NCBI GenBank assembly: GCA_963666055.2
Contig: CAXWPH010000015.1
Location: 1,056,001-1,120,000, forward strand
From: Acidobacteriota bacterium
Lineage (GTDB): Bacteria > Acidobacteriota > UBA890 > WLXD01
Direction: 5' to 3'
DNA: 64,000 nucleotides
Positions 1 through 64,000 of the stretch are shown here, one piece after another. The position numbers and the translations under genes are program-made. Numbering within the stretch: the stretch's first letter is position 1; every line of letters begins with the position of its first letter. The notes below the pieces were generated by a model. It worked only from the letters and a program-made list of their open reading frames with translations, ran no database searches and was not told the DNA's origin.

Positions 1-1
1 T

Positions 2-907
2 TTGGACGGCCGCATGTCCGACGCGCTCTCTGTCCCCGAAGGCGGTGTTTTCAGCACCCTTTGGCGGCCCGATTGGTTGGTGATCGACGGACAATGGGAG
101 GCGGCCCAGAAGATCCTCCCCAGCCCCGATCCGGGGCGAGGAATGCTGTTTTCGCGGTCCCAGCTGTCCGCAGGGCACTTCTATGCGTACCGGGGACAGT
201 TCGATCGGGCGATCGACCATTATGAGCGTTCCGCATCGACGGTGACTTTCCAGACGGGCGAGGGCCTGGGGACTGGTGTGCCGGCGTCGGCGCTGTTCTC
301 GCTTGCCGAGCTCGTCGGGCTGCGTGACGCTGCGGCGGCCCTCGAGGCGGCGAAGCGAGGACTGGACCTGCAGCCCGAGAGCCCCCGGGGAAACTACTTT
401 GCCGGCTTGTTTGCGCTGCGCGCCGGCGACCGCGGATTCGCCGACGAGCGACTCGCCGCCTTGCAGCAGCTTGCCGCGGCCGCGTCCGGTCCGGCCGGTC
501 CGATCTACCGGGATGTGTTGGCCGCCGAGATAGCGATCGTCGACGGCGATGTGGCCGAGGCACGCCGGACACTCGAGCAGGTCGTCGGTGAGCCGCTGTG
601 GTTCGACTGGATGGCCACGTGGGCGAACTCAGGGCCGATGTTCCACGATGCGTTGGCGCGGGCATGCCTGGCGACCGGCGATGTCGCGCCGGCGATCGAA
701 ACGCTGGAGGCTCTGGTCGAATCGGGCTGGATGCGTCTCGATTACCCGGTGACCTACGTTCGTTCGCTACACAAGCTCGGCGTGCTCGAGCTCGGCGAGG
801 GTAACGAATCCGAAGGGCAGGCGTATCTCCGTAGAGTCTTGGAACACTGGGACGCGGCGGAGTGGGCTATTGACGAGGTAATAGATGCCCGAGCCCGGAT
901 ACGCTAG
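2..907 (+). CDS. TPR-repeat protein, C-terminal part (5' truncated by window; possibly the tail of a kinase-TPR protein)
   Basis: Open from the window edge. Ala/Leu-rich helical repeats (YRGQFDRAIDHYERS, LARACLATGDVAPAIETLE, LHKLGVLELGEG). TAG stop overlaps a repeat end. Confidence 0.65.
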   Translation: MDGRMSDALSVPEGGVFSTLWRPDWLVIDGQWEAAQKILPSPDPGRGMLFSRSQLSAGHFYAYRGQFDRAIDHYERSASTVTFQTGEGLGTGVPASALFSLAELVGLRDAAAALEAAKRGLDLQPESPRGNYFAGLFALRAGDRGFADERLAALQQLAAAASGPAGPIYRDVLAAEIAIVDGDVAEARRTLEQVVGEPLWFDWMATWANSGPMFHDALARACLATGDVAPAIETLEALVESGWMRLDYPVTYVRSLHKLGVLELGEGNESEGQAYLRRVLEHWDAAEWAIDEVIDARARIR

Positions 908-917
908 CAGGCCGTGG
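904..917 (+). repeat. Short remnant of the 275-bp element terminal repeat (CTAGCAGGCCGTGG)
   Basis: 14/14 match to the left end of the element at 16286, also starting at a TAG stop codon. Confidence 0.55.
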
Positions 918-1071
918 CGGTGTACCGCGCTTCGAACGTTGGCCAGCACCGCGCGGAACTTCAACCCGACCAGCAGAGCGACCTGACCCCAAGAACGGAT
1001 CCAGAGGGGTACGAAGCGGAGTCGTTGTTTCTCATCAAGTCTGAGACTCGGAGGTCGTCGTGAGCCCTCCC

Positions 1072-1135
1072 GTGGACCCTCGCTAGGCTCAGCGATAGTC
1101 TTCAGGCGCTCAACCCACCCTGCTTCGGGAGCGCC
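1072..1135 (+). promoter_or_regulatory. Kinase-family promoter/leader (divergent copy)
   Basis: gtggac..gcgaTAGTCTtcaggcgctcaacccacc..gcgccATGG aligns with the copies at 16596, 36991, 52280 and 61664. Confidence 0.6.
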
Positions 1136-3901
1136 ATGGAACCCGGCACCAAACTAGGCCCCTACGAGATCACCGAGCAGCTCGGCGCGGGCGGCATGGG
1201 CGAGGTGTGGCTGGCCGAGGACACACGCCTGGGCCGCAAGGTGGCGATCAAGGTGCTGCCTGCGGAGTTCGCCTCCGACCCCGAGCGCCTGGCCCGTTTC
1301 GAGCAGGAAGCCCGTGCTGCCGCCGCTTTGAACCACCCGCACATCGCCTCGGTCTTCGATGTGGGCGTCGAAGACGGCACTCACTTCATGGTGCAGGAGT
1401 ACCTGGAGGGGGACACGCTCAGGGTGCCGCTAGGCAAGGGCGCACTGCCGCTCACGAAGGCACTCGGCCTGGCCACCGAGATCGCCGAGGCGCTGGCAGC
1501 GGCGCATGCTGCCGGGATCATCCACCGGGATCTGAAGCCGGAGAACATCTTCGTCACCAAGGAAGGCCACGCCAAGGTGCTGGACTTCGGGTTGGCGAAG
1601 TTGACCGAGGTGGCGGTGAGCGGGTCACCGGGCGGAGCAACGCAGTCACCCACGATGATGGGGACGGTGGCCGGTCAGGTGATGGGTACTGCCGGGTACA
1701 TGGCCCCGGAGCAGGTCGAGGGCTCCGACAAGATCGACCATCGGGCCGACCTGTTCGCCTTTGGCTGCGTGCTGTACGAGATGGTCAGCGGCAGGCGGCC
1801 CTTTGCCGGTACCAACGTGCACGAGACGCTGGGGCGTATCGTCGACAAGGATCCCGAGCCGCTTGCTGCGATCGATGCACGTTTGCCCGCCGAGGTGCAA
1901 CGGATCGCCAAGAAGTGCCTGGCCAAGGATCCGGGTCGTCGTTACCAGACCGCCACTGATCTGGCGGTCGATCTGCAAACCCTCAGGGCCGATGTCCAGG
2001 CTGGTCAGGCAGTGTCGGTCGGTGAGCTCAACCAACTGGGTGAATCGCGAGCAGCGGACGGCAGTGTTGCCGATGTGGCCAGCGGCCTATCCAAACGCAC
2101 GATTCCACTGAGATGGGCGGCGGCTCTCGTCGTGCTCAGTGCGTTCGCGGCAATGGCCGGCACCCGCGGCTTGATGACCTCCTTACCAGCATCCAACCAG
2201 CCTGTCGTGATGTTCGACATCGCGTTATCCGTGCCGTTCTCATACACGGGCCGACACATCTTAGATATTTCCAGCGACGGCACCGAGATCGTGATCGCAG
2301 CCGGAGCGCAGCTCCATCGGCGACGCACCGACGACGCGGATGCCCTCATCGCGATTCAAGGTACGGAAGGCGGCAGCCGAAGTCCGTTCATCTCCCCGGA
2401 TGGCACCGAGGTCGGTTTTTGGACCCCCGGACAAGCGGGAGGAGAGCTGCGGAAGGTATCGATCAACGGCGGTCTGCCGACGGTGCTATGCGCGGCGCTC
2501 AACCCGTGGGGCGCGACCTGGCTCGATGACGGCACCATTCTTTTCGGCCAGGGCAGCGAGGGGATCCTTCGCGTGTCTGCCGAAGGAGGAGATCCCGAGG
2601 TCGTCATAGCAGTTGCTGAAGGCGAGTGGGCGCACGGCCCGCGATTACTCCCGGACGGCGATTCCGTGCTCTTCACACTGCGAACAGGAACCGGTTCCTG
2701 GGACAATTCGCAGGTGGTCGTCGGCTCGTTGACCCATGACGATCGTCGTGTGCTCTTCGATGGCGGCACCGACGCGCGCTACCTGCCCACCGGACACATC
2801 GTCTATATCCGCGACGGAGTGCTCATGGCCCGTGTCGTCGACCTCGGCCGGCTCGAGGTCGGAGCCGAGACACGGCTGATGGACGGAGTCGCGCAGGCGC
2901 TGTCCAACCTCACCGGCGCCGGGCATTTCAATCTCTCTGCCAACGGCACACTCGCGTACGTGCAAGGGGCCGCGATGAGGTCGCGCGGTCCCCTTCCGGT
3001 CGTCTGGGTTGCCGACGGCACCGTTAGCGAGACGGTCTCCGGCGATCTCAACAGCGCGTCCCACCCGCGTCTGTCGCCGGATGAAAGCCACGTCGCCGTG
3101 ATGGTGACCGACGACGACGGCGTGAACTACGTCGAGGTTCAGGACCTGTCGCGTGGCATCTGGACACGATTGACGACCGAAGGCAACGGTCAGTTCCCGG
3201 TGTGGTCGCACGATGGTCGGAGCGTCTATTTCACCTCGAACCGCGGCGGAGAGCCGGCTATCTATCGACGGCCGATCGACTTCAGCAGGAGCGCCGAGGA
3301 AGTCTGGAGGCCGGGCGTGGAGGCGATTCTCGTGGTGGACTCAGCTTCCCGAGATGGCCGCTATCTCTTCACCACAGCCTTCCGCGACGCCACGCTCCCG
3401 CATACCTGGGTAGTACGGCTTGACCAGCCGCCGACCGCCCAGCCGCTCTTCGATGACGGCTTTCGCGGGCACGCACAGATTCATCCCAGTGGCAAGTGGA
3501 TCGCCTTCGTCAGCGAAGCGATCGGCGGACAGCCCGACGTTCTCGTGGCGGAGTTCCCCGTTGGCAGAACATGGCAGATTTCGTCCGGCCCCGGCGAGGA
3601 GCCGATGTGGTCCAGGGACGGCACCCAGCTCTTCTATCGCGAGGCCGAGAGGATGATGGCGGTGCATGTGGAAACAGATCCCGAGTTTCGGCCACAGGCA
3701 CCGCGTGAGCTGATAGCTCAATTCGTGGCCCCGACGCCCGTGGCCTGGATCGGCAGCGGCGGTTACGACGTCGCCGGCGATGGACGCTTTCTCACCACGA
3801 TCGGCACGCCCACTCGCCCCGAAGACGACGACACCCCGAGCGTTCGGGTGGTGCTCAACTGGTTCGACGAGCTGAAGCGGCTCGTGCCGACGGATCCGTA
3901 G
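1136..3901 (+). CDS. Hanks-type Ser/Thr protein kinase with TM segment and TolB/PD40 beta-propeller
   Basis: GAGGMGEV, VAIK, HRDLKPEN, DFG and YMAPE motifs. Hydrophobic segment, SPDG repeats, C-terminal VVLNWFDELKRLVP. Confidence 0.95.
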   Translation: MEPGTKLGPYEITEQLGAGGMGEVWLAEDTRLGRKVAIKVLPAEFASDPERLARFEQEARAAAALNHPHIASVFDVGVEDGTHFMVQEYLEGDTLRVPLGKGALPLTKALGLATEIAEALAAAHAAGIIHRDLKPENIFVTKEGHAKVLDFGLAKLTEVAVSGSPGGATQSPTMMGTVAGQVMGTAGYMAPEQVEGSDKIDHRADLFAFGCVLYEMVSGRRPFAGTNVHETLGRIVDKDPEPLAAIDARLPAEVQRIAKKCLAKDPGRRYQTATDLAVDLQTLRADVQAGQAVSVGELNQLGESRAADGSVADVASGLSKRTIPLRWAAALVVLSAFAAMAGTRGLMTSLPASNQPVVMFDIALSVPFSYTGRHILDISSDGTEIVIAAGAQLHRRRTDDADALIAIQGTEGGSRSPFISPDGTEVGFWTPGQAGGELRKVSINGGLPTVLCAALNPWGATWLDDGTILFGQGSEGILRVSAEGGDPEVVIAVAEGEWAHGPRLLPDGDSVLFTLRTGTGSWDNSQVVVGSLTHDDRRVLFDGGTDARYLPTGHIVYIRDGVLMARVVDLGRLEVGAETRLMDGVAQALSNLTGAGHFNLSANGTLAYVQGAAMRSRGPLPVVWVADGTVSETVSGDLNSASHPRLSPDESHVAVMVTDDDGVNYVEVQDLSRGIWTRLTTEGNGQFPVWSHDGRSVYFTSNRGGEPAIYRRPIDFSRSAEEVWRPGVEAILVVDSASRDGRYLFTTAFRDATLPHTWVVRLDQPPTAQPLFDDGFRGHAQIHPSGKWIAFVSEAIGGQPDVLVAEFPVGRTWQISSGPGEEPMWSRDGTQLFYREAERMMAVHVETDPEFRPQAPRELIAQFVAPTPVAWIGSGGYDVAGDGRFLTTIGTPTRPEDDDTPSVRVVLNWFDELKRLVPTDP

Positions 3902-3964
3902 CCGCTCAGATGACCCTCGGGATCGACGACGACGGGCCTCCAGCGCGGCTCGGGGTGAGCCTCG

Positions 3965-4696
3965 CTACGGGCGACTCTGTCGTTGCAACAACTCGGTCAA
4001 CCGATCGAGCGATGTGAGAAGGTCGGCCAGACCCCGGGCCGCGAAATCGCCGTAGAAATGCCTCACAGCCAGGGCACCGGCGAGCTCGCTCGAACGTCGA
4101 ACCGTCGCATAACCCGATACATCGACCTCGGGCTGCCCCATGAACCAAGGAAGCACCCGGTCGAAGTACGGACCCAGCTCGATGTCGCGGGCGAGTAGCG
4201 GGACCACCTGCTCGTTGACGATGGCGCGCACGACGTGCTCGTCCTCCGATGTGTCCACAAGGATCCGCCTCCAGTTGGCGAGCTCCCCTCGAATCTCATC
4301 GCTCTGGATCAGCTCGATGTCGCCCGAGGCCAGAGCCGCTTCCAGGGCATTCGCTACGGGCTCATAGGTCGACGCACCGATGACGGCGAGGACCAGCGGG
4401 TCCGGCACCTCCACAAGTCCACTGTCTCCCGTGGGAGCCACGAGATCTCGCATCAGCAGGTTGTCGCGAGTCTGCTTCTGCGTGCCCTCGAGGCGCTGCA
4501 GGAGGAGGGGCCGACTCGCCTGGAAGTCCGACAGGAGATCCGCCAGCAGTCCGGCCTCCCGAACTCGCTCGTTGCGCTCGTCCCACCAGGCATCGACAGC
4601 GAACGCCAGCAGGATGGACAGGACGACGGCAGCGCTGTCCGCCAGGAGCGGTCGCCACCGGATCTCCGATTGTCGAGCGCTTGCCTCGGGGGTCAT
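3965..4696 (-). CDS. Membrane-anchored hypothetical protein (DUF6090-like N-terminus)
   Basis: 243-aa ORF with N-terminal AVVLSILLAFAVDAWWDER TM motif followed by a helical domain. Confidence 0.7.
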   Translation of the reverse strand: MTPEASARQSEIRWRPLLADSAAVVLSILLAFAVDAWWDERNERVREAGLLADLLSDFQASRPLLLQRLEGTQKQTRDNLLMRDLVAPTGDSGLVEVPDPLVLAVIGASTYEPVANALEAALASGDIELIQSDEIRGELANWRRILVDTSEDEHVVRAIVNEQVVPLLARDIELGPYFDRVLPWFMGQPEVDVSGYATVRRSSELAGALAVRHFYGDFAARGLADLLTSLDRLTELLQRQSRP

Positions 4697-4803
4697 GCTC
4701 TAATACTGGCTGGTCTGCGTCGAACCAAGGCCGAAGCCTTGTGCTGTGGACGAACCTTGTGACTGTTTCGGTGATGCCGGCTACAACTTGCCAGGACAGC
4801 TGA

Positions 4804-5016
4804 CGCGACTCAAGAGCCGTCACCCGTCTTGAACTTCCGGCTCATCGCCTCCAGCGTCGTGTGAACCCGCCCTTCTTCGATAACCTCGATGTCAGGGCGG
4901 ACGGTCGCGTGCTCTTGCCCGACATTCGGCTCGAAGCCGGCCGGCCGCGCCAGCAAATCTACGTAGTTCTTCGCTGGGACCAAGAGGTAGTCAGCTTCGG
5001 TTCAACAGATCGCTGA
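4804..5016 (+). pseudogene. Orphan C-terminal fragment of a kinase-PD40 gene
   Basis: Start-less frame reads ...FDNLDVRADGRVLLP...QQIYVVLRWDQEVV...*, resembling the family end YDV-DGRFL...VVLNWFDEL. Confidence 0.6.
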
Positions 5017-5052
5017 GGCAGTGCGGAATCTTCCCGCCCCGATCGCTGCTCG

Positions 5053-5103
5053 GTGGTCAACTGGTTCGACGAGCTGAAGCGGCTCGTGCCGACGGACCCG
5101 TAG
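5053..5103 (+). repeat. Orphan copy of the kinase 3' tail (VVNWFDELKRLVPTDP*)
   Basis: 5057-5103 is identical to 19299-19345 (47/47) and matches 3855-3901 at 46/47. Confidence 0.95.
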
Positions 5104-5475
5104 CGCGCTCAGCCGAGTCTCGCGAGCGTTGACGGTGGTGCTGGGCTGCATCTCCCTCGGCTCCACCCCAGCCACCTCAGCGGCTTCCAGACGCAACGCT
5201 AGCTGCTGCTCTGGGATCGCCGTCGGTGTCGTTGCCAGCTTCGCCAGCGTGAGGTCGGCCAGCGTGCGGTTATTGCATTCCCGCAGTGCTGAGGAAGTCT
5301 CCAGCCAGATGCCGTCGACGTGGGCGATCTGGGTGGTTGGGGTGAGCTTCATGCGCGGGAGCCTACTCACCGTCGAGGACCCGACACCGAAAGCCCTCAC
5401 GCCAAGCCCGAAATCGGCTTGTACCACTTTAGTACCGATTCCAGGCCCCAGAGGGGTGTTTCAGGGGGTACAGAT

Positions 5476-6741
5476 CTACGGCCTTGGCAAGGATGTCTCT
5501 GATTGGCTTGCTGAAATATGGGAAGGGATGATCGGCTTATCGCGCTTCACGCGATAGCGGAACCATCCTTCCATCATCTCGTCGCGCGAGTCCCGACCAT
5601 AGACAACCTTCAGGCTCGGGTTCGGGTTTCGGGGATTGTTCTCGGAGTTGTCGAAGTGGGCAGTAACCCGAAGCTTTGTTCCCTTCGTTAGCGGCACAGG
5701 CTCCGCCAAGTAGTAGCTTAGCTGCCAGTTGAAATCGTAGTTCGGAACCGACAGCAGGATCTCTTCCCGGCCGTCTGGATAGATCACCTCGTACATCATG
5801 TCTTTGCCGCGATAGTGCATGTGGGGTTCGAGGCTTAGCAGCTCGACGTCGACGTCGAACTCCATCTCGGCGACGCTTTCATAATTCGGCTCGTACGGTG
5901 GGATCTCGATCTTCCGATCTCTGACAAGGCCGTCGCGAAGCACGTCGGTGATCGGATATCGTGCCAGCCAGACACCGACCTGGGCGCGATCGAATTCTTC
6001 CTGGCCACTCGGGTGGTAGTGCATATCGAACTGTAACGTCGATCCGGCCGGGATCACCTTGCCCGCGCCTTGCGGGAGAATGTGCGGGTGAAGTCCGGGG
6101 ATTATGTTGCCGACGTAGGTGGGGCTGCCGTCCGGACGTATCGCACTCACACTGCCGTGGTGAATCACCCGGGGATTGCCTCGCATCTCCACCGCCCTGG
6201 CCCAGATGTCCTCTGCGAGGTTTGCAGGCGCCGTGATGTGAGGGAATTGGTCCGGGCCACCCGCTGGAATGCGATACGGCTCTTCCATCTCGAAGATGTA
6301 GTCAGGTGGCCCAAGCTCGGCGCTGAGGGCCCAGCCCTCGACGAAGGCCGGCGGCGTGAATTCGCCCTCTCCCCGGGGAGCTCCCGCTGAGACCCACTCT
6401 ACGATCGTTCCGACCTGCTCGCTGGTCAGGCGGCGATCATTGGCAAACCGACCGTAGCGCGGATCTGCCTTCCACGGCGGCATGATCCGCTCGCGAACAA
6501 CTTGTCTGATCGACTTGGCCCAGGGGCGTACTTCCTCATAGGTCAACAGGGACATGGGAGCAACTTCCCCCGGTCGATGGCAGCTCATGCAGCTGTCCGC
6601 CAGTAGGGGGCCGACGTCGCGCGTCCACGTCGGCACGCTCGGTTCCTCGGCGCTTGATTGGCCGAGGCTGGCTCGACCGAGAGTCGCCACACCAACCGTC
6701 GCCACCAACGTCGCCACTGTTCCAACGAGGACTTTCCGCAT
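5476..6741 (-). CDS. Exported cytochrome c / copper type II ascorbate-dependent (PHM-like) monooxygenase
   Basis: Signal peptide, CMSCH heme motif, MPPW, and Cu-ligand motifs IHH, MHYH, PHMH and EMM. YDFNWQ also present. Confidence 0.8.
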   Translation of the reverse strand: MRKVLVGTVATLVATVGVATLGRASLGQSSAEEPSVPTWTRDVGPLLADSCMSCHRPGEVAPMSLLTYEEVRPWAKSIRQVVRERIMPPWKADPRYGRFANDRRLTSEQVGTIVEWVSAGAPRGEGEFTPPAFVEGWALSAELGPPDYIFEMEEPYRIPAGGPDQFPHITAPANLAEDIWARAVEMRGNPRVIHHGSVSAIRPDGSPTYVGNIIPGLHPHILPQGAGKVIPAGSTLQFDMHYHPSGQEEFDRAQVGVWLARYPITDVLRDGLVRDRKIEIPPYEPNYESVAEMEFDVDVELLSLEPHMHYRGKDMMYEVIYPDGREEILLSVPNYDFNWQLSYYLAEPVPLTKGTKLRVTAHFDNSENNPRNPNPSLKVVYGRDSRDEMMEGWFRYRVKRDKPIIPSHISASQSETSLPRP

Positions 6742-6799
6742 CGTGCTCTTCCCTCTGTTTCATGGCACGCCGTACCGTTCTCCAACTAACGGTCTGGGC

Positions 6800-7543
6800 T
6801 CAGCCTTCATCATCCTCCGGCGGTACCAGCTCGATCGTGTCGATCTCGATCTTCTCTCCCCTCCAGGTGCCCGCCACCCGCACCCTTTGGCCGGCGTAGC
6901 CCAGCAGCTCCTCTTCGAACTCCGCCGTATTGGTGAACTCGATGGCGATCCCGCCAAGTCGTGAGATCAGCGCCAGGTCCTCCGCCGAGTGCACACGTTC
7001 CCTCACCCAGGCGGCGGGGTCTTCGGCGTCCTCCGGCGGAGCGAGCTCCGTGCGGTGGCCGACCACGCCAGGGTGGTCCGTGTAGAACTCCTCAGGCTCA
7101 CCGACATAGAGCAGGCCCGTGTCCTGCCTGTTCCCTACGATCTCGAACTCGCCCAAAGGGCTAACGACGGTGCCCGTGACCCGATCGCCGTCGAGGCTGA
7201 GCGTGTACTCGTAGGCCCCGAACTCGACAAACATCGTGCCATCCTCCAAGCGGAAGTCATCGACTCCGACCAGGCTGTCAGCCACCGAGGTCATCTGGGC
7301 GAGCAACTCGCCGTCGGCTTCCTCCACTTTCAGAACGACCGTCTTGCCCGCACCCGAGGAGGGTGCCGCGGCGGGCATCATCTGACCCCCGAGGCGCCGC
7401 CCTGGGACTTCACTCGACTTCAGGTTCCAGGTGCCAACGGGGTCCGGCTCTGGTTCCATCGAGGCTGTGCAGGCCGCCAAGACGATGATGGCCAGCCCAG
7501 CAAACAGGGGGGGCCACAAGCCGCTTCGCAATGCTGTCCTCAT
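6800..7543 (-). CDS. Hypothetical lipoprotein
   Basis: Lipobox LAAC after a hydrophobic stretch. GGGAGG RBS upstream. Confidence 0.7.
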   Translation of the reverse strand: MRTALRSGLWPPLFAGLAIIVLAACTASMEPEPDPVGTWNLKSSEVPGRRLGGQMMPAAAPSSGAGKTVVLKVEEADGELLAQMTSVADSLVGVDDFRLEDGTMFVEFGAYEYTLSLDGDRVTGTVVSPLGEFEIVGNRQDTGLLYVGEPEEFYTDHPGVVGHRTELAPPEDAEDPAAWVRERVHSAEDLALISRLGGIAIEFTNTAEFEEELLGYAGQRVRVAGTWRGEKIEIDTIELVPPEDDEG

Positions 7544-7781
7544 CAGACCCTCCCGGACACAAGCCTACGACCCGTCTCCGAACAGGCGTGCGGCGACAGG
7601 CGCAATCAGCACCGTGCTGGCGAGAAAGCCGGCGCCGACTGCAGCTGCGAGGGGGGGGCGCCGACGGGGCTCGTCCTAACGATCATCGACGCCCTCCTTC
7701 CGCCGGCCGGGTGTTGCTCCCGCCGGCCAGCGTCAGTGTATCCGCCACGCTCGCTCGGAGCGAGGGCGGAGCCAGGCTCGT

Positions 7782-9611
7782 CTACTGCTCCGCCGCAGAG
7801 TTGCCCACACCGCCCGCATCGACGATCGCCGTCGACGACACGCCCGGCAGATCGCCGTGCACCAGCACGCCCTCCATCATCACCGCCGAAGGGTGCACGT
7901 CGGGAATGTCCTTGGGGTCGATCGTGAACAGGTCCTCGTCGAGCACCACCAGATCGGCCAGCTTGCCGACCTCTAGCGAGCCGATGCGATCCTCCAGGCG
8001 GAACGGGTAGGTGCCGTTGACGGTGAACCCGCGCAGGATCGTATGCAGATCGATGCGCTCGGTGGCGGGAGGTAGAGGCGGTCGAGTCCTATCCCCGCCT
8101 CGCGGCGGCCGGGGCGGCGCCTGGCGCGTGTGGGCGCCGTGTATGGTCAGAAACGGGCTGATCACCGAAAGGCCCCAGTCGTCGCTGGAGAAGGTCACGC
8201 GGGCGCCGGCGTCAAACATCGACTTGGCCATGTAGGTACGCGCTGTGCGCTCCGGGCCCAGGCCTCGTGCCCCCGAGCTGCCCGCGTTCGCGCCGGCGAA
8301 CCACCACGCCGTGAAGTTGGCGGAGACGTCGAGCGGCGCGAAGCGCGGTATGTCGGCGGGATCGATGATCTGGAGGTGAGACAGCGTGATTCGGGTGTAC
8401 AGCTCGTCCGCGACCGCAGCCCTCGCCGCCTCCACGGCGTCGAGGGTGGCACGCACGGCACGGTCGCCGATGGTGTGCACGTGCAGGTCGAGCCGCGCCT
8501 CGTGCAGCTCGAGGATGAAGTCCGACAAGTCGGGCACCGACATCATGGTGTTGCCGGAGGAGCCAGGGTCGTCGGCGTAGGGCTCGAGCAAGGCTCCGGA
8601 GCGATTGGCGTTGATGCCGTCCATGAACAACTTGACGGTGCGGAATCTCAACCGCTCTCCGCCATACGTCCGCTGCAGCCGCCGCATCTCCTCAACCGCC
8701 GCGAAGCGACGCTCGGGAACGAACACCTGGTAGGTGCCCTCGTAGCGCAGCGGCAGCTCGCCGGCACGGTCGAGACGGGCCAGCAGGGCGTATACGTGGT
8801 CCTCGTAGCCGAAGTTGCCGCCGTCGTAGACCGTCGTCACGCCGTTCTCCGACAGCGTCTGCAGGAACGCCACCACGCTGGCCTCGTGCTCTTCGTCATC
8901 GACGTCGAACTGCGACGTCAGGTGCTGCCAGCCCGCCCCTTCCTTGACCCACCCCGTGGGGGCGCCGTCGGCATCGCGGGCGTACATGGCGACCCCGGGT
9001 CGCGGATCGGGCGTGCTGGCGTCGACCCCGAGCACCTCGAGCGCCTTCGAGTTTAGCCAGTAGCTGTGCCAGAAACGGCTGGCGATCCACAGCGGCCGGT
9101 CGGCGACGATGCGGTCGAGGTCGCGTCGGTGCGGCCCCGTGGCCCCGTCGACGAACGCCTCGTTGGGCCAGCAGCAAAGTCGGATCCACCCCTCCCCTGG
9201 ATAGCTCTCGACGTGGTTGCGCAGCGATTCGAGGAACTCCTCGCGGCTGGAGCCGCTGACCGACCCGTCGTAGTCCTCGAGGTCTATGTAGCCGGGATGC
9301 GTGTGCCCGTCGATGAGGCCAGGCAACACGAGGCGTCCGGCCAGATCGACCGTGCGCGTGGCATCGGACACGAAGGCCGCCGCGCCGGCATCGTCCCCCA
9401 CGTAGGTGAACTCGCCGTCCGCGACCGCCACCGCGGTGGCCGATGGGTTGGCGTCGTCCATCGTCACGATGTGGCCGCCGGTGAACACCCAGTCGGCGCC
9501 GCCGTCCGAACGACCGCCGCCGCCGTCGCCAGGGCCGCAGCCCGCCATGAGTGCCGTTGCCGCCAGTAAGGTCAGCCGGACGCCGGAGATTTTGTCGGGC
9601 TTCTTGTTCAT
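7782..9611 (-). CDS. Amidohydrolase 3 family (YtcJ-like) lipoprotein
   Basis: PGLIDGHTH, KLFMDG, HTIGD, FSSD and GSLEVGKLADLVVL motifs. Lipobox MAGC. Start chosen at MNKK. Confidence 0.9.
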   Translation of the reverse strand: MNKKPDKISGVRLTLLAATALMAGCGPGDGGGGRSDGGADWVFTGGHIVTMDDANPSATAVAVADGEFTYVGDDAGAAAFVSDATRTVDLAGRLVLPGLIDGHTHPGYIDLEDYDGSVSGSSREEFLESLRNHVESYPGEGWIRLCCWPNEAFVDGATGPHRRDLDRIVADRPLWIASRFWHSYWLNSKALEVLGVDASTPDPRPGVAMYARDADGAPTGWVKEGAGWQHLTSQFDVDDEEHEASVVAFLQTLSENGVTTVYDGGNFGYEDHVYALLARLDRAGELPLRYEGTYQVFVPERRFAAVEEMRRLQRTYGGERLRFRTVKLFMDGINANRSGALLEPYADDPGSSGNTMMSVPDLSDFILELHEARLDLHVHTIGDRAVRATLDAVEAARAAVADELYTRITLSHLQIIDPADIPRFAPLDVSANFTAWWFAGANAGSSGARGLGPERTARTYMAKSMFDAGARVTFSSDDWGLSVISPFLTIHGAHTRQAPPRPPRGGDRTRPPLPPATERIDLHTILRGFTVNGTYPFRLEDRIGSLEVGKLADLVVLDEDLFTIDPKDIPDVHPSAVMMEGVLVHGDLPGVSSTAIVDAGGVGNSAAEQ

Positions 9612-9778
9612 CCACCTGGCTCCTACGCCTGACCCCGGTGCCCCCGCCACGCCGATGCAATCCTATCGCTCCGCAACGGTCGCCGGGAGGGCTGGCCGCC
9701 GACGCGGTCGCCCCGGCAGACGCTGCGCGTCCCGGCGCTCCGCCGGCGGTGACGCAGTGAGCTCTGCCAGGCTGGCGA

Positions 9779-10630
9779 TTAGCTCGACGTCACCTGTAGC
9801 TTGCTGGCCAGCCACACCGCGATGCGCTCGGCCAGGCTCGCGTGGGTTGAGAGCAGGCGGCTGGCATGCTCGGTCCCCGGAAGCATCAACAGCTCGACGC
9901 TGTGACTTCTTTCCTGCAGCGCCGCCACGATGTCGTGGAGGTGACGCTCGTCGATCGACGCGATGAAGAGCCAGGGAATCCCGCTTGCGTCTATCGCATC
10001 GATAGACTCGTCGCTGAACGACCCGGGCGAGAGCGCCACGTAGGCCTGCGCGTTTCCATAGAGCCTGCCGGCCTCGGCCATTTCCTCGCCGCTGTAGCTC
10101 CCACCCACCACGGCAATTCTGTCACCATCAATTCGCGGATGCGCTTTCAGGTACCGCTGCGCCGCAGCGACATCGACCTCTGAATCCCAAATCAGCGGAT
10201 CGCGTCGGTTTTCGCCAGGCACGACAGGCACGAATCGACCCAGATTGATGCTCTCGCCGTGTCCACGCAGATCCAGCCGTAGCGACGCCACACCCCTGGC
10301 GGCGAGTTGCGCTGCAAGGCCTTCGTAGGCCGTCCGGTTGCCCGCTGCTTTGTTGAGCATCAGTACGCCCGGGACCGCCTGTTGCGACGCCGGGAGTCGG
10401 AGGTCGCCGACCAGCTCCCAGCCATCGTTGGGCACCACAACCCGCACTTCAGCGGCGACCCGATGCCCTTCCTGGCGTTCGATCGGCGCTTCGGCCCAAT
10501 GGAAACCGGTAGCAACGCTCAGGACAGCGGCGATTACAACAGGACGGTTCTTCAAGAGATCCGTGAGGCCCGTCAGCTCCCAGTGTGCCAGCGCGAACGG
10601 GACGCTGAACCATCTCGACATCGCCACCAT
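9779..10630 (-). CDS. Alpha/beta hydrolase
   Basis: DLRGHGES, nucleophile elbow GGSYSG, C-terminal His. Start uncertain. Confidence 0.8.
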   Translation of the reverse strand: MVAMSRWFSVPFALAHWELTGLTDLLKNRPVVIAAVLSVATGFHWAEAPIERQEGHRVAAEVRVVVPNDGWELVGDLRLPASQQAVPGVLMLNKAAGNRTAYEGLAAQLAARGVASLRLDLRGHGESINLGRFVPVVPGENRRDPLIWDSEVDVAAAQRYLKAHPRIDGDRIAVVGGSYSGEEMAEAGRLYGNAQAYVALSPGSFSDESIDAIDASGIPWLFIASIDERHLHDIVAALQERSHSVELLMLPGTEHASRLLSTHASLAERIAVWLASKLQVTSS

Positions 10631-10644
10631 CCTCGGGTTCGAGC

Positions 10645-10666
10645 CACTTTCACCACGGCCTGCTAG
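10645..10666 (-). repeat. Solo terminal repeat of the 275-bp element
   Basis: CACTTTCACCACGGCCTGCTAG, identical to the TIR of the element at 16287. Confidence 0.85.
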
Positions 10667-10675
10667 AGAACGCTG

Positions 10676-12532
10676 CTACTCAATAATCGGCAAAACAAGG
10701 TGAGACGGCGATTCTTGGGAGCGATATATCTTTTGTGTCGCTTTTTGATAATCGTTCTTCTTGGCGCGGTAAATGTTGGTGAAGGTCTGCGGGTTGCGGT
10801 CAAATGCCGGGAACCAGGAACTGTGAACCTGAACCATGATTTTGTGCCCTTTCTTGAAAGTATGAAACTTGTCCCTTATCTCAAAGCTGATGGCTGTTAC
10901 TTGGTCCGGTTCCATGGGTTCGGGGTTCGAGTAGCTGTTGCGGTATTTGCCCCTCATTACCTCGAAGCCCAGCAGCATCTGATAACCACCCATTTTGACA
11001 GTCCCATTATCCGGGGCATCTCCCGGATAAACATCGATGAGCTTTACAAACCAGTCACTGTCCGTTCCGGAGGTTGAGGCAAAGAGGTTGGCGCGAATAG
11101 GCCCGGCTATGGTTATTTCTTCTTCCAGTGCCTTTGTCTGGTAAGTCAGGACATCAGTCCGAGTGGAGGTATGACGCTGGTCTCCCACCATATGGTTGTA
11201 CGGTGCCATGGGTATTTCGAGTGAAAACGGGATAGGTTTCGCCGGGTCGCTTATATAGCTGTCATGGGTATTGTGGTTGCTTTCTGTTGGTTGGTCGAAG
11301 GAGAGCCCGTCGTCTTCCTGAAGATAAATATTCGTTTTGACCACATGGTTTGGAGGCCACTGTTCGAAGCGGTGCCACCTGTTGTTGCCGGTTTCAAACA
11401 CGGTGGCTTCGGAAGGTGACCAGCTCCCCTCGTCTTTCAAGTAGTACTGGAAGAAGGGGAAAATAATATCCTTCTGAAAATATTCAGAAGTCTTGGCGCC
11501 AAACTGAATGTCTCCCAGCGTTGATCCGTCATCCGCACGCCATCCGCCATGCCGCCAGGGGCCAACGACAAGCGTGCTGTGGTTTTCGCGGTTCTTTTCC
11601 TCGATGGTCTGATACGTTGCGATGGCCCCGTAGGGGTCAGGGGAGTCGAACCATCCCGCCACATTCAAAACAGGTATCGTGACATTGTCGAGCGACCGCG
11701 CGACATTTCTGCTCTTCCAAAACTCATCGTAGTCGGGATGTTCAATTACGTTCTGCCATACTTGGGTCATCTGCCCTTCATAGTGTCGCTCGTTGAGTTG
11801 ATCCGTCGGTCCGGCATTCAGAAAGAACTCATAGGCCCAGGGCGTCCCGTGATCCATAGGCTCGGGACGGATTCCATTCAGCCTGCCCCGATTGGGGCCA
11901 CTGGCAACGCTCATGGCGAACCACCATTCCGTGCCCAGCATCGTGAAAGCGCCGTTATGATGGGAATCATCACCGAGAAAGGGATCAAACGTCGTCGCCT
12001 GAGGGGATGCCGCCTTGAGTGCCGGATGCGCACCAATGATGCCCATAACCGTATACCAGCCGGGATGGGAGATCCCCCACTGGCCCAGCCGTCCGTTATT
12101 TCCTGAAATGTTCGTGACCAGCCACTCGATGGTGTCGTAGCTATCCGTCGCTTCATCTGTGCCACTGTCGTCGCTGCGGACCGGCCGAAGATTGATCCAT
12201 TCTCCTTCAGACTGATATGTACCGCGTCCGTCTTGAAATACGAAAATATAGCCATCTTCCAGAAAGTCATCACTTGGGGCCATTCGTTCAGGCGGATGAA
12301 ATTCGTCGGGACCATACGGGCTGGCGGAATAGGGGGTGCGTACCATCAGGAAAGGATATGTCTGTGATTTGTCCTTGGGGGTGTAGACGACAGTATGTAG
12401 TTTGATGCCGTCGCGTACCGGAATCTCGTAAACCGAACGGTCGTAATGTGCCCTGACGTCAAATTCTGTCGTGGCCGCAAGGCCAATGTCCCAGATCAGA
12501 AAGAGTATGGACAATGAAATGAGTTGTTTCAT
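10676..12532 (-). CDS. CocE/NonD family hydrolase (alpha-amino acid ester hydrolase-like)
   Basis: RTPY, QDGRG, GISHPG, GWFD and GPWRHG motifs. PepX_C-like C-terminus, signal peptide, visibly lower GC than neighbours. Confidence 0.92.
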   Translation of the reverse strand: MKQLISLSILFLIWDIGLAATTEFDVRAHYDRSVYEIPVRDGIKLHTVVYTPKDKSQTYPFLMVRTPYSASPYGPDEFHPPERMAPSDDFLEDGYIFVFQDGRGTYQSEGEWINLRPVRSDDSGTDEATDSYDTIEWLVTNISGNNGRLGQWGISHPGWYTVMGIIGAHPALKAASPQATTFDPFLGDDSHHNGAFTMLGTEWWFAMSVASGPNRGRLNGIRPEPMDHGTPWAYEFFLNAGPTDQLNERHYEGQMTQVWQNVIEHPDYDEFWKSRNVARSLDNVTIPVLNVAGWFDSPDPYGAIATYQTIEEKNRENHSTLVVGPWRHGGWRADDGSTLGDIQFGAKTSEYFQKDIIFPFFQYYLKDEGSWSPSEATVFETGNNRWHRFEQWPPNHVVKTNIYLQEDDGLSFDQPTESNHNTHDSYISDPAKPIPFSLEIPMAPYNHMVGDQRHTSTRTDVLTYQTKALEEEITIAGPIRANLFASTSGTDSDWFVKLIDVYPGDAPDNGTVKMGGYQMLLGFEVMRGKYRNSYSNPEPMEPDQVTAISFEIRDKFHTFKKGHKIMVQVHSSWFPAFDRNPQTFTNIYRAKKNDYQKATQKIYRSQESPSHLVLPIIE

Positions 12533-12691
12533 GACAGCCCCGATAAGGAAGAACTGGAAGATCGATAGCGTCCAGCCCCGGTCCGCACGAAGTGCCGTCC
12601 TGAGACAGGACCGGGGCCTCCGATTGAGTGCTTGGCGAAACTAGCAGAACGCGAGAAGACAGGGCAAGGCGCGACCTGTCTCACGAGTCGG

Positions 12692-13792
12692 CTAATTCCT
12701 GACCCGGATCCACTGCACCAGGCGCTGGCCGGTGACTTCCCCCACGAGGATGCTGCCATCGGGATGCAATCCAATGAACTCCTGAGCGACGCCGAGAGGT
12801 TGGCCGTTCTCCGTAAATCCGGAGAGCTGAAGCTCGGGAATGAAGGTTTCGATCGAACCTGTCTTGGCGCTGCCGATCCAGATGCCCCGGTCGTAGCCAT
12901 AGCTCCCGCCGCCCGGGAACTCTGTGTCCAGCACACCGGTCAATGATGTCGTGCCATCGACCACATAAATCCTGTCCTGGTCATCAATGGCGATCGAGCT
13001 CGGTCTCCCGAAATGAGTCCACAGCCCGATGAAAGTCCCCTCCTGGTCGAAGATCTGGATCCGATTGTTGCCCCGGTCGGAAACGAAGAGCCGACCTCGG
13101 GAATCGATTGCGAGGTGATGGGGATCGTTGAACAGACCGCGCGCAGCGGTCGCCGCGTCCACGCCACCTCCGATCTGCATGACGAACGTCCCATCTGGCG
13201 AGAATTTAACCAGGCGGTTGTTGCCACCGCGATGCCCATCCGTGACCCAGATCTCGCCATTGGGGGCGACCAGCACATGGGAGGGTCCATTGAAGTGCGT
13301 CTCGTCGTCGCCGGGGGTGGCGGCTTCGCCCAGGGTCATCAATACTTCTCCCTCCGGGCTCAACTTGAAGACCTGGTGCCCCCGGCCGAGTTTGAATCCC
13401 GCTTCTCCTCGAGGTTCTCCTGCCGGCGATCCCTCGGTCACCCAGAGATTTCCGTCGTGGTCCACGAAGAAACCGTGAGGCCACCCGAAGAGCCCCTTGC
13501 CAAGGCTCGTCACCAGGTTCCCGTGGAGGTCAAATTTGAGGATCGGGTCTACGTCAACGCCAGCGCAGTTGTTCCCACCACACCTGTCCATCAGCCACAT
13601 GTGTTGGCCATCGGGATCCAGGTATATCCCGGCCACCACCCCCAGAGTCCTCCCCTCCGGGAGCTTTGCCCATCCGTACAAGGCGCGATACGGATTACTG
13701 TGTTGGGCGCTTGACTCCGCCGGAACCATCACCACGGCCAGCGTTGCAAGCGTTGCGACGAGTGTTGATCTGAATCGGCTCGGTTGTGACAT
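12692..13792 (-). CDS. Secreted NHL-repeat protein (PAL-like beta-propeller)
   Basis: FGWPHG, FNGPSHV, FNDPHHLA and VSDRGNNRIQIF repeats. Signal peptide, GGGAGG RBS. Confidence 0.85.
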   Translation of the reverse strand: MSQPSRFRSTLVATLATLAVVMVPAESSAQHSNPYRALYGWAKLPEGRTLGVVAGIYLDPDGQHMWLMDRCGGNNCAGVDVDPILKFDLHGNLVTSLGKGLFGWPHGFFVDHDGNLWVTEGSPAGEPRGEAGFKLGRGHQVFKLSPEGEVLMTLGEAATPGDDETHFNGPSHVLVAPNGEIWVTDGHRGGNNRLVKFSPDGTFVMQIGGGVDAATAARGLFNDPHHLAIDSRGRLFVSDRGNNRIQIFDQEGTFIGLWTHFGRPSSIAIDDQDRIYVVDGTTSLTGVLDTEFPGGGSYGYDRGIWIGSAKTGSIETFIPELQLSGFTENGQPLGVAQEFIGLHPDGSILVGEVTGQRLVQWIRVRN

Positions 13793-13892
13793 CTCGACTA
13801 CCTCCCTGACAGCCTCCTGTGCAGCCGGCATGACTATATGCTTCCTCCGCGCGGAGAGAGCTGGGCGACACGCCATCGCACGGGAGACCGGA

Positions 13893-14732
13893 ATGTCGAG
13901 ATCGATCACTACCCTCGTGGTTCTGACGCTACTGGTACCGACCGTTGCACAGACGCAGGTACCGGTAACCGTCGAGACGGACGTTATCTACAGTCGCACG
14001 CTCGGCTCGGCGGTCCTTGCGGACATCGCCTACCCGGTCGACGGCGAGGATCTGCCGGTCATCATGTACGTGCACGGAGGTCGGTGGCGCGCCGGCCAGC
14101 GGGTCAACGATGCCGGGCTGAAGGTCGCCGAGTGGGCCGGGCGGGGGTTTTTCGCCATGACGATCGACTATCGCCTGGTCGGTGCCTCTCCCGCGCCGGC
14201 AGCCTATCAGGACGTCCAGACGGCGATTCGCTGGGTGCACGCGCACGCCGACGAGTACCGCCTCGATCAGGATCGCATCTACCTGATCGGCAACTCGTCC
14301 GGCGGCCATCTCGTGGCCCTGGTGGCCACCCTGGGCGAGGGACCCTTCGCGCGGGTGGGCGGCTGGGAGAACTTTCGCACCGACGTGCGGGCCGTCATCA
14401 GCGCCGCCGGTCCTTACGACCTGAATACGCTGTCGTGGGGGGATCTCTGGACGCCGGTCGAGGGCGCCGCCCGCGAGGCACGCACGATCGCGTCGCCGAT
14501 CCACAACATCGGCCCCGGGACCAGGCCGATCCTCATCGTGCACTCGGATGACGACCGTTCCGTGCCGATCCAGCAGGCCGTAGACATGGCCGCCGCACTC
14601 GATGCGTCCGGTGTTCACCACCGCTTCGTCCACTACGAAGATCGTGGCCACATGTCGGTCACCGACGAGGTGACGGAACACACCTTGGCTTTCATCGCCG
14701 AGGTGGAGGGGATCGGGGACCCTCGACCGTAG
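13893..14732 (+). CDS. Secreted alpha/beta hydrolase (carboxylesterase/lipase-like)
   Basis: HGGRW, GNSSGG, HSDDD..VP and GH motifs. Signal peptide. Confidence 0.88.
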   Translation: MSRSITTLVVLTLLVPTVAQTQVPVTVETDVIYSRTLGSAVLADIAYPVDGEDLPVIMYVHGGRWRAGQRVNDAGLKVAEWAGRGFFAMTIDYRLVGASPAPAAYQDVQTAIRWVHAHADEYRLDQDRIYLIGNSSGGHLVALVATLGEGPFARVGGWENFRTDVRAVISAAGPYDLNTLSWGDLWTPVEGAAREARTIASPIHNIGPGTRPILIVHSDDDRSVPIQQAVDMAAALDASGVHHRFVHYEDRGHMSVTDEVTEHTLAFIAEVEGIGDPRP

Positions 14733-14873
14733 CTCGGCTATTCCACCAGCTCTGGGAACGCGTTTACATCCGAGTACAATCCGGCCAGCGGGCGACGGGC
14801 CGGGCGCGAACGGACCGCGGTGCGGACTGACGCCAATGTCGCGGATCTGAGAAGGACAAAGAACCGAGTCGCT

Positions 14874-16289
14874 ATGCAACTGGCATTAGGGATCAGCCTC
14901 GTCGTGTTCTTCACCCTCATGGTGGGGATCTCGATATGGGCAAGCAAGCGAATCCACACGGGCGAGGACTACATCGTCGCTGGCCGCCGCCTGTCGGGCA
15001 TCATGACGACGGCCACGATAATGGCCACCTGGTACGCCGCAGAGACCATCCTCGTCACCGCAGACACGGTACGAACCGACGGAATCCAGATAACGGTTCT
15101 CGAGCCTATCGGCATCGGACTCTGCCTGATCTTGGCCGGCGCGGTCTTTGCCCGGCGCCTTTGGGAAACGAAGCTCCTCACGCTTGCTGATGTCATCGGC
15201 GCGCGGTTCGGTACGATTGCCGAGAAGCTGCAGGCGTTCGTATCGATCAGCTACATCGGTTGGGTGGCGGTCCAGCTGCTGGGGCTTGCCGGCGTGCTCA
15301 ACGTCTATTTCGACCTGCCGATCTCGACGGGCGTCATCCTGATCACGACGGTGCTGACCCTGTACACGTTGGTCGGCGGCCTGTGGTCGGTCGCGATGAC
15401 CGACATCGTGCAGCTGGGCCTGCTGTTGATCGGTATCGTCATCCTCACGTTCCGTGTTCTTGCGGAGCTCGGTGACGGTCCGTTGTCCGGTACTGCCGCA
15501 CTGTTCGACCAGCTCGACGCCGAACTGCTCGTTTGGGTTCCCACCGGTTCGTTCGAAGAGATGCAAACGTGGGTCGGACTGATCTTCATTGGCGTGTTCG
15601 CCAACGTCGCGACGCAGGATCTCGCACAACGGATGTTCGCGGCGCGGTCCTCGAGAACCGCCGCACGCTCCACCGTCGCAGCCGGGATTCTGTACATCTT
15701 CTTCGGCGCGTTCCCGGTTCTCCTCGGACTTGCCGGCAACTTGCTTCTCGATGAGTCCGTGGTTCAGGGCGTCATCCCGGCATTGGCGGAGCAGCTATTT
15801 TCACCGACCCTCTCGGTCATCTTCGCGTTGACCCTCACGGCCGCGGTTACGTCCAGCGTAGACAGCGGGCTCTTGGCACCGGCCAGCGTCATAGCGCGGA
15901 ACGTCGTCGGCCCGATTCTCAAGGACCGGATCAGCCTCATTACCCTGACCCGAATCTCCGTCGTGGTCATTGCAGTGATCAGCGCCTGGCTGGCGCTGTC
16001 GGGCACGCGCGCCTTCGAGCTCATACAGGGCAGTTACGCCGCCACGCTGCCATCATTCATCGTGCTGTGGGCGGCGCTGTATCACAAGGAAGCACGCCCG
16101 ATACCCGGGACGCTGACACTGGTCGCCGGCATTGGCCTATGGCTCTATGAGATCATCCGCAACATCGCCTCGGGAGGCACGGACACGGAAGTGCTGTCGC
16201 CCGGTTTCCCCGTGATCTTGCTGGTGCTGTGCTTCGTGGTCTACTGGACCTCGCATTGGGTGGTCCGAAGGCTCGAGACGCGGGGCTAG
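14874..16289 (+). CDS. Sodium:solute symporter family transporter
   Basis: About 13 TM helices. DYIVAGR, YTLVGGLWSVAMTD and QRMFAA motifs. Confidence 0.92.
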   Translation: MQLALGISLVVFFTLMVGISIWASKRIHTGEDYIVAGRRLSGIMTTATIMATWYAAETILVTADTVRTDGIQITVLEPIGIGLCLILAGAVFARRLWETKLLTLADVIGARFGTIAEKLQAFVSISYIGWVAVQLLGLAGVLNVYFDLPISTGVILITTVLTLYTLVGGLWSVAMTDIVQLGLLLIGIVILTFRVLAELGDGPLSGTAALFDQLDAELLVWVPTGSFEEMQTWVGLIFIGVFANVATQDLAQRMFAARSSRTAARSTVAAGILYIFFGAFPVLLGLAGNLLLDESVVQGVIPALAEQLFSPTLSVIFALTLTAAVTSSVDSGLLAPASVIARNVVGPILKDRISLITLTRISVVVIAVISAWLALSGTRAFELIQGSYAATLPSFIVLWAALYHKEARPIPGTLTLVAGIGLWLYEIIRNIASGGTDTEVLSPGFPVILLVLCFVVYWTSHWVVRRLETRG

Positions 16290-16564
16290 CAGGCCGTGGT
16301 GAAAGTGTGGTGGGTCTGGCGACAGGGTCTTGCGAAGTGGAGGCAAGGAGAGAGGAGGTAGGCGATGGTTACCCCATCGTTGACGAGGAACGACGCAGCA
16401 TACGCGCGCAACCCCCTGTCGCCCGAAGGGTTACGGCGATTTGGGGCCATCTGCGATGTTGGCCTTTCTCGACGATGGCTAGGGCATCGCCTGTGTCAGG
16501 CCGCCTTGCATCTGGCCCCAACTCGCCGTAACCAGACCCACCACACTTTCACCACGGCCTGCTA
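16287..16564. mobile_element. 278-bp non-autonomous TIR element (MITE/REPIN-like), copy 1
   Basis: Perfect 33-bp TIR TAGCAGGCCGTGGTGAAAGTGTGGTGGGTCTGG. Internal hairpins. Homologous, in reverse orientation, to 54976-55252. Confidence 0.85.
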
Positions 16565-16595
16565 AGGGACGGCGAACACTACCGGGCGGCCTGCG

Positions 16596-16657
16596 TTGGA
16601 TCTCGTCTCCTGTGGCTGTAGGCTTCACGCGCTCACCCACCTCCCTCTGGTCGCGCC
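16596..16657 (+). promoter_or_regulatory. Sigma70-like kinase promoter TTGGAT-N17-TAGGCT plus leader
   Basis: Hexamers at 16596-16601 and 16619-16624, conserved upstream of the kinase starts. Confidence 0.75.
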
Positions 16658-19345
16658 ATGGAACCTGGTACTCGACTCGGCCACTACGAGATCCTCGCCC
16701 CACTCGGTGCAGGCGGTATGGGACAGGTGTACCGAGCACGCGATAACACCCTGGATCGTGATGTCGCCATCAAGGTGCTGCCGGAGGACTTCGCCACCGA
16801 CCCCGAGCGGCTGGCTCGCTTCGAGCGCGAAGCCAAGCTCCTCGCCTCGCTGAACCACCCCAACATCGCCACCATCCACGGGTTCGACGAGTCCGACGGT
16901 GTCCGCTTCATCGCCATGGAGCTGGTGGAAGGTCAAAGTCTCGTCGAGAGGATCGAAGCGACGGGTCGGATCGAGCTCGACGAGGCACTGGAGATCGCCC
17001 GCCAGATCGCGCTGGCGCTCGAAGCCGCCCACGAGGCCGGCGTCATCCATCGCGACCTGAAACCCGCCAACGTCCAGGTCGCACCTGATGGTGCGGTCAA
17101 GGTGCTCGACTTCGGGCTGGCTAAAGCCTACGAAGCGGACGCCAACGAGCCGTCAGCGGAACTAAGCCAATCGCCCACGATGATGGGGGCAACGGGAGCC
17201 GGCGTGATCATGGGGACGGCCCCCTACATGAGTCCAGAACAGGCGCGGGGCAAGCCGGTCGATAGGCGCAGCGACATCTGGGCCTTCGGCTGCGTGTTCT
17301 ACGAGATGTTGACGGGTCAACCGGCATTCAGCGGCGAAACCGCGACCGACACCCTGGCGGCGATTGTGCACGAAGAGCCGGACTGGGCCACTGTGCCAGA
17401 AGCGGTGCCAGCGATCATTCGGCACCTGTTGCGCCGATGCCTTGTGAAGGAACCGCGTGACCGTCTCCACGACATCGCCGATGCTCGCATCGAGATCATC
17501 AGCGCCGTCAGTGAGCCTGAGAGAGACTTCGCCGCCGTCACACCTGTGTCAGTTCGATCCTCTGGTTGGCGCCTAGCAGCACCCTGGCTCGTCGCTGCTG
17601 CCGCAGTTGTGGCCGGTGGCATTGGTACTTTCGGGGGTTGGGCACTCTACGAGCCGGCACCGGTCGCATCTCTGCCCCCGACCCGCTTCTCGGTGAACCT
17701 GCCAGCGCCCATCAGCAACACTGGGGTCGGCCCTCAAGTGGTATCCGCCATCTCATCAGACGGCCAGCGCATGGTATTTGCGCTGCAAGAAGGCGGCAGC
17801 ACGCGGCTCTACCTACGGGAAATGGACGCTACCGAAGCGGTACCGATCGCGGGCACCGAGGGAGGACGCTCCCCCTTCTTCTCCCCTGATGGCGACTCGA
17901 TCGCCTTCCATGATGGCATCCAGCTCAAGCAGGTCTCTCTGACGGGCGGTGGCCCGCTGACAATTACCCCCACTGCGGGCAATTTATTAGGTGGCTTCTG
18001 GGATGAAGACGACTGGATCTACTTTGCTACCAACATCATTCAGGCGCCGATGCGTGTTCCAGCCGCGGGAGGTCAGGCTGAGGAAATAGCAGCGGAGGGG
18101 ACCAAGCGGGTCGGCGGTCTGTACGCCTGGCCACAGCTTCTGCCCGACAAGGAAACGCTGCTGGTTACCGTGTACGAGGCAGATCAGGATTTCTGGAACA
18201 TCGCTCTAATATCACTGGTGACCGGAACAGAGAGGAGTCTCGGGCCTGGCGGCGGCGCCCGGTACTTGGCCTCAGGCCACCTCGTCTACACACAGCCCAC
18301 CGGCCGGGGGCGCCAGGGCACCTTCCCGGTCGTGATCGCGCCCTTCGACCTCGAACGGCTAGAGATCTCTGGCCCTGTCGTTCGGTTGCCTTTCGATGTC
18401 GCTTCGAGTTGGGGATATCCCGCTTTGTCTAGCTCCCGTAACGGCACGCTTGTCTACTTACCGCAGCCCGTCAACGCCCAGAGGTTGGCGTGGGTACAGC
18501 GCGATGGCAGCTCCACGCTTCTCGACATCGAAGGAGGTCAACTCCACGCTCCACGGCTCTCTCCCGAGGGCAGCCGGGTGGCTGTATCCGAAAACGCATT
18601 TGATCTGCTCACCTTTGATCTTGAGGGACGAGCGGTCGTCCACACGGGCGCCTCGGTAGGCGGAACAATCACGTACCCCGTCTGGAGCAATGACGGCAAT
18701 CGGCTGCTGTTCACGTCCAACACGAGTGGACCGTTGAATATCTATTCCTCTGCGGTGGACGGAAGCGATCTGGAGTTGCTCGTCGAGACTGAGACTCCCA
18801 TAGTTCCAACGTCGTTGTCGGAGGATGACACCCTGCTTTTTTACGAGGTCACTGCCACGCGAGGGCGCGACATCTGGGTGCTTCCGCCTGATGGCCCCCC
18901 TGTGCCCGTGCTGGCAACACCGGCCAACGAGCGTGCGCCAGCGTTTGCCCCCGGCGGCCGCTTCTTCGCCTACGTATCAGATGAAGAAGGGCAAGACGAG
19001 GTCTACGTACGGCGATACCCCGATACCGGTACCCGGTGGAAGGTCTCAGCAGGCGGTGGCCGTGGGCCAATGTGGTCACCCCTTGGACACGAGATTTTCT
19101 ATGCGATCGGCGACAGGATGATGGCGGTACCTGTCCAAACCGAGCCCAGCTTCCAGTCGGGCAGGCCAGTGGAGCTCTTTGAATCGCGCTTCACCCTCGA
19201 TCAGTTCGGCAACGCGAATTACGACATCGCCGATGATGGTCAGCGTTTTCTGATGGTCCAAGAGACAGCGCCGCCACTGACCCAGGTTCCGGTGATCATC
19301 AACTGGTTCGACGAGCTGAAGCGGCTCGTGCCGACGGACCCGTAG
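16658..19345 (+). CDS. Ser/Thr protein kinase with TM and TolB/PD40 beta-propeller
   Basis: Full kinase motif set (HRDLKPAN, DFG, YMSPE), PD40 repeats, NWFDELKRLVPTDP end. Confidence 0.95.
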   Translation: MEPGTRLGHYEILAPLGAGGMGQVYRARDNTLDRDVAIKVLPEDFATDPERLARFEREAKLLASLNHPNIATIHGFDESDGVRFIAMELVEGQSLVERIEATGRIELDEALEIARQIALALEAAHEAGVIHRDLKPANVQVAPDGAVKVLDFGLAKAYEADANEPSAELSQSPTMMGATGAGVIMGTAPYMSPEQARGKPVDRRSDIWAFGCVFYEMLTGQPAFSGETATDTLAAIVHEEPDWATVPEAVPAIIRHLLRRCLVKEPRDRLHDIADARIEIISAVSEPERDFAAVTPVSVRSSGWRLAAPWLVAAAAVVAGGIGTFGGWALYEPAPVASLPPTRFSVNLPAPISNTGVGPQVVSAISSDGQRMVFALQEGGSTRLYLREMDATEAVPIAGTEGGRSPFFSPDGDSIAFHDGIQLKQVSLTGGGPLTITPTAGNLLGGFWDEDDWIYFATNIIQAPMRVPAAGGQAEEIAAEGTKRVGGLYAWPQLLPDKETLLVTVYEADQDFWNIALISLVTGTERSLGPGGGARYLASGHLVYTQPTGRGRQGTFPVVIAPFDLERLEISGPVVRLPFDVASSWGYPALSSSRNGTLVYLPQPVNAQRLAWVQRDGSSTLLDIEGGQLHAPRLSPEGSRVAVSENAFDLLTFDLEGRAVVHTGASVGGTITYPVWSNDGNRLLFTSNTSGPLNIYSSAVDGSDLELLVETETPIVPTSLSEDDTLLFYEVTATRGRDIWVLPPDGPPVPVLATPANERAPAFAPGGRFFAYVSDEEGQDEVYVRRYPDTGTRWKVSAGGGRGPMWSPLGHEIFYAIGDRMMAVPVQTEPSFQSGRPVELFESRFTLDQFGNANYDIADDGQRFLMVQETAPPLTQVPVIINWFDELKRLVPTDP

Positions 19346-19473
19346 TGCTTGTTAGCCGCACGAAGTCGGGGATGATGTTTCCGCGCACGCCGCCGTGGAT
19401 GCAGCCCAGCGGTTGAACAGATATCCACCGCAGCGCACTGTGTCATGAGTCGTTCGCAAAGTATTCTTCGATC

Positions 19474-21684
19474 ATGGATAGAGACTTGGATTCTGCGCGT
19501 TTCAAGGCGCTCGCGCTGACGGCGGCGTGCCTTTGCCTGTCGAGCGTCGCCGTTGCTGGTTCGCATGCTGAGGCCCGGCACCCGCTGCTGCAGGAGCCGA
19601 CGCAGTCGGGGCAAACCCCGACGTTCCGCTCCGCCGTCACTCGCGTCCGCGTCGACACGTTGGTCACCGACGGCGACGGCAACTTCATCGACAACCTGAC
19701 AACGGAGGATTTCCGCCTGCTCGAAGACGGGGTCGTGCAGGAGATTACCGGCGTTCAACTGGTCCGCGTGGAGAGTGGACGGGTCACGAGCGTCGGCTCC
19801 CGTGGCTCGAGTGGGCCGGCTCCCGAGATGTGGAGCGCTGCCACCCTCGGGGCGATCGTCTACTTCGTCGATCAGCCGAGCCTCGATCGGTCCGCTCATC
19901 CAAAGCTGTCGCAGGCGTTCCGAGATCTGTTCGAGGGAGAGGGGGATCTGGCGATCCCGCGCGGCGTGTTCATGCTCGGCGACGGCGGCATGCTGCGCCA
20001 GCTGGCACCGTTGACGACCGATCGAGATGCGTTGCGGAACGCTGCTCGCCTGGTGATCGACGCCGGGCCGTCGAGCGACTCGATCTTCGATCGCATGAGC
20101 CGCGAGTACGCCCCCATGATGAAGATGGCGCTCGATGTACTGAACTCCCCCGGAAGTTCGCCGTTGAAACTCCGCGAAGTGGTCCACAGCGTGGAGCGAA
20201 AGGCGAAGAGGGATGGCGAGCTGGCGCGACAGCGCCTCGGACACACGTTGCGTCAGCTCACCGAGCTTACCCATGCTCTTTCGGTCATGGAGGGCCGGAC
20301 GGCCCTGGTGTGGATCTCGTCGGGCGCCATGATCACCGAAAGCGGACCCTTCGGCGCCTTCGCCGTGGCAGTGCAAGAGACCGTGGCCGCGAACATGGGC
20401 GGCTCGAACCTCACCTGGTCATCGCCCGACCCGAGGGTGCTCGAAATGATGGCCACTCTGGTCGAGGCCGCCAACAGCGGCAACGTCAGCATCTACACCA
20501 TCGACCCCCGACCGATCTCGGAGCTCGGCGCGCTGGGCACCCGGGCAGCGGTCGGAGACAACCAGGTGGCCAGGGCGCTGCGCCGAAACATACGCCCGGC
20601 GTACGCTCAGTTGACGGCTCCACTGACGGAGGTAGCGGCTAGCACGGGAGGCCGATCGTTTATCGGCTGGGCTCAGCTCGACCAAGCCTTCCAGGAGCAG
20701 TACGTCGACTCGACGCAGTTCTACACGATCTTCTACCAGCCGCCGGGGCCTCACGAGGACGGCGAGTACCATGAGATCCAGGTCCAGGTCGACGTTCCGG
20801 GCGTCGAAGTGCGGGCGCGCCCGGGGTACCGGGAGCTGCCGGCTTCGGCACGGCTCAGGCGCAAGGTCACCGCGGCACTGGCGTTTCCGGAGTCCGTGGC
20901 GGGTCGACCTGTGCCAGCGCAAGCGTTCCATCGATTCGCCTCAGACGGCTCTTCGAGCATCCTACTGGTCATCGGGTTGCCGGGACAGGAGGAAACGGTT
21001 CTCGGCAGCTGGGCGCCCGCCTTCAGGACCGTCGACGCCCAAGCGGGGATGGACGAGCAGGCGATTCAGCGACTCGGTATCTCGCGCTTCGAGGTGCACG
21101 CCGTCGCCTTGAGTAGCGACGGTGAGCTGGGCGGACAGATCCATACGACAGTGACACCTGATGCCGCGGCGGGACCGCAGCCCACAGCGACCCCGGCACG
21201 ATTCTCTAACTACGTGAGGGAAATGCGGGTGGACCCGGGTGTCTATGACGTGCGCATGTTCGTCAGCGAGGTAGCGGGCGATCGCATCGGCACCGCCAGG
21301 CTAGAGGTCGAGGTGCCGCCTAGCCAGGATCGCTGGCTCATCGCCGACCCCATGCTCGTTGCCGTGGACACCGAAGCCAGGATACTCCGGCCGCTGCTGA
21401 CCTCGGCCGTTCGTGCCGGCCTTCAGCTTGCCACGAGCGTGCAGGTCAGTGGCGCGGCCAGCCCGCAGGTCGCGCTCACGGTTCGTCGCCAGGGGATCGA
21501 CGCACCCATCGCAGAGGTTTCGCCAACCGCCCTGCCGCTCGTATATCCGGGTATCCATGGGGGTATTGTGCCGTTGCCCTATCTGGACCCGGGTCAGTAC
21601 CTGGTCGAGCTGAAGATCGTCGATGTGGCAGCGGAACAACAGGCAGTGCGCCTGTTCTCCCTGCGGGTAACGGAGACCGGGTGA
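19474..21684 (+). CDS. Acidobacterial VWA-domain protein
   Basis: PTFRSAVTRVRVD, EDFRLLEDG, GRTALVWISSG, IYTIDPR, TGGR and VRARPGY motifs. Signal peptide. Confidence 0.88.
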   Translation: MDRDLDSARFKALALTAACLCLSSVAVAGSHAEARHPLLQEPTQSGQTPTFRSAVTRVRVDTLVTDGDGNFIDNLTTEDFRLLEDGVVQEITGVQLVRVESGRVTSVGSRGSSGPAPEMWSAATLGAIVYFVDQPSLDRSAHPKLSQAFRDLFEGEGDLAIPRGVFMLGDGGMLRQLAPLTTDRDALRNAARLVIDAGPSSDSIFDRMSREYAPMMKMALDVLNSPGSSPLKLREVVHSVERKAKRDGELARQRLGHTLRQLTELTHALSVMEGRTALVWISSGAMITESGPFGAFAVAVQETVAANMGGSNLTWSSPDPRVLEMMATLVEAANSGNVSIYTIDPRPISELGALGTRAAVGDNQVARALRRNIRPAYAQLTAPLTEVAASTGGRSFIGWAQLDQAFQEQYVDSTQFYTIFYQPPGPHEDGEYHEIQVQVDVPGVEVRARPGYRELPASARLRRKVTAALAFPESVAGRPVPAQAFHRFASDGSSSILLVIGLPGQEETVLGSWAPAFRTVDAQAGMDEQAIQRLGISRFEVHAVALSSDGELGGQIHTTVTPDAAAGPQPTATPARFSNYVREMRVDPGVYDVRMFVSEVAGDRIGTARLEVEVPPSQDRWLIADPMLVAVDTEARILRPLLTSAVRAGLQLATSVQVSGAASPQVALTVRRQGIDAPIAEVSPTALPLVYPGIHGGIVPLPYLDPGQYLVELKIVDVAAEQQAVRLFSLRVTETG

Positions 21685-21731
21685 TGGGCAGCTGAGTCTC
21701 GCGAGCCGCGCCACGCGTTCCGCGTAGTTTA

Positions 21732-22604
21732 GTGGCGCCCCCCACTGAAGGAGCATCAAAGGTGAGTCAAGCGATTCGGTCGAAGCTTGCAGTTCATCAC
21801 GTCTTCGCAGATGCGTCCGTGCCCTTGCTGCTCATGGCAGTGGCGGTGACGATGATCGCCTGCAGCCCGACAGGCCAGCCATCGACATCGGAAGAGCCCA
21901 CTTCAGCGTCGCCACGGGATTCGGTCGTGACGGTGTTAGATCGCTCCGTCCTCGATGACCCTACGCGCCCCGATGCCGACCGCACCGAGGATAACGACCG
22001 CAAAGCGATCGATGTCTACGAGTGGCTGGGCATGCAGCCAGGCATGACGGTTGCAGATCTGTGGCCTGCCGAGGGTTACAACACTCACTTGATGTCACGC
22101 TTGATGGGCGCTGACGGGCACGTGTTGAGTGTCCTGGGTTTCTTCGGTCTGGACACCGACTACTCCACCAGGGAAGGCCTGCAGCAGCGTATCCAGGACC
22201 ATGGCCTGAGCAACGTCGAGCTACTCGACAAGCTTGCGGATATGAAATCGGAGAGCGTCGACGTGATGGTCGCGGTGCGCAACTATCACGATCTCGGGAC
22301 CGTCCCTGGCCCCTCGCGCCCCGAGGCAGTGGCCGAGATGCACCGAGCCCTGAAGCCGGGTGGAGTCGTGGGCATCGTCGAGGCAGCCAGCGACAAGCCG
22401 GGATGGGACCCGGAGGCGCATCGCCTCAACGAGCAGACCGTAATCGACGAGTTCACCGCCGGGGGCTTTGAGCTCTCAGGGCGTTCCGCCATGCTGGCGA
22501 ACCCAGCGGACGACCGTAGCGCCTCCGGCTTCGAGGAGGGCACCTACGACGGCCGCTACGACACCGATCGCTACCTGTTGAAGTTCACCAAGCCGACCAG
22601 CTGA
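21732..22604 (+). CDS. SAM-dependent methyltransferase lipoprotein
   Basis: PGMTVADL..GY, RNYHD and LKPGG motifs. Lipobox IAC. Stop codon lies inside a kinase-tail repeat. Start uncertain. Confidence 0.85.
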   Translation: MAPPTEGASKVSQAIRSKLAVHHVFADASVPLLLMAVAVTMIACSPTGQPSTSEEPTSASPRDSVVTVLDRSVLDDPTRPDADRTEDNDRKAIDVYEWLGMQPGMTVADLWPAEGYNTHLMSRLMGADGHVLSVLGFFGLDTDYSTREGLQQRIQDHGLSNVELLDKLADMKSESVDVMVAVRNYHDLGTVPGPSRPEAVAEMHRALKPGGVVGIVEAASDKPGWDPEAHRLNEQTVIDEFTAGGFELSGRSAMLANPADDRSASGFEEGTYDGRYDTDRYLLKFTKPTS

Positions 22605-22622
22605 AGCGGCTCGTGCCGACGG
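22594..22622 (+). repeat. Kinase-tail repeat copy
   Basis: CGACCAGCTGAAGCGGCTCGTGCCGACGG, 28/29 to the kinase 3' tail. Confidence 0.9.
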
Positions 22623-22763
22623 GAAGGCTCGCGCGCACATCTTCGACCGCCGATTCGGGATGGCCCAATGAGCGTAGACCCTTGATGATATGGCCGAGGT
22701 ATCTGTCGGAGGGCGCTTGATAGAGCTTCGGGTTCGGAACGACGTAAACCTCGGCGTCGAGCC

Positions 22764-22802
22764 GGTCCCTACGAGCTCATCAAGCCGCTCGGTACCGGCG
22801 GA
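22764..22802 (+). pseudogene. Tiny kinase N-terminal remnant
   Basis: Translates GPYELIKPLGTGG, compared with GPYKILEPLGAGG in the kinase at 52342. Confidence 0.55.
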
Positions 22803-22906
22803 GCACAAGTTGCTGGTAGAGTCCGAGAGTCGAACCACCGGCTTCGGCAGACTCCCGATCGCCTATTATCCGTTGCGCCCGTCGGGCGAAACGACAGGGG
22901 AGTGAC

Positions 22907-23545
22907 ATGAGAGTTCTATTGGCAACCGCGCTGATCCTGGCGCTGCCTACGGTGGCGCCGGCGGCGCTCAGCCAGCTTCCGAAGGACGGCGCCGAGGCGA
23001 TGGCGTACTACGAAAGCGATCCCGACGACTGGCTGGATGGTCCGGTGGAGTACCTGATCCTCGACGAGGAGCGCGAGGTGTGGAAGGAGCTACGGACCTC
23101 CGACCAGCGCGCCTCCTTCATCACCCGTTTCTGGGATCGTCGTGACATCGATCTGCGGGTACAGGGAAACCCGTTCAAGGGCGCATTCTACGAGCGCGTC
23201 GCCTACGCCAACCGCAGGTTCCGGGACACGCGGTTTCGCGGCTGGAGGTCCGACCGCGGCCGCATCGCGGTGACGCTCGGGGTGCCTGATGGCGAGCGGC
23301 CCATCCGCGCTGGCACTGTGCTCATCTGGACATACCTCACGATCGGCGCTCATGCCGAGGAGAAGGGCTTCAGTAGCGTTAGCGGCCGAGTGGAGATCGC
23401 CTTCGAGGCGGACGAGCTCAGGCCCAACAACTACGCGATCGCCGGCTCGCTGGGCACCGGGATCTACCCTGCGTACGTGCTCCGTGCGCTCGAATACAGC
23501 CGCCATGCCGCGGTCGGCGAGGCGACGAACCGCCCCGTCTCCTGA
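22907..23545 (+). CDS. GWxTD domain-containing protein
   Basis: FWDRRD, YERVAYANRRF and GWRSDRGRI..LGVP motifs. Signal peptide. Confidence 0.88.
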   Translation: MRVLLATALILALPTVAPAALSQLPKDGAEAMAYYESDPDDWLDGPVEYLILDEEREVWKELRTSDQRASFITRFWDRRDIDLRVQGNPFKGAFYERVAYANRRFRDTRFRGWRSDRGRIAVTLGVPDGERPIRAGTVLIWTYLTIGAHAEEKGFSSVSGRVEIAFEADELRPNNYAIAGSLGTGIYPAYVLRALEYSRHAAVGEATNRPVS

Positions 23546-23614
23546 GGGTTCGGCTTGGCGCGCAGATAGGGAATCTCGGCGGTAGTCGCTGACGCTGCCA
23601 CGCCAGACCGGGAT

Positions 23615-23636
23615 CGAGCTGAAGCGGCTCGTGCCG
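23615..23636 (+). repeat. Kinase-tail repeat copy
   Basis: CGAGCTGAAGCGGCTCGTGCCG, 22/22 to the kinase tail. Confidence 0.85.
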
Positions 23637-23664
23637 CAGCAACGCCTGCCTGTAAACTCGAGCC

Positions 23665-24285
23665 ATGATCAAGGAACCGGTGCGCCCAGCAGATAAGCGC
23701 AAGATCCGCGTCATCGCCTGCGGCATGATTGCCCGTGAAGTCATGGCGGTAAACGCGCAGTTGGGTTTTGACTATGTCGACCTGAAGTGCCTGCCGGCGG
23801 ACTATCACTATCATCCGGAAAAAATTGCCCCGGCTATGGACATCGCGATTCACAAGGCGCGTGCTGATGGGTATCAACATGTATTCGTCGGCTACGCCGA
23901 CTGCGGTACCTGCGGCGAGCTGGATGAAGTGTGCGAAAAGCATGGTGTGTCACGCATAGAAGGGCCGCATTGCTTTTCGTTCTACATGGGCAATCAAGCC
24001 TTCAAAGAAGCAGACGGTGCCTATCTGACGACATTCTTCATCACAGATTTCTTGGCACGCCACTTCGATGCGTTCCTGAAGCGCCCACTGGGCCTCGACC
24101 GGCATCCGGAACTGTTGGAGATGTATTTCGGCAACTACACAAAGGCGCTCTACATCGCCCAGACCGATGATCCACAACTGGACGAGCGAGCGCGCGAAGC
24201 GGCAGAATTTCTAGGTCTCGAGTATGAACGACGCTTTACCGGCTACGGAGATCTGGTCCCGGCGCTGGCAGAAATCGCGCGCTAA
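23665..24285 (+). CDS. DUF1638 domain-containing protein
   Basis: VIACG, YADCGT.G.LD, GPHC and PLGLDRHPEL..MYFGNY motifs. Visibly lower GC. Confidence 0.85.
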   Translation: MIKEPVRPADKRKIRVIACGMIAREVMAVNAQLGFDYVDLKCLPADYHYHPEKIAPAMDIAIHKARADGYQHVFVGYADCGTCGELDEVCEKHGVSRIEGPHCFSFYMGNQAFKEADGAYLTTFFITDFLARHFDAFLKRPLGLDRHPELLEMYFGNYTKALYIAQTDDPQLDERAREAAEFLGLEYERRFTGYGDLVPALAEIAR

Positions 24286-24432
24286 GAGCCGTGATGTCCT
24301 GAAGTCGAACTGGCTCGTGGATGCAGCTCGCTAGGTCTCCCGATGCATGGTAAGGGGACTGCGTGATCGCCTGCACGAGCAGTGAAGTCGTTTGAACCGG
24401 CTTCCCACGGAAGCCATACGGGAGAGAAGGCA

Positions 24433-25563
24433 ATGATCAGACCGGAGCGCTTCGGCGTGGCCCTAGTTCTCGCCGCTGGGCTGGCGTTGCTCCCCGCCTG
24501 CGTCGAAGAGGACCAGGCTGTGCCCCCGGCGGAAGCAACGATGGCGAAGGGTGGGGACGACCGGAGCGGAGACTACGAGGGCGTCGCAGACTGGTGGAAG
24601 GCGGCGCCGAACCATGACGAGACCTGGCACTGGGGGCAGGTCTCGGGAGTCGCGGTGGACAACCCGGATCGGATCTTCGCGGTGACGTGGGGGGATATGA
24701 ACGACGCCGGGGAGGTGAGACTGCCCCGCTCGAACGCCATCGTGGTCGCCGATCGGAACGGCAACATCACGGAGGTCTGGACGCAGTGGGACTCGATCCT
24801 CAACTGGCCCCACCAGATCTACGTGAATCCCTACGATCCCGAGCGCCACGTCTGGGTGGTCGAGCGCGGCGGCGGCGGGCCTTACATGCAGGTCCTCAAG
24901 TTCACCAACGACGGAAAAGAGTTGGTGCTGCGGATCGGCGACACACCGATCCCACAGACCCGCGAAGAGGCACGGGCGAACAAGAACCCCGGTCCCTACA
25001 ACTACGGCCAGCCGGCGGTGCTGGCCTTTTTCCCGAACGGTGACTTCCTGCTTGGCGACGGCTACTGGAACTCCCGCGTCGTCAGGTACAACGAGCAGGG
25101 CGAGTACATCATGGAATGGGGGGAGAACGGGACCGGCCCTGGACAGTTCAACACCGTTCACGGGCTTGCCATAGACAAGGATCGCCGCGTCTGCGTCGTC
25201 GACCGGGCCAACAGTCGCATCCAGGTCTTCACGGAGAACGGCGAGTTCATCGAAGAGTGGCCCAACATCGTGAGCCCGGCCGGCATCTTTATCGATGAGA
25301 GCAACAGCGTCTGGGTGGTGGAACGTGTCCTCAACCGGATTATCAAGTACGACCGGGACGGCCACCTCCTGTATCACTGGGGCACGTACGGCGGAACGTC
25401 GGGCGGCTTTGCCGGTGGTCTGATGCGTCCGCACCAGATGGACGTGGACCAGGAGGGCAACGTCTATATCGCCAACTTCGACGGGGAGTCCGTGGCCAAG
25501 TTCGTACCGAAGCCCGGCGCCGATCCGAGCAAGCTGGTCGGCCAGCCACTCCTCCTTGAGTAG
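24433..25563 (+). CDS. NHL-repeat lipoprotein (PAL-like)
   Basis: DGYWNSRVV, GPGQFNTVHGLA and DRANSRIQVF repeats. Lipobox LPAC. Confidence 0.85.
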   Translation: MIRPERFGVALVLAAGLALLPACVEEDQAVPPAEATMAKGGDDRSGDYEGVADWWKAAPNHDETWHWGQVSGVAVDNPDRIFAVTWGDMNDAGEVRLPRSNAIVVADRNGNITEVWTQWDSILNWPHQIYVNPYDPERHVWVVERGGGGPYMQVLKFTNDGKELVLRIGDTPIPQTREEARANKNPGPYNYGQPAVLAFFPNGDFLLGDGYWNSRVVRYNEQGEYIMEWGENGTGPGQFNTVHGLAIDKDRRVCVVDRANSRIQVFTENGEFIEEWPNIVSPAGIFIDESNSVWVVERVLNRIIKYDRDGHLLYHWGTYGGTSGGFAGGLMRPHQMDVDQEGNVYIANFDGESVAKFVPKPGADPSKLVGQPLLLE

Positions 25564-25581
25564 TGGCGCCAGACGAGGCGA

Positions 25582-26679
25582 TCAGCCTATGGCCTCCTCG
25601 TACACGCGGTAGAGGTTGCGCCCCATGATCTTCTCGATCTGATCCTCCGAGTAGCCCCGATCGACTAGCCCGTGCCAGACGACCTCCATGCGGCGCGGGC
25701 CGTTGAGCTCGTCGATGAAGTAGGGCAGCTCGCTGCTGGTGACCTGGCTCCCCTCCTCGGCCCTGAGCTCGGCCTCGTACTCTGGGGTCATCTCGATGAC
25801 GCGATGGTCGCGGTCGCTGCCGATGCACACGTGATCGACGCCGGCCACCTGGGCGGCGTGGTCGATGTGGTCGAAATAGGTGTGCAGGTTGTCCTGCTTC
25901 TTCAACGTCAGGAAGGGGCGTAGCTGACAAACTCCCACCAGGCCACCGTGCTCGGCGAGCAGGCGGAGGTTGGCGTCGGTGGTATTGCGTTCATGTGGGT
26001 GCACGGCGTTGCAGGCGGTGTGGGAGATGATCACCGGCCGGCTCGAATAGGCGATCGTGTCGGCCATCGTCTGCATGTTGGCGTGCGAAAGGTCCACCAG
26101 CATGCCGATGTCGTTCATGCGGGTGACCATCTCGCGTCCGAACTCGGTCAGGCCGCCCTCGTCGCCAGCCGCCCGGCAGCCGACGCCGGCGAGGTTGCGC
26201 TCGTTGTAGGTGACCTGACAGCTCGTCAGGCCGAGCCGATGGAACATCTCCACGCGGTCCAGGTCATCGTCGAACTGGGTCGCATTCTGGTACAGGTAGA
26301 AGACGGCCATACGCCCGGAGCCACGCGCCTCGTCGATGTGGGCGACGGACGTTGCCTTGACGAACAGGTCGGGGTGGGTTGCGAGGTAGCGGTCGTATTC
26401 CATCAGGCCGTCGACGGCGAGCTCCAGAGCCTCCGCCCCCTCGGCTTTCGGATCGCAGAGCGTCACCGTGATGGAGTCCATCCCGCTGGCCAGCATTTCT
26501 CGAACCAAGGGCGGCTCGTAGATCGTACGCAGCTCGCCCATCGCGTCCATGATCAAGGCGCTGGGGTTGGGCGGCCCCGAGAAATAGGGCGCGCTGCCCG
26601 CACCGAGGGTCGCGCCGGGTCCGAGCCAACCAACTGCGGCCGCGGCACCCGCGTGCTTCAGGATTGCTCGTCGGTTCAT
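25582..26679 (-). CDS. Membrane dipeptidase (peptidase M19), Tat signal
   Basis: TYNERN, GGLTEFG, VDLSH, ISHT and IGSD motifs. N-terminal NRRAILK. Confidence 0.9.
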   Translation of the reverse strand: MNRRAILKHAGAAAAVGWLGPGATLGAGSAPYFSGPPNPSALIMDAMGELRTIYEPPLVREMLASGMDSITVTLCDPKAEGAEALELAVDGLMEYDRYLATHPDLFVKATSVAHIDEARGSGRMAVFYLYQNATQFDDDLDRVEMFHRLGLTSCQVTYNERNLAGVGCRAAGDEGGLTEFGREMVTRMNDIGMLVDLSHANMQTMADTIAYSSRPVIISHTACNAVHPHERNTTDANLRLLAEHGGLVGVCQLRPFLTLKKQDNLHTYFDHIDHAAQVAGVDHVCIGSDRDHRVIEMTPEYEAELRAEEGSQVTSSELPYFIDELNGPRRMEVVWHGLVDRGYSEDQIEKIMGRNLYRVYEEAIG

Positions 26680-26680
26680 G

Positions 26681-26749
26681 CTCTCTCCTTGCCTCCACTT
26701 CGCAAGACCCTGTCGCCAGACCCACCACACTTTCACCACGGCCTGCTAG
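26681..26749 (-). repeat. 69-bp terminal fragment of the 275-bp element, forming the dipeptidase leader
   Basis: Reverse complement is identical to 16286-16354 and ends AAGGAGAGAG-C-ATG. Confidence 0.9.
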
Positions 26750-26834
26750 GGTCGTCGGATGAGGAGTGTACGCTTTCCGTCGCGCCACCTTCGAGTCGAT
26801 GTTGGCGCGTGTCGCAAGCTCCGGAGTGCTCCAT

Positions 26835-26858
26835 CACACTTTCACCACGGCCTGCTAG
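26835..26858 (-). repeat. Solo terminal repeat of the 275-bp element
   Basis: CACACTTTCACCACGGCCTGCTAG. Confidence 0.85.
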
Positions 26859-26926
26859 TATTCGCTGGATGCGAGCTAACGTAGAAGAGTCGACGCAGAA
26901 AGGATGGGCTCCATGAGTGATGCCGC

Positions 26927-28585
26927 ATGAGACGACGCGATCTGCTCAAGCTCGGTGCCGCCGCAGGCGTCGGGGCCACACTCCCGATCGGCTGCGGGGC
27001 GCCCGGGACAGGCACGGGGCCGGCTGGCGGCGGCGGACGCTGGGCGCGGGACCTGGCGGTTGTCAACGGCAGCGTCGTGACCCTGGAGACAGACCAACCG
27101 CGCGCCGAGGCAGTACTCGTACGCGGTGGCCGCATCGCGCTGGTCGGCAGCAACGAGGCGGTGAGCGCCGCCGCCGGGGCAGCCCCCGTCTTCGACGCCG
27201 GCGGGCGTGGGGTCGTTCCCGGCTTCGTCGATGCCCACGTCCACTTCGAGATGGCGTGCAACGCGCGCGCCTATCAGGTCGCCTGCCACACGCCTCCGTT
27301 CACCAGCCTCCGCGAGATCAAGGCAGCGCTGCAGGCGAAAGCGGCGGAGAGTCCCGAGGGACGGTGGATCATCGGTCGGGGCTCGTTCGGCATGGCTGGC
27401 CGCGTCGAGGAGGGTCGGCTCCCCGATCGCCATGAGCTCGACGCCATCACCGAGGACCACCCCCTGATCCTCTACGCCGGCTTCCACGTCGGCATGGTGA
27501 ACACGCGTGGCCTGCGGGAGCTCGGTCTCTGGGACTCGGACGACGCGGCGCCCAGGGGGTCCATCGTGCATCGTGATCCTGGCGGAGCTCCGACAGGGAT
27601 CGCAACCGAGATCTGGACGTTGCCGCCCGCCTACACGGTCACAGAGGTCGAGGCAGCGCTCCGGGCTCACGCGTCGGAGCTCTTCGTGGCCAAGGGAATC
27701 ACCTCGATCCAGACGTTGCCGCTGGCCGGGACCGATCTTCTCGCCGACCAGGCGGTGCAGGCTTCCGGGGAGCTACCGATTCGCCTGCGCGCCTACTACC
27801 ACGTGCCGCACCTGTTCGGGATCGACGACTTCCTGGCGGTTGGGCTTCAGTCAGGGTTCGGCAACGACATGTTCCGCTTCGGTGGCATCAAGATCTTCGT
27901 CGACGGCGCCGGCAGCGATGGTCTGGGTCGCGCCTTTACCGACTTCAAGTGGACACAACAGGAGCTCGACGAGTTCGTGCTCCGCGCGCATACCGCCGGG
28001 GTGCAACTCATGATGCACGTGGTTACCGACCCGGGACATGTCGCCGCCGAGGCGGCCGTCGAGGCGGCGCTGCAACACGATCCGACGCCCATGCGCCACC
28101 GGCTCGAGCACGGTGGAGACGTCGAGGCGCTCGATCGCATCGAACGCCTTGCGGAGCTCGGCATCATCCCGATCATCACGCCACCCCAGCAGAGGGCAAC
28201 ACAGCCGCGCACAACGCCCCGCACAGTCCCGCGATACCGCACGCTCGTTCAGGAAGGGGTTCGCCCGGTGGCGGTCTCAGACGCCACCGGCACCGTGCCG
28301 ACCTTCAGTCCCATGGGGGCAATCGCCTCGTTGATGGCTTCGCCGGAGGACGGCGGTGGCACGCCGCCGGGCGAGGAGCTCAGCTTCGAGGACGCCCTGC
28401 GGATGCACACCATCTGGGCGGCGCGCGCTGGCTTCGAGGAGCGCGAGAAGGGCTCGATTGCGGTGGGCAAGCTCGGGGACTTCGCCGTGCTGTCGGCAGA
28501 CCCGACGCAGTTGCAGGGCGCCGAGATGTTCGACGTCGGTGTTGACGCCACCATCCTCGGTGGCGAGATCGTCTACGAGCGGTAG
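26927..28585 (+). CDS. Amidohydrolase 3 family, Tat lipoprotein
   Basis: MRRRDLLK..IGC signal. PGFVDAHVH, KIFVDG, RLEH and GSIAVGKLGDF motifs. Confidence 0.9.
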   Translation: MRRRDLLKLGAAAGVGATLPIGCGAPGTGTGPAGGGGRWARDLAVVNGSVVTLETDQPRAEAVLVRGGRIALVGSNEAVSAAAGAAPVFDAGGRGVVPGFVDAHVHFEMACNARAYQVACHTPPFTSLREIKAALQAKAAESPEGRWIIGRGSFGMAGRVEEGRLPDRHELDAITEDHPLILYAGFHVGMVNTRGLRELGLWDSDDAAPRGSIVHRDPGGAPTGIATEIWTLPPAYTVTEVEAALRAHASELFVAKGITSIQTLPLAGTDLLADQAVQASGELPIRLRAYYHVPHLFGIDDFLAVGLQSGFGNDMFRFGGIKIFVDGAGSDGLGRAFTDFKWTQQELDEFVLRAHTAGVQLMMHVVTDPGHVAAEAAVEAALQHDPTPMRHRLEHGGDVEALDRIERLAELGIIPIITPPQQRATQPRTTPRTVPRYRTLVQEGVRPVAVSDATGTVPTFSPMGAIASLMASPEDGGGTPPGEELSFEDALRMHTIWAARAGFEEREKGSIAVGKLGDFAVLSADPTQLQGAEMFDVGVDATILGGEIVYER

Positions 28586-28595
28586 CCTGAGTGCC

Positions 28596-28620
28596 GTCGG
28601 CCTAGATGCGCGAGGCCGAC
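28596..28620. terminator. Hairpin between convergent genes
   Basis: GTCGGCCT-N9-AGGCCGAC stem with no U tract. Confidence 0.35.
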
Positions 28621-28651
28621 TCGTGCAACAACCTTGCCACCCCTCCTAATC

Positions 28652-30658
28652 CTAGGCGGGCAGCAACTCGTCTGTGCTGGAGGCTCTTCGCCGGGCGCGG
28701 CTTCGAACGAGGAGCTGCTCGCGGGCGGCTCGATGCGCCTCGTCGATGGCCGAGTCCGTGTGTGTCGAGGCAGCGGCATCGGAGTTGGCGATCGAAATCC
28801 GACCGAATCGCCGCCTTCCGACGACGCACGGCCGATCGTCGGGGGCGAACAGCGCCCACTCGATCGGATCGTCCAGGGTGTTGTAGCTATAGGCATAGCC
28901 GTGCGGCCAGCGATTCACGGTGATCGCTTCGATGTCGCGGGCCGGGTCGAATCCCCCACCCTCCAAGGTTCGACCGAGTTGGTCGCGGATGTTGCGCTCG
29001 AAGGTCTCGAAGGTGGCGGCCAGCAGATCCTCGCGCCCGATCCGATGTTGCTCCTTCTTCGGGTGTCCAGGAGCGCAAGGAGTCCTGTACATCTCCACGA
29101 TCATCGGATCGTCAGGCGATGTGGAGGGCTCGTAGTCACCGAACTGGATGGAGCGGCCCAGGTTCACCCCGCTGTGGTACATCCCCGGAGCGGTCACCGC
29201 TGAGATGCCCAGGTTCGTGAAGGCTGTCCAATTTCGGATGAGAACGCTAGTGGAGACGAGCGGCATCTTGACGCCATACATGAGCGCCGTCTTCTGCTCG
29301 TCGGGCATCTCGGGGCACAGGTGCGGGATGACCCCGTTGTAGCACCCCATTACACAGTGCGCCGCCCGTACCTTCTCGGCCTTGCCGCCGCGCACATAAG
29401 TAATCTCGACCTCGCGAGCGGTGTCGGGATCGCCTAGGTACCGGGCGGAGATCACCGTGCTGTTGAGGCGGATCCTGGCGTCGGAGCCGGCGCGGTCGAT
29501 GTGGTCGTAGGCCAGCCGCGACGTCATCGAGTCGTCCAGCGAGGTGCCCGGAAGCGCCTCGGGAATCATCGCCCGAACCAGCAGCCGGGCCACCGTCGCG
29601 TTGCCGTCGGGAAAGTAGATGTCCGGTCGTTCGTCCCACTCGTTCTCGCGACCGTGTTGTCCGCCGCCGATGTGGGCGAGGGGGCCGACGGGGGAGAGGG
29701 GTTCGAGGTTCATCCCCTGGAAGCCGGGATAGCCCTGCACCCATCCATAGAGCGCCGGATGGGCGTCGATGCCGACGCAGAAGCTGCCCTTCGGGCGGTC
29801 GTCGAAGAAGGCGATCACCTCGAGGTGAACCTTGGCGAGGTCGAGGAGGAAGTCCCGATAACTAATCCGCGCCAGGCGCTCCTTCTTGTCGGCATCCGAC
29901 AGCCCGGGCATATAGTCCGGGTTCGCACTGTCGTCGTAGAGCCGCGCGATGTCCCGCTGTGCCTCTGGAGACATCGGGGTCTGGGCGAGCCAATCGGCCC
30001 ATCCACCGGATTGCCCGCCGCGTCCCATCACCAGCCGATCCTCGCCGAACACCTCCTTGGCGAAGAACGTGGCGTTGCCGAGGCCCAACGATCCGTAGAA
30101 CCTCCTACCGGCAGTGCTGGTGGCATTTGCACTGTCGATGTCGATGCCGATCGCGGCGAGGAGCGTCCGGGAGACGGCGCTGTAGTGGCCCACGGACTCC
30201 AGGTACGACGTGCCGCCGGGCAGCATCAGCGTACGGCCTCGGTAGGTCATCTCGTTGCGCTTGGCATGGCCGCCGAAGTCATCGTGGTTGTCGAGCACCA
30301 GCACCCGTGCGCCGCGGCCCGCCGAGGTCAGGAAGAAATAGGCCGCCGAGAGCCCGCTCAGCCCCCCTCCGACCACCACCATGTCGTAGCTCTCACCCGT
30401 GTCGGCGACATCGGTCCAGGTTTTCCCGTCGCGCAGCGCATGGGCGACCTCGAACGAACCGGGGTGGCTGCCACGCATGCCAGTCAGAGCCGGCGGATAG
30501 TATTCCTGCGCCGGAGACGCAGAGGGCGTGCCCTCGCGCGCCGACAGCCAGCCAGGTGCGATCAGCGACCCCCCGATGGCAACCCCCACACCATTGACGA
30601 AGTCGCGCCGGCTGATATCCCGGTGCATCCCGAGATCACGATCCTTACTCCTGGACAT
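28652..30658 (-). CDS. Spermidine dehydrogenase (SpdH)-like FAD oxidoreductase, Tat, paralog A
   Basis: SRRDF signal. YYPPALTGMRGSH, GGGLSG, DNHDDFGGHAKRNE, FPDGNA and ITVNRWPHGY motifs. Confidence 0.88.
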   Translation of the reverse strand: MSRSKDRDLGMHRDISRRDFVNGVGVAIGGSLIAPGWLSAREGTPSASPAQEYYPPALTGMRGSHPGSFEVAHALRDGKTWTDVADTGESYDMVVVGGGLSGLSAAYFFLTSAGRGARVLVLDNHDDFGGHAKRNEMTYRGRTLMLPGGTSYLESVGHYSAVSRTLLAAIGIDIDSANATSTAGRRFYGSLGLGNATFFAKEVFGEDRLVMGRGGQSGGWADWLAQTPMSPEAQRDIARLYDDSANPDYMPGLSDADKKERLARISYRDFLLDLAKVHLEVIAFFDDRPKGSFCVGIDAHPALYGWVQGYPGFQGMNLEPLSPVGPLAHIGGGQHGRENEWDERPDIYFPDGNATVARLLVRAMIPEALPGTSLDDSMTSRLAYDHIDRAGSDARIRLNSTVISARYLGDPDTAREVEITYVRGGKAEKVRAAHCVMGCYNGVIPHLCPEMPDEQKTALMYGVKMPLVSTSVLIRNWTAFTNLGISAVTAPGMYHSGVNLGRSIQFGDYEPSTSPDDPMIVEMYRTPCAPGHPKKEQHRIGREDLLAATFETFERNIRDQLGRTLEGGGFDPARDIEAITVNRWPHGYAYSYNTLDDPIEWALFAPDDRPCVVGRRRFGRISIANSDAAASTHTDSAIDEAHRAAREQLLVRSRARRRASSTDELLPA

Positions 30659-30741
30659 ATGCCTCTCCAGATTCTCTAGCGGGGGACCGGCTCGGAGCGC
30701 CGGCTTTTCTCAAGTCCGAACCATGCGTAGATCGCATGCAA

Positions 30742-30777
30742 AATCTGCCGGTCCAGAGCCAATGTCAAGCTAGCCTG
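30742..30777 (-). promoter_or_regulatory. Sigma70-like promoter TTGACA-N17-GATTTT of SpdH-like paralog A
   Basis: About 30 bp identical to the block upstream of paralog C (45302-45338). Perfect -35. Confidence 0.55.
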
Positions 30778-30975
30778 AAACACCGGCCGGCACCGGTGAC
30801 GCTTGCGCCTAGTCGCAATGCTCGACCGAGAGTGGAGCTCTTCAGGCTCGTCCCTTTGGATCTCGTCCGCTCAACGATCGGACCTCGCTCTGTTGTCCCG
30901 TTGTCGCATCGCGTCGCCTCGGTCACACTGTGATCCGAATAGCACTACTGAATCCGTCCGATCGGTGAATCGACT

Positions 30976-32451
30976 ATGCCCAGGCGGCATTCCCCGTCCC
31001 GACTTCGCGCCACCGTCAAAAGCGCAGGCTTCACGCTCATGCTCGCTGCGTCTCTCGTCGGCGCGGGCGACGCGACGCGCGCCTGGGCGACGGTGGCTCA
31101 GGCACCCCAGCGTCCCAACATGGTCGTTGTTCTGGTCGACGACATGCGCTGGGACGATTTTGGTGCCGGCGGTCACCCGTTCGTGCAGACGCCCAATATC
31201 GACCGCGTAGCCCGCGAGGGGGTTCGGTTTCTCAACGCGTTCACCACCACCCCGCTTTGCTCGCCGAGCCGCGCGTCGTTCCTGACCGGACTCTACGCCC
31301 ACACGCACGGGATCACCGATAATCTGGCGCGCGACGAGGCCAGCCACCGGTTGCCAACGTTCCCGCGAGCCCTGCAGGCGAGTGGCTACGAGACCGCGTT
31401 CATCGGCAAGTGGCACATGGGCAACGATGACAGCCCTCGCCCCGGCTTCGATCGCTGGGTGGCAATGCGCGGTCAGGGTGAGGCCGTGGATCCGCTGCTC
31501 AACATCGACGGTACCCGGACGCCGTCCGAAGGCTATGTAACCGACGTGCTCACAGAGCACGCGCTCGAGTTTATCGAGCGATCTCGCGACGCTCCTTTTC
31601 TCCTCTACCTCTCACACAAAGCAATGCACCCAAACGTGGTGCAGCACGACGACGGCAGCACTGGCGCCGTCGCCGGCCAGCCGAGCGGCTTCATAGCGGC
31701 GGAGCGACATCGGGGACGCTATGCCGCCGCGACGATCTCACGGCGTCTGAACGCCCTCCGACCCATCGTCGGCAAGCCGGCGCTTCAACGTCCGATCGAG
31801 GGCCTTTCAGCGCTGACGCCGGGGGGCGGCACCACCGACGCCACCATACGGCAGCGTCTGGAGATGCTCCTGAGCGTCGACGACAGTCTGGGGCGGATCC
31901 TCAACGCCCTGCAGACGCGTGCCGAGCTCGACAACACCGTTGTGGTGGTGGCGGGCGACCATGGTTATTTCTACGGCGAGCACGGCCTGGGAGGTGAGCG
32001 GCGCCTGGCCTACGAGGAGACGGCGCGGATCCCGTTGCTGGTTCGCTACCCGCCTCTCGCCACCGCCGGAGCCACGCTGTCGCATCTCGTGCTCAGCATC
32101 GACCTCGCCCCGACCCTCCTGGAGATCGGCGAATCCCAGCCCGCGCGCCCCCTGCATGGTCGCTCCCTGGTCCCGATCATGCGCGGCGACGAGCCCGATT
32201 GGAGACGATCGCTGCTCATTGAGTACTACACCGACACCGTCTTCCCACGCATCGTCAGCATGGGGTACCGGGCTGTTCGCACCGAGCGCCACAAGTACAT
32301 CCGGTATCTGGAGCTCGAGGGTATGGACGAGCTCTACGATCTCGAAGTCGACCCCCACGAGCTCACCAACCTGATCGACTCGGTCTCCCACACGCGGATC
32401 CTCGAAAGCCTGCGCGCGGAGCTCGAAAGGCTGCTCGACGAAAGCTCCTGA
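30976..32451 (+). CDS. Sulfatase (N-acetylglucosamine-6-sulfatase-like)
   Basis: DD, CSPSR formylglycine motif, GKWH, DHG and ELYDL. Signal peptide. Confidence 0.92.
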   Translation: MPRRHSPSRLRATVKSAGFTLMLAASLVGAGDATRAWATVAQAPQRPNMVVVLVDDMRWDDFGAGGHPFVQTPNIDRVAREGVRFLNAFTTTPLCSPSRASFLTGLYAHTHGITDNLARDEASHRLPTFPRALQASGYETAFIGKWHMGNDDSPRPGFDRWVAMRGQGEAVDPLLNIDGTRTPSEGYVTDVLTEHALEFIERSRDAPFLLYLSHKAMHPNVVQHDDGSTGAVAGQPSGFIAAERHRGRYAAATISRRLNALRPIVGKPALQRPIEGLSALTPGGGTTDATIRQRLEMLLSVDDSLGRILNALQTRAELDNTVVVVAGDHGYFYGEHGLGGERRLAYEETARIPLLVRYPPLATAGATLSHLVLSIDLAPTLLEIGESQPARPLHGRSLVPIMRGDEPDWRRSLLIEYYTDTVFPRIVSMGYRAVRTERHKYIRYLELEGMDELYDLEVDPHELTNLIDSVSHTRILESLRAELERLLDESS

Positions 32452-32479
32452 CGACCCTCCGTGGTGATCATTCCGCGCT

Positions 32480-32753
32480 AGTGGCCTGTAACAGATAATC
32501 GTTGCATATCGTGGTGACGAAATGGGTGCGGATGCCAGGCGCGACGACGAGACGATGTTTGCCCATCGTGGAGGAGGAGCAACGCCGCAGACGGGCCGAT
32601 TTCGCCGCCATCCTGCGGACAGATGGGCAGTTGCGGGCGATCTCGGCGTTGCGGCTCGTCGACGATGCCCATTGCATCGCCTTCCTCGCCGCGCCTTGAT
32701 CTCACCCGCAAATCCCATCTGCGATATGCAACGATTATCTGTTACAGGCCACT
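32480..32753. mobile_element. 274-bp TIR element, copy 3 (same interior, different TIR)
   Basis: Perfect 32-bp TIR AGTGGCCTGTAACAGATAATCGTTGCATATCG, extended by CATTCCGC/GCGGAATG. Interior aligns with 54976-55252. Confidence 0.85.
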
Positions 32754-32889
32754 CGAGCGGAATGTGCTCTTGACCACCGGGGCCTCATATCAAAGGATCG
32801 GCGCGACAGCCTCGAAAGGACTTGTCGTCCCCGCTGCCGGGGTCGGACCTGCGCCGCAGCCACGATCAGGCGTCTCGAGGAGAGAAACG

Positions 32890-34890
32890 ATGAAAAAGAC
32901 GGATCCAGAGCTCGGAATGGATCGCGACATCACGCGGCGCGATTTCTTGAACGGCGCCAGTGTAGCGATCGGTGGCACGTTGTTCTCCGCAGCACCTGCA
33001 GTCGCTGGACCGCCGTCCGCGGCCGACGCCGCGCGGCGACCCCAGGCAGCGACGTTGCCACAGAGCTCAGCCGACTACTACCCGCCGGCATTGACCGGGC
33101 TGCGTGGCAGCCATGAGGGTTCCTACGAGGTCGCCCATGAGATGCGGACCGGCAAGACCTGGGACCGAGCCGAGGAGACCGGCGAGCTCTACGATCTGAT
33201 TGTGGTCGGTGGCGGGCTCAGCGGGCTGGCGGCGGCCTACTACTTCCGCAAGGCCTTGCCGGAATCCAAGGTCCTGGTTCTGGACAACCACGACGACTTC
33301 GGGGGGCACGCCAAGCGAAACGAGTTCAGGGTCGGCGACCGGCAGGTGATCGGTCACGGCGGCTCGGTCTATATCACCGGGGCCTACACGCCGGAGGGCA
33401 AGGCGTTGCTCGACGACATCGGCCTCAACGTCGAGCGTTTCCGCAAGCTGCCGGACTTCGACCGCGGCCTCTACGGCAGGATGGGTCTGCAACGCGGCGT
33501 GTTCTTCGACGAGGAGACCTTCGGCGTCGATCGACTCGCAGTCGGTGAGCCGAGCAGCTCGGTCAATTACATCGGCGCTGCGGGCAGCGCGCAGCCTTGG
33601 ACGGCGTTCCTCGCCAAGACCCCCCTCTCGCAAGCGGTACAACAGGACATCGTCAGGCTCCACGAGGACACCCGCGACTATCTTCCGGATTTGACCAAGG
33701 AAGAGAAGATCGAGCGGCTGCGCAAGATGAGCTATCAGGACTATCTTCTGAAGGTCGCGAAAGTGGACCCGGGCGTCATTCCCTACTTTCTCCGGCATGG
33801 CGACCCGAACGGCGCCGCCGGTATCGATTCCTATAGCGCCTGGGGAGCGCTGCGCTCCGGCCTGTTTCCCGGCCTCGGTGGTCTCGGGCTCGAGCGGCCC
33901 GACAGAAACTGGCTGGGTGAGGAGGACAACCCGCTGGAGGGCATCCACTTCCCCGACGGCAATGCCGGCATCGCCCGACTCATCGTCCGCTGGCTGATTC
34001 CGAAAGCGCTGCCCGGACACACCATGGAGGACTCGGTCGCGACCCCGGTTCGCTACGCCGCATTGGACGAGTCCGGAAGTCAGAGCCGCATCCGCCTCAA
34101 CAGCACCGTCGTGGGCGTGAAGCACGTGGGCGACAAGCGAACAGCAAACGAAGTAGAGGTGACCTATGTTCGCGACAACAAGGCCTACCGAGTGCGGGGC
34201 GGGACCTGCGTGCTTGCCTGCTACAACTCGATGATCCCGTATCTCTGCCCGGAGCTGCCGGGGGAGCAGAAAGAAGCACTGCACATGGCGGTGCGGCGAC
34301 CTTTCGTCTACACCAATGTCGTGGTGCGCGACTGGAAGGCATTCCACAAGCTCGGCGTGTCGGGCGTTCACTGCCCCGGCAGCTACTACGAATCGATCGA
34401 CCTGGACTGGGGCGTCAGCCTGGGTGACTACCAGTGCGCCCATACGCCGGACGAACCGATGTTCCTTCGCCTGATACGTTCGCCCATTGCACCGGGGCTC
34501 ACGGCCCGGGATCAATTCCGGGAGGGGCGGCAGGAGCTGCAGACGACCACGTTCGAGACCTACGAGCGGAATATCAGAGAGCTGTTGAGCCGAGTGCTGG
34601 AGGGCGGGGGCTTCGACCCGGCGCGCGACATCGCTGCCATCACCGTCAACCGCTGGCCGCATGGCTATGCCGGGGGAGCGAACGATCTCTACGATCCGGA
34701 GTGGTCGTACGATCAGGCACCGTGGGTAAAGGGGCGCCAGCGGTTCGGACGCATCACCGTTGCCAACTCCGACGCAGCCGCAGTATGCCTGATGCAGGCG
34801 GCCTTCGATCAGGCACACCGCGCTGTCGGAGAGCTGCTCACCGACGTCATCCGGCCCGAGTTCCAGTACCCGTGGGCCGAGCGAACCTGA
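32890..34890 (+). CDS. SpdH-like FAD oxidoreductase, Tat, paralog B
   Basis: TRRDFLN signal and the same motifs as paralog A. GAGGAG RBS. Confidence 0.88.
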   Translation: MKKTDPELGMDRDITRRDFLNGASVAIGGTLFSAAPAVAGPPSAADAARRPQAATLPQSSADYYPPALTGLRGSHEGSYEVAHEMRTGKTWDRAEETGELYDLIVVGGGLSGLAAAYYFRKALPESKVLVLDNHDDFGGHAKRNEFRVGDRQVIGHGGSVYITGAYTPEGKALLDDIGLNVERFRKLPDFDRGLYGRMGLQRGVFFDEETFGVDRLAVGEPSSSVNYIGAAGSAQPWTAFLAKTPLSQAVQQDIVRLHEDTRDYLPDLTKEEKIERLRKMSYQDYLLKVAKVDPGVIPYFLRHGDPNGAAGIDSYSAWGALRSGLFPGLGGLGLERPDRNWLGEEDNPLEGIHFPDGNAGIARLIVRWLIPKALPGHTMEDSVATPVRYAALDESGSQSRIRLNSTVVGVKHVGDKRTANEVEVTYVRDNKAYRVRGGTCVLACYNSMIPYLCPELPGEQKEALHMAVRRPFVYTNVVVRDWKAFHKLGVSGVHCPGSYYESIDLDWGVSLGDYQCAHTPDEPMFLRLIRSPIAPGLTARDQFREGRQELQTTTFETYERNIRELLSRVLEGGGFDPARDIAAITVNRWPHGYAGGANDLYDPEWSYDQAPWVKGRQRFGRITVANSDAAAVCLMQAAFDQAHRAVGELLTDVIRPEFQYPWAERT

Positions 34891-34929
34891 TCGCGGAACA
34901 GGCTGCCGGTTGACTTGACAGCGCCGTGG

Positions 34930-35262
34930 TTAGACATCGACCTGGCGAAGGCGATCGAGGCGTAGCCGATGGTGATGGTCGAAGAGCCGATGATAGGCGA
35001 AGAACACGACGCCGAAGGCGCCCAAGGCGGCCGCTGAGGCGATCATGAACATGATGACGATCTGGTAACGGACCGCGTCGCCGGGTTCGGCGCCAGCGAG
35101 GATCTGGCCGGTCATCATTCCGGGCAGGCTGACGACGCCCATCACCATCATCGAGTTGATCGTAGGAATCAGCCCGACCCGCATGGCATCGCGGATGTGC
35201 TCGTGTGCCGCCTCCCAGCGGGTACCGCCGAGCGCCAGCGTCGCCGTCGCACACAACAGCAT
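34930..35262 (-). pseudogene. fetB: C-terminal fragment of a FetB/YbbM (UPF0014) ABC permease
   Basis: LIPTINSM.VMGVVSLPGMMTGQILAG.P..AVRYQIVIMFMI. Only about 110 aa of a ~260-aa family. Confidence 0.75.
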
Positions 35263-35487
35263 CTCGCCCCCTCCCAGGTCACTACTAGAGTGGCGGTAAC
35301 TCGAGCTTTCCGCTAGAAACCATCGGTCATGCTAGCCGCTCCTCGACCGGGAGCCATCCGCCAGTTTTACTCTAGCCGTGATGCTGTCGGCGTGGAAGGA
35401 GCGTCGTTGGGCCTACTCGGTCCGCAACGCCTCGAGAGGAGGATTCACCGATGAGGCTCGCCATGCGGGCACCTCGACGTTGTAGCC

Positions 35488-35530
35488 TCCACGAGGTCCT
35501 CGAACCAATTGAGCACAACGCGAATGCGCG
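35488..35530 (-). pseudogene. Divergent orphan kinase C-terminal tail
   Basis: Minus frame reads RIRVVLNWFEDLVE. Confidence 0.65.
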
Positions 35531-35538
35531 CCGGGCGG

Positions 35539-35973
35539 CTACCGCCGCGAAAGTCGGTTGCGGTAGGCGCGCGTGCGGCACCTGTCAGTGCAGTACTTCG
35601 CGTCTGAACGTGACGGATAGAACCGTGACCCGCACTCGTGGCAGATCGCTGGCGCATCGTCGCCCGCAATGGACTCAATCATCTTCAGGAACTGCGCCAG
35701 GTAGCGAAGGCGTTCCCGGAGCTCGGGCAACGATTCTCTGGCGTCCTCTGGGTCGAGCACGTCCCAGCGAAAATCAGCATTCTCTTTGCAAGGAATACGG
35801 TTGACGACAGCCCACAGTGCTTCGTGTGGGTACCAACGATGACGCCCAGACGCGTCACCCGAGTAAAGCCATATAGACGGTTTGACTCTCATATCGTTAC
35901 GATAACAGCCGTAACGGGCCCGGTAAAATACCGTCTGCTCTTGTCCGCGTGCTTGAGGCGCCCCTACCCGCAT
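35539..35973 (-). CDS. Small protein with C-terminal CGNR-like zinc finger
   Basis: CHECGSRFYPSRSDAKYCTDRCRTRAYR. Start uncertain. Confidence 0.65.
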   Translation of the reverse strand: MRVGAPQARGQEQTVFYRARYGCYRNDMRVKPSIWLYSGDASGRHRWYPHEALWAVVNRIPCKENADFRWDVLDPEDARESLPELRERLRYLAQFLKMIESIAGDDAPAICHECGSRFYPSRSDAKYCTDRCRTRAYRNRLSRR

Positions 35974-36097
35974 TGACGAGGGGATCTACCGGTCGCTCCG
36001 CCGAGACCAACAACCTCTTGCCAGCACCGATTCAATGAGTTACGAAGTGGTCCCAACAGTTGGGGCAGGTGACTCGGGCGAAGAGAGGGAAAGCTGC

Positions 36098-36343
36098 ATG
36101 AAAGAGCAAGCAATCAAACTCCGAAAGAACCGGAAGTTCATGGTCCAGATCCTGGACGACAGAATTGCCTGGATCCGCGAAGATGTCGATGAGGGTAGTT
36201 TCTTTGCTGACACCGACGAGTGGATATTCGACCTCTACAGATTGCTCAAGAAAGCAGATGAATTGAAGGCCTTCGAGCATCTCAAGTTCGACGGTTGGGA
36301 CGAGGAAACCGACACTGGATCAAGTTTCATCTATATCCCGTGA
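36098..36343 (+). CDS. Small hypothetical protein
   Basis: 81-aa charged ORF with lower GC and a purine-rich upstream stretch (GAGGGAAAG). Confidence 0.5.
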   Translation: MKEQAIKLRKNRKFMVQILDDRIAWIREDVDEGSFFADTDEWIFDLYRLLKKADELKAFEHLKFDGWDEETDTGSSFIYIP

Positions 36344-36404
36344 TTCCCACAACCCTGTCGCTATCAGGCCGGGTCGCTCTACTAAAGCTGTGGTTAACGC
36401 CGAG

Positions 36405-36790
36405 AATGCCGTTTTACGGCAAGCGCCTGTCCCGCATTTATTGGCGCAGCACCCCGTGCCTAATAGTGACGGGTAGATACGTGACACCGATCTTCGCAGA
36501 TGTCGGCTAGGGTCCTCCAGCCATGAACTGAGTTGATCTTCAGGAACTGCACGCGGTAGCGAAGGTGGTTCCGGCCAGGTGCTTGTTGTGGGGATCGCCG
36601 TGATGGTTAGACCCGTCACACTAGAAATTGTCATCACACTCTGGTTCCAGTGCTGCGTACAATCGCCGAGGTCGGGCAACAGCTCCCTGGCGCCCGCTCG
36701 GTTCGAGTACGCCCCCGAGTTGGGCGTGTATGGTCTTGTTACCATGCCGTTACAGTAATAGGCGTAACGGATCCGGGAGATCTCGCGCGC
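36405..36790 (-). pseudogene. Frameshifted paralog of the zinc-finger gene at 35539-35973
   Basis: Pieces in different frames match the paralog: RIRYAYYCNGM~RARYGCYRNDM, ARELLPDL~ARESLPEL, LRYRVQFLK~LRYLAQFLK, SRIYPS..CANKC~SRFYPS..CTDRC. Confidence 0.6.
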
Positions 36791-36990
36791 TCGCCAGCAG
36801 GCGGTTCGCGCCAGGTCTCGGGGCTCTTGAGCAGATGCACGTTTGCCCGGTGTCCCAATTCGGCCATGCCTCCGTGATGAGGAGCTTGCCCACCCCGTGC
36901 GCGTTGTTGCGCCCGGTTCTCGGTGGACCGGCCGGTCATGGTCCGCCGGCGATGCGGTTGACGAGCGGGCCATGGCCTTCGCGGCCGCGG

Positions 36991-37053
36991 TTGGATCTCG
37001 CCCGCGCTGGCGATAGGCTGCAGGCGCTCAACCCACCTGCCGCTGGTAGTGCC
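36991..37053 (+). promoter_or_regulatory. Kinase promoter TTGGAT-N17-TAGGCT plus leader
   Basis: Hexamers at 36991-36996 and 37014-37019. Confidence 0.75.
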
Positions 37054-37245
37054 ATGGAACCCGATACTCGAGTAGGCTACAACGAGATCCATGCCCCGGT
37101 CAGCGCAGGTGGGATGGGCGACCGAGCTGGCGACGCGGCGCTGGATCGTGATGTCGCGATCAAGGTGCTGCCCGAGTGCTCTCGATCATCCGCATCTCCC
37201 TCAACGTGGCGATGCCGCTAGACTGGTTCGACGGCTCGTAGCCCA
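37054..37245 (+). pseudogene. Collapsed Ser/Thr kinase remnant (5' end, ALDHPH piece and 3' tail)
   Basis: MEPDTRVGYNEIHAPVSAGGMGD..LDRDVAIKVLPE, then GCTCTCGATCATCCGCAT, then ACTGGTTCGACGGCTCGT (tail with a 10-bp deletion). Confidence 0.85.
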
Positions 37246-37274
37246 TCCACAACTCCGTCCTCCTGGAGGAACCC

Positions 37275-37787
37275 ATGAAGCACGCCAGTCGCACCTTCTT
37301 CGTCGCGGCACTTTTCTTCATCCTGAGCAGTGGCGCGCCTGTAGCCGGCCAGGACCTGACGTCCTCGCAGGAGGCCCTCATCAAGGCGGAGGCACAGCAT
37401 CACGTCGAGTACTACTACAACTTGTACTACGAGAGGGATCCGGAGGCGCTATCGACGGAGGTCTTCAGTCTGCCGTGGATCACGATAGGCGCAAACGGAA
37501 TTCGGATCGCGATGACAGAGGAAGAGAATCTGGCGTATTTCGAGTCGGCGATCGCAGGACTGATCGACCGGGACTGGAACCGATCGATTTTCACGACCAA
37601 GAACGTCTGTGTCCTCACTGCCGGTTCCGCGATTGTCAGCGGCACGAATACCCGCACGCGCACGGACGGCAGCATCATGTCTGTCGGCGGCGTGACCTAC
37701 ATCCTCGGGAAGACGGACGAAGGCTGGCGCATCATCTCCTACTCGGGCCATCCCCCAGACAGGGTCGTGCGTTGCGATGTCGAGTGA
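37275..37787 (+). CDS. Secreted NTF2/SnoaL-like protein
   Basis: Signal peptide, C-terminal TYILGKTDEGWRI, GGAGG RBS. Confidence 0.75.
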   Translation: MKHASRTFFVAALFFILSSGAPVAGQDLTSSQEALIKAEAQHHVEYYYNLYYERDPEALSTEVFSLPWITIGANGIRIAMTEEENLAYFESAIAGLIDRDWNRSIFTTKNVCVLTAGSAIVSGTNTRTRTDGSIMSVGGVTYILGKTDEGWRIISYSGHPPDRVVRCDVE

Positions 37788-37988
37788 ATCTTGATGTGAG
37801 CTGTGGCCGCCGGCTCGTGGGTGTGTTTCAGGACGCTGTCCGAGTCGCACACGGTTCGCCGCGAGTCCACGCGTAGACTCGAAGCGTTTTGTGTGCGCCG
37901 GTTGCGCGGGCGCGCGAATTGACAGGGTATGCGGCCGCCACTAAGACTGCGGTCTTCAGTGGACCCAATGGCTCGACGAGGTGCTCCC

Positions 37989-39134
37989 ATGCGAAACACC
38001 TTGGCTCTCACGGTGTTGCTGACTCTCGCCAGTCCGTTCCCGGGCTCGGCGCAGGTCGACTCCATCGCCGAACCCTTCAAAGTCGGGACCTTCGAGATCG
38101 ACGGGACCCCCGAGGTGGGGGTTGTCCTTCGCGACCGCTACGTCGTGGCGCTCGATCGCGCCAACGCCGAACTGGAGCGTGACCCCGCGTATCCGCAGAT
38201 CCCGCTCCCTGCCGACATGTTGGAGCTCATCGGTCGGTACGAGTACGGGATGAAGGCTCGACTATACGAGCTGGTCGACCATGTGATCGCAGAGGACATG
38301 CTCACCGGAGATCGCCCGGACTACGTCTATGATCTGGGCGAGGTGCGCACGCTTCCGCCCATTCTGTATCCAGGCAAGATCCTCAACGCGGCGGTGAATT
38401 TCTACAGCCACGTCAACGAGTCGGGGTCGGCCGAGGAGCGTGTAGAAGCACGTCGCCAGCGGCGTGAGAATCGCGGCGTGCCGTACCTATTCATGAAACC
38501 CAGCCGGGGCGCGGTGATCGGCAACGGCGACCCTATCGTCATCCCGTTTGGTCGGGACCGCATCGACTGGGAAGTCGAGCTCGGTGCGGTGATCGGCCGG
38601 ATGGCCAAGTACGTTTCCGCCAACGACGCGGAGGCACACATCTTCGGCTACACGGTGACGCTCGATATCTCCGATCGCGGCGGCCGGCCGCCGGGCGGGA
38701 ACCCTCTCCGGTCCGACTGGTTCGTCGGTAAGGGCCACGACACGTTCGCCCCTCAGGGTCCCTGGATCGTGCCGAAGGAGTTCTACGGGAATCCTATGGA
38801 GATTCTCCGACAGACGCTGAGCGTCGGAGACGAGCAGATGCAGGAGGCCACGGCAGGCGACATGATTCACACGCTGTGGGAGTTGGTCGAATATGCGTCC
38901 TCGATCGTCACGTTATTCCCGGGCGATGTGATCAACAACGGAACGTCGGGTGGCACCGGCGTGGGCACCGCCGTTCGCGGCGAGCAGCGCTTTCTCCAAC
39001 CTGGCGAGGTGATCGAGGCCACCATCGACGGGATCGGTACGCTGCGGATGCCGGTGGTGGGCGAAAGTGAGCCGACTGGGCTCACGGGTGCCCAGCTCAC
39101 ACCGGGTCGGGTATACCGGCCGGAGGAGCGCTGA
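37989..39134 (+). CDS. Fumarylacetoacetate hydrolase family protein with signal peptide
   Basis: NF..H, FMKP, DWEVELG, DISDR, GKGHDT and PGDVI.GT motifs. Hydrophobic N-terminus ending GSA-Q. Confidence 0.88.
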   Translation: MRNTLALTVLLTLASPFPGSAQVDSIAEPFKVGTFEIDGTPEVGVVLRDRYVVALDRANAELERDPAYPQIPLPADMLELIGRYEYGMKARLYELVDHVIAEDMLTGDRPDYVYDLGEVRTLPPILYPGKILNAAVNFYSHVNESGSAEERVEARRQRRENRGVPYLFMKPSRGAVIGNGDPIVIPFGRDRIDWEVELGAVIGRMAKYVSANDAEAHIFGYTVTLDISDRGGRPPGGNPLRSDWFVGKGHDTFAPQGPWIVPKEFYGNPMEILRQTLSVGDEQMQEATAGDMIHTLWELVEYASSIVTLFPGDVINNGTSGGTGVGTAVRGEQRFLQPGEVIEATIDGIGTLRMPVVGESEPTGLTGAQLTPGRVYRPEER

Positions 39135-39242
39135 GGCGGAAAAGCGAGGTCGGTCGGTACAGCCGTGGCGCCAGGCGTCGTTGTGCGCCTGCCGTTTCGA
39201 TTCCCCCCGCCCGGAGCAGCACGGCGGGCTAGAGTAGATTCT

Positions 39243-39833
39243 GTGGCCGACGAGCAGATTTTTCGCTTCATCCTGATCGCCGGGCTCACCATCATCATGC
39301 CCGCAGGCATCTACTACCGGGTGAAATCCCAGGCCAGCGGCGAGAGTCTCGACCGGCGACAGGAGGGGCTGTTCGTGCTGGCCACCCTACGGCCCCTGGG
39401 ACTCGCGTCGATGCTCGGATTGATCACATACACGATCAACCCTGCCTGGATGGCGTGGTCGGCGTCGTCGTTACCCGCGTCGTTGCGGTGGCTGGGTGTG
39501 GGCGTGGGCGCCGCGGCAGGCTCGTTGTTGATCTGGACGATGCACACCCTCGGAAAGAACCTGACGGACACCGTGGTGACGCGAAAGGACCACGAGCTAG
39601 TAACGGGCGGACCGTATCGGTTTGTTCGGCATCCGTTCTACTGCGCCTTCGCACTCGCCGTCCTCGCCAACTCGACCGTTGCCGCCAACTGGTTCATTTT
39701 GTTGACTGGAGGCTCGGCGTGGCTGGTGATCGTCTTCCGCACCGACAAGGAAGAAGAGAACCTGATGGCGAGATTCGGCGACAGGTACCGCCGCTACATA
39801 GAACGCACCGGTCGCTTCTTTCCGCGGCTGTGA
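39243..39833 (+). CDS. Isoprenylcysteine carboxylmethyltransferase family membrane protein
   Basis: LVTGGPYRFVRHPFY and EEENL..RFG..Y..Y motifs. Confidence 0.9.
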   Translation: MADEQIFRFILIAGLTIIMPAGIYYRVKSQASGESLDRRQEGLFVLATLRPLGLASMLGLITYTINPAWMAWSASSLPASLRWLGVGVGAAAGSLLIWTMHTLGKNLTDTVVTRKDHELVTGGPYRFVRHPFYCAFALAVLANSTVAANWFILLTGGSAWLVIVFRTDKEEENLMARFGDRYRRYIERTGRFFPRL

Positions 39834-40077
39834 CGATCAGATCTAACCCGTTGGACGAAGCCGGCGAAGCCGACCATCGAAGAAGGCGCGCCGCTAGAAT
39901 CGCGTCACCGGTACGCTGACCCGACGGCGCACAGAGGCGCCGGGAGGATGGTTGCTACTATGATGACGAGGCCTCGTTGTTGAACGCTTTCAGGGATCCG
40001 GTCGTTTCTGCCCTTTGCGGCGGGCCGAGGGAGCCTCGCAAGCAACCGGAAATCATTGCCAACCTTGGAGGGGAGTC

Positions 40078-41331
40078 ATGTCGCGGCATGATCGGCGCAC
40101 GTTCCTCAAGCTGACCGGGGCTGGTGCGCTGGCGTTGGGCACCACCAAGGGATTGCAGGCAACGGCCACCCCGGTGCACACGTCCGGACAGGCGACCGCA
40201 TCGACGGCGGATGTGGCGGTCATCGGGGCGGGAGCGTTCGGCGGCTGGACGGCGCTTTATCTGCGAGAGATGGGGCACCGGGTCACCCTCATCGACGCCT
40301 ACGGCGCCGGCAACGCACGGGCCGCTTCCGGCGGGGAGAGTCGGCAGATCCGGACCCAATATGGCGAACGCGAGATCTACACCCGTTGGGTCGTGCAGGC
40401 GTTCGACCGTTGGGAAGCGCGCCAAAGGGAGTGGGGTGGACGGCCATTGTTCTACCGTACTGGTCAGCTGACGCTCGCGCGCCAATGGTCCGAGTACCTG
40501 CGGGCCTCCAAGCAAGTGCTCGATCGACACGGGATCGACAACGAAGTCGTGCCTCACGACGAGCTGTCGCGGCGCTATCCTCAGTTCAACCACCAGGACA
40601 TCGAATTCGGGTTCTATGTGCCCAGCACCGGTGTCCTCATGGCACGGCGTGCCTGTTTCGCCGTCGCGGGTGCCTTCGAGAGCGCGGGCGGTACTCTGGT
40701 CACCGCCAGGGCCAAGCCCGGTCGGCACGCCGGAGGCAAGCTACTGGAGCTCGAGCTCTCGACCGGCCAGTCGGTGTCGGCAGACACGTTCGTCTTCGCT
40801 TGCGGGCCATGGCTGCCGAAGGTGTTTCCCACCGTGATGAAGAACAAGCTCCAGACTCCGCGCCGGATCACCTTCTGGTACGGCGTGCCGACCGACGACA
40901 ACCGGTTCATCTACCCCAACTGTCCGACGTGGGGGATGCAGGGCGCCTACGGCTTCCCGAGCATCGAGGGCCGCGGCTGGAAGCTGGCACCCTATTTCGA
41001 CAGTATCCCGTTCGATCCGGACACCGGCGAGCGGGTCGTGACCGCCGAGGAGATCGAGAAGGCGCGCCAGTTCGTGGCGCACGCCTTCCCTGCTCTCGCT
41101 GACCAGCCGGTGCTCGAGTCGCGTGTATGCCAATACGAGAACAGTGTCGATGAGCATTTCATCGTCGACCGCCACCCGGAGATGGACAACGTCTGGATTG
41201 TCGGCGGCGGCTCCGGCCACGGCTACAAACACGGCATCATGCTGGGCGACTACGTGGCCCATCGTGTCGTGGGTGACGATCGCAACCCGGAGTTGGCCGA
41301 CACGTTCAAGCTCAAGAACGACACTTTCTGA
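40078..41331 (+). CDS. FAD-dependent oxidoreductase (sarcosine oxidase/DAO family), Tat
   Basis: DRRTFLK signal. VIGAGAFG, SGGESR, ACGPW, CQY and SGHGYK motifs. Confidence 0.88.
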   Translation: MSRHDRRTFLKLTGAGALALGTTKGLQATATPVHTSGQATASTADVAVIGAGAFGGWTALYLREMGHRVTLIDAYGAGNARAASGGESRQIRTQYGEREIYTRWVVQAFDRWEARQREWGGRPLFYRTGQLTLARQWSEYLRASKQVLDRHGIDNEVVPHDELSRRYPQFNHQDIEFGFYVPSTGVLMARRACFAVAGAFESAGGTLVTARAKPGRHAGGKLLELELSTGQSVSADTFVFACGPWLPKVFPTVMKNKLQTPRRITFWYGVPTDDNRFIYPNCPTWGMQGAYGFPSIEGRGWKLAPYFDSIPFDPDTGERVVTAEEIEKARQFVAHAFPALADQPVLESRVCQYENSVDEHFIVDRHPEMDNVWIVGGGSGHGYKHGIMLGDYVAHRVVGDDRNPELADTFKLKNDTF

Positions 41332-41451
41332 GCCACACGGCCGCAGACTGGTCGCGGGATCATGCCCGCGGCTTCCCAGCATGGACTGCGCTGACCGAGT
41401 TGAAGACTGCGTCGGATCTCGCACGCTCCGGCGACCGGTTTCAGGCGCAGC

Positions 41452-43140
41452 TTACTCCAGTTCGAGATCGGTAACAGCGCCGCGATCGGCGCTGGAAACC
41501 AGCCGCGCGTACTTGGCGAGAACGCCGCGCGAATAGCGGGGAGCCGGCGGCTTCCATGCGGCGCGGCGGCGGCGGAGCTCCTCCTCGTCGACCTCCAGTT
41601 GAAGCGTCCGCGCCGGCGCATCGATGGTGACCTTGTCGCCCTCGTGCACCAGCGCGATCGGTCCACCGACGGCTGCCTCCGGCACGACGTGGCCCACCAC
41701 CATGCCGTAGGTGCCACCGCTGAAGCGTCCGTCCGTGATAAGCCCGACCAAATCTCCGAGCCCGGCACCGATGAGGGCGCTCGTCGGTGCCAGCATCTCG
41801 CGCATGCCGGGTCCACCGCGGGGGCCTTCGTAGCGAATTACGACGACGTCGCCGGCGCGGATCTCACCGGCGAGGATCGCGCTCAGGCTGTCCTCCTCGC
41901 AATCGAACACCCGGGCCGGGCCCGATATGCGCGGGTTCTTGACGCCCGTGAGCTTCGCCACGCCTCCGCCTGGCGCCAGGTTGCCACGAAGGATCGCCAG
42001 GTGGCCGGTCGGGTAAAGGGGCTGGCCCCACGGTCGGATCACGTCCTGGTCGGAGGGTGGAACCGGGGGGACCTCGGCCAGGCTCTCGGCGATGGTCGCA
42101 CCCGTCACCGTGCGGCAGTCTCCATCGAGGACACCGTGCTCGAGCAGCACCTTCATGACCTGAGGCACGCCGCCGGCGCGATGGAAGTCGACCGTCACGT
42201 ATCGACCACTGGGCTTCAGGTCGCACAGGACGGGCACCCGAGCACCGACCCGCTCGAAGTCGTCGAGGCCGAGCTCCACGCCCGCCGCATGCGCGATGGC
42301 GGGCAGGTGCAGCACCGCGTTCGTCGAACCCCCGACCGCCATGGTGACGGCCACGGCGTTCAGCAGCGCCTGGCGCGTCACGATGTCTCGTGGCAGCCGA
42401 TCGGCTGCGATGCAGTCGGCGAGGACGCGCGCCGACTCGGCCGCGCTCTCGGCCTTCTCCGCGTCCTCCGCAGCCATGGTGGACGAGTACGGAAGGCTCA
42501 TCCCCATCGCCTCGATCGCGCTCGACATGGTGTTGGCTGTGAACATCCCACCACACGAGCCTGCGCCCGGGCAGGCGTTGCGCTCGATCGCCGCGAGCTC
42601 CTCGTCCGTGATTTTGCCAGCGGCGTGCTCTCCGACCGCCTCGAACGCGCTCACCACCGTCAGGTCGCGGCCGGCGTGGTGACCTGGCTTGATGGTGCCT
42701 CCGTAGACGAACACCGCGGGAATGTTCAGGCGCCCGATGGCCATCATGGCGCCGGGCATGTTCTTGTCACATCCGCCCAGGGCGAGCACGCCGTCGAAGC
42801 TCTGGCCGTTGCATACGGTCTCGATGGAATCGGCGATGACCTCGCGCGAGACCAGCGAGTACTTCATCCCCTCGGTGCCCATCGAGATGCCGTCGGCCAC
42901 GGTGATCGTCCCGAACTCGAGAGCGCGAGCACCCGCCTCGTGCAGCGCGCTCCGAGCGCGCTCCGCGAGCGCGCCGAGACCTATGTTGCACGGCGTCAGG
43001 TTCGAGTGGGCGTTGGCGATACCGACGATCGGCTTGTCGAAGTCCTCGTCCTCGAATCCGACCGCGCGAAGCATCGCCCGGTTGGGAGCGCGCTGCACCC
43101 CTTCCGTCACGGCACTGCTACGTCGCTTCTTCAATGTCAC
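41452..43140 (-). CDS. ilvD: Dihydroxy-acid dehydratase
   Basis: [36 protein letters not shown] and TDGRFSG motifs. Confidence 0.97.
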
Positions 43141-43198
43141 CTCAGCTCAAGCTCAAAAAGTCGTTTGTGTGCTGGCACGGGCTACACACGCCCCGGTC

Positions 43199-45220
43199 CT
43201 AGCCGCGCAGCAACTCGTCTGTAATGGAGGTTCTTCGCCGGGCGCGGCTTCGAACGACGAGCTGCTCGCGGGCGGCTCGATGCGCCTCGTCGATGGCTGA
43301 GTCGGTGTGGGTGGAGGCAGCGGCATCGGAGTTGGCGATCGAAATCCGACCGAATCGCCGCCTCCCGACGACGCACGGCCGATCGTCGGGGGCGAACAGC
43401 GCCCACTCGATCGGATCGTTCAAGGTGTCGTAGCTATAGGCATAGCCGTGCGGCCAGCGATTCACGGTGATCGCTTCGATGTCCCGGGCTGGGTCGAATC
43501 CCCCACTCTCTAGGGTTCGACTGAGTTGGTCCCGGATGTTGCGCTCGAAGGTCTCGAAGGTGGTGGTCAATAGCTCCTCTCGCCCGATGCGATGCTGCTC
43601 CTTCTTCGGGTGTCCAGGAGCGCAAGGCACCCTGGTCATCTGCAGAATCATCGGGTCGTCAGGCGATGTGGAGGGTTGGTAGTCACCGAACTGCACGGAG
43701 CGGCCGAGGCTGACCCCGCTGTGGTACATCCCCGGAGCAGTCACCCTCGAGATGCCGAGGTTCGTGAAGGCCGTCCACTGACGGATGAGAACCCTGGTGG
43801 AGACCATGGGCATCTTGACGCCATACATGAGCGCCACCTTCTGCTCGTCGGACATCTCGGGGCACAGGTGCGGGATGACGCCGTTGTAGCACGCCATCAC
43901 GCAGTGATCCGCCCGTACCTTCTCGGCCTTGCCGCCGCGCACATAGGTGATCTCGACCCCGCGGGCCGCGTCGGGATCGCCCAGGTGCTGGACAGATATG
44001 ACTGTGCTGTTGAGACGGATCCGGGCATCGGAGCCGGCGCGGTCGATCCGGTCGTACGCCAGGCGCGACATGATCGAGTCCTCCAGCGAGGTGCCCGGAA
44101 GCGCATCGGGAATCATCCCCCGAACCAGCAGCCGGGCCACCGTTGCGTTGCCGTCCGGAAGGTAGATGTTCGGTCCTTTGTTCCACTCGCTCTCGCGACC
44201 GTGTTGTCCGCCCCCGATGTGGCTGAGGGGGCTCACGCGAGGGGAGGGCTCGAGGTTCATTCCCTGGAAGCCGGGATAGCCCTGGGCCCATCCATAGAGC
44301 GCCGGATAGCCGTCGATGCCGACGCAGAAGCTGCCCTTCGGGCGGTCATCGAAGAACGGGATCACATCGGGGTGGACCTTGGCGAGATCGAGGAGGAAGT
44401 CCCGATAACTGATCCGCGCCAGGCGCTCCTTCTTGTCTGCATCCGACAGTCCGGGCATATAGTCCGAGTTTGCGCCGTCATCGTAGAGCCGCGCGATGTC
44501 GCGCCGCGCTTCCGGAGACAGCGGGGTCTGGGCGAGCCAATCGACCCATCCGCTGCTTCCGGATCCCTCTCGCGCTCCTCGTCCCTTAACGAGCCGATCC
44601 TCGCCGCCGAACACCTCTTTGGCGAAGAACGTGGCGCCGCCAAGGCCCAGCGATCCGTAGAACGCCATACCCGCGGCGCTGGTGGCATTCGCACTTTCCA
44701 CGTCGATGCCGATCGCGGCGAGGAGCGTCTTGGAGACGGTGCTGTATTGACCCACGGACTCCAGGTACGACGTGCCGCCGTTGAGCATCAGCGTACGGCC
44801 TCGGTAGGTCATCTCGTTGCGCTTGGCGTGGCCGCCGAAGTCATCGTGGTTGTCGAGCACCAGCACCCGTGCGCCGCGGCCCGCCGAGGTCAGGAAGAAG
44901 TAGGCTGCGGAGAGCCCGCTCAGCCCCCCTCCGACCACCACCATGTCGTAGCTTTCGCCCGTGTCGGCGACATCGGTCCAGGTTTTTCCGTCGCGCAACG
45001 CATGGGCGACCTCGAACGAACCGGGGTGGCTGCCGCGCATTCCAGTCAGGGCCGGTGGGTAGTACTCCTGGGCCCGGGACGGATGGGACGTGCGCTCTCG
45101 CGCCGACAGCCAGCCAGGTGCGATCAGCGACCCCCCGATGGCAACCCCCACACCATTGACGAAGTCGCGTCGGCTGATATCCCGGTGCATCCCGAGATCA
45201 CGATCCGCATTCTTGGACAT
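43199..45220 (-). CDS. SpdH-like FAD oxidoreductase, Tat, paralog C (recent duplicate of A)
   Basis: Near-collinear with 28652-30658, with long identical stretches. Confidence 0.88.
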   Translation of the reverse strand: MSKNADRDLGMHRDISRRDFVNGVGVAIGGSLIAPGWLSARERTSHPSRAQEYYPPALTGMRGSHPGSFEVAHALRDGKTWTDVADTGESYDMVVVGGGLSGLSAAYFFLTSAGRGARVLVLDNHDDFGGHAKRNEMTYRGRTLMLNGGTSYLESVGQYSTVSKTLLAAIGIDVESANATSAAGMAFYGSLGLGGATFFAKEVFGGEDRLVKGRGAREGSGSSGWVDWLAQTPLSPEARRDIARLYDDGANSDYMPGLSDADKKERLARISYRDFLLDLAKVHPDVIPFFDDRPKGSFCVGIDGYPALYGWAQGYPGFQGMNLEPSPRVSPLSHIGGGQHGRESEWNKGPNIYLPDGNATVARLLVRGMIPDALPGTSLEDSIMSRLAYDRIDRAGSDARIRLNSTVISVQHLGDPDAARGVEITYVRGGKAEKVRADHCVMACYNGVIPHLCPEMSDEQKVALMYGVKMPMVSTRVLIRQWTAFTNLGISRVTAPGMYHSGVSLGRSVQFGDYQPSTSPDDPMILQMTRVPCAPGHPKKEQHRIGREELLTTTFETFERNIRDQLSRTLESGGFDPARDIEAITVNRWPHGYAYSYDTLNDPIEWALFAPDDRPCVVGRRRFGRISIANSDAAASTHTDSAIDEAHRAAREQLVVRSRARRRTSITDELLRG

Positions 45221-45301
45221 AGCCTCTCCGATTCTCTGACGCGCGAAACTTCGCGGAACGCCGGCTTTTCTGAAGTCCGACCCATATGTAGATGGCGCGC
45301 A

Positions 45302-45338
45302 AGTTCTGCCGGTCCAGAGCCAATGTCAAGCTAGCCTG
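45302..45338 (-). promoter_or_regulatory. Promoter TTGACA-N17-GAACTT of paralog C
   Basis: Same block as 30742-30777. Confidence 0.55.
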
Positions 45339-45458
45339 CGCACCATCCCAAATCGTGACTGTTGGAGCCGGGCTGGCCTCTATGTTCGGCAGATACCTCC
45401 GCACGGGTCGAGAATATCGCGGTACACACTTTCCGACGAAACCTACGGAGAAAGCTAC

Positions 45459-45488
45459 CGTCTATATAGCGTGACCTTATATAGGGTC
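45459..45488. promoter_or_regulatory. Putative PadR operator (two TATATAG palindromic boxes)
   Basis: CTATATAG (45462-45469) and GACCTTATATAGGGTC (45473-45488), about 50 bp before padR. Confidence 0.45.
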
Positions 45489-45537
45489 GTGCGATAAGGT
45501 AGGCGGCCCCAGAAGCTAAACCGATGCAAGGATTCTC

Positions 45538-45852
45538 GTGAGCGCTCTGCCACCCGTGACCCATCTGCAGTTCCTGATCCTCGAGTCGCTCGCCGGCAAC
45601 GAGCATGCCGGCCGTGAGGTTCGGTCGACGCTGGCCGACCACGGCGCCAGGCGCACCCTTCCCGCCTTCTACGAGCTCATGGCGCGGCTCGAGAAGGCTG
45701 GCTTGGTGCGTGGTTCGTACTCGCCCAAGACGGTGAATGGCCAAATCGTGCGCGAGCGGCGCTATGCGATAACCGAGGCGGGGCGCGAGGCCCACGCCGC
45801 CACCTGCCGGTTTTACCGCGACAAGCTCGCCATTCGAGCCCAGGAAGCATGA
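45538..45852 (+). CDS. PadR family transcriptional regulator
   Basis: wHTH pattern FYELMARLEKAGLV and RRYAITEAG. ATGA overlap with the ADOP gene. Confidence 0.85.
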   Translation: MSALPPVTHLQFLILESLAGNEHAGREVRSTLADHGARRTLPAFYELMARLEKAGLVRGSYSPKTVNGQIVRERRYAITEAGREAHAATCRFYRDKLAIRAQEA

Positions 45853-48594
45853 CGATGGAGAGTGGCTGGGTTCGACTCCTGCGCCGCGCGCTGCCGCGGC
45901 CGTTGCGCCGATGGCTTTTCGACCCGAGCTTTGCCGAGCTGGTCGAGTTGGCGCACGTCGCCGGCGCTGCCGGGTCGGCGGCCTTGAGCCTGCGGGCGCT
46001 GCGCCTGTGGCTGCAGTGCTGGCTCGTCGGCGCCACCAGCCTGCTGCGGCGCCTCTTCGAGCGGGCTCGTGCCCGGCCGTTCGACTCGCCCCTGACGCTT
46101 CCTTCATCCCCGGATCCGGAGACCTCCATGCAATCGCTGCTCCAGGACCTGCGCTACGCCTTTCGCTCCCTGTGCTCCGTCCCCGGCTTCACCACGGTGG
46201 CGATCCTCACGCTGGCGCTGGGGACCGGGGTCAACACCGCTATCTTCGGCATCGTGGACCTGCTCATGCTGCGCCCGCTGGCGGGCGTCGAGGACGGCCA
46301 CGAGCTGGTCTTCGTGATGGGCTCCCAGAGCGGACATGCCGTTCCTGATGAACCTGTCGTATCCGAATTACGAGGATCTCCGCGACGACCTCGAGGGCTT
46401 CGACGATTTGCTGGCGTACTCCTTGAGGCCCATCAGCCTGACAACGGCCGACGGCCTGGCGGAACGTCTCTACGCCTATACCGTGAGCGCCAACTACTTC
46501 GACGTGCTCGGCGTGCGGATGCGTCACGGCCGCGGCTTCGACGTCGACGAGGGACTGGTCGACACCCCGGCAACCGTCGTGGTGCTCGATCACGGCTACT
46601 GGCAGTCGCGGCTCGGGGGCAGCCCGGACGTGGTGGGCTCGAACGTCGAGATCAACGGCGTGCGGTTCACCGTGGTCGGAGTTGCGCCCGAGGAGTTCCT
46701 CGGGGTGGAGTCGATGCTGGGCCCCCAACTCTACCTGCCGCTGGGGGCGCTGGTGGCGATCGAAGATGACGTGGCCTGGCTGCAGTCGCGACGCGCCGGA
46801 GCCTTCCGGGTGATGGGCCGGCTGGCCGACGACTTCGAACCGGCGCAGGCGGCCGCCAGCGCCGCGGCCGCCTGGGAGCGATTACGCCAGGCTCACCCGG
46901 AGGACAACGGCGAGCGAGGGGTGGTGGTGCTTCCCGAGCGGGCTGGGCGCCCGGATCCTTCCGCCGCCGGCCAGTTCGCCGGCATCGCCGTGATCTTCCT
47001 GGTGCTGGTGGCTCTGGTGCTGACGATTGCCTGCACCAACGTCGCCAACCTGATGCTCGCTCGTGCCACCGGCCGGGTGCGCGAGATAGCCATTCGCTCG
47101 GCGCTCGGCGCCGGCCGCGCCCGCCTGGTGCGGCAGCTGGCCACCGAAAGCGCGCTGCTGGGCCTCGCCGGCGGGGTGGCCGGGGTAATCATCGCCATCT
47201 GGTCGGCGGCCACCTTGCGGTCGGTGGTTTCCAGCTGGCAGCTCGAGTTGCCCGTGCGTCTGCCACTGCACATCGACCTTCGGGTCATCGCGTTCGGGCT
47301 GGTCATTGCCGTCGGCGCCGGCCTGCTCGCCGGCTTGCTGCCGGCCCTGCGGGCATCGAGCGGAGACCTCGGGCTCGGCCTCAACGAGGGAGCGCGCGGG
47401 GCCTCCGGGGGCCGCCAACGTCAGCGCGCGCGCAGCGTGCTGGTGGTGGCACAGGTGATGGTTTCGGTGGTGCTACTGGTAGCTGCCGGCTTGTTCGTCC
47501 GCAGTTTGCAGAACGCGCGCGGAGCGCAGCTGGGCTTCGAGACCGAGGACCGACTGCTGGTGTCGTTCGACCCATCGGTGGTCGGCGTGGATCCGACCGA
47601 GGGTCAAGAGCTGCACCGCCAGCTGCTGGCGCGCACCCGCGCCCTTCCCGGCGTGATTGCGGCCGGCATCACGAACGCCCCGGTGTTCAGCCCGCGAAGC
47701 TTGATGGCCGAGGTTCTCGACGAGGAGCAGGCAGCGCTGGGTGACGAGCGAGGCACGCTCACGCCCTACTTCAGCGTCTCCGCCGGGTACCTGGAGGCCG
47801 CGGGTACGCGGCTGCTTCGGGGCCGCGACCTACGCGACAGCGATACTCTCGACAGCAGTCGCGTGGCGCTGGTGAACGAGTTCATGGCCGAACAGTTGTG
47901 GCCCGGAGAGGATCCGATCGGCGAGCGCTTCTTCGCTGCCCCGGATGAGGATTGGGAGGTCGTGGGCGTGGTGGAACAGGGCAAGTACACGCTCGTCTGG
48001 GAGGATCCCACGCCCGCCTTCTTCATCCCCGTGGCGCAGGAGTACCCCGACGCCGCTACCCTTGTCGTTCATGTCGCCGGCAACCCGCTCGACCTGGCGG
48101 ATCCGCTCCGTCGGGCGCTGTCGGAGCTGGCGCCCACGGTGCCAGTGTTCGGCGTCATGACGATGGACACTCATCTGCGCGACGGCCGCGCGCTGATGCT
48201 GGTGCGTCTGGCCAGTGGCCTGGTGACGGCGTTTGGGCTCCTCGGCATCGCCCTGGCCACGGTGGGGCTGTATGGCGTGATCGCCTACTCGGTGACCCAG
48301 CGGGTGCGGGAGTTCGGGGTGCGCATTGCGCTCGGTGCAGCGCCCGGGAGCGTGCTGTGGATGGTGCTGCGTCAGGGGTTCGTGCTGGCTGCCATCGGTT
48401 CCGCGCTGGGTGTGCTGCTTTCCATCGCTGCGGGCCGGCTGGTCGCGCCGCTGCTGATCGAGGTAAGCGCCACCGACCCGCGGATCTTCGGCGCCGGGGT
48501 GGCGTTTACGTTGGCGACCGCCGCGGTCGCGAGCTTCGTGCCGGCCTGGCGGGCGACGCGGGTAGACCCGAGCGTGGCGCTCCGCAACGAATAG
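45849..48594 (+). pseudogene. ADOP/MacB-type duplicated ABC permease, frameshifted near 46330
   Basis: One frame has QDLRYAFRSL..PGFT..TLALG.G.NTAIF. Another frame continues SYPNY..NVANL..REIAIR.ALGA..VDP..ALR. Confidence 0.85.
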
Positions 48595-48632
48595 GTGTTG
48601 GAGCTGGGCGATGCTTTCTGGAGAAAGACAGC

Positions 48633-51600
48633 CTACTGGCGTCGATCCCAGTAGTCGATCGGGCGGTCGTCGGCACGGAGTGCGTCCTGCTCCATCCACG
48701 GACGGGCACCGTAGGGTCGCTGTTCTGGCCAGACCTCGTCGAGCGTCTCGGCCTCGAACAGGATGCCTCCCTGCATGACGTAGCGGATGTCGGCGGTGTT
48801 GCGGATGTCGTCCAGGGGGTTGGATCTCAGGACGAGCAGATCCGCCAGCTTGCCGACCTCGATCGAGCCGAGATCCTCCTGCACACCGAGAAAGTAGGCA
48901 CCTTGCTGGCTGGCCAGCTTCAACGCGCCGAGTGGCCCCATGGCGGAGGCGGCCATCCACACTTCCCAGTGGGGCGCGATCCCGTGGCCCTGTCCGTGCG
49001 CGCCGATGGCGCCGTGGCCGCCGGCCTCGATGATGTCCGCCACTGCCTGCGCCAGGTACGGAAAGCTGTAGTCGGTGGCGGGACGCAGCGGTCGCCGGCG
49101 GGCGTGCGGCAGGATCGTCCGCCACGGCATCCAGCTCATCAGCTTCTCGTCCTCCCAGACGTTGCTCTCCGCATACCAGTAGTTCTCGTTCCAGGGCGCA
49201 AAGCCGACCCCGAAGGTGACCGAATAGGTGGCCTCGGCTCGCCCGAAGAACGTGGTGACGTCGCTGTACAGGGGCAGGTAGCCGAGCGGGTGCTCCCAGC
49301 CGGTCTGGCCGTCCATGATCATGCCCAGGTTGTAGTTCAGGTCGCCCCCCTCGGAGGTGACCATGAGCCCCACCTTCCGGGCCACGTCCGAGATCCACTG
49401 GCGCTGGTCGCGGCGCGGCTGCATGTACTGCTTCAGCGACACCGCGCCCCACGACTGCAGGCGGCGGATGTTCTGCTCCGCCACCTCGTAGCTGGAGATC
49501 TCGTTCTGCCGAAAGGCATCGCCCCGATACAGCGGCGGGCCGGTGCTGAAGGTGCGGGGCCCCAGGATGGCGCCCGAGCGCACCAGCTCGGCGGTGGTGA
49601 AGATGTTCTGGCTCCACATCGAGTTGTCGAGGTCGGTGGTGACCCCGTAGGCCAGGTAGACGGCAGCCTCGAAGCTCTTCTTGCCGATCACTCCGCGGGT
49701 CTCGCGATGGTGGTGGGCGTGCATGTCGATGAAGCCGGGGATGATCGTCGTTCCCGTCACGTCCACTACCCGGTCGACGTCGAGCACGCACTCTCCGACG
49801 CACACGATGCGGCTCCCGCGCACCACGACCGTGCCGCTGTCGATCACCACATCCCCGTCGAGCGTGACGATCCGCGCCCCGGTGAGCGCGATCGCGATCG
49901 CCTCGTCGGGGATTCGCCGCGACAACTTCAGCCGTGCCTCGGTGCTCTGCACTTCTCGCGTGTCCACCCGATAGAGGTGGTGCCGGTTGCCGCTGCCGAA
50001 CTCGAGCTCGTTGGCGCTGCGCCAGCGCAGGAACATGCCGCCTTCGAAGCTCACCTGACGCACTGGGAGGTTGCCGTGGCGCTTCTCAATCTGTGGCGGC
50101 TTACCGCCGGTGCCGAAGGCGGGGAACGCCGTGATGTAGGCGTTGTCGCCCTCCTGAAAGGCGACCCAGCGGCCGTCGGGCGACGGGGCGATCTCGTCGG
50201 CGTAGGGGAAGGTCATGTGCACCCGTTCGTCGCCGCCGTCGCGCCGCACGGAAACGAGCGCGACAACCGCGTCGCCGTCGGCGTTCTCCTGGTCCTCGGC
50301 AAAGTAGACTCGCCCCGCGGGACCGAAGGAGGGCTGCGTGATCGAGCGCCGCGAGACCCCGTAGACACCCACCTCGGAGGGCGGGTTGATCATCGTGATC
50401 ACCTCGCTGGGAGCGGACCCTCCCGAGGCGCTGACGTTCACGAGCTGGTAATACGGGTTGAACATCCAGCCGCGACCGTGGCTGGTGACGCCCGATCCCT
50501 GCACCGCGACGATGTCGCGCCCGCTCGGACTCCAGACCGGATTCAGATACTCCCCCTCGGTCTCGGTGAGCTGCTCGGGGGCGCCGCCCTCGACCGACGC
50601 CTTCCAGACGTGGCCGCGCGCCGCCTCGTCGGCGCTGGTGAAGGCGATGAACCGACCATCGGGTGACCAGGCCGGGGAGAGCTCGAAGGGCTCGAACGAC
50701 TCGGGGGTCAGGCGTCGTGGCTCGCCGCGCTGAAGGCTACTCTCGGGATCTCGATCCATCACCCAGATGCGGCCGGCGGCCTCGAACGCCAGCCGGCTGC
50801 CGTCCGGAGATAGCGTGTGCCAGCGCAAGAACTTGGCGTCGAAGGGCTCGTCGTCGATGCGGAACGGCGCGTAGGCGCGCTCGGATATGACGCGATGCAC
50901 GCTGGCGGTGAAGGGAACCGTGCTCACCTCGCCGCTGGCGACGTCGACGCGACGGATCTTGCCGCCCTGCGAGATGACGATCGATCGGCCCTCGAGGTCC
51001 CAGCTGTAGCCCGGTAGAACGTCCCAGCCCCGCGACTCGACCCGATCGTTTTCGATCGGGTCCATGAGCAGACGCTCGACCCCGCTCTGCAGATCCCGCA
51101 ACCAGAGAGCGGTGCGCGGCCCATAGCGGTGCCCTTTGAAGCTCACGGTGCCGTTCGGAATGCGCCGGGCAAACGCCAGCCAGCGACCGTTGGGCGAGAT
51201 CTCCGCCGCGTAGCCGCCACCGCTGGAGAGGCGGATCTGGGTGTTGGGGATCCCCGCGGTGATCTTGATTACTTCGCCGCTGGAGAGCTCCGCACGCCGG
51301 ATCTGCCGGGCGCCCCCCACCGCTCCGACGAGGCCGACGTCCTTGGCGAGATCGAAGTACAGGTACCTGGAGTCCAAGGAGACCGACGGCCAGCCGGCCG
51401 AGTCGAACTCGTCGCCCAATATCGAGATCCCGTCGCCGCCCTCTCGGTGGTACATCCAGATCCCGCCGGGCCGCCGCTGCACCAGGATGTACTGGCCGTC
51501 CGGTGTCCAGGCGGGCTTCGCCACGCGCACAGCGTCGTCGCGGAATACCGCTCGCGGGTTCGAGCCGTCGCTGTCCATCAGCCAGAGGTTGGGCTGGTTG

Positions 51601-52028
51601 GTGCGGTCCGAGACGAAGGCGATCGTCGTCCCGTCGGGCGAGTAGCTGGGCTGGTAGTTGACCGCGACGCCGCTGTTCTGAGTCAGGCACTCGGCAGCGC
51701 CGCCGTCGGCGGAGACTCGGTAGATGTGTCCGAGCAGGTCGAAGACGATCCAGCGGCCGTCGGGCGAGATGTCGACGGACATCCAGGTGCCCTCGCGGGT
51801 CTCGAAGTCGATGGTTCGGGTTCGTCCGCGCGCCGCGGTGACGTCCCACGCCGGGGCATCCTGGCCCGCCGCCTCCTGGCCGGAGCCCTGGACGAGCTCG
51901 TCCACCGACTGCGGTCGATGATCGCGGGCAAAGCCCACTGGCGCCACGCCGACCGCGGTTGCCAGCAACGCCACCGCCGCGAGGGTCGGGGCGAGTCCGA
52001 GCCGTCTCTGGGATCCGTCGTTCTTCAT
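48633..52028 (-). CDS. Secreted amidohydrolase with N-terminal TolB/PD40 propellers
   Basis: EGTWMSVDISPDG, PD40 repeats, PGFIDMHAH and GSIEVGKLADL motifs. Confidence 0.9.
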   Translation of the reverse strand: MKNDGSQRRLGLAPTLAAVALLATAVGVAPVGFARDHRPQSVDELVQGSGQEAAGQDAPAWDVTAARGRTRTIDFETREGTWMSVDISPDGRWIVFDLLGHIYRVSADGGAAECLTQNSGVAVNYQPSYSPDGTTIAFVSDRTNQPNLWLMDSDGSNPRAVFRDDAVRVAKPAWTPDGQYILVQRRPGGIWMYHREGGDGISILGDEFDSAGWPSVSLDSRYLYFDLAKDVGLVGAVGGARQIRRAELSSGEVIKITAGIPNTQIRLSSGGGYAAEISPNGRWLAFARRIPNGTVSFKGHRYGPRTALWLRDLQSGVERLLMDPIENDRVESRGWDVLPGYSWDLEGRSIVISQGGKIRRVDVASGEVSTVPFTASVHRVISERAYAPFRIDDEPFDAKFLRWHTLSPDGSRLAFEAAGRIWVMDRDPESSLQRGEPRRLTPESFEPFELSPAWSPDGRFIAFTSADEAARGHVWKASVEGGAPEQLTETEGEYLNPVWSPSGRDIVAVQGSGVTSHGRGWMFNPYYQLVNVSASGGSAPSEVITMINPPSEVGVYGVSRRSITQPSFGPAGRVYFAEDQENADGDAVVALVSVRRDGGDERVHMTFPYADEIAPSPDGRWVAFQEGDNAYITAFPAFGTGGKPPQIEKRHGNLPVRQVSFEGGMFLRWRSANELEFGSGNRHHLYRVDTREVQSTEARLKLSRRIPDEAIAIALTGARIVTLDGDVVIDSGTVVVRGSRIVCVGECVLDVDRVVDVTGTTIIPGFIDMHAHHHRETRGVIGKKSFEAAVYLAYGVTTDLDNSMWSQNIFTTAELVRSGAILGPRTFSTGPPLYRGDAFRQNEISSYEVAEQNIRRLQSWGAVSLKQYMQPRRDQRQWISDVARKVGLMVTSEGGDLNYNLGMIMDGQTGWEHPLGYLPLYSDVTTFFGRAEATYSVTFGVGFAPWNENYWYAESNVWEDEKLMSWMPWRTILPHARRRPLRPATDYSFPYLAQAVADIIEAGGHGAIGAHGQGHGIAPHWEVWMAASAMGPLGALKLASQQGAYFLGVQEDLGSIEVGKLADLLVLRSNPLDDIRNTADIRYVMQGGILFEAETLDEVWPEQRPYGARPWMEQDALRADDRPIDYWDRRQ

Positions 52029-52169
52029 CCAAGATCTCCTGTGTACGCGTCGAGCTTTGCCGGCCGTGCGTTCCGTTGATGGGGTATCGGTTTCTACTGG
52101 TACGTGAGTAGTAGGAACCTGATATCCCAACGGCCGAGCCTAGCCATGGACCAATGCAGAAGCAACGAG

Positions 52170-52222
52170 ACATGGTTCTTCGCCTACGTCTCCAACGTCA
52201 CCGGACGCTCAGGGACCTACGA
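52170..52222 (+). pseudogene. PD40 repeat remnant
   Basis: WFFAYVSNVTGRSGTY resembles RFFAYVSDEEGQDEVY of the kinase at 16658. Confidence 0.45.
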
Positions 52223-52279
52223 TGGGGGTGGAAAGCTCGATAGTGAAGTACCTCCGAGGGCGAGCCAATCCTCGGCCCG

Positions 52280-52341
52280 TTGGATCTCGTGCGCTCCGGC
52301 GATAGGCTTCAGGCGCTTATCCGCCCTACTGCGGCTGCGCC
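52280..52341 (+). promoter_or_regulatory. Kinase promoter TTGGAT-N17-TAGGCT plus leader
   Basis: Hexamers at 52280-52285 and 52303-52308. Confidence 0.75.
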
Positions 52342-54978
52342 ATGGAACCCGGCACCAAACTTGGCCCCTACAAGATCCTCGAACCGCTCGGTGCGGGCGG
52401 TATGGGGGAGGTGTACCGTGCCCGCGACACGACGTTGGATCGTGATGTTGCGATCAAGGTTCTTCCTGCGGCCCTTTCGACCGATCCGGAGCGCATAGCG
52501 CGCTTCAAGCGGGAAGCTCGCACCCTAGCTGCACTCGACCACCCAGGCATCGTGACCATCTACTCGGTCGAGGACAGCGACGAGCTGCCCTTCATCACGA
52601 TGCAACTGGTGCAGGGCAAGGCGCTCAACAAGCTGATCCCTGAAGGTGGTCTGGCGTCGGACAGGTTCTTCGAGCTCGCCGTTCCGTTGACCGAGGCCGT
52701 CGGCGCTGCGCATCAACACGGAGTGATTCACCGCGACATCAAGCCGGCCAACGTCATGGTGACGGACGACGGTCGGTTGAAGGTGCTGGATTTCGGCATC
52801 GCCAAGCTATTCGAGGGATCCTCGGACGACACGCAGGCAGTTACGGATCTGACACACGCAGGTCAGACCATCGGCACCGTCCCCTATATGTCGCCTGAGC
52901 AGCTGTTGGGCGAGCCCACTGATGCGCGCAGCGACGTGTTCTCGCTCGGGGTGACGCTGTACGAGATGGCCACGGGAACGAGGCCGTTCGACGGCAACAC
53001 GACGGCGGCGGTGTTCGATGCAATCCTCCACCATACGCCGATCTCTGCTGAGCAACTCAACGGGCGACTGTCGCCGCATCTCGGCCAAGTGATCGCACGA
53101 ATGCTCGAGAAGGACCCAGAGGCCCGTTTTCAATCCACTGAGGAGTTGCTGGAGGCTCTCGGGCAGCTGGGGCTCGACGCCAGCCCGGCGCGCAAGTGGG
53201 TCTTCCAAGCGGTAGTCGCAGCGGCGGCGCTGTTGGCCTTCGTTGCTGTCGGGGTTGGTCTCGTCTGGCTGGTTCGGGAATGGCGCGGTGCACCTTCGGA
53301 GCCCACGATACCCGGGCTGGTCAATCCGGTTCAGGTCACGAGCGCAACCGGCGTCGAGGACTATCCGGCTTGGTCGCCGGACGGACGGACGCTCGCATAC
53401 CAGTCCAACCAGGACGGTGATTGGGACATCTGGATCATCCAACCCGGAGGTGGCGGCGCGCTCAACCGCACCGCGGATCACGCCGGCGAAGATCGATATC
53501 CCAGCTATTCACCGGACGGGCAGTCGATCGCGTTCTGGTCCGAGAGAGACGGCGGCGGCTACTTCACCATGGGCGCCTTGGCAGGATTACCTCGCAAGCT
53601 CGTCGACACCGGGCGCCCAGCCGATGTCCGTCATATCCCCATGAGCCCGCCTCAGTGGTCGGGCGACGGGACGCAGTTGTTATACGTGGTGCGCTCCTGG
53701 GCGGACAGCCACGCCGAGATCATGAACCTCGCGTCAGGTTCGACGGTGCGCGTCGACCTTCTGGGCAAGGTCCCCGGCTACGATCCGGTTTGGTCGCCGG
53801 ACGGCTCACATGTTGCCTACGTCGCGGGGTGGCAGCGCGAGTACGAGACCTCGCAGATTCGCATCCTACGGCTCTCTGACCGCGAGAGCTGGGGAATCAC
53901 ATCCGATGCGCTACACCATCTGAGCCCGACGTGGGTGAGCGATAGCATCCTGTGCTACCTCGTCAACCGTGGCTCCAGCATGGATCTGTGGTGCCAGCGC
54001 CTGGACGCAACAGGGCGCCCCGATGGCGAACCCGTCCAGGTCACTGCCGGCGTTGGCATTCGGCAGGCGATGTTCTCGCCTGACAGATCGCGCCTGGCCT
54101 ACTCGAAAGGACGGTTCGTGGCCAACCTCTGGCGCCTGCCGATACTGTCGACCCGCATGGCGACCTGGGCCGATGCCGAGCAGCTCACATTCGATCAGGC
54201 TTGGGTCGAGTTCGTCGACGTATCGCCGGACGCGGCGCACTTGGCAGTCAGCACCGATCGCTCCGGGAACAAGGACATCTGGATGCTGCCAGCGACGGGT
54301 GGCGAGATGCGCCAGCTGACTACCGACATTCGACCCGACTGGTCTCCTCAGTTCTCCCCCGATGGTTTCGAGATTGCCTTCTACGCCTATCGCGATGGCG
54401 CCCGCTCTCTCCGAATCATGCCGACGGCCGGGGGTGCGGCGCTGCCGGTGCCGCTGGTGGGTGTCGGCGAGCAGTTTGTACCGGCCTGGTCGCCAGACGG
54501 GCGCCGTTTAGCTTTCCGCGCCGTAGGTCCCGACTTCAACAACGACATCTACCTGGCGCCACGCGAGGGTGGCACGCCGCTGCGCATGACCGTCCACGAG
54601 GCCGGTGACCATTCGGCCACGTGGTCGCCAGACGGCGACTGGATCGCCTTTGGTTCAAACCGAGGTGATGGGGTGAGAATCTGGCGCGTACCTGTCCAGG
54701 GAGGCCCTCCTGAGGCCTTCAGCGCGCCTGGCCTCGGTTACCACGATTGGTCGCCGGACGGTGCCTACATCTATGCTCTCGGCGTCGATCACTGGGCCGG
54801 TAACGTCTGGGAGATCGATGTGCTTGACGGTGCCGCGCGCCAAGTAACCGACTTGTCTGGTCGGCGCGGCGCACCGGGCAGCGAGGCGCTCGCCACCGAC
54901 GGCAACTACCTCTACTTCACCTGGGAGGAGGCCCTTGGTGACATCTGGATCATGGATGTGGCTCAGGGCGAGGACTAG
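52342..54978 (+). CDS. Ser/Thr protein kinase with TM and TolB/PD40 propellers (different C-terminal subfamily)
   Basis: HRDIKPAN, DFG, YMSPE and many WSPDG repeats. Ends GDIWIMDV. Confidence 0.95.
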   Translation: MEPGTKLGPYKILEPLGAGGMGEVYRARDTTLDRDVAIKVLPAALSTDPERIARFKREARTLAALDHPGIVTIYSVEDSDELPFITMQLVQGKALNKLIPEGGLASDRFFELAVPLTEAVGAAHQHGVIHRDIKPANVMVTDDGRLKVLDFGIAKLFEGSSDDTQAVTDLTHAGQTIGTVPYMSPEQLLGEPTDARSDVFSLGVTLYEMATGTRPFDGNTTAAVFDAILHHTPISAEQLNGRLSPHLGQVIARMLEKDPEARFQSTEELLEALGQLGLDASPARKWVFQAVVAAAALLAFVAVGVGLVWLVREWRGAPSEPTIPGLVNPVQVTSATGVEDYPAWSPDGRTLAYQSNQDGDWDIWIIQPGGGGALNRTADHAGEDRYPSYSPDGQSIAFWSERDGGGYFTMGALAGLPRKLVDTGRPADVRHIPMSPPQWSGDGTQLLYVVRSWADSHAEIMNLASGSTVRVDLLGKVPGYDPVWSPDGSHVAYVAGWQREYETSQIRILRLSDRESWGITSDALHHLSPTWVSDSILCYLVNRGSSMDLWCQRLDATGRPDGEPVQVTAGVGIRQAMFSPDRSRLAYSKGRFVANLWRLPILSTRMATWADAEQLTFDQAWVEFVDVSPDAAHLAVSTDRSGNKDIWMLPATGGEMRQLTTDIRPDWSPQFSPDGFEIAFYAYRDGARSLRIMPTAGGAALPVPLVGVGEQFVPAWSPDGRRLAFRAVGPDFNNDIYLAPREGGTPLRMTVHEAGDHSATWSPDGDWIAFGSNRGDGVRIWRVPVQGGPPEAFSAPGLGYHDWSPDGAYIYALGVDHWAGNVWEIDVLDGAARQVTDLSGRRGAPGSEALATDGNYLYFTWEEALGDIWIMDVAQGED

Positions 54979-55252
54979 CAGGGTGCTGAAGAACTCTGGT
55001 GGGTCTGGTTACGGCGTCGTGGGGCCAGATGCAAGCCGGCGCGACGCAGGCGATGCTTGTCGTATCGTCCAGGAGGGCCAACGCTGCAGATGGCTCCACG
55101 ACGCCGTAACCCGATGGGCACGTGGGGGTTGCTGGCGATCTCAGCGTCAGAGCTCCTCGACGATGACCCTGGCATCGCCCTCGTCGCTCTTCCTTGATCT
55201 CGCCAGCAAGACCCACCTGCCAGACTCATCAGAGTTTTTCAGCACCCTGCTA
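54976..55252. mobile_element. 277-bp TIR element, copy 2
   Basis: 33-bp TIR (30/33) TAGCAGGGTGCTGAA(G/A)AACTCTG.... Starts at the kinase TAG stop. Homologous to 16287-16564. Confidence 0.85.
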
Positions 55253-55418
55253 AGCACCCGCATGGCACCTCCTCGCCGTCACCGGACCAGCAGCGGAGCA
55301 CCTCCCGCTTGAACGTCTCCACATCGACATTCATCGGCAACACGGACCGACAAGGACCCCTGGGCGTTCGGCCGGCACGAGAATATACTCCTACTCCCTC
55401 CTGAGAGGAGTAACAGAG

Positions 55419-56150
55419 GTGGCGAAAACCGAAGAGGAGGCAGTTGGCCGGCGGAAGTTTCTGAAGGGCGCGGCTGCAGCCACCGCTTCGATTGTCGGAC
55501 AAGGACGGGTCGTGGGCGCACAGCAACCCCCTGCAGACGATCATGAGCACCAGACCGTGCCTTCGGATATCGCGCTGCGGGTCAGGGCGCTGGAATCGGT
55601 GCTGGTCGAGAAGGAGATGGTCGACCCCGCGGAGCTCGATGCGCTGATCGATGTCTACGAAAACAAGATCGGTCCCCGCAACGGCGCTCGGGTCGTGGCG
55701 CGTGCCTGGGTCGATCCCGCTTACAAGGCGCGCTTGTTAGCCGACGCCACCGAGGCGATCGCAGAGTTGGGGTATGGCGGTGATGAAGGCGACCACATGG
55801 TGGTGGTCGAGAACGAGCCGAAGGTCCACAACTTGGTGGTGTGCACGCTCTGTTCCTGCTATCCGTGGCCAACGCTTGGCCTCCCACCGGTGTGGTACAA
55901 GTCCGCGGGGTACCGCGCGCAAGCGGTGATCGATCCGCGCGGGGTTCTTCGCGAGTTCGATCTCGAGCTCGCCGCCGACGTCGACGTGCGCGTGTGGGAT
56001 AGCACGGCCGACATTCGCTACCTCGTGTTGCCGGAGCGGCCGGCCGGCACGGCGAACATGACCGAGGAGCAACTCGCTGAGATCGTCACGCGCGACTCGA
56101 TGATCGGCGTCGCAAAGGTCGCGTCGGCGCAAGCGGGAGGCGGCGCGTGA
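55419..56150 (+). CDS. nthA: Cobalt-type nitrile hydratase alpha subunit with Tat-like signal
   Basis: [20 protein letters not shown] and VWDS..RYLVLP.RP motifs. N-terminal [10 protein letters not shown] start after GAGGAG. Confidence 0.95.
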
Positions 56151-56782
56151 ACAGCATCCACGACATGGGTGGGATGGCCGGCATGGGGCCCATCGAGCCG
56201 GAGCCTGACGAGCCCGTGTTTCACCAGGCCTGGGAACGCCGGGTTTTCGCGCTCTCCATGACAATCTCCCTCGGGAGGAGCTTCAGGTTCGAGCTCGAAA
56301 ATATCCCGGCGGCCGACTATTTGCGCATGTCGTATTACGAGCGCTGGTTCACGATACTTGTCAACGGGGTGCTCAGGAACAACCTCGCTACACCCGCCGA
56401 GCTCGAGAGCGGTGAGGCCGACCCGAACCTGCCGCGGCCGGCACCACCGCTGGCGTCGACAGGTGCGTCGCCTGAGTCCGAGCGGCCGGGTGTTCCGGTG
56501 AGCCCGCTGTTCCGTCCGCAGCAGCGCGTGCGCGCCCGCAACATACACGCGCGCGGTCATATACGGCTACCGCGCTACACACGCGGCAAGCGCGGAACCG
56601 TGATCCGGGACCATGGCATCTTCGCCCTGCAGGACACCGCCGAGGATGGACAGAGGCTCGGTGACCGCCCGCAGCACGTGTACACGGTGCAGTTCTCAGC
56701 CCGCGAGCTCTGGGGCGACCGGGGCGTGGCGCGCGACACCGTGTATGTCGACTTGTGGGAGGACTACCTTGAGCCGGCCTGA
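56147..56782 (+). CDS. nthB: Nitrile hydratase beta subunit
   Basis: HDMGGM.GMGP, SYYERW, HIRLPRY.RGK.G and ELWG..D.V.VDLWE.YL motifs. Confidence 0.93.
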
Positions 56783-57149
56783 TCGACTGCTCGACCCCGA
56801 GCGCCTCCAGGCCTTGCCGCCGCTTCCTCGAGACGAGGAAGGACCGGTGTTTGCCGAGCCATGGCAGGCCCAGGCGTTCGCCCTCGCTGTGAAGCTCTCT
56901 GAGCAGGGATATTTCACCTGGAAAGAATGGTCGCAGGCACTCGGCGACGAACTAAGGGCGGCCGCGGCCCGCGGCGAGCCAGACGACGGCTCGCGCTACT
57001 ACCACCACTGGGTGGCCGCCCTCGAGCGGCTTGTCACAGAAAAGGGCTTGACGGATTCACCGACGCTCCTGGAGCGGAAGGAGGCCTGGACTGACGCCTA
57101 CCGCCACACGCCTCACGGAGAGCCGGTGGCGCTCCGTCAGTCGGATTGA
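56769..57149 (+). CDS. Nitrile hydratase accessory (P14K-like) protein
   Basis: PVFAEPWQAQAFAL, F.WKEW, YY.HW..ALE and TPHG.P motifs. TTG start overlaps nthB. Confidence 0.9.
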   Translation: MSRPDRLLDPERLQALPPLPRDEEGPVFAEPWQAQAFALAVKLSEQGYFTWKEWSQALGDELRAAAARGEPDDGSRYYHHWVAALERLVTEKGLTDSPTLLERKEAWTDAYRHTPHGEPVALRQSD

Positions 57150-57245
57150 AGCACCTCATGCGCCTTCCGGCGCGAGGGGACTCGTCTTGTGCGTGAGCGA
57201 TCGGTCCAGCGTCTAGCAGACGAGGTCGAGAGGGGAGGACAAAGC

Positions 57246-57899
57246 ATGGGTTTTCGCCAACGTACTTGGTTTGGGCGAACCGCTGTGGCGCGCAAAGTCT
57301 TCGCCACGCTCACGGTCGTGCTCTTGTGTCACCCACACGAAGCCATGGCGCATCACATGATCGGTGGTGCGGTGCCCCGTAGCGTTCTCGGAGGATTCTT
57401 CTCCGGTCTTGCCCATCCGGTCATCGGCCCTGACCATCTCGCGTTCATCCTCGCGGTCGGGATCATCGCGGCGGCTTTCGCGGAAGGAGGCGTCTTTCCG
57501 GTCGTTTTCTTGAGCACCTCCCTGGCAGGCTGTGTGCTTCGCCTGACGGGAGTCAGCGTCGTGGGCGGCGAGGTCGCGGTCGCAGTTACGGTGGTGGCCG
57601 CAGGCGTGTTCCTGGCCGTGGACAGGAAGATTCGCCGGTCGCGGCTCCTGGTCGGCTTGGCGCTCGCCGGAGCCTTTCATGGCTACGCCTATGGCGAATC
57701 GATGGTGGGAGCGGAGCCTACGCCCATCGTCGGCTATTTGCTCGGACTCGCGGTGATCCAGTATGCCGTGGCGATGGGGGCATTCGCAGTTGCACGGCGA
57801 TTCGACGATCGAGCTTTGGCGGGGCGAGACGTGACGATGCGGGCGGCGGGGATCACGGTAGGAATGATCGGAGTGGTCGCATTCGCCCTGGCTCTCTAG
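57246..57899 (+). CDS. HupE/UreJ family Ni/Co transporter
   Basis: AMAHH, SGLAHPVIGPDHL and FHGYAYG motifs. Multiple TM helices. Confidence 0.9.
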   Translation: MGFRQRTWFGRTAVARKVFATLTVVLLCHPHEAMAHHMIGGAVPRSVLGGFFSGLAHPVIGPDHLAFILAVGIIAAAFAEGGVFPVVFLSTSLAGCVLRLTGVSVVGGEVAVAVTVVAAGVFLAVDRKIRRSRLLVGLALAGAFHGYAYGESMVGAEPTPIVGYLLGLAVIQYAVAMGAFAVARRFDDRALAGRDVTMRAAGITVGMIGVVAFALAL

Positions 57900-57974
57900 T
57901 TTCAGGTAACCCAACCCTCTGGTAGGGGATGACGTTGGACCGCCAAATTCTTCTGCCCGATATCTGAGGAGGCT

Positions 57975-59423
57975 GTGATGTGCGTTCGCGCACCGCTGTT
58001 GTTGACGTTGTCGTTGATGGTGCTGCTGATCGTGTTACCGGCGCTGTCTACGGCGGGTGATGCGCGAGAGTCGGAGGTCTCTTCCGAGCAGCGCAATGAA
58101 GAAAAGCCGAACATAGTGCTTGTCGTGATGGACAACTTTGGCTACGGCGAACCAGGGGTCTATGGCGGTGGAGAAATACGCGGGGCGCCGACGCCCAATA
58201 TCGACAGCATCGCCCATGAGGGCTTTCAGCTGACCAACTACAACGTCGACTCCGAGTGCACGCCTACACGCGCAGCGCTGATGACCGGACGGTACTCCAT
58301 GCGCACGCGGCTGCGGCAGGACGGCACGGTGCGATCCGAGTGGTACGGGCTTACCGAGTGGGAGTACACGCTGCCGGAGATGCTGTCGGACGCCGGCTAT
58401 GCTACCGGCATGTTCGGCAAGTGGCATCTGGGCGAGGTCGACGGTCGTTTCCCCACCGATCAGGGGTTCGATGAGTGGTGGGGCATCCCGCGTTCCTCCA
58501 ACGAGGCGTACTGGCCCGACAGCAACTCGGTTCCGGCCGACTTGGATCTGAACTACCAACACGTCATGACCGCGACTCGAGGCGAGCGGCCCACCGTGCT
58601 GGAGGTCTATGACCGCGCCAGGCGAGCGACGATCGACCGCGAGAGCACCGACCGCGCGCTGGAGTTCATCCGCCGCAAGGCGGGAGAAGGACAGCCCTTC
58701 TTCGCCTACTTGCCCTATACGCAAACGCATACACCCCACGACCCCCATCCCGCCACCAAGGGAAGAACGGGCAACGGAAACTTCGCCGACATCCTGGCTC
58801 AGACCGACGAGTACGTGGGCGATCTGCTCGACACGATCGATGAGCTGGGCCTGAAAGACGACACCATCTTCATCTTCACCTCCGACAACGGGGGCTACGG
58901 CGGCATCGAGCGCGAGGGCTTCAACGGACCCTGGCGAGGCGGCATCTACACGAGCTACGAGGGCGCCTATCGGGTGCCGTTCCTGATCCGCTGGCCCGGC
59001 AAGATCCCCGCGATGCGAAAGTCCAACGAGATCGTCCACGCAATGGACGTCTACGCCACGCTGGCCGCGTTCGTGGGCGCCGAAATGCCCACCGACCGGG
59101 TGATGGACAGCGCCGATTACTCCGACTTCCTGATGGGCAAGACCGACAAGCCCGCCCGCGAGTCGCTCGTCCTGTATGTGGGCAACGAGGTCTACGGCGC
59201 TAAGTGGCGTAACTGGAAGATGCTGTACAAGGAAATCGAGCGCATCGGGCAGCCGATCACCATCCGAACTCGACCCGCCTACTACAACTTGCTGAAGGAC
59301 CCGAAGGAGCAAGAGCCTCTTCGCCACCAGTTCCAGGACAGCTGGGCGGCAACGCCCCTGAACCGGGCGGTGCGGGAGCACCGCGCATCGCTGGCCGCGG
59401 ACCCGGGAACGCCTGATCCCTAG
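57975..59423 (+). CDS. Arylsulfatase
   Basis: CTPTR, GKWHLG, PH.PH and SDNG motifs. Signal peptide. Confidence 0.92.
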   Translation: MMCVRAPLLLTLSLMVLLIVLPALSTAGDARESEVSSEQRNEEKPNIVLVVMDNFGYGEPGVYGGGEIRGAPTPNIDSIAHEGFQLTNYNVDSECTPTRAALMTGRYSMRTRLRQDGTVRSEWYGLTEWEYTLPEMLSDAGYATGMFGKWHLGEVDGRFPTDQGFDEWWGIPRSSNEAYWPDSNSVPADLDLNYQHVMTATRGERPTVLEVYDRARRATIDRESTDRALEFIRRKAGEGQPFFAYLPYTQTHTPHDPHPATKGRTGNGNFADILAQTDEYVGDLLDTIDELGLKDDTIFIFTSDNGGYGGIEREGFNGPWRGGIYTSYEGAYRVPFLIRWPGKIPAMRKSNEIVHAMDVYATLAAFVGAEMPTDRVMDSADYSDFLMGKTDKPARESLVLYVGNEVYGAKWRNWKMLYKEIERIGQPITIRTRPAYYNLLKDPKEQEPLRHQFQDSWAATPLNRAVREHRASLAADPGTPDP

Positions 59424-59461
59424 TCGCCGGCCTATTGCGACCGCGATTTGGAGGCCGCACC

Positions 59462-60327
59462 GTGAAGTATCTCGTGTTCACCCTGTTGCTGGCGCTTGCC
59501 GCGGCAATCCCGGCGGCGCAGGTGCCCGAGTACTCCATCGAGGCGATACGGTTCGCGAATTCCCCCGGCGACTCCGTCGCGGACATGGTGATGGGCGCGC
59601 CCAAGGACGAAAGAATCGACACTATCTACGCGTTTTGGCTGATCCGCGGGGGCGGCCGGAACATTCTCTTCGACAGCGGGTTTCACCGCGATCGCTGGTT
59701 CAAGCTATGGACCGTCAAAGACTACCTACGGCCGGATGAAGCGCTGCGCCTTGCCGGAGTGAAGCCGGAAGAGGTCACCGACGTGGTGATCAGCCACGCG
59801 CATTGGGACCATATGGGAGGGATCGACCTTTTTCCGAAGGCCACCGTCTGGATTCAGAGGGAAGAGTTCCGCTACTACACGGGAGAGGCTTGGCAGCCCG
59901 GCGGGAATCACGGCGGGATCGATCCTGACGACGTAAGGGAGCTCGTCCGGATCAACACCGAAGGCCGTCTACGGCTGGTGGACGGCGATGATCAGGAGAT
60001 CATTCCCGGCATCCGGGCATTTACCGGCGCGCGCCACACATACGCTTCGCAGTATCTGCGCGTAGGCGGCAATGCCCCCTTCGTTCTCGCCTCGGACAAC
60101 GTCTATCTGTACCGCAACCTGACGGTCTGTACCGCAACCTGACGGTCTACGCCGCCAGCGCAACCTTCAGCGACGCCGATCATGCCGTAAACGTGGCGGC
60201 TCAGCGGCGTATGATCGAGCTGGCAGGTTCACTCGATCGTGTCGTACCCGGCCACGACGCCCTGCAATTCGAACGCTTCCCGACGGAGGGGCGAATCGCG
60301 CTCATTCGCCCACTCTTGCGGAGATGA
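59462..60327 (+). pseudogene. Secreted metallo-beta-lactamase (AHL-lactonase family), frameshifted by a 20-bp tandem duplication
   Basis: SHAHWDH and GARHT motifs. VPGHD lies out of frame after the duplication. Confidence 0.85.
60107..60146 (+). repeat. Perfect 20-bp tandem duplication CTGTACCGCAACCTGACGGT x2
   Basis: Read directly from the sequence. Confidence 0.95.
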
Positions 60328-60413
60328 TCTGTGACGCCGGTCACCGTACGCCTGGGTACGTCGGAATACGCCCGCGTGAGTTCAGTAGGAAAGGCCTGCG
60401 AGGGATTCGAGCC

Positions 60414-61436
60414 CTACTCCTCAGCATGCACGATCGTGTCAGGCCGGTACTTCTCCCACGCGAACCAGAGGGAGTAGGTCGAGATTATCGGCTGCAGATG
60501 CGCTCCCTGAAGCGCTCCGGAAACCGCCTCGCCGGTGATCGGATTCCACTTTGAGCCGGTTTGGTGATCCCGAAGCCGATCGTCGGAGTCGAGGCTGAAG
60601 CTCAACTCCTGGTCGTTAAGGGTTCGCAGGTAGATACGCGCCGTAGATAGGTCCGGCGCCAAGTACACGACGATCGGCGCGTTCTCGAAGACGTCCTCGA
60701 GCAAGCGCTTGCTAGCCAGCCGCCGCACCAGATAAGCGCGCGCTTCGACGTGACCCTCGAGGCCGACGATCAGGTCCTCCGAACGGATCGGCCCCGGCGG
60801 TTGGTTGGCGATCTCGTCGAAGGTCTCCCGGGTGAACCGCGCTCGATAAGGGACCGCAGGCTTCACATAGACCGTGGTCTCGGGATGCATCTCCCGCCAT
60901 TGACGCCAGGTCGTCATCATCGACGCACGCTTTTCGAGCGCTGTTCCTTCCAGCTCGCCGCTGACCGCCTTGCCAAACAGCTGGCTCCAGTGTGAGCGGG
61001 TCTGTGCGTCGTACATGATGAGCGTGCCCTCGTCGACGCCGACGACGCCGAATTGCAGCTCCCGGCCATCAAACTCGCGGGCGTACACGACGCCGCTGTG
61101 ATCGATCGGTCACCAGCTCGGCGCGATGAGCTCTCCACCGAGCTCGTCGTTGACGACCTCGTTGTTCGGCCCGTTCATGTAGTTGACTGGGTAGGCGCGT
61201 GCCTGGCCGTTGATCACCACACCCATGACGATGTCGTCGTCACCAATTTCGGCCTCGGACGCGGCGACGATCTCCGGATCGACGTTCAGCGGAAAGCCCT
61301 CCTCGCTGAGCATGGTGAAGTCGGACCGGTCGCGATTCGTCGGGCCGCGGCCCTGGGGCGCCTCGCCAAACGCCTGGAGCGGCAGCAGCGTCGCGCTGAC
61401 AACCACGAGCGCCAGTAACTTACTCAGTCCGTGCAC
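60414..61436 (-). CDS. DUF3179 family (seleno)protein with in-frame UGA at 61110-61112
   Basis: Two same-frame ORFs joined: ARAYP...EVVND.LGG..IAPSW-UGA-PIDHSGVVY...FGVVG..LIMYD.QT.S.W.Q. Hairpin 3' of the UGA. Confidence 0.82.
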
Positions 61437-61663
61437 GCTGCTCTCCTCTCGGTGAAGCTTCGTTGAAACCGTCGAACTTCACCGTACCATCAGCGGCGGA
61501 CGCCCCGGGTGTGTCGGCGCCGGTTCATTGTTGGGCAGGGTGCACAGATGCCCGTCGGTGCTGCCGATAAACAGCGCACCGCCACGGAGCGCTGGCGAAG
61601 ATCGAACGTAGCGCCGCCAACAAAGGGTCCCGACGCCAACGAGCGCCAGAGCGCGTCCGTCCG

Positions 61664-61725
61664 TTGGATCTCATACGCTTCGGCGATAGGCTTCAGGCGC
61701 TCAACCACCTTCCTCTGCTAGCGCC
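61664..61725 (+). promoter_or_regulatory. Kinase promoter TTGGAT-N17-TAGGCT plus leader
   Basis: Hexamers at 61664-61669 and 61687-61692. Confidence 0.75.
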
Positions 61726-64000
61726 ATGGAACCCGGCACCCGACTAGGCCACTACGAGATCCTCTCCCCGCTCGGTGCAGGCGGCATGGGCGAGGTGTAT
61801 CGAGCACACGACACCACGCTGGACCGTGATGTCGCGATCAAGGTTCTGCCGGAAGACTTCGCCGCCGACCCGGAGCGCCTGGTTCGCTTCCACCGCGAAG
61901 CGAGGCTCCGTGCCTCCCTGAATCACCCCAACGTCGCCACCATTTACGGGTTTGAGGAATCTGGCGGCGTACGCTTCATCGCCATGGAGCTGGTCGAGGG
62001 GCAGAGCCTCGCCGAGCAACTCAAGGCCTCCGGGCGCATCCCGGTCGACGTGGCACTGGAGATCGCTCGTCAGATTGCCCTGGCGCTCGAAGCTGCTCAC
62101 GAGGCCGGCGTCATCCATCGTGACCTCAAGCCTGCCAACGTGCAGGTCACTCCCGATGGCAACGTCAAGGTGCTCGACTTCGGCATTGCCAAGGTCCACG
62201 AACCGGAGGTGGCATCGGATCTGAGCCAATCACCCACGGCGATGGCACCCACGGCGACCGGCGTGGTCATGGGGACGGCGCACTACATGAGCCCGGAGCA
62301 GGCACGCGGCAAGCCGCTCGACAAGCGCACCGACATCTGGTCGTTCGGCTGCGTGCTCTACGAGATGATGACGGGCCGGACTGCCTTTGCGGGAGAGACG
62401 GTCATAGATGTGCTGACAGCAGTTCTCGAGAGGGAGCCTGATTGGACTGCTCTGCCGGAGACCACCTCCCCGATCATCCAGCGTCTGCTGCAGCGATGCC
62501 TGAGAAAAGACCCTGGACAGCGGCTCCACGACATCGCCGACGTTCGCATCGAGCTCCACGACGAGCAGCCTGAGCCCGCGCCACCGACTGACCGGCAGCC
62601 TCGTCCATTCATGATCGGACGCGCGCTGGTGGTCACTCTCGGCGCGGTCGGTCTATTGATGCTCGGCATCGCGGCTTGGCAAGCAATGCGGCCATCCTCG
62701 GGAACCGCTCCCGTAGTCTCGCGGTTGGTCGTGACCGTTCCCCCCGACCAGGAGCTCAACCAAATCGGGGGCTCGTACCCACTGGCGCTTTCGCCGCAAG
62801 GCGACCGGCTCGCCTACGTCGCGGAGACGCAGGGAAAGCTCTCGCTGTTCGTGCGCGATCTGGACGATTTCGAGGCACGGGCGATACCCGGAAGCGAGGG
62901 GGCACGATACCCGTTCTTCTCGCCCGACGGGGAGTGGGTGGGGTTCGTCACAGTCGGCCAGATGTTCAAGGCGGCGGTGGCGGGAGGACGCCCGATCGTC
63001 GTCAGCGAGTCAGCTTCCTTCGGACGCGGTATCAGCTGGGGAGCCGATGGCCATATCTATTTCATCATCAGCGGAGCGCCAGGGCTGTCTCGCGTTAGCG
63101 CCGACGGGGGTGCTCCGGAAGCCGTCGTCAGCCAGAACCCCGAGATTGACGCGCTGCGACACCGCTGGCCACACGTGCTCCCCGACGCCAGTGGAGTGCT
63201 CTCGACTGTGGTCATCCCGGCCGACTCGGTCAACCAGCAAGATCACCGTCTGGCGGTGTTGTCGTTTGCTACCGGCGAGTGGCAGGAGCTGGGCCAGGGC
63301 ACCCAAGGTCAGGTCATTCGAGACGATACACTCGTGTATCACGCTGCCAACGGTGAGCTGCGCGTCGTCGCCTTCGACCTGGACAGTCATAGGATCGCCG
63401 GTTCGCCGACCTCGGTGCACGATGGCGTGTTCCGGGCATCCGGCGGAGGAGGCGCGTACTTCGCCGTATCGCGGACCGGCTCGTTGGTATACGTGCGCGG
63501 CGGCTTCGACCGCAGTCTGGTCCGTGTCGATCGGGAGGGGCGCGATACCCCACTTACGGACGAGGTCCGTGGCTTCAGGCTCCCCAGGGTTTCGCCCGAC
63601 GGCAGCCAGGTGGCGGCGACGATCGATCCGCGCCCCTCGCAGGTGTGGGTGCTGGACGTGGCGAGAGGCACGCTGACCAAGGTGGCCGACGAGGGTCACA
63701 CCCTCTTTGCAATCTGGACACCCGATGGACAACGGGTGGTGTTTGCCCGCGGCGCTGACCTCTACGCACAATCGCGAGACGGAACGGGGAACGCCGAGCT
63801 GCTGTTGGGTGCGCCGTACAGGCAATACCCAGCCTCCTTTTCGCCCGACGGAGAGCTTCTCGTCTTCAACCAGGTGCATCCGACGACAGGCGCAGACATC
63901 TGGGCCGTTTCGAGCGAGGCGGAGGTCTTCCCTCTGCTGGAGACCGAGGCGGACGAGTATCGGGCGCGAGTCTCGCCAGACGGAAGCTGGATCGCCTACG
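61726..64000 (+). CDS. Ser/Thr protein kinase with TM and PD40 propeller (3' truncated by window)
   Basis: MEPGTRLGHYEI..GAGGMGEV, HRDLKPAN, DFG, YMSPE and SPDG repeats. Appears open to the window end. Confidence 0.92.
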   Translation, partial: MEPGTRLGHYEILSPLGAGGMGEVYRAHDTTLDRDVAIKVLPEDFAADPERLVRFHREARLRASLNHPNVATIYGFEESGGVRFIAMELVEGQSLAEQLKASGRIPVDVALEIARQIALALEAAHEAGVIHRDLKPANVQVTPDGNVKVLDFGIAKVHEPEVASDLSQSPTAMAPTATGVVMGTAHYMSPEQARGKPLDKRTDIWSFGCVLYEMMTGRTAFAGETVIDVLTAVLEREPDWTALPETTSPIIQRLLQRCLRKDPGQRLHDIADVRIELHDEQPEPAPPTDRQPRPFMIGRALVVTLGAVGLLMLGIAAWQAMRPSSGTAPVVSRLVVTVPPDQELNQIGGSYPLALSPQGDRLAYVAETQGKLSLFVRDLDDFEARAIPGSEGARYPFFSPDGEWVGFVTVGQMFKAAVAGGRPIVVSESASFGRGISWGADGHIYFIISGAPGLSRVSADGGAPEAVVSQNPEIDALRHRWPHVLPDASGVLSTVVIPADSVNQQDHRLAVLSFATGEWQELGQGTQGQVIRDDTLVYHAANGELRVVAFDLDSHRIAGSPTSVHDGVFRASGGGGAYFAVSRTGSLVYVRGGFDRSLVRVDREGRDTPLTDEVRGFRLPRVSPDGSQVAATIDPRPSQVWVLDVARGTLTKVADEGHTLFAIWTPDGQRVVFARGADLYAQSRDGTGNAELLLGAPYRQYPASFSPDGELLVFNQVHPTTGADIWAVSSEAEVFPLLETEADEYRARVSPDGSWIAY

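Follow-up and report, generated by a model that had tools for sequence, protein, structure and literature searches.

Conserved ends of a kinase-propeller gene family persist as graded stumps and likely act as homology arms in an acidobacterial genus

Kinase-propeller genes and pieces of them in the window

The window analysed here is a stretch of 64,000 nt on contig C15 of an Acidobacteriota genome termed G000 (C2, C5, C8, C13 and C15 are its contigs, and G001-G004 its four congeners). It contains two intact genes of a Ser/Thr kinase-propeller family (A and B), a third member at its end, and short pieces of such genes interspersed with other ORFs (Table 1). The family is characterized by an N-terminal Pkinase domain and a C-terminal PD40/TolB-like propeller, and the intact genes are ordinary members of the Hanks-type Ser/Thr kinases with TolB-like (PD40) propellers of Acidobacteriota; in this genus, however, stumps outnumber intact genes by about 3:1. 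The gene labels of a first-pass annotation (kinase with PD40 at 1136-3901 and 16658-19345, methyltransferase, GWxTD, DUF1638, and VWA, i.e. TIGR03436) were all recovered. Its label of membrane gene for 3965-4696 is putative, the ORF having no match in Pfam or NCBIfam.

Table 1. Kinase-family features and neighbouring genes in the window
Position	Strand	Feature	Remarks
1136..3901	+	Kinase-propeller gene A, intact, 921 aa, Ser/Thr kinase-TolB-like	Pfam Pkinase + PD40
3855..3901	+	Tail within gene A, reads NWFDELKRLVPTDP-stop	
3965..4696	-	Cargo ORF, 243 aa	No Pfam or NCBIfam match
4876..5016	+	Tentative stump, diverged kinase C-terminus	BLASTP E=0.003 to last 43 aa of kinase B
5053..5127	+	Orphan tail (5057-5103) with ~24-nt conserved post-stop motif	
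5128..5473	.	Repeated fragment, adjoins tails in congeners too	No Pfam or NCBIfam match
5476..7543	-	Two-gene module	All four congeners have it at other loci
10603..10642	+	Short piece from inside a kinase domain, located at module junction beside MITE end	Repeat family D14
16286..16564	.	CTAG-site MITE, outside the tail system	123 genome copies
16594..16657	+	Family leader, non-coding and conserved, ahead of gene B	Promoter-like by eye only
16658..19345	+	Kinase-propeller gene B, intact, 895 aa	Kinase + PD40 matches
19299..19345	+	Tail within gene B	Predicted last strand (874-881) and helix (883-890)
19474..21684	+	VWA protein	TIGR03436; in G003 directly after symporter gene
21689..21706	+	Post-stop motif alone, tail eroded away	
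21732..22604	+	Methyltransferase	Stop codon inside partial tail 22594..22622
22594..22622	+	Partial tail	Junction common to congeners
22907..23545	+	GWxTD protein	
23615..23636	+	Partial tail	Tail-DUF1638 junction also in G001, G003, G004
23665..24285	+	DUF1638 protein	
24293..24334	+	Probable stump of diverged kinase-family C-terminus, reads DVLKSNWLVDAAR-stop	
36989..37241	+	Head stump (leader + 42 codons), then degenerate tail; collapsed gene	
41410..41448	+	Leader-only stump	
61726..64000	+	Third family member	Tail just past window end, C15:1120316

The annotation had also reported that the 47-nt 3' end of these kinases recurs as a direct repeat around unrelated genes, and had proposed it as a hot spot and possible attB-like capture site. 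The copies are as it described, all on the + strand: 3855-3901 matches 19299-19345 at 46/47 positions, 5057-5103 at 47/47, and the partial tails match at 28/29 (22594-22622) and 22/22 (23615-23636). The segment 24308-24319, tentatively taken for a tail with an internal deletion, is better assigned to 24293-24334, probably the end of a diverged paralogue, because the G002 version carries about 120 more bases that by eye read as the last propeller blade. The 47-nt repeat codes for a conserved, predicted strand-helix at the C-terminus of the family: the motif [ND]WxxEL lies within the last 28 aa in 92/120 homologues, and N882, W883, E886 and L887 are each at least 90% conserved (75 sequences). 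A non-coding repeat of the REP/MITE type was considered and rejected, given this protein motif, the third-position bias described below and the lack of excess fold.

The leader of gene A is conserved from about 1065 (alignments of relatives begin at 1065-1070); a promoter scan called 0 sigma-70 sites at its threshold in 16594..16657, so that the promoter reading of the leader is by eye only. The family HMM misses the tentative stump 4876..5016, and the collapsed gene at 36989..37241 was recognized by HMM at its head (E=1e-6) and by eye at its tail piece. No match of the cargo ORF 3965..4696 is listed in five relatives.

Support for the junctions was sought in short-read unitigs drawn from two studies, one of which may be the source sample. 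Unitigs bridge 19316-23795, 3872-5086 and 23980-24873 with 0-2 differences, so the junctions there are not chimeras; the unitigs break, however, inside the three full 47-nt copies, so the links across these rest on the assembly. That the junctions are artefacts joined at the repeat is a negligible prospect: such breaks would fit it, as would the hints of some assembly noise given by an exact inverted duplication, on C8, and by numerous frameshifts, but the junctions between partial tails and cargo are bridged by unitigs from both studies, and the same junctions are present in independently assembled congeners. The window is base-identical in runs from the two studies, and therefore no ongoing rearrangement was seen. 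The search for excised circles covered contigs, where joints inside the repeat fit more than one locus; the joint 3901 -> 5071 does not count as a sign of excision, as other tail loci fit it equally.

Graded heads and tails across the genome

A tail search at a score of at least 17 gave 102 sites in the genome and 4 in the reversed genome, so the repeat far exceeds chance; among the 102, one site is counted twice, four copies belong to an exact duplication on C8, and a few hits are weak. Of the copies, 26 are on full-length genes, and the rest are graded stumps (40 to ~1,900 nt). The 60 tail remnants measure 40-1,881 nt, 44 of them at most 176 nt, and both their left and right junctions are variable. 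The gene start leaves stumps as often as the gene end: of 85 matches confined to the head, 54 are short stumps that stop within 483 nt. Substitutions in 35 orphan tails fall mostly at third codon positions (12/11/38), and hence the orphans derive from the coding ends of many paralogues. At one locus the same stump is ~290 nt long in G000 and G002 and ~24 nt in G003 and G004. A convergent gene that would account for the post-stop motif by its 3' end was looked for at 19 tails, but no long ORF ends there.

Neighbouring family features are co-oriented in 111/129 pairs, and for 23/61 tail-only features the nearest upstream feature is a same-strand head. The gaps between these heads and tails contain ORFs without a kinase-family match in 18 of 23 cases, often with a single gene occupying most of the gap; the genes include enzymes of other families and lie on either strand. 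A member of another family of the order, G012, shows the same kind of orphans, although its tail variant is a different one (short orphans make up 11 of the 27 tails inspected; the windows from relatives were centred on known tails, and such fractions are not genome-wide rates).

Direct repeats bracketing 1-3 kb cargo modules are known from tRNA-targeting integrative elements (attL/attR) and integron cassettes, and this much is shared here: the repeats at 3855 and 5057, and at 19299, 22594 and 23615, bracket cargo and leave the target gene intact. However, no fixed core, linked integrase or attC-like fold accompanies them, and the cargo lies in both orientations. The attB-like site is unsupported because neither a left boundary nor a crossover point is fixed: stumps of 40-1,881 nt represent exactly the graded kinase remnants that the first-pass annotation had named as evidence against it. 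Its remark that the window encodes no integrase is correct for the 48 ORFs scanned, the nearest match lying ~67 kb before the window, and no tRNA gene was found in the window either. The tail with its post-stop motif contains no attC-like palindrome (fold z-scores -0.4 to 0.55), and instead of co-oriented promoterless cassettes, as in integrons, the gap ORFs occupy both strands, 3965-4696 being opposite to the tails.

A trans-acting recombinase that recognizes the tail as its true site, e.g. via a 6-bp inverted repeat with a 7-bp spacer, is accordingly very improbable. The tail-cargo-tail layout, the pairing of this inverted repeat in the centroid fold and one fold-back junction of two tails via the repeat (C2:361834) would agree with it, but the graded junctions, without a fixed boundary, largely refute it; besides, 8/35 orphans carry a common GAC-to-GAG change that disrupts the left arm without compensation, the tail folds no better than shuffles (z about 0), heads behave alike, and another family has the pattern with a different tail variant.

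Tyrosine-integrase islands at tRNA genes could also carry kinases close to their ends, where tandem accretion and decay would yield repeats and the tail would be only linked to true att sites. The genome has 29 Phage_integrase matches, and some post-stop motifs lead into short direct repeats resembling integrase arm sites and, at C5:65697-65890, into a tRNA 3' fragment. Nevertheless this explanation is improbable: the direct-repeat pattern was matched at only 3 tails, with two more related by eye, the window lacks both tRNA and integrase, and neither head stumps nor single genes between head and tail are predicted. These data suggest that the shuffled tails are mostly far from any att remnant.

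Synteny breaks and reassortment at conserved ends

The pieces in the window lie next to variable DNA in the congeners. Many congener matches stop at 5127, the end of the post-stop motif, and in G001 a kinase tail is found within ~80 nt ahead of the 5476 module, the kinase being another paralogue and the join imprecise. The slot of gene B has different content in each congener, the DNA downstream of the partial tail 22594..22622 occurs in four arrangements in five genomes, and that upstream of 23615..23636 is different in each of G001, G003 and G004.

Twenty-six island windows contain 87 synteny breaks, compared with 15 in 20 control windows. Both flanks are syntenic with a congener at only 3/26 tails and 2/29 heads, compared with 65/151 other island ORF ends and 121/158 control ends, the last taken from the output of a crude ORF caller; the deficit has Fisher p values of 0.002 for tails and 0.0001 for heads, although kin are not independent. 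Island gene ends outside heads and tails are shuffled too (only 65/151 syntenic). MITE copies, used as a control for shuffling, offered only 6 island and 6 control cases.

Reassortment is seen most directly at the tail C8:37999, whose upstream flank is shared with one G002 site and whose downstream flank is shared with another G002 site and with C13:45191 of G000. Among the orphans with a shared upstream flank, 9/26 keep the tail in register in both genomes, with homology ending 32-77 nt inside the tail; G000 has no tail in register in 17/26 upstream-shared and 14/24 downstream-shared cases, and therefore many junctions are illegitimate or eroded. Cassette A is found at three different loci in three species, with one cargo junction kept and its end at the tail stop, while its heads belong to different kinase subfamilies and switch near the GxGGM-YLA motif. 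Among 39 head-gene-tail shells examined in relatives there was no clean pair of an intact kinase and a shell between the same flanks; only one locus has both flanks syntenic in G000, where a 617-nt unrelated segment without head or tail is found, which a double crossover does not explain.

The tail also differs from the rest of the gene. Where the residue is the same, the codon is the same too at a frequency of 0.91 for the tail, against 0.54 for the kinase domain and 0.39 for the propeller (6 genes), and genes A and B are 0.96 identical over the tail but 0.58 over the kinase domain. Among 14 genes, how similar two propellers are shows no correlation with the identity of the kinase (rho -0.03) or the tail (rho -0.06), although near-saturated propeller alignments lower the correlations.

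Could decay alone account for these observations? In that case, the stumps would be the last remains of deleted kinases beside essential neighbours, breakpoints would gather where junk tolerates them, and the likeness of tails would reflect protein constraint and recent duplications. Graded lengths at both ends, head-tail fusions, the third-position bias, the stepwise erosion of one stump and the lack of a clean empty/filled pair agree with this explanation, but it leaves unexplained the excess of synonymous identity in the tail over the kinase domain, the tail identity of A and B, the four-way reassortment of flanks at one tail and the chimeric heads on one cassette; we consider it rather unlikely. 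Sequence comparison supports the tail as a rearrangement hot spot, as the first-pass annotation had proposed: synteny across it is lost in congeners, flanks reassort and synonymous sites are homogenized. Of its two suggested routes, recombination driven by homology fits these data, and the site-specific one found no support.

Proposed portable homology arms and related systems

The reading that we favour, with a probability of roughly 0.6, is that the coding 3' ends of this much-expanded family persist as graded stumps, together with head stumps, and serve as portable homology arms through which recombination of the ordinary homologous or the homology-facilitated kind reshuffles their neighbours. 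Conservation covers the first ~45 and the last ~15 codons but not the intervening propeller, and deletions or replacements with one end inside the kinase have produced heads, tails, head-tail fusions and head-gene-tail shells. Judging from sequence footprints, crossovers may occur in 50-150 nt of head and 47-70 nt of tail, and would connect one site's upstream flank with the downstream flank of a different site. Such events would homogenize tails, exchange the propellers of intact kinases, and carry modules of one to a few genes to other loci and to other species of the genus. RecA would be the enzyme and incoming DNA the substrate, and kinases may first arrive at new loci as passengers of tRNA-integrated islands.

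ComEC, DprA and MutS are encoded in the genome; they are common, and weak as support for RecA-type exchange. The tail length speaks against homology arms, since efficient exchange by RecA would call for more than 47-70 nt, and so do the presence of MutS and the fact that stumps, as junk tolerating any break, would alone be enough to raise the breakpoint counts. The missing pair of intact kinase and shell, the junctions without a tail in register, the shuffling at other island gene ends and the identity of the window in both studies' runs weigh against them too.

The pattern is best read as a variant of the anchor recombination described for Rhs and lpl genes. As in those systems, a conserved intragenic anchor is found in paralogues, graded fragments form direct repeats, and the variable region is decoupled (propeller versus kinase, with the saturation noted above); the orphan modules, however, are not alternative domains, as the 18 of 23 gaps without a kinase-family match indicate. 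In the part of the Rhs study considered here, C-terminal displacement arrays contain paralogue fragments of varying length as direct repeats, and the conserved part, decoupled from the variable one, was proposed as an anchor for homologous recombination (Jackson et al. 2009, PMC2935791). Rhs orphans, by that account, carry the variable toxin tip and remain downstream of their own gene, whereas here the orphans are conserved ends, both ends are left at ~100 dispersed sites, and the filler consists of unrelated metabolic genes. For effector-immunity displacement in the Vibrio T6SS, homology-facilitated illegitimate recombination was proposed (Kirchberger et al. 2017, PMC5361080); there too, according to the sections drawn on, a homologous anchor and an illegitimate junction add foreign genes stepwise without an integrase, but at three fixed loci and with one cargo class, in contrast to the many dispersed signalling-gene anchors and arbitrary cargo seen here. 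In the lpl tandem cluster, which lies on a genomic island of Staphylococcus aureus, a conserved stretch in each paralogue is the crossover site by which variable regions are shuffled from gene to gene (Tsuru and Kobayashi 2008, PMC2568036), but the portion of that paper used here presents one central anchor in one tandem array and describes no orphan anchors around unrelated genes. A literature search covering few subscription journals and no supplements found no paper on kinase-end remnants in Acidobacteriota.

We put forward, as a tentative extension of the homology-arm reading, an integrase-free cassette system, in which ~100 paired head and tail arms per genome swap propellers, and genes that land in kinases become cassettes able to recombine into a family site of any congener, maybe with the leader as promoter; it would have arisen in at least two families of the order, with a distinct tail variant in each.

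If decay alone operates here, the finding is an ordinary one. However, the accessory genes of flexible islands often change places singly, with no transposase or integrase alongside, and if stumps of an ordinary signalling-gene family supply the homology, they offer a concrete and testable way in which single genes could be exchanged inside a species and across species. Pseudogene debris would then gain an active role, and the swapping of sensor domains in Acidobacteriota kinases would be linked to gene capture.

Kinase tails in the window and their surroundings

The tail, the conserved 47-nt 3' end of the kinase-propeller genes, recurs in the window as counted in the first-pass annotation (46/47, 47/47, 28/29 and 22/22 identical positions, all on one strand), and the repeat-bearing genes were correctly taken for kinases, their products being Pkinase + PD40 proteins. 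Named best homologues and the TIGR03436 match, which belongs to the VWA protein, point to Acidobacteriota. The copy at 24308, tentatively regarded as a tail with an internal deletion, by eye more plausibly represents the terminus of a diverged paralogue, which is longer in the congener G002. The repeat codes for NWFDELKRLVPTDP-stop; 92 of 120 homologues have an [ND]WxxEL motif among their last 28 residues, and in the predicted structure (mean pLDDT 87.5) the last strand comprises residues 874-881 and a helix residues 883-890. No excess folding of the tail was found.

That the repeats are assembly chimeras has a negligible probability, as unitigs from sequencing runs in two studies, one of them possibly on the source sample, bridge 19316-23795, 3872-5086 and 23980-24873 with 0-2 differences; they break inside full 47-nt copies, so links across full copies depend on the assembly. 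Both studies give an identical window, hence rearrangement is slow or absent at present.

Features of the window (bare coordinates) and of other parts of the genome (contig:position)
Feature	Location	Remarks
Kinase A	1136-3901	tail 3855-3901
Kinase B	16658-19345	tail 19299-19345
Other tails	5057-5103; 22594-22622; 23615-23636	
Collapsed kinase gene	36989-37241	
Repeated fragment	5128-5473	comes after tails in G001 and G002; part 5393-5459 multi-copy in G004 and G007
Peptidase S15 gene	10676-12532	GC 0.50-0.55 against 0.64 in surroundings; 95% identical in G002
CTAG-site MITE	16286-16564; 54975-55252	~280 bp; 123 genome copies
MITE fragments	10645-10667; 26681-26858	
MITE copies at a kinase tail's stop codon	C15:1120316; C14:410820	
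FAD oxidoreductase paralogues	28652-30777; 43199-45338; 32623-34890	two of three 92-95% identical, with common upstream DNA
43-nt inverted repeat	32469-32764	arms separated by 210 nt; probable further small element
Nitrile hydratase alpha and beta subunit genes	55419-56782	
Tandem kinase pairs (examples)	C6:270577; C14:44302	
Head-to-head tails	C2:361834-361880	fold-back junction via the tail's internal 6-bp inverted repeat
Inverted duplication	C8:31000-41000 / 55600-65200	exact, ~10 kb, several kinases inside; real or assembly artefact
tRNA-like gene	C5:65608-65890	CTA anticodon call; short direct repeats; tRNA 3' fragment
Reassorted tail	C8:37999	related site C13:45191
Cassette A	C15:905.2-907.5 kb	

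An end resembling the inverted repeat was seen twice upstream of the methyltransferase gene in G004.

Graded remnants of both gene ends

Tail sites scoring at least 17 number 102 in the genome against 4 in the reversed genome, the former including one double count, four copies from the C8 duplication and a handful of weak matches. Classed with a DNA profile built from 14 intact kinase genes, 26 sites belong to full-length genes (frame unbroken in 15), 60 to remnants of 40-1,881 nt, and 16 are too short or diverged to score. The head, i.e. the gene start with its conserved leader (promoter-like by eye; a promoter scan gave 0 calls), leaves remnants as the tail does: there are 85 head-only matches, 54 of which end within 483 nt, the longer ones probably belonging mostly to other kinase classes. 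Heads joined directly to tails are also present. Among 35 orphan tails, differences fall on codon positions 1/2/3 as 12/11/38, which means that orphans derive from the coding tails of many genes.

The stumps are graded even at one locus (~290 nt in the genome under study and G002 against ~24 nt in G003 and G004), and such remnants, a pattern that the first-pass annotation itself had named as refuting its reading, rule out the fixed att-like core of the proposed attB-like capture site, which makes a site-specific recombination site very improbable. As reported previously, the window is free of integrases (0 among 48 ORFs scanned), and no tRNA was found in it; elsewhere in the genome there are 29 integrase matches, and att-like remnants follow a few tails. 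The tRNA-like gene on C5, situated beside the conserved motif that follows tail stop codons, looks like the end of an integrative element. At many loci kinases form tandem pairs in which the first gene has a second tail subtype, ending TGGS, that runs over the start codon of the second gene; hybrids of the two subtypes end TDGS.

The pattern extends beyond this genome (head/core/tail counts 93/61/82, against 48/30/35 in G002, 42/58/17 in G007 and 37/37/32 in G012). In G012, which belongs to a different family of the same order, 27 of 32 tail matches were examined; 11 of these are short orphans carrying their own lineage's variant, three of them identical.

Broken synteny, reassorted flanks and homogenised tails

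Synteny with G002 is broken 87 times in 26 island windows, 24 of which contain a tail, and 15 times in 20 evenly spaced control windows; collinear blocks enclose 2 of 36 tails, and 16 of 228 block ends are no more than 100 nt from a tail, where random placement gives 4.2 (500 draws, maximum 12). To control for intergenic position, the comparison was restricted to features for which one or both flanks could be mapped; synteny held on both sides at 3/26 tails (9 more unmappable) and 2/29 heads (8 unmappable), against 65/151 other island ORF ends (55 unmappable) and 121/158 control ORF ends (33 unmappable), with Fisher p values of 0.002 and 0.0001 that are overstated because the sites are non-independent and the ORF caller is crude. 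The tail thus stands as the rearrangement hot spot it was proposed to be. Several tail-bounded blocks are 96-99% identical to G002, against 90-93% in most control windows, which suggests recent exchange between species. Simple linkage of tails to island ends we regard as improbable; island genes are also reshuffled at non-tail ends, which counts against a role of tails as anchors.

Flanks are reassorted at the tail C8:37999: the upstream one is 97% identical to a G002 site whose downstream side differs, and the downstream one matches a second G002 site and C13:45191 at 94-95% identity, each of these with a different upstream side. The stretches of the relatives that were analysed contain 87 tails, 62 of them short orphans. 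Upstream DNA is shared with our genome by 26 orphans, none of which runs through as one block; in nine the tail is in register in both genomes and homology stops 32-77 nt into it, and 17 have no in-register counterpart, two of these being the same locus with a shorter stump. Among 24 downstream-shared cases one runs through, nine have the tail in both genomes and 14 do not. Over half of the shared-flank cases lack an in-register tail, which again counts against the anchor model, and passive debris of decayed kinases, although unlikely, retains appreciable weight. The ends are conserved and the tail is homogenised: where residues are identical, the codon is also the same in a fraction of 0.91 for the tail, 0.63 for the head, 0.54 for the kinase domain and 0.39 for the propeller (6 TDP-type genes). 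Between kinases A and B the tail reaches an identity of 0.96 and the kinase domain 0.58. The identity of the propeller does not correlate with that of either the kinase or the tail (14 genes; near saturation).

Head-gene-tail shells and the proposed recombination

A same-strand head is the nearest upstream feature for 23 of 61 tail-only features, and 111 of 129 neighbouring pairs are co-oriented. Three of the 23 gaps have kinase-family or propeller matches, two are near-direct fusions and 18 contain other ORFs, often a single gene filling most of the gap; the 18 include at least one false shell, in fact an intact kinase-TPR gene. Pfam matches were obtained for 12 of 21 gap ORFs, including a sulfatase, an M28 peptidase, a GCV_T-SHMT fusion and an FAD oxidoreductase; the latter family is the one with three paralogues in the window. 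Cassette A occupies three different loci in our genome, G003 and G004, with a common head-cargo junction and identity that stops at the tail stop; its upstream heads come from different kinase subfamilies, switching near a GxGGM-YLA motif. Cassette B has the same head switch and an unrelated right end. No intact-kinase and filled-shell pair between identical flanks was found among 39 shells, and the sole shell locus with syntenic flanks corresponds to a site in our genome without head or tail, which likewise counts against the anchor model. An integrase-free cassette system on head and tail arms is a tentative reading, somewhat less likely than not.

Gene-sized blocks of the window each map to different places in the congeners G001-G004. 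The symporter-VWA interval is empty in G003 and holds the MITE and kinase B in our genome, other genes in G004, and in G002 a head stump with a transposase-like ORF, which we take to be IS110-type. The methyltransferase-tail junction is common to five genomes with four downstream arrangements, and the tail-DUF1638 junction to four genomes with different upstream DNA in each. In G001 the tail of a different kinase paralogue lies ~80 nt upstream of the 5476 module; the 3965 ORF and the second tail are absent there.

The proposed process resembles Rhs tip displacement (PMC2935791), the proposed HFIR of Vibrio T6SS arrays (PMC5361080) and lpl shuffling (PMC2568036) in the way it works. It does not belong to these systems, because in it the anchors are the orphans themselves and the filler is unrelated. 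No literature on stumps of this kinase family was found, supplements aside. ComEC, DprA and MutS are present in the genome; being common, they carry little weight.

We favor, with a probability of roughly 60%, the view that kinase ends act as crossover arms in homologous or homology-facilitated recombination. The kinases may first have been carried by tRNA-integrated islands, and crossovers at heads and tails, with RecA as the putative enzyme, would swap propellers and carry adjacent genes along.

Follow-up and report, generated by a model that had tools for sequence, protein, structure and literature searches.

Three ~275-bp repeats in a 64,000-nucleotide stretch of an Acidobacteriota genome (the window) are confirmed as members of a MITE family. 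They have the features of bacterial MITEs: they are short, transposase-less and multicopy, and they carry terminal inverted repeats (TIRs), a TA footprint and ends like those of insertion sequences (ISs). Based on the results below, we conclude that this is a real and abundant MITE system, in which the conserved part is a predicted strand-specific hairpin and the ends appear to be borrowed.

Three elements in the window and their family in the genome

The three elements are present where a sequence-only reading of the window had placed them, with the span of the second corrected by one base at each end. All are 276-278 bp long, have no stop-free stretch above 92 codons, and share one layout, in which two TIRs enclose a structured unit, a short linker and a second, inverted unit. 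A covariance model gives exactly two opposite-strand units per element, in agreement with the earlier description of an inverted dimer of one unit, and one weak match (18 bits) in the rest of the window. The copies align end to end once copy 1 is reversed. The elements themselves are listed without a strand and their parts with one.

Copy 1 (16287-16564, 278 bp counting both TA) is a family A dimer whose ends match an IS1182-like IS of the related genome G011. The element proper (16289-16562) lies between duplicated TA at 16287-88 and 16563-64. The TAG of its left TIR (16287-16319, +) is the stop codon of a sodium:solute symporter ORF (14820-16289), and its right TIR (16532-16564, -) matches the left one at 33/33 positions. 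The class 2 unit (16324-16417, +) has its purine-rich strand on + and a CAAGG that starts 57 nt after the T of the TA; the class 0 unit (16435-16528, -) has its purine-rich strand on -, with an offset of 56 nt from the right end. Copy 2 (32479-32754, 276 bp) is a family B dimer with IS630-like ends and units of class 8 (32515-32606, +) and class 3 (32625-32718, -); its right TA has decayed to TC, and it is flanked by a small host palindrome (32469-32476 and 32757-32764). Copy 3 (54976-55252, 277 bp) is a family C dimer with units of class 1 (55012-55105, +) and class 6 (55123-55216, -). Its left TAG is the stop of a kinase ORF (52342-54978), and its ends match an IS5-family element of the related genome G007, including the difference between left and right. 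At 6/6 window ends, the CAAGG-type conserved motif begins 56-57 nt inward from the T of the terminal TA. The 33-nt arms of copies 2 and 3 match at 32/33 and 30/33 positions, respectively. Between copies, TIR identity is 24/33 (1 vs 3), 14/33 (1 vs 2) and 15/33 (2 vs 3), so that the odd copy is the second (32480 in the earlier numbering) rather than the third, whose TIRs had been called almost unrelated.

The window also holds a truncated family A copy (26681-26749, -), which reproduces the reverse complement of 16286-16354 over 69 nt without a mismatch, a solo family A end (26820-26858, -) and a short solo family A end (10645-10666, -). Other repeats lie nearby. A ~50-nt repeat occurs at 16586-16638, 36981-37033, 41410-41448, 52270-52322 and 61654-61706; the occurrences at 16586, 36981 and 52270 immediately precede long ORFs, of which two are Ser/Thr kinase-PD40 genes, and the repeat is probably a duplicated promoter or leader. 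A ~2-kb duplication (28650-30777 and 43197-45338) has 88-95% identity, and a distant inverted paralogue of this stretch, with a FAD/NAD-binding domain, lies near 33070-34670.

An iterated profile search of the whole genome found 292 units in 165 clusters, of which 99 are inverted dimers, 55 contain one unit and 11 are larger or nested, and end probes gave 484 matches compared with 0 in the reversed genome. Four end-types account for 129 distinct TIR-bounded copies, counted at 140-600 bp (106 A, 10 B, 9 C and 4 D); the window elements represent three of them (A, B and C). A bounded copy contains either one ~95-nt unit or two in inverted orientation, and each end-type goes with a particular pair of unit classes. 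One of the four TIR types lies within 70 nt upstream of 268/292 units; on reading, most of the other 24 have decayed ends or are truncated, and one has a fifth end type. The earlier proposal that the TIRs are interchangeable holds between subfamilies. They are not freely variable, being conserved inside each subfamily, as in family A, where 83 dimers share one TIR consensus.

The commonest flank is CTAG at both ends (95/129 copies), a sequence that is scarce in this genome (5391 observed vs ~18900 expected). Two A copies sit in the loop CTAG of other copies, for which intact copies represent the empty sites. In these filled/empty pairs (98/100 and 99/101 in the comparisons) a single TA/CTAG is present when the site is empty and two when it is filled. 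Among the 129 copies tested, the filled/empty evidence consists of these two nested copies, which supply the TA footprint that the empty-site check called for, and one weak D-family case. TA and CTAG duplication are indistinguishable at CTAG sites; the base outside the TA varies on both sides in family A, which favours a 2-bp TA duplication. The target is TA, mostly inside CTAG. At the orthologous flanks in relatives there were 0 units in 10 loci, and since synteny breaks there these are not clean empty sites. Contigs of 4 read runs contained no joint skipping a whole element and no piece spanning the stretch, and neither result counts as evidence.

Several composite arrangements were seen in the genome. 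Recombinants of A with C and of C with D are found at C15:429339-429600 and C15:2034449-2034713, a C-type monomer is nested in an A copy at G000:C15:682748-683160, and a B copy stands head-to-head with an A copy, with a CTAG common to both, at C14:148090-148628. TIR-only elements of 52-113 bp, which have no unit, are located at G000:C7:203908-203959, C11:306975-307064, C11:216309-216421 and C15:1412056-1412107, and 142 A-type end matches genome-wide are unpaired. Four weak same-strand profile matches in a row at G000:C11:159991-160470 are probably chance or a tandem repeat. A replication-strand bias of A dimers (26 vs 51) was rejected as confounded with gene direction and dependent on a noisy local skew.

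Ends shared with insertion sequences

By sequence comparison, the ends of these elements match those of unrelated ISs in relatives: A ends match an IS1182-like element, C ends an IS5, and B and D ends an IS630. The IS of G011 is 1.5 kb long and has a 489-aa DUF772 frame with IS1182 as its best NCBIfam match (158 bits, below the cut-off of 270). Over the 20 nt after the TA, the A end agrees with it at 18/20 and 17/20 positions, and the A end was present at 4/4 fetched loci of this IS with 0 and 1 mismatches in its first 20 nt. The 1.34-kb IS5 of G007 (IS5_4, 270 bits; cut-off 140) bears the C end, with 18/20 identity at the matching end, and its two ends differ where the family C ends differ (5 loci). 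The IS630 of G007 (292 bits; cut-off 100) matches the D end at 18/20 and the B end at 15/20, compared with only 4-8/20 for A or C ends against IS630. IS630-type ends together with the TA target hold for B and D (14/129 copies) and fail for A and C. The earlier reading had asked whether the ends of a known IS would explain all copies; each end type does have a counterpart among the ends of ordinary DDE ISs, and no one IS accounts for all copies. As A and C are matched by DUF772-group ISs and B and D by IS630, at least two unrelated transposase lineages would supply the ends.

The sole IS630 of this genome agrees with the D end at 16/20 and the B end at 14/20. No IS with A- or C-type ends was found in this genome (95.7% complete), though A is the most abundant family, and a PF13751 search of it gave 0 matches. 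Two candidates for an autonomous partner were rejected: the genome's own 331-aa IS5 (8 matches) has unrelated ends (3-8/20), and the one long A-type pair read, at C11:302462-303780, consists of two separate decayed copies on either side of an ordinary host ORF. Units at L096 and L171 carry ends starting like this own IS5 (GGAACCTCTG), an end type that is absent from the units of this genome.

No unit lies inside the matched IS1182-like, IS5 and IS630 elements. In the 24 DUF772 loci searched there was one unit, at L075, where no matching IS ends were found, and in the 30 IS630 loci searched units occurred only in abutting MITEs. An origin as a deletion derivative of one IS was rejected because no IS locus searched has a unit within it; the interior is therefore not a deletion remnant of any of the ISs examined.

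In 8/9 fetched loci, the G007 IS630 (370 aa) lies directly against an end of type A or C, namely at L037, L044, L047, L050, L052, L054, L056 and L057, with such ends on both sides in three cases, and a target preference beyond CTAG is possible for this IS. The 5.1-Mb G007 genome has 146 DUF772 matches, mostly of a 383-aa frame, which represents a very large IS expansion; C-like ends occur at its loci L086 and L088.

The end matches and the footprint together point to cut-and-paste mobilisation by matched transposases, which we regard as very probable. For the origin of new end types we favour, with some reserve, a route in which an IS would insert into the terminal CTAG of an element, the TIR would be replaced through exchange in register at the CTAG start that both share, and fold-back would then copy the new TIR to the other arm. 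Such end swapping likely follows adjacency, as in the IS630-end abutments, the stacked or nested copies and the recombinants. In-register exchange would hold the offset between end and core constant, so the fixed distance need not be functional or selected.

Predicted fold and distribution of the unit

The structure of the unit was analyzed in an alignment of 69 rows, made up of 67 of 86 non-redundant units and two window units. In it, 85.4% of cells are paired, compared with 61.2% in shuffles. Covariation, for which the earlier note had asked, was 0.544 vs 0.150 when shuffled (0/500) and at most 0.125 in slid controls. RNAalifold predicted nearly the same pairs, and the stems that the sequence-only reading had quoted were recovered in copies 1 and 3. 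When copies 1, 2 and 3 were folded as ssDNA, the z-scores were -13.7, -9.8 and -10.2, respectively, and 0/200 shuffles were as good.

The predicted fold is a rod broken by G·A positions. One non-canonical position is occupied by C·A in 44, A·G in 30, A·A in 5 and C-G in 0 of 79 cases, and two middle positions have either standard pairs or tandem G·A (23/79). In the outer stem, G·A (115) exceeds its mirror C·T (12), G·T (53) exceeds A·C (12), and tandem GA/GA occurs in 25/69 rows compared with 0/69 for TC/TC. These values should not be read as probabilities, since the alignment consists of related rows and its invariant columns and strand were set by the search pattern. That pattern imposed neither the outer stem nor the C·A/A·G coupling. 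The purine strand is favoured in 65/69 rows by an RNA energy model and in 48/69 by a DNA model. The prediction of a fold on one strand only, together with this purine-strand asymmetry, agrees with the single-strand structure suggested by the earlier reading. In the commonest unit class (114/266), the middle stem has lost most standard pairs.

Template switching creates paired Watson-Crick changes without selection. Because it would make only standard pairs, we infer that the unit is under selection as a single-strand fold. Non-canonical pair types such as those found here are typical of RNA motifs. The linker between the units (~16419-16433 in the window) is mostly CCC-TTC-GGG in family A (60 of the matches listed). 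One strand of it can be read as the RNA tetraloop C-UUCG-G and the other as the DNA mini-hairpin C-GAA-G, so this motif does not decide between DNA and RNA. A kink-turn was rejected, as the bulge geometry, by inspection, departs from the kink-turn consensus.

Relatives of copy 3 were found in 22/41 genomes searched, among them 20/26 genomes of the order, and no element was found in G006 and G009, two relatives of the same family. The covariance model matches at least 34/101 genomes of the phylum, a lower bound because scoring covered 41 candidates in each genome. A pattern scan of GTDB gave at least 112 loci; among the matches listed (112 loci), record titles assign 90 to Acidobacteriota, leave 3 unlabelled and assign 19 to others. 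These others include, among the matches listed, Omnitrophota (6), Actinomycetota (3), Bdellovibrio (2), Planctomycetota (2), and one each of Myxococcota, Nitrospirae, Gemmatimonadota, Spirochaetaceae, Deltaproteobacteria and Ca. Spongiisociaceae. Among the matches listed, the unit thus spans about ten phyla by record label; the labels are those of MAGs, some of which may be misbinned. The ends of the matches listed comprise 40 different 10-mers in 17 greedy clusters, some of which are only one-base offsets. A YTAR motif lies 56-59 nt before the core in 72 of the 113 listed matches with enough upstream sequence; 38 have no YTAR in the stretch examined and 3 have it elsewhere. In searches of IMG/VR viruses, the unit pattern gave 0 matches, PLSDB plasmids contained no match for copy 3 and INPHARED phages none for copy 2. 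The 135 flanking ORFs picked from 80 loci have no common family and include no DDE or Y1 transposase at E<=1e-12; one is IstB-like and one is a tyrosine recombinase.

Alternative readings, known systems and meaning

The orientation of the elements bears on whether the unit of this same MITE works as RNA, a reading in which read-through transcripts would fold, insertions would be harmless in operons or mRNA processing would be changed, and the inverted dimer would guarantee one sense unit whichever way it is inserted. Family A dimers between co-directional genes have one orientation to transcription in 38/45 cases (p 3e-6; genes for the orientation tests were called with a rough predictor built for this analysis), and this split of 38 vs 7 suggests that transcription or RNA matters. 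Copies lie between subunit genes of gyrase, RNA polymerase and ferredoxin oxidoreductase (L098, L099 and L127), the non-canonical pairs are RNA-like with a stronger strand preference in the RNA energy model, and RNA roles of other MITEs are reported in the part of PMC2229807 available to us. A copy end falls at a stop codon in 56/129 cases compared with 559/2515 non-genic CTAG sites, an enrichment that fits this reading and is explained by the CTAG target plus selection against gene disruption. Single-unit copies, on the other hand, are 8 sense and 6 antisense among the GTDB matches listed and 5 vs 12 in this genome. Pooled, they are 13 sense vs 18 antisense (the GTDB part among the matches listed), and this lack of sense bias favours a DNA-level role and argues against a host-mRNA role at each site. 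The distribution is also patchy for an RNA function, with at least 34/101 phylum genomes matched and none found in G006 and G009, and we consider an RNA role unlikely, if still a serious candidate. The unit might instead be functionless, inherited from one old MITE, with its paired changes produced by fold-back template switching in a quasi-palindrome. Such switching needs no selection, and the middle stem mostly lacks standard pairs in the commonest class (114/266); however, the G·A positions persist across records of about ten phyla (in the matches listed) while stems and TIRs are replaced, and switching should erase mismatches. The C·A/A·G covariation with 0/79 C-G and the purine-strand asymmetry are likewise unexplained by template switching, and an idle unit therefore appears improbable to us.

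Two further readings are very improbable. Strand-specific imperfect hairpins in inverted pairs resemble REP doublets and HUH substrates and would suit the REPIN-like element that had been proposed from the sequence, with an HUH nuclease (RAYT or IS200-type) reading the hairpin and driving the movement. A Y1 gene (PF01797) is, however, absent from this genome (0/1) and present in 1/26 genomes of the order, with no unit at that locus, whereas the element is in 20/26 genomes of the order; the ends match DDE ISs, there is a TA footprint, and no Y1 or DDE family was found in the flanking ORFs at the threshold given above. REPIN/RAYT systems have two inverted imperfect hairpin units and many intergenic copies, which the present elements share; unlike them, these elements have no RAYT and have long TIRs matching DDE ISs as well as the footprint. 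The strong covariation would also fit a stand-alone, amplified non-coding RNA gene family, and relatives in Geobacter have been annotated as predicted short RNA elements (accessible part of PMC2700814). Against this, the Rfam check gave 0 matches in the window at gathering score, with only sub-threshold miRNA/snoRNA hairpin matches by E-value; no sigma-70-like promoter or terminator was found around copy 1, there is no conserved gene neighbourhood, and the orthologous flanks in relatives have 0 units in 10 loci. Units lie nearly always within TIRs (268/292 with one <=70 nt away), which makes a stand-alone gene, also raised by the earlier reading, unlikely; its proposal of a mobile element is supported by the TA footprint, the IS-matching ends and the 129 bounded copies.

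To our knowledge, the Correia/NEMIS and ERIC families are confined to one clade. According to the part of PMC2229807 available, they are structured MITEs with an internal module, like the present family, with RNA folds proposed to affect neighbouring mRNA and, for ERIC, an effect of orientation. The internal module of Correia is an IHF site (same part of PMC2229807), unlike here, where no site with <=1 mismatch to the IHF consensus was found in the three copies. RUP of Streptococcus pneumoniae (107 bp, about 108 copies) is likewise gene-less and intergenic, with a TA target and TIRs similar to those of an IS630 element presumed to mobilise it, and is often inserted at other mobile elements; it is described in that part of PMC2229807 with one end type and no other known structure or function motif. 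Here, in contrast, one unit bears several IS ends, with IS630, IS5 and IS1182-like ends on one conserved unit across phyla. IS630/ISY100 duplicates TA (accessible part of PMC2170065), and a title cited there states that IS630 prefers TA within CTAG. The present elements share the TA target, and their B and D ends resemble IS630 ends; they differ in that IS630/ISY100 is autonomous and has no conserved hairpin unit, and in that the A and C ends are unrelated to IS630.

A further likeness is to Gmet_R1001-R1024, which were annotated in Geobacter metallireducens as 24 "predicted short RNA elements" (Aklujkar 2009, PMC2700814, seen in part). They are intergenic and multicopy, and their central palindrome, GRCGTAG-loop-CTACGCC, reads as the apical stem variant present here; the TAG/TAC apical variant occurs in 18/69 rows of our alignment. 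In supplement S4, compared by eye as the reverse complement rather than by computation, many rows have CAAGGC and AACGC flanks and some a GAGGA arm. Unlike the present units, the Geobacter elements are shown at ~113 nt with a longer middle in most rows, and the available part of their description makes no mention of TIRs, a TA footprint, an IS link, a dimer or non-canonical pairs. A literature search covering titles and starts of abstracts, with few subscription journals and ISfinder outside its scope, found no report of a core shared among several IS ends. The supplements of a MITE census (bioRxiv 10.1101/2024.01.18.576219, seen in part) may list these elements; the accessible part of PMC2996986 added nothing on the family.

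We propose that these are gene-less, TA-flanked elements moved in trans by unrelated DDE ISs, and that the unit likely aids their spread as ssDNA, an explanation whose chances we judge to be even. In it, the hairpin would act as ssDNA at the replication fork or in the transcription bubble, a step that falls slightly short of even in our estimate. With an inverted dimer, each strand would carry a unit able to fold. The reader of the hairpin would be a host protein, since a recognition motif common to the IS630 and IS5/IS1182 transposases is unlikely. More tentatively, the ~95-nt sheared-G·A fold might be a cross-phylum selfish booster of transposition, independent of any one transposase and read by a conserved host factor. 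If so, this passenger would swap only its ends among IS630, IS5, IS1182-like and further IS families, with the hairpin rather than the TIR as the unit of selection.

As a rule, it is the ends that define a MITE family, and the middle is disposable; here, the middle is conserved and the ends appear to be replaced by those of available ISs. For RNA-motif screens, the family is a caution, as its motif passes covariation tests yet lies in mobile DNA. If the hairpin is idle, this is an abundant but ordinary MITE. If it is functional, it would be a compact cis-element compatible with unrelated transposases, and the Geobacter repeats that have been noted as unexplained since 2009 would gain an identity.

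Follow-up and report, generated by a model that had tools for sequence, protein, structure and literature searches.

A four-gene unit on the + strand, at positions 55419-57899 of the window (the whole 64,000-nucleotide stretch of Acidobacteriota DNA that was analysed), encodes what is, by the profile scores of its alpha, beta and accessory proteins, a cobalt-type nitrile hydratase (NHase) of predicted activity, and the alpha subunit of that enzyme opens with a conserved leader of the twin-arginine (Tat) type. The leader on alpha is, as judged from its pattern of codon change, coding sequence under purifying selection, and the enzyme probably matures in the cytoplasm and is exported folded by Tat, with the signal-less beta subunit as a hitch-hiker. 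That interpretation had been put forward in an earlier, sequence-only reading of the window, and its central part (cytoplasmic maturation followed by export of an alpha-beta complex) survived the sequence tests described below, while the link that it drew to exported amidohydrolases found no support. To our knowledge, the characterised NHases are cytoplasmic, and the maturation of these enzymes (cobalt insertion, cysteine oxidation and subunit swapping) has been studied on the premise of cytoplasmic function. No exported NHase was described in the literature searched, which lay chiefly outside subscription journals; tables of predicted Tat substrates could list one.

The unit lies in a host genome (G000) of 5.7 Mb that is 95.7% complete. 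A ribosome-binding site read from the sequence (GAGGAG, 55405..55410) is found 8 nucleotides ahead of the GTG start of nthA (55419..56150), the product of which, a Co-type alpha subunit of 243 residues, scores 298 bits against TIGR01323 (cut-off 249.85) and matches PF02979 with an E-value of 8e-88. Its metal site, CTLCSC (55842-55859), is kept in 120/120 alpha homologs and belongs to the motif CTLCSCY at residues 142-148, in which Thr and Tyr mark the cobalt type; a His-rich stretch follows the leader, the enzyme core begins at about residue 50, and the best solved relative is the Pseudomonas putida chain 3QXE_A (E 8e-90). The first three genes overlap. The start of nthB (56147..56782) is embedded in the stop of alpha (GTGA), and its leader-free product of 211 residues, which begins right at the conserved MNxIHDMGG, scores 181 bits against TIGR03888 (cut-off 152) and has 3QXE_B as its top match by sequence (E 1e-46) and among its best by fold. 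The third gene (56769..57149, with an inferred TTG start) encodes a leader-free, P14K-like activator of 126 residues that scores 97 against TIGR03889 (cut-off 46), and the fourth (57246..57899, with an alternative GTG start at 57189) encodes a HupE/UreJ membrane protein, likely a Co/Ni permease (PF04955, E 3e-31). The last two matches agree with the accessory protein and the HupE/UreJ permease named in the sequence-only reading, which had likewise described NthB correctly as lacking a signal. Thiocyanate hydrolase was rejected as an identity on the basis of its gamma-subunit profile (TIGR03887, 177.8 against a cut-off of 291.45) and of the beta protein, which is a single unsplit chain of 211 residues, and family profile scores also ruled out an NHLP RiPP precursor. 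A search of the 64-kb window against Rfam returned 0 matches, and a promoter scan returned nothing exceeding shuffled sequence.

The predicted Tat signal peptide corresponds to alpha residues 1-34 (55419..55520), and it was assigned on the strength of a TIGR01409 match, of conservation and of selection. Within it are found the motif GRRKFLK at residues 10-16 (55446-55466, with RR at residues 11-12, 55449-55454), an Ala-rich run of 13 uncharged residues that would form the h-region (55467-55505) and is followed by the basic residue R30, and a cleavage-like site, VGA, at residues 32-34 (55512-55520, read as VGA/QQ). The reading frame at 55419-56150, and within it the RRxFLK-type motif, the h-region and the VGA site, thus read as they had been described from the letters of the window. 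When the pattern S/T-R-R-x-F-L-K was sought in the first 35 residues, it was found as GRRKFLK, with Gly at the S/T place. The TIGR01409 match (19.4 bits, cut-off 16.7) spans residues 11-27, and a match to the Pfam TAT_signal family reaches 17.9 bits, short of the 22.7 required. When the genome was scanned in six frames and 150 of 191 candidates were scored, 50 TIGR01409 matches exceeded the cut-off and the alpha leader ranked 7th among 84; the same profile was matched at E <= 0.05 by 50 of 53 aligned alpha homologs. By that rank and that recurrence among homologs, the predicted RR leader is more than a chance resemblance. In an AlphaFold model of alpha, residues 1-45 have a pLDDT below 50, residues 14-23 forming a helix, and the leader is therefore predicted to lie outside the alpha fold.

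Whether the leader is translated at all depends on the position of the true start, a point that the sequence-only reading had raised together with the conservation of the RR motif. An in-frame start was found 2-10 codons 5' of RR in 46 of 47 parsed loci, the exception being a false match to the search pattern, and in all 8 leader-bearing loci of the host's class it lies 10 codons before RR; a motif resembling a ribosome site precedes the leader start in 39 of the 47. RRx[FLIVM][LIVMF] is present within the first 60 residues of 116 of the 120 best alpha homologs, so that RRx[FL] is indeed kept in that nearest set, which favours leader-bearing proteins because its ranking reflects similarity over the entire query; two of the four exceptions (P0006 and P0117) are called in the database without a leader, and the other two read RREFP or HREFL. 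Across the parsed loci all six Arg codons are used for the first R, and among 46 dereplicated leaders RR and F are invariant (46/46) with variable residues around them. Over RR and the following 14 codons pN/pS was 0.33 in nine related loci, for which the pairs are not independent, as compared in the same loci with 0.24 for the enzyme core, 0.64 for the n-region and 1.13 and 1.56 for the other frames, and leader differences at codon positions 1, 2 and 3 numbered 125, 82 and 263. An ordinary cytoplasmic NHase that starts downstream, at a GTG at Val32, with the RR stretch untranslated, would be suggested by the in-frame position of that codon 21 codons after RR, by an AAGGA upstream of it and by the two leader-less database calls; the third-position bias and the pN/pS of 0.33 argue otherwise, as does the absence of the GTG from three loci of the same genus (L102, L104 and L106), and this start is largely refuted and scarcely credible. 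The upstream starts, the ribosome sites, the pN/pS values and the failure to keep the Val32 GTG together identify the leader as coding sequence under purifying selection. RNA contigs from two runs gave a single 232-base piece that covers the alpha-beta junction and falls outside the leader, and are evidence neither way; two DNA runs, which may derive from the source sample, match the leader without differences.

The quality of the signal is uneven. At a distance of 16-22 residues from RR, 27 of 54 dereplicated leaders carry a small-x-A/[QE] site, as compared with 8.9 (maximum 19) in 2000 shuffles, a result to be read with the knowledge that the 16-22-residue window was chosen after the data had been seen and that the sequences are related; among the 46 dereplicated leaders the corresponding count was 25 against 11 shuffled. 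In a more diverse set of 41 leaders derived from DNA, a position-free test for AxA gave 24, which is not significant against 19.9 shuffled, and the strict AxA pattern gave 12 against 5.7 (maximum 13). The h-region of the alpha leader falls inside the range of its own genome, near the weak end: its best 12-residue hydropathy (1.31) is the 6th lowest, and its uncharged run of 13 residues the 7th shortest, among the genome's 46 Tat-like leaders. The median hydropathy of the leader family is 1.45, as compared with 1.63 in 34 other leaders of the genome (p = 0.003, with a comparison set rich in paralogs), and the charge and hydropathy profiles of the family track those of the genome's other Tat-like leaders at a length about two residues shorter. 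The n-region (residues 1-10) is net acidic (KTEEE), giving a net charge of +2 when RRKF is included, and in 6 of 41 homolog leaders the net charge is zero or below. The leader is specific to alpha, in that no leader of the RRxF type precedes the beta genes (0/48) or the accessory genes (0/38) of leader-bearing loci. As a measure of how such predictions fare elsewhere, 33 of 44 predicted Tat signals were validated in Pseudomonas aeruginosa (PMC6085387).

These features bear on an unlikely alternative, according to which the NHase carries a Tat-type peptide that is weak or a remnant, the enzyme being mostly cytoplasmic, or split between compartments, and the peptide serving in maturation or as a membrane tether. 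Such a peptide would account for the short, weak h-region, for the acidic residues that lie inside it in many homologs, for the very short versions of the leader at L015 and L128, and for its repeated loss from operons that are otherwise retained. Remnant Tat peptides are known, as in NarG, which is bound by NarJ (PMC10609526), and when a Sec (pelB) leader was placed on P. putida alpha it stayed uncut, the protein remained in the cell extract and activity was near wild type (PMC3680314); that outcome demonstrates that an uncut leader is harmless, and is at the same time compatible with Tat being the sole route that would work. What argues for a working signal, in turn, is that the invariant residues, RR and F, are those bound by TatC in a 2026 structure of TatBC with a signal (PMC13323110), that the cleavage-like site holds its position, that a second alpha family carries a strong signal, and that no leader-binding chaperone accompanies the operons, the same accessory protein being present in 90 of 113 leader-less loci. 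A further variant, in which Tat reads the leader but alpha is exported without beta, or else keeps the uncut leader as an anchor in the membrane, facing the periplasm, is more improbable still; it draws on the finding that a clear small-x-A/[QE] site, present in the 27 of 54 noted above, is missing from about half of the leaders, and on at least one reported case of activity of alpha alone (PMC11672702).

The condition of the host's own Tat genes enters the same argument, since this assembly has a damaged canonical tatC, a point in favour of a remnant and against export. The host is diderm (BamA, 442 bits) and its genome holds four matches to tatA/B. The break in the canonical tatC is a frameshift of one extra base in a homopolymer run, relative to four genomes of the same genus in which the gene is intact, and canonical TatC is intact in all five relatives that carry a leader-bearing operon. 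In this assembly rpoB, rpoC and secA are intact and single-base gaps relative to the same-genus genome G019 are frequent, and the frameshift may be either an assembly error or a real lesion. The host also has a second, intact TatC that lacks the HLxEL motif, as well as two truncated tatA-tatC copies.

The distribution of the leader was followed across other genomes. Searches by core patterns, which are less biased toward the leader than the set of 120 whole-query homologs, found it in 11 of 79 GTDB loci among the 80 nearest matches listed (a twelfth pattern match was false, and two loci were cut off), in members of the Acidobacteriota, in Steroidobacteraceae, in another gammaproteobacterium, in an alphaproteobacterium and in two bins labelled Chloroflexota; it was also found in 27 of 79 parsed metagenome loci among the 80 nearest matches listed (29 pattern matches less three false ones, plus one RRGIL). 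In the host's class, alpha is present in 11 of 26 genomes and the leader on 8 of 14 parsed loci. The presence of the leader is clustered on quick trees of the enzyme core, with 8 changes as compared with 37.8 shuffled on one (126 rows) and 12 as compared with 31 on another (112 rows, the frameshifted L107 being left out). Leader-less loci (L070, L198, L200, L029, L048 and L143) are nested among leader-bearing rows, with low backbone support, and eroded forms of the leader were seen at L115 and L147, so that the leader appears to have been lost repeatedly in relatives while the operon stayed; a single gain followed by repeated loss would fit this pattern. The same-genus genome G019 carries one leader-bearing and one leader-less NHase, and the host genome retains decayed remains of the leader-less type seen there. 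No cultured host of a leader-bearing NHase was found: Paraburkholderia caledonica, the best plasmid match, is without the leader, as are, by match range, five further genomes.

A profile search of 50% representatives further revealed a distant alpha, P0182, which is 47% identical to the query and in whose family an RR leader is present in 119 of the 120 best homologs, with a median uncharged stretch of 24 residues and an AxA[QE] site in 110 of those 120. Two members are named as proteins of Rhizobiales/Alphaproteobacteria MAGs, and members on Rhizobium leguminosarum plasmids, with 81% core identity, are without the leader. A quick tree sets P0182 apart, and an AU test does not reject a single origin of the leader (p = 0.26, seven long or frameshifted rows being left out); whether there was one origin or two, this second alpha family of the same fold carries what is by prediction a textbook Tat signal.

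The beta and alpha subunits of the window show additional peculiarities. In an alignment of 31 betas, R47, E51, Y63 and R140 are invariant; R47 and E51 align with R52 and E56 of the P. putida enzyme, and R140 we take to be the equivalent of R157. At residues of about 89-120, a stretch that is amphipathic in other betas, the beta of the window has a linker rich in Pro, Glu and Gly, and a model of beta folded alone (pTM 0.57) contains no helix over 89-126; further changes lie immediately ahead of the catalytic Arg, and the loop around residue 165 is longer. Betas of this linker type are shared by the host's class, L070 and P0133/P0134. That the leader might stand in for the absent beta helix was considered and rejected, because most leader-bearing operons outside the lineage keep a helix-type beta, and because the L070 operon has a linker-type beta without a leader. 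In alpha, EGD stands in place of the usual QGE (3 of 120 homologs, with EGE in 10), and Asp occupies the site equivalent to P. putida E168 (14 of 120). On these grounds the substrate entrance of beta may be altered.

The neighbourhood of the operon was less informative with regard to substrate. The HupE/UreJ gene follows the accessory gene in six of eight stretches from relatives in the host's class, these being all six that hold a whole leader-bearing operon, and no match to it (E < 1e-6) was found near the operon in the 38 other leader-bearing loci. A sulfatase, a metallo-hydrolase, a kinase and an amidohydrolase (48633-52130) encoded in the window have no homologs in 38 leader-bearing loci, and no neighbouring gene is conserved among these loci that would indicate a substrate; the amidohydrolase is thus not a conserved neighbour, and the proposal that nearby exported amidohydrolases handle the amide product is unsupported. 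The accompanying observation that no amidase is adjacent proved accurate, in that none of the genome's 14 amidase-signature matches is in or near the window. Twelve of these 14 are long, and by eye two have leaders of RR type and about five of Sec type; such leader-bearing enzymes, encoded elsewhere in the genome, would be better partners than the amidohydrolase of the window, and they make a periplasmic route from nitrile to amide to ammonia possible. Amidase-signature genes were found in 0 of 38 leader-bearing loci and 5 of 113 leader-less loci, numbers too small to mean anything. As a separate observation, an ADOP permease exceeds the TIGR03434 cut-off in the host genome, which, like the named relatives, suggests a host in the Acidobacteriota or a comparable phylum. 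A sponge aeroplysinin-1 hydratase was considered as a counterpart and rejected, since it is manganese-dependent, with peptides unmatched to NHases (PMC3766881).

Taken together, these data suggest the following course of events. HupE/UreJ would supply cobalt, as its family and its conserved position imply, and the leader-free accessory protein, by homology with the P. putida system, would insert it into alpha by self-subunit swapping. Recognition of RRKFLK by TatC would then lead to passage of the alpha-beta complex across the inner membrane; cleavage predicted after Ala34 would leave subunits of 22.7 and 23.9 kDa, or about 47 kDa per pair. Once in the periplasm, the NHase would convert incoming nitriles into amides by hydration, and amidase-signature enzymes that have leaders of their own, and whose genes lie at other sites of the genome, could cleave these amides to acid and ammonia. 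Periplasmic hydration followed by amidase cleavage is the weakest step, and its prospects fall somewhat short of even.

A more speculative extension joins these observations into a single account, which we regard as doubtful. Under that account, Tat export of non-corrin-cobalt NHases would be routine across a large uncultured part of the bacteria, with the alpha signal gained at least twice (in a family of the Acidobacteriota/Gemmatimonadota/Steroidobacteraceae type and in an alphaproteobacterial one) and with cytoplasmic and periplasmic NHases side by side in some genomes; the beta entrance of the present lineage would have opened for bulky or membrane-impermeant nitriles and, together with exported amidases, would constitute an unrecognised periplasmic nitrile-to-ammonia pathway. 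NHase is an industrial enzyme, and if the export reading is correct it would represent a new kind of Tat cargo, would make it simple to monitor in vivo whether NHase has matured correctly (because Tat passes only folded complexes), would allow whole-cell catalysts whose substrate need not cross the inner membrane, and would alter the interpretation of NHase genes from uncultured bacteria of soil and water.

The closest known system is the Co-type NHase of P. putida (3QXE/3QZ5), which shares the gene order alpha-beta-P14K (PMC3680314) and for which cobalt insertion by subunit swapping with P14K has been reported (PMC3680314, PMC11672702). The two enzymes have in common the CTLCSCY motif, the equivalents of beta R52, E56 and Y215, and the His-rich stretch at the alpha N-terminus. 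In contrast to the P. putida system, the present one has a 34-residue twin-arginine leader, a HupE/UreJ gene that follows the accessory gene and no adjacent amidase; its beta is missing five residues ahead of the catalytic Arg and, around residues 89-120, contains a Pro-rich linker for which no helix is predicted, and its alpha has Asp at the E168-equivalent site and EGD for QGE. Thiocyanate hydrolase (gamma subunit, TIGR03887; 2DD4) has the fold and the cobalt site in common with it, but differs in that the score here is far under the cut-off and that beta is unsplit.

The remnant signal of NarG is not known to keep the arginine pair. Like NarG, which is bound by NarJ (PMC10609526), the present alpha bears an N-terminal Tat-like peptide on the catalytic subunit of a metalloenzyme that needs a maturation protein; the NHase leader differs in keeping RR, F and a cleavage-like site. 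Among established Tat cargoes, as covered by the available part of a 2026 review, cobalt is named only as the corrinoid cofactor and the word 'nitrile' has 0 occurrences (PMC13673990). Hitch-hiker export of signal-less subunits is itself established for HybOC and PaoABC of Escherichia coli (PMC4273604), and the proposed arrangement resembles theirs in having an RR signal on one subunit, none on the partners, and cofactor loading in the cytoplasm; where HybOC and PaoABC are redox enzymes whose export has been demonstrated, the present cargo would be a hydro-lyase whose cobalt is non-corrin and whose cysteines are oxidised, and its export is predicted.

The cobalt-type nitrile hydratase operon of the source genome (G000; window 55419-57899, plus strand) carries a predicted twin-arginine (Tat) leader on its alpha subunit. 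The same contig harbors, outside the window, a second and decayed nitrile hydratase (C15:1139678-1140374) with the gene order beta-alpha, in which beta is frameshifted and alpha is reduced to a His-rich, leader-less start; the matching alpha is whole in the same-genus genome G019. The interval between a kinase gene and the leader-bearing operon was found to contain a 271-base non-coding element (window 54979-55249) whose 20-base terminal inverted repeats match each other at 19 of 20 positions. The element returned 158 blastn hit lines across the genome, several of them approximately full length at 72-97% identity, and looks like a MITE.

The canonical gene for the Tat translocase component TatC (locus L002; C14:129035-129665) is frameshifted in the G000 assembly, whereas it is intact in four same-genus genomes, and the genus also conserves a second TatC that has no HLxEL motif. 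The tatC-related places in G000 other than the canonical gene, at C11:214750, C2:401703 and C15:1363387, include two truncated tatA-tatC copies. A big share of that genome's Tat-like leaders belongs to FAD/NAD-binding oxidoreductases that form one large group of paralogs, found at about 20 places. These proteins have in common a long n-region (DRxLGMxRxIxRRDF) and are represented in the window at 43199-45220 (minus strand).

Elsewhere in the window, positions 45538-48594 hold a PadR-like gene and, after it, an ADOP permease gene. A frame change near 46340 divides the permease gene, whose match to TIGR03434 begins at profile position 72. A DUF3179 gene (60414-61436, minus strand) is present in two pieces, corresponding to profile positions 2-61 and 74-292.

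Among other leader-bearing operons, two of acidobacterial origin display extra coding sequence after, or as an extension of, the accessory gene (L028:7706-8143 and L025:7258-8097), the former encoding a Cys-rich stretch, CQGCCCG; at locus L194, a leader-bearing alpha lies in two parts (G018:C28:5796 and 14380) separated by about 8 kb. A distinct alpha family from alphaproteobacterial metagenome-assembled genomes (proteins P0182 and P0298-P0416) displays a predicted, textbook Tat signal in 119 of 120 members; the members from cultured Rhizobium leguminosarum are without that signal, and are accompanied by a distinct beta subunit with the N-terminus MKLQHYLGG.
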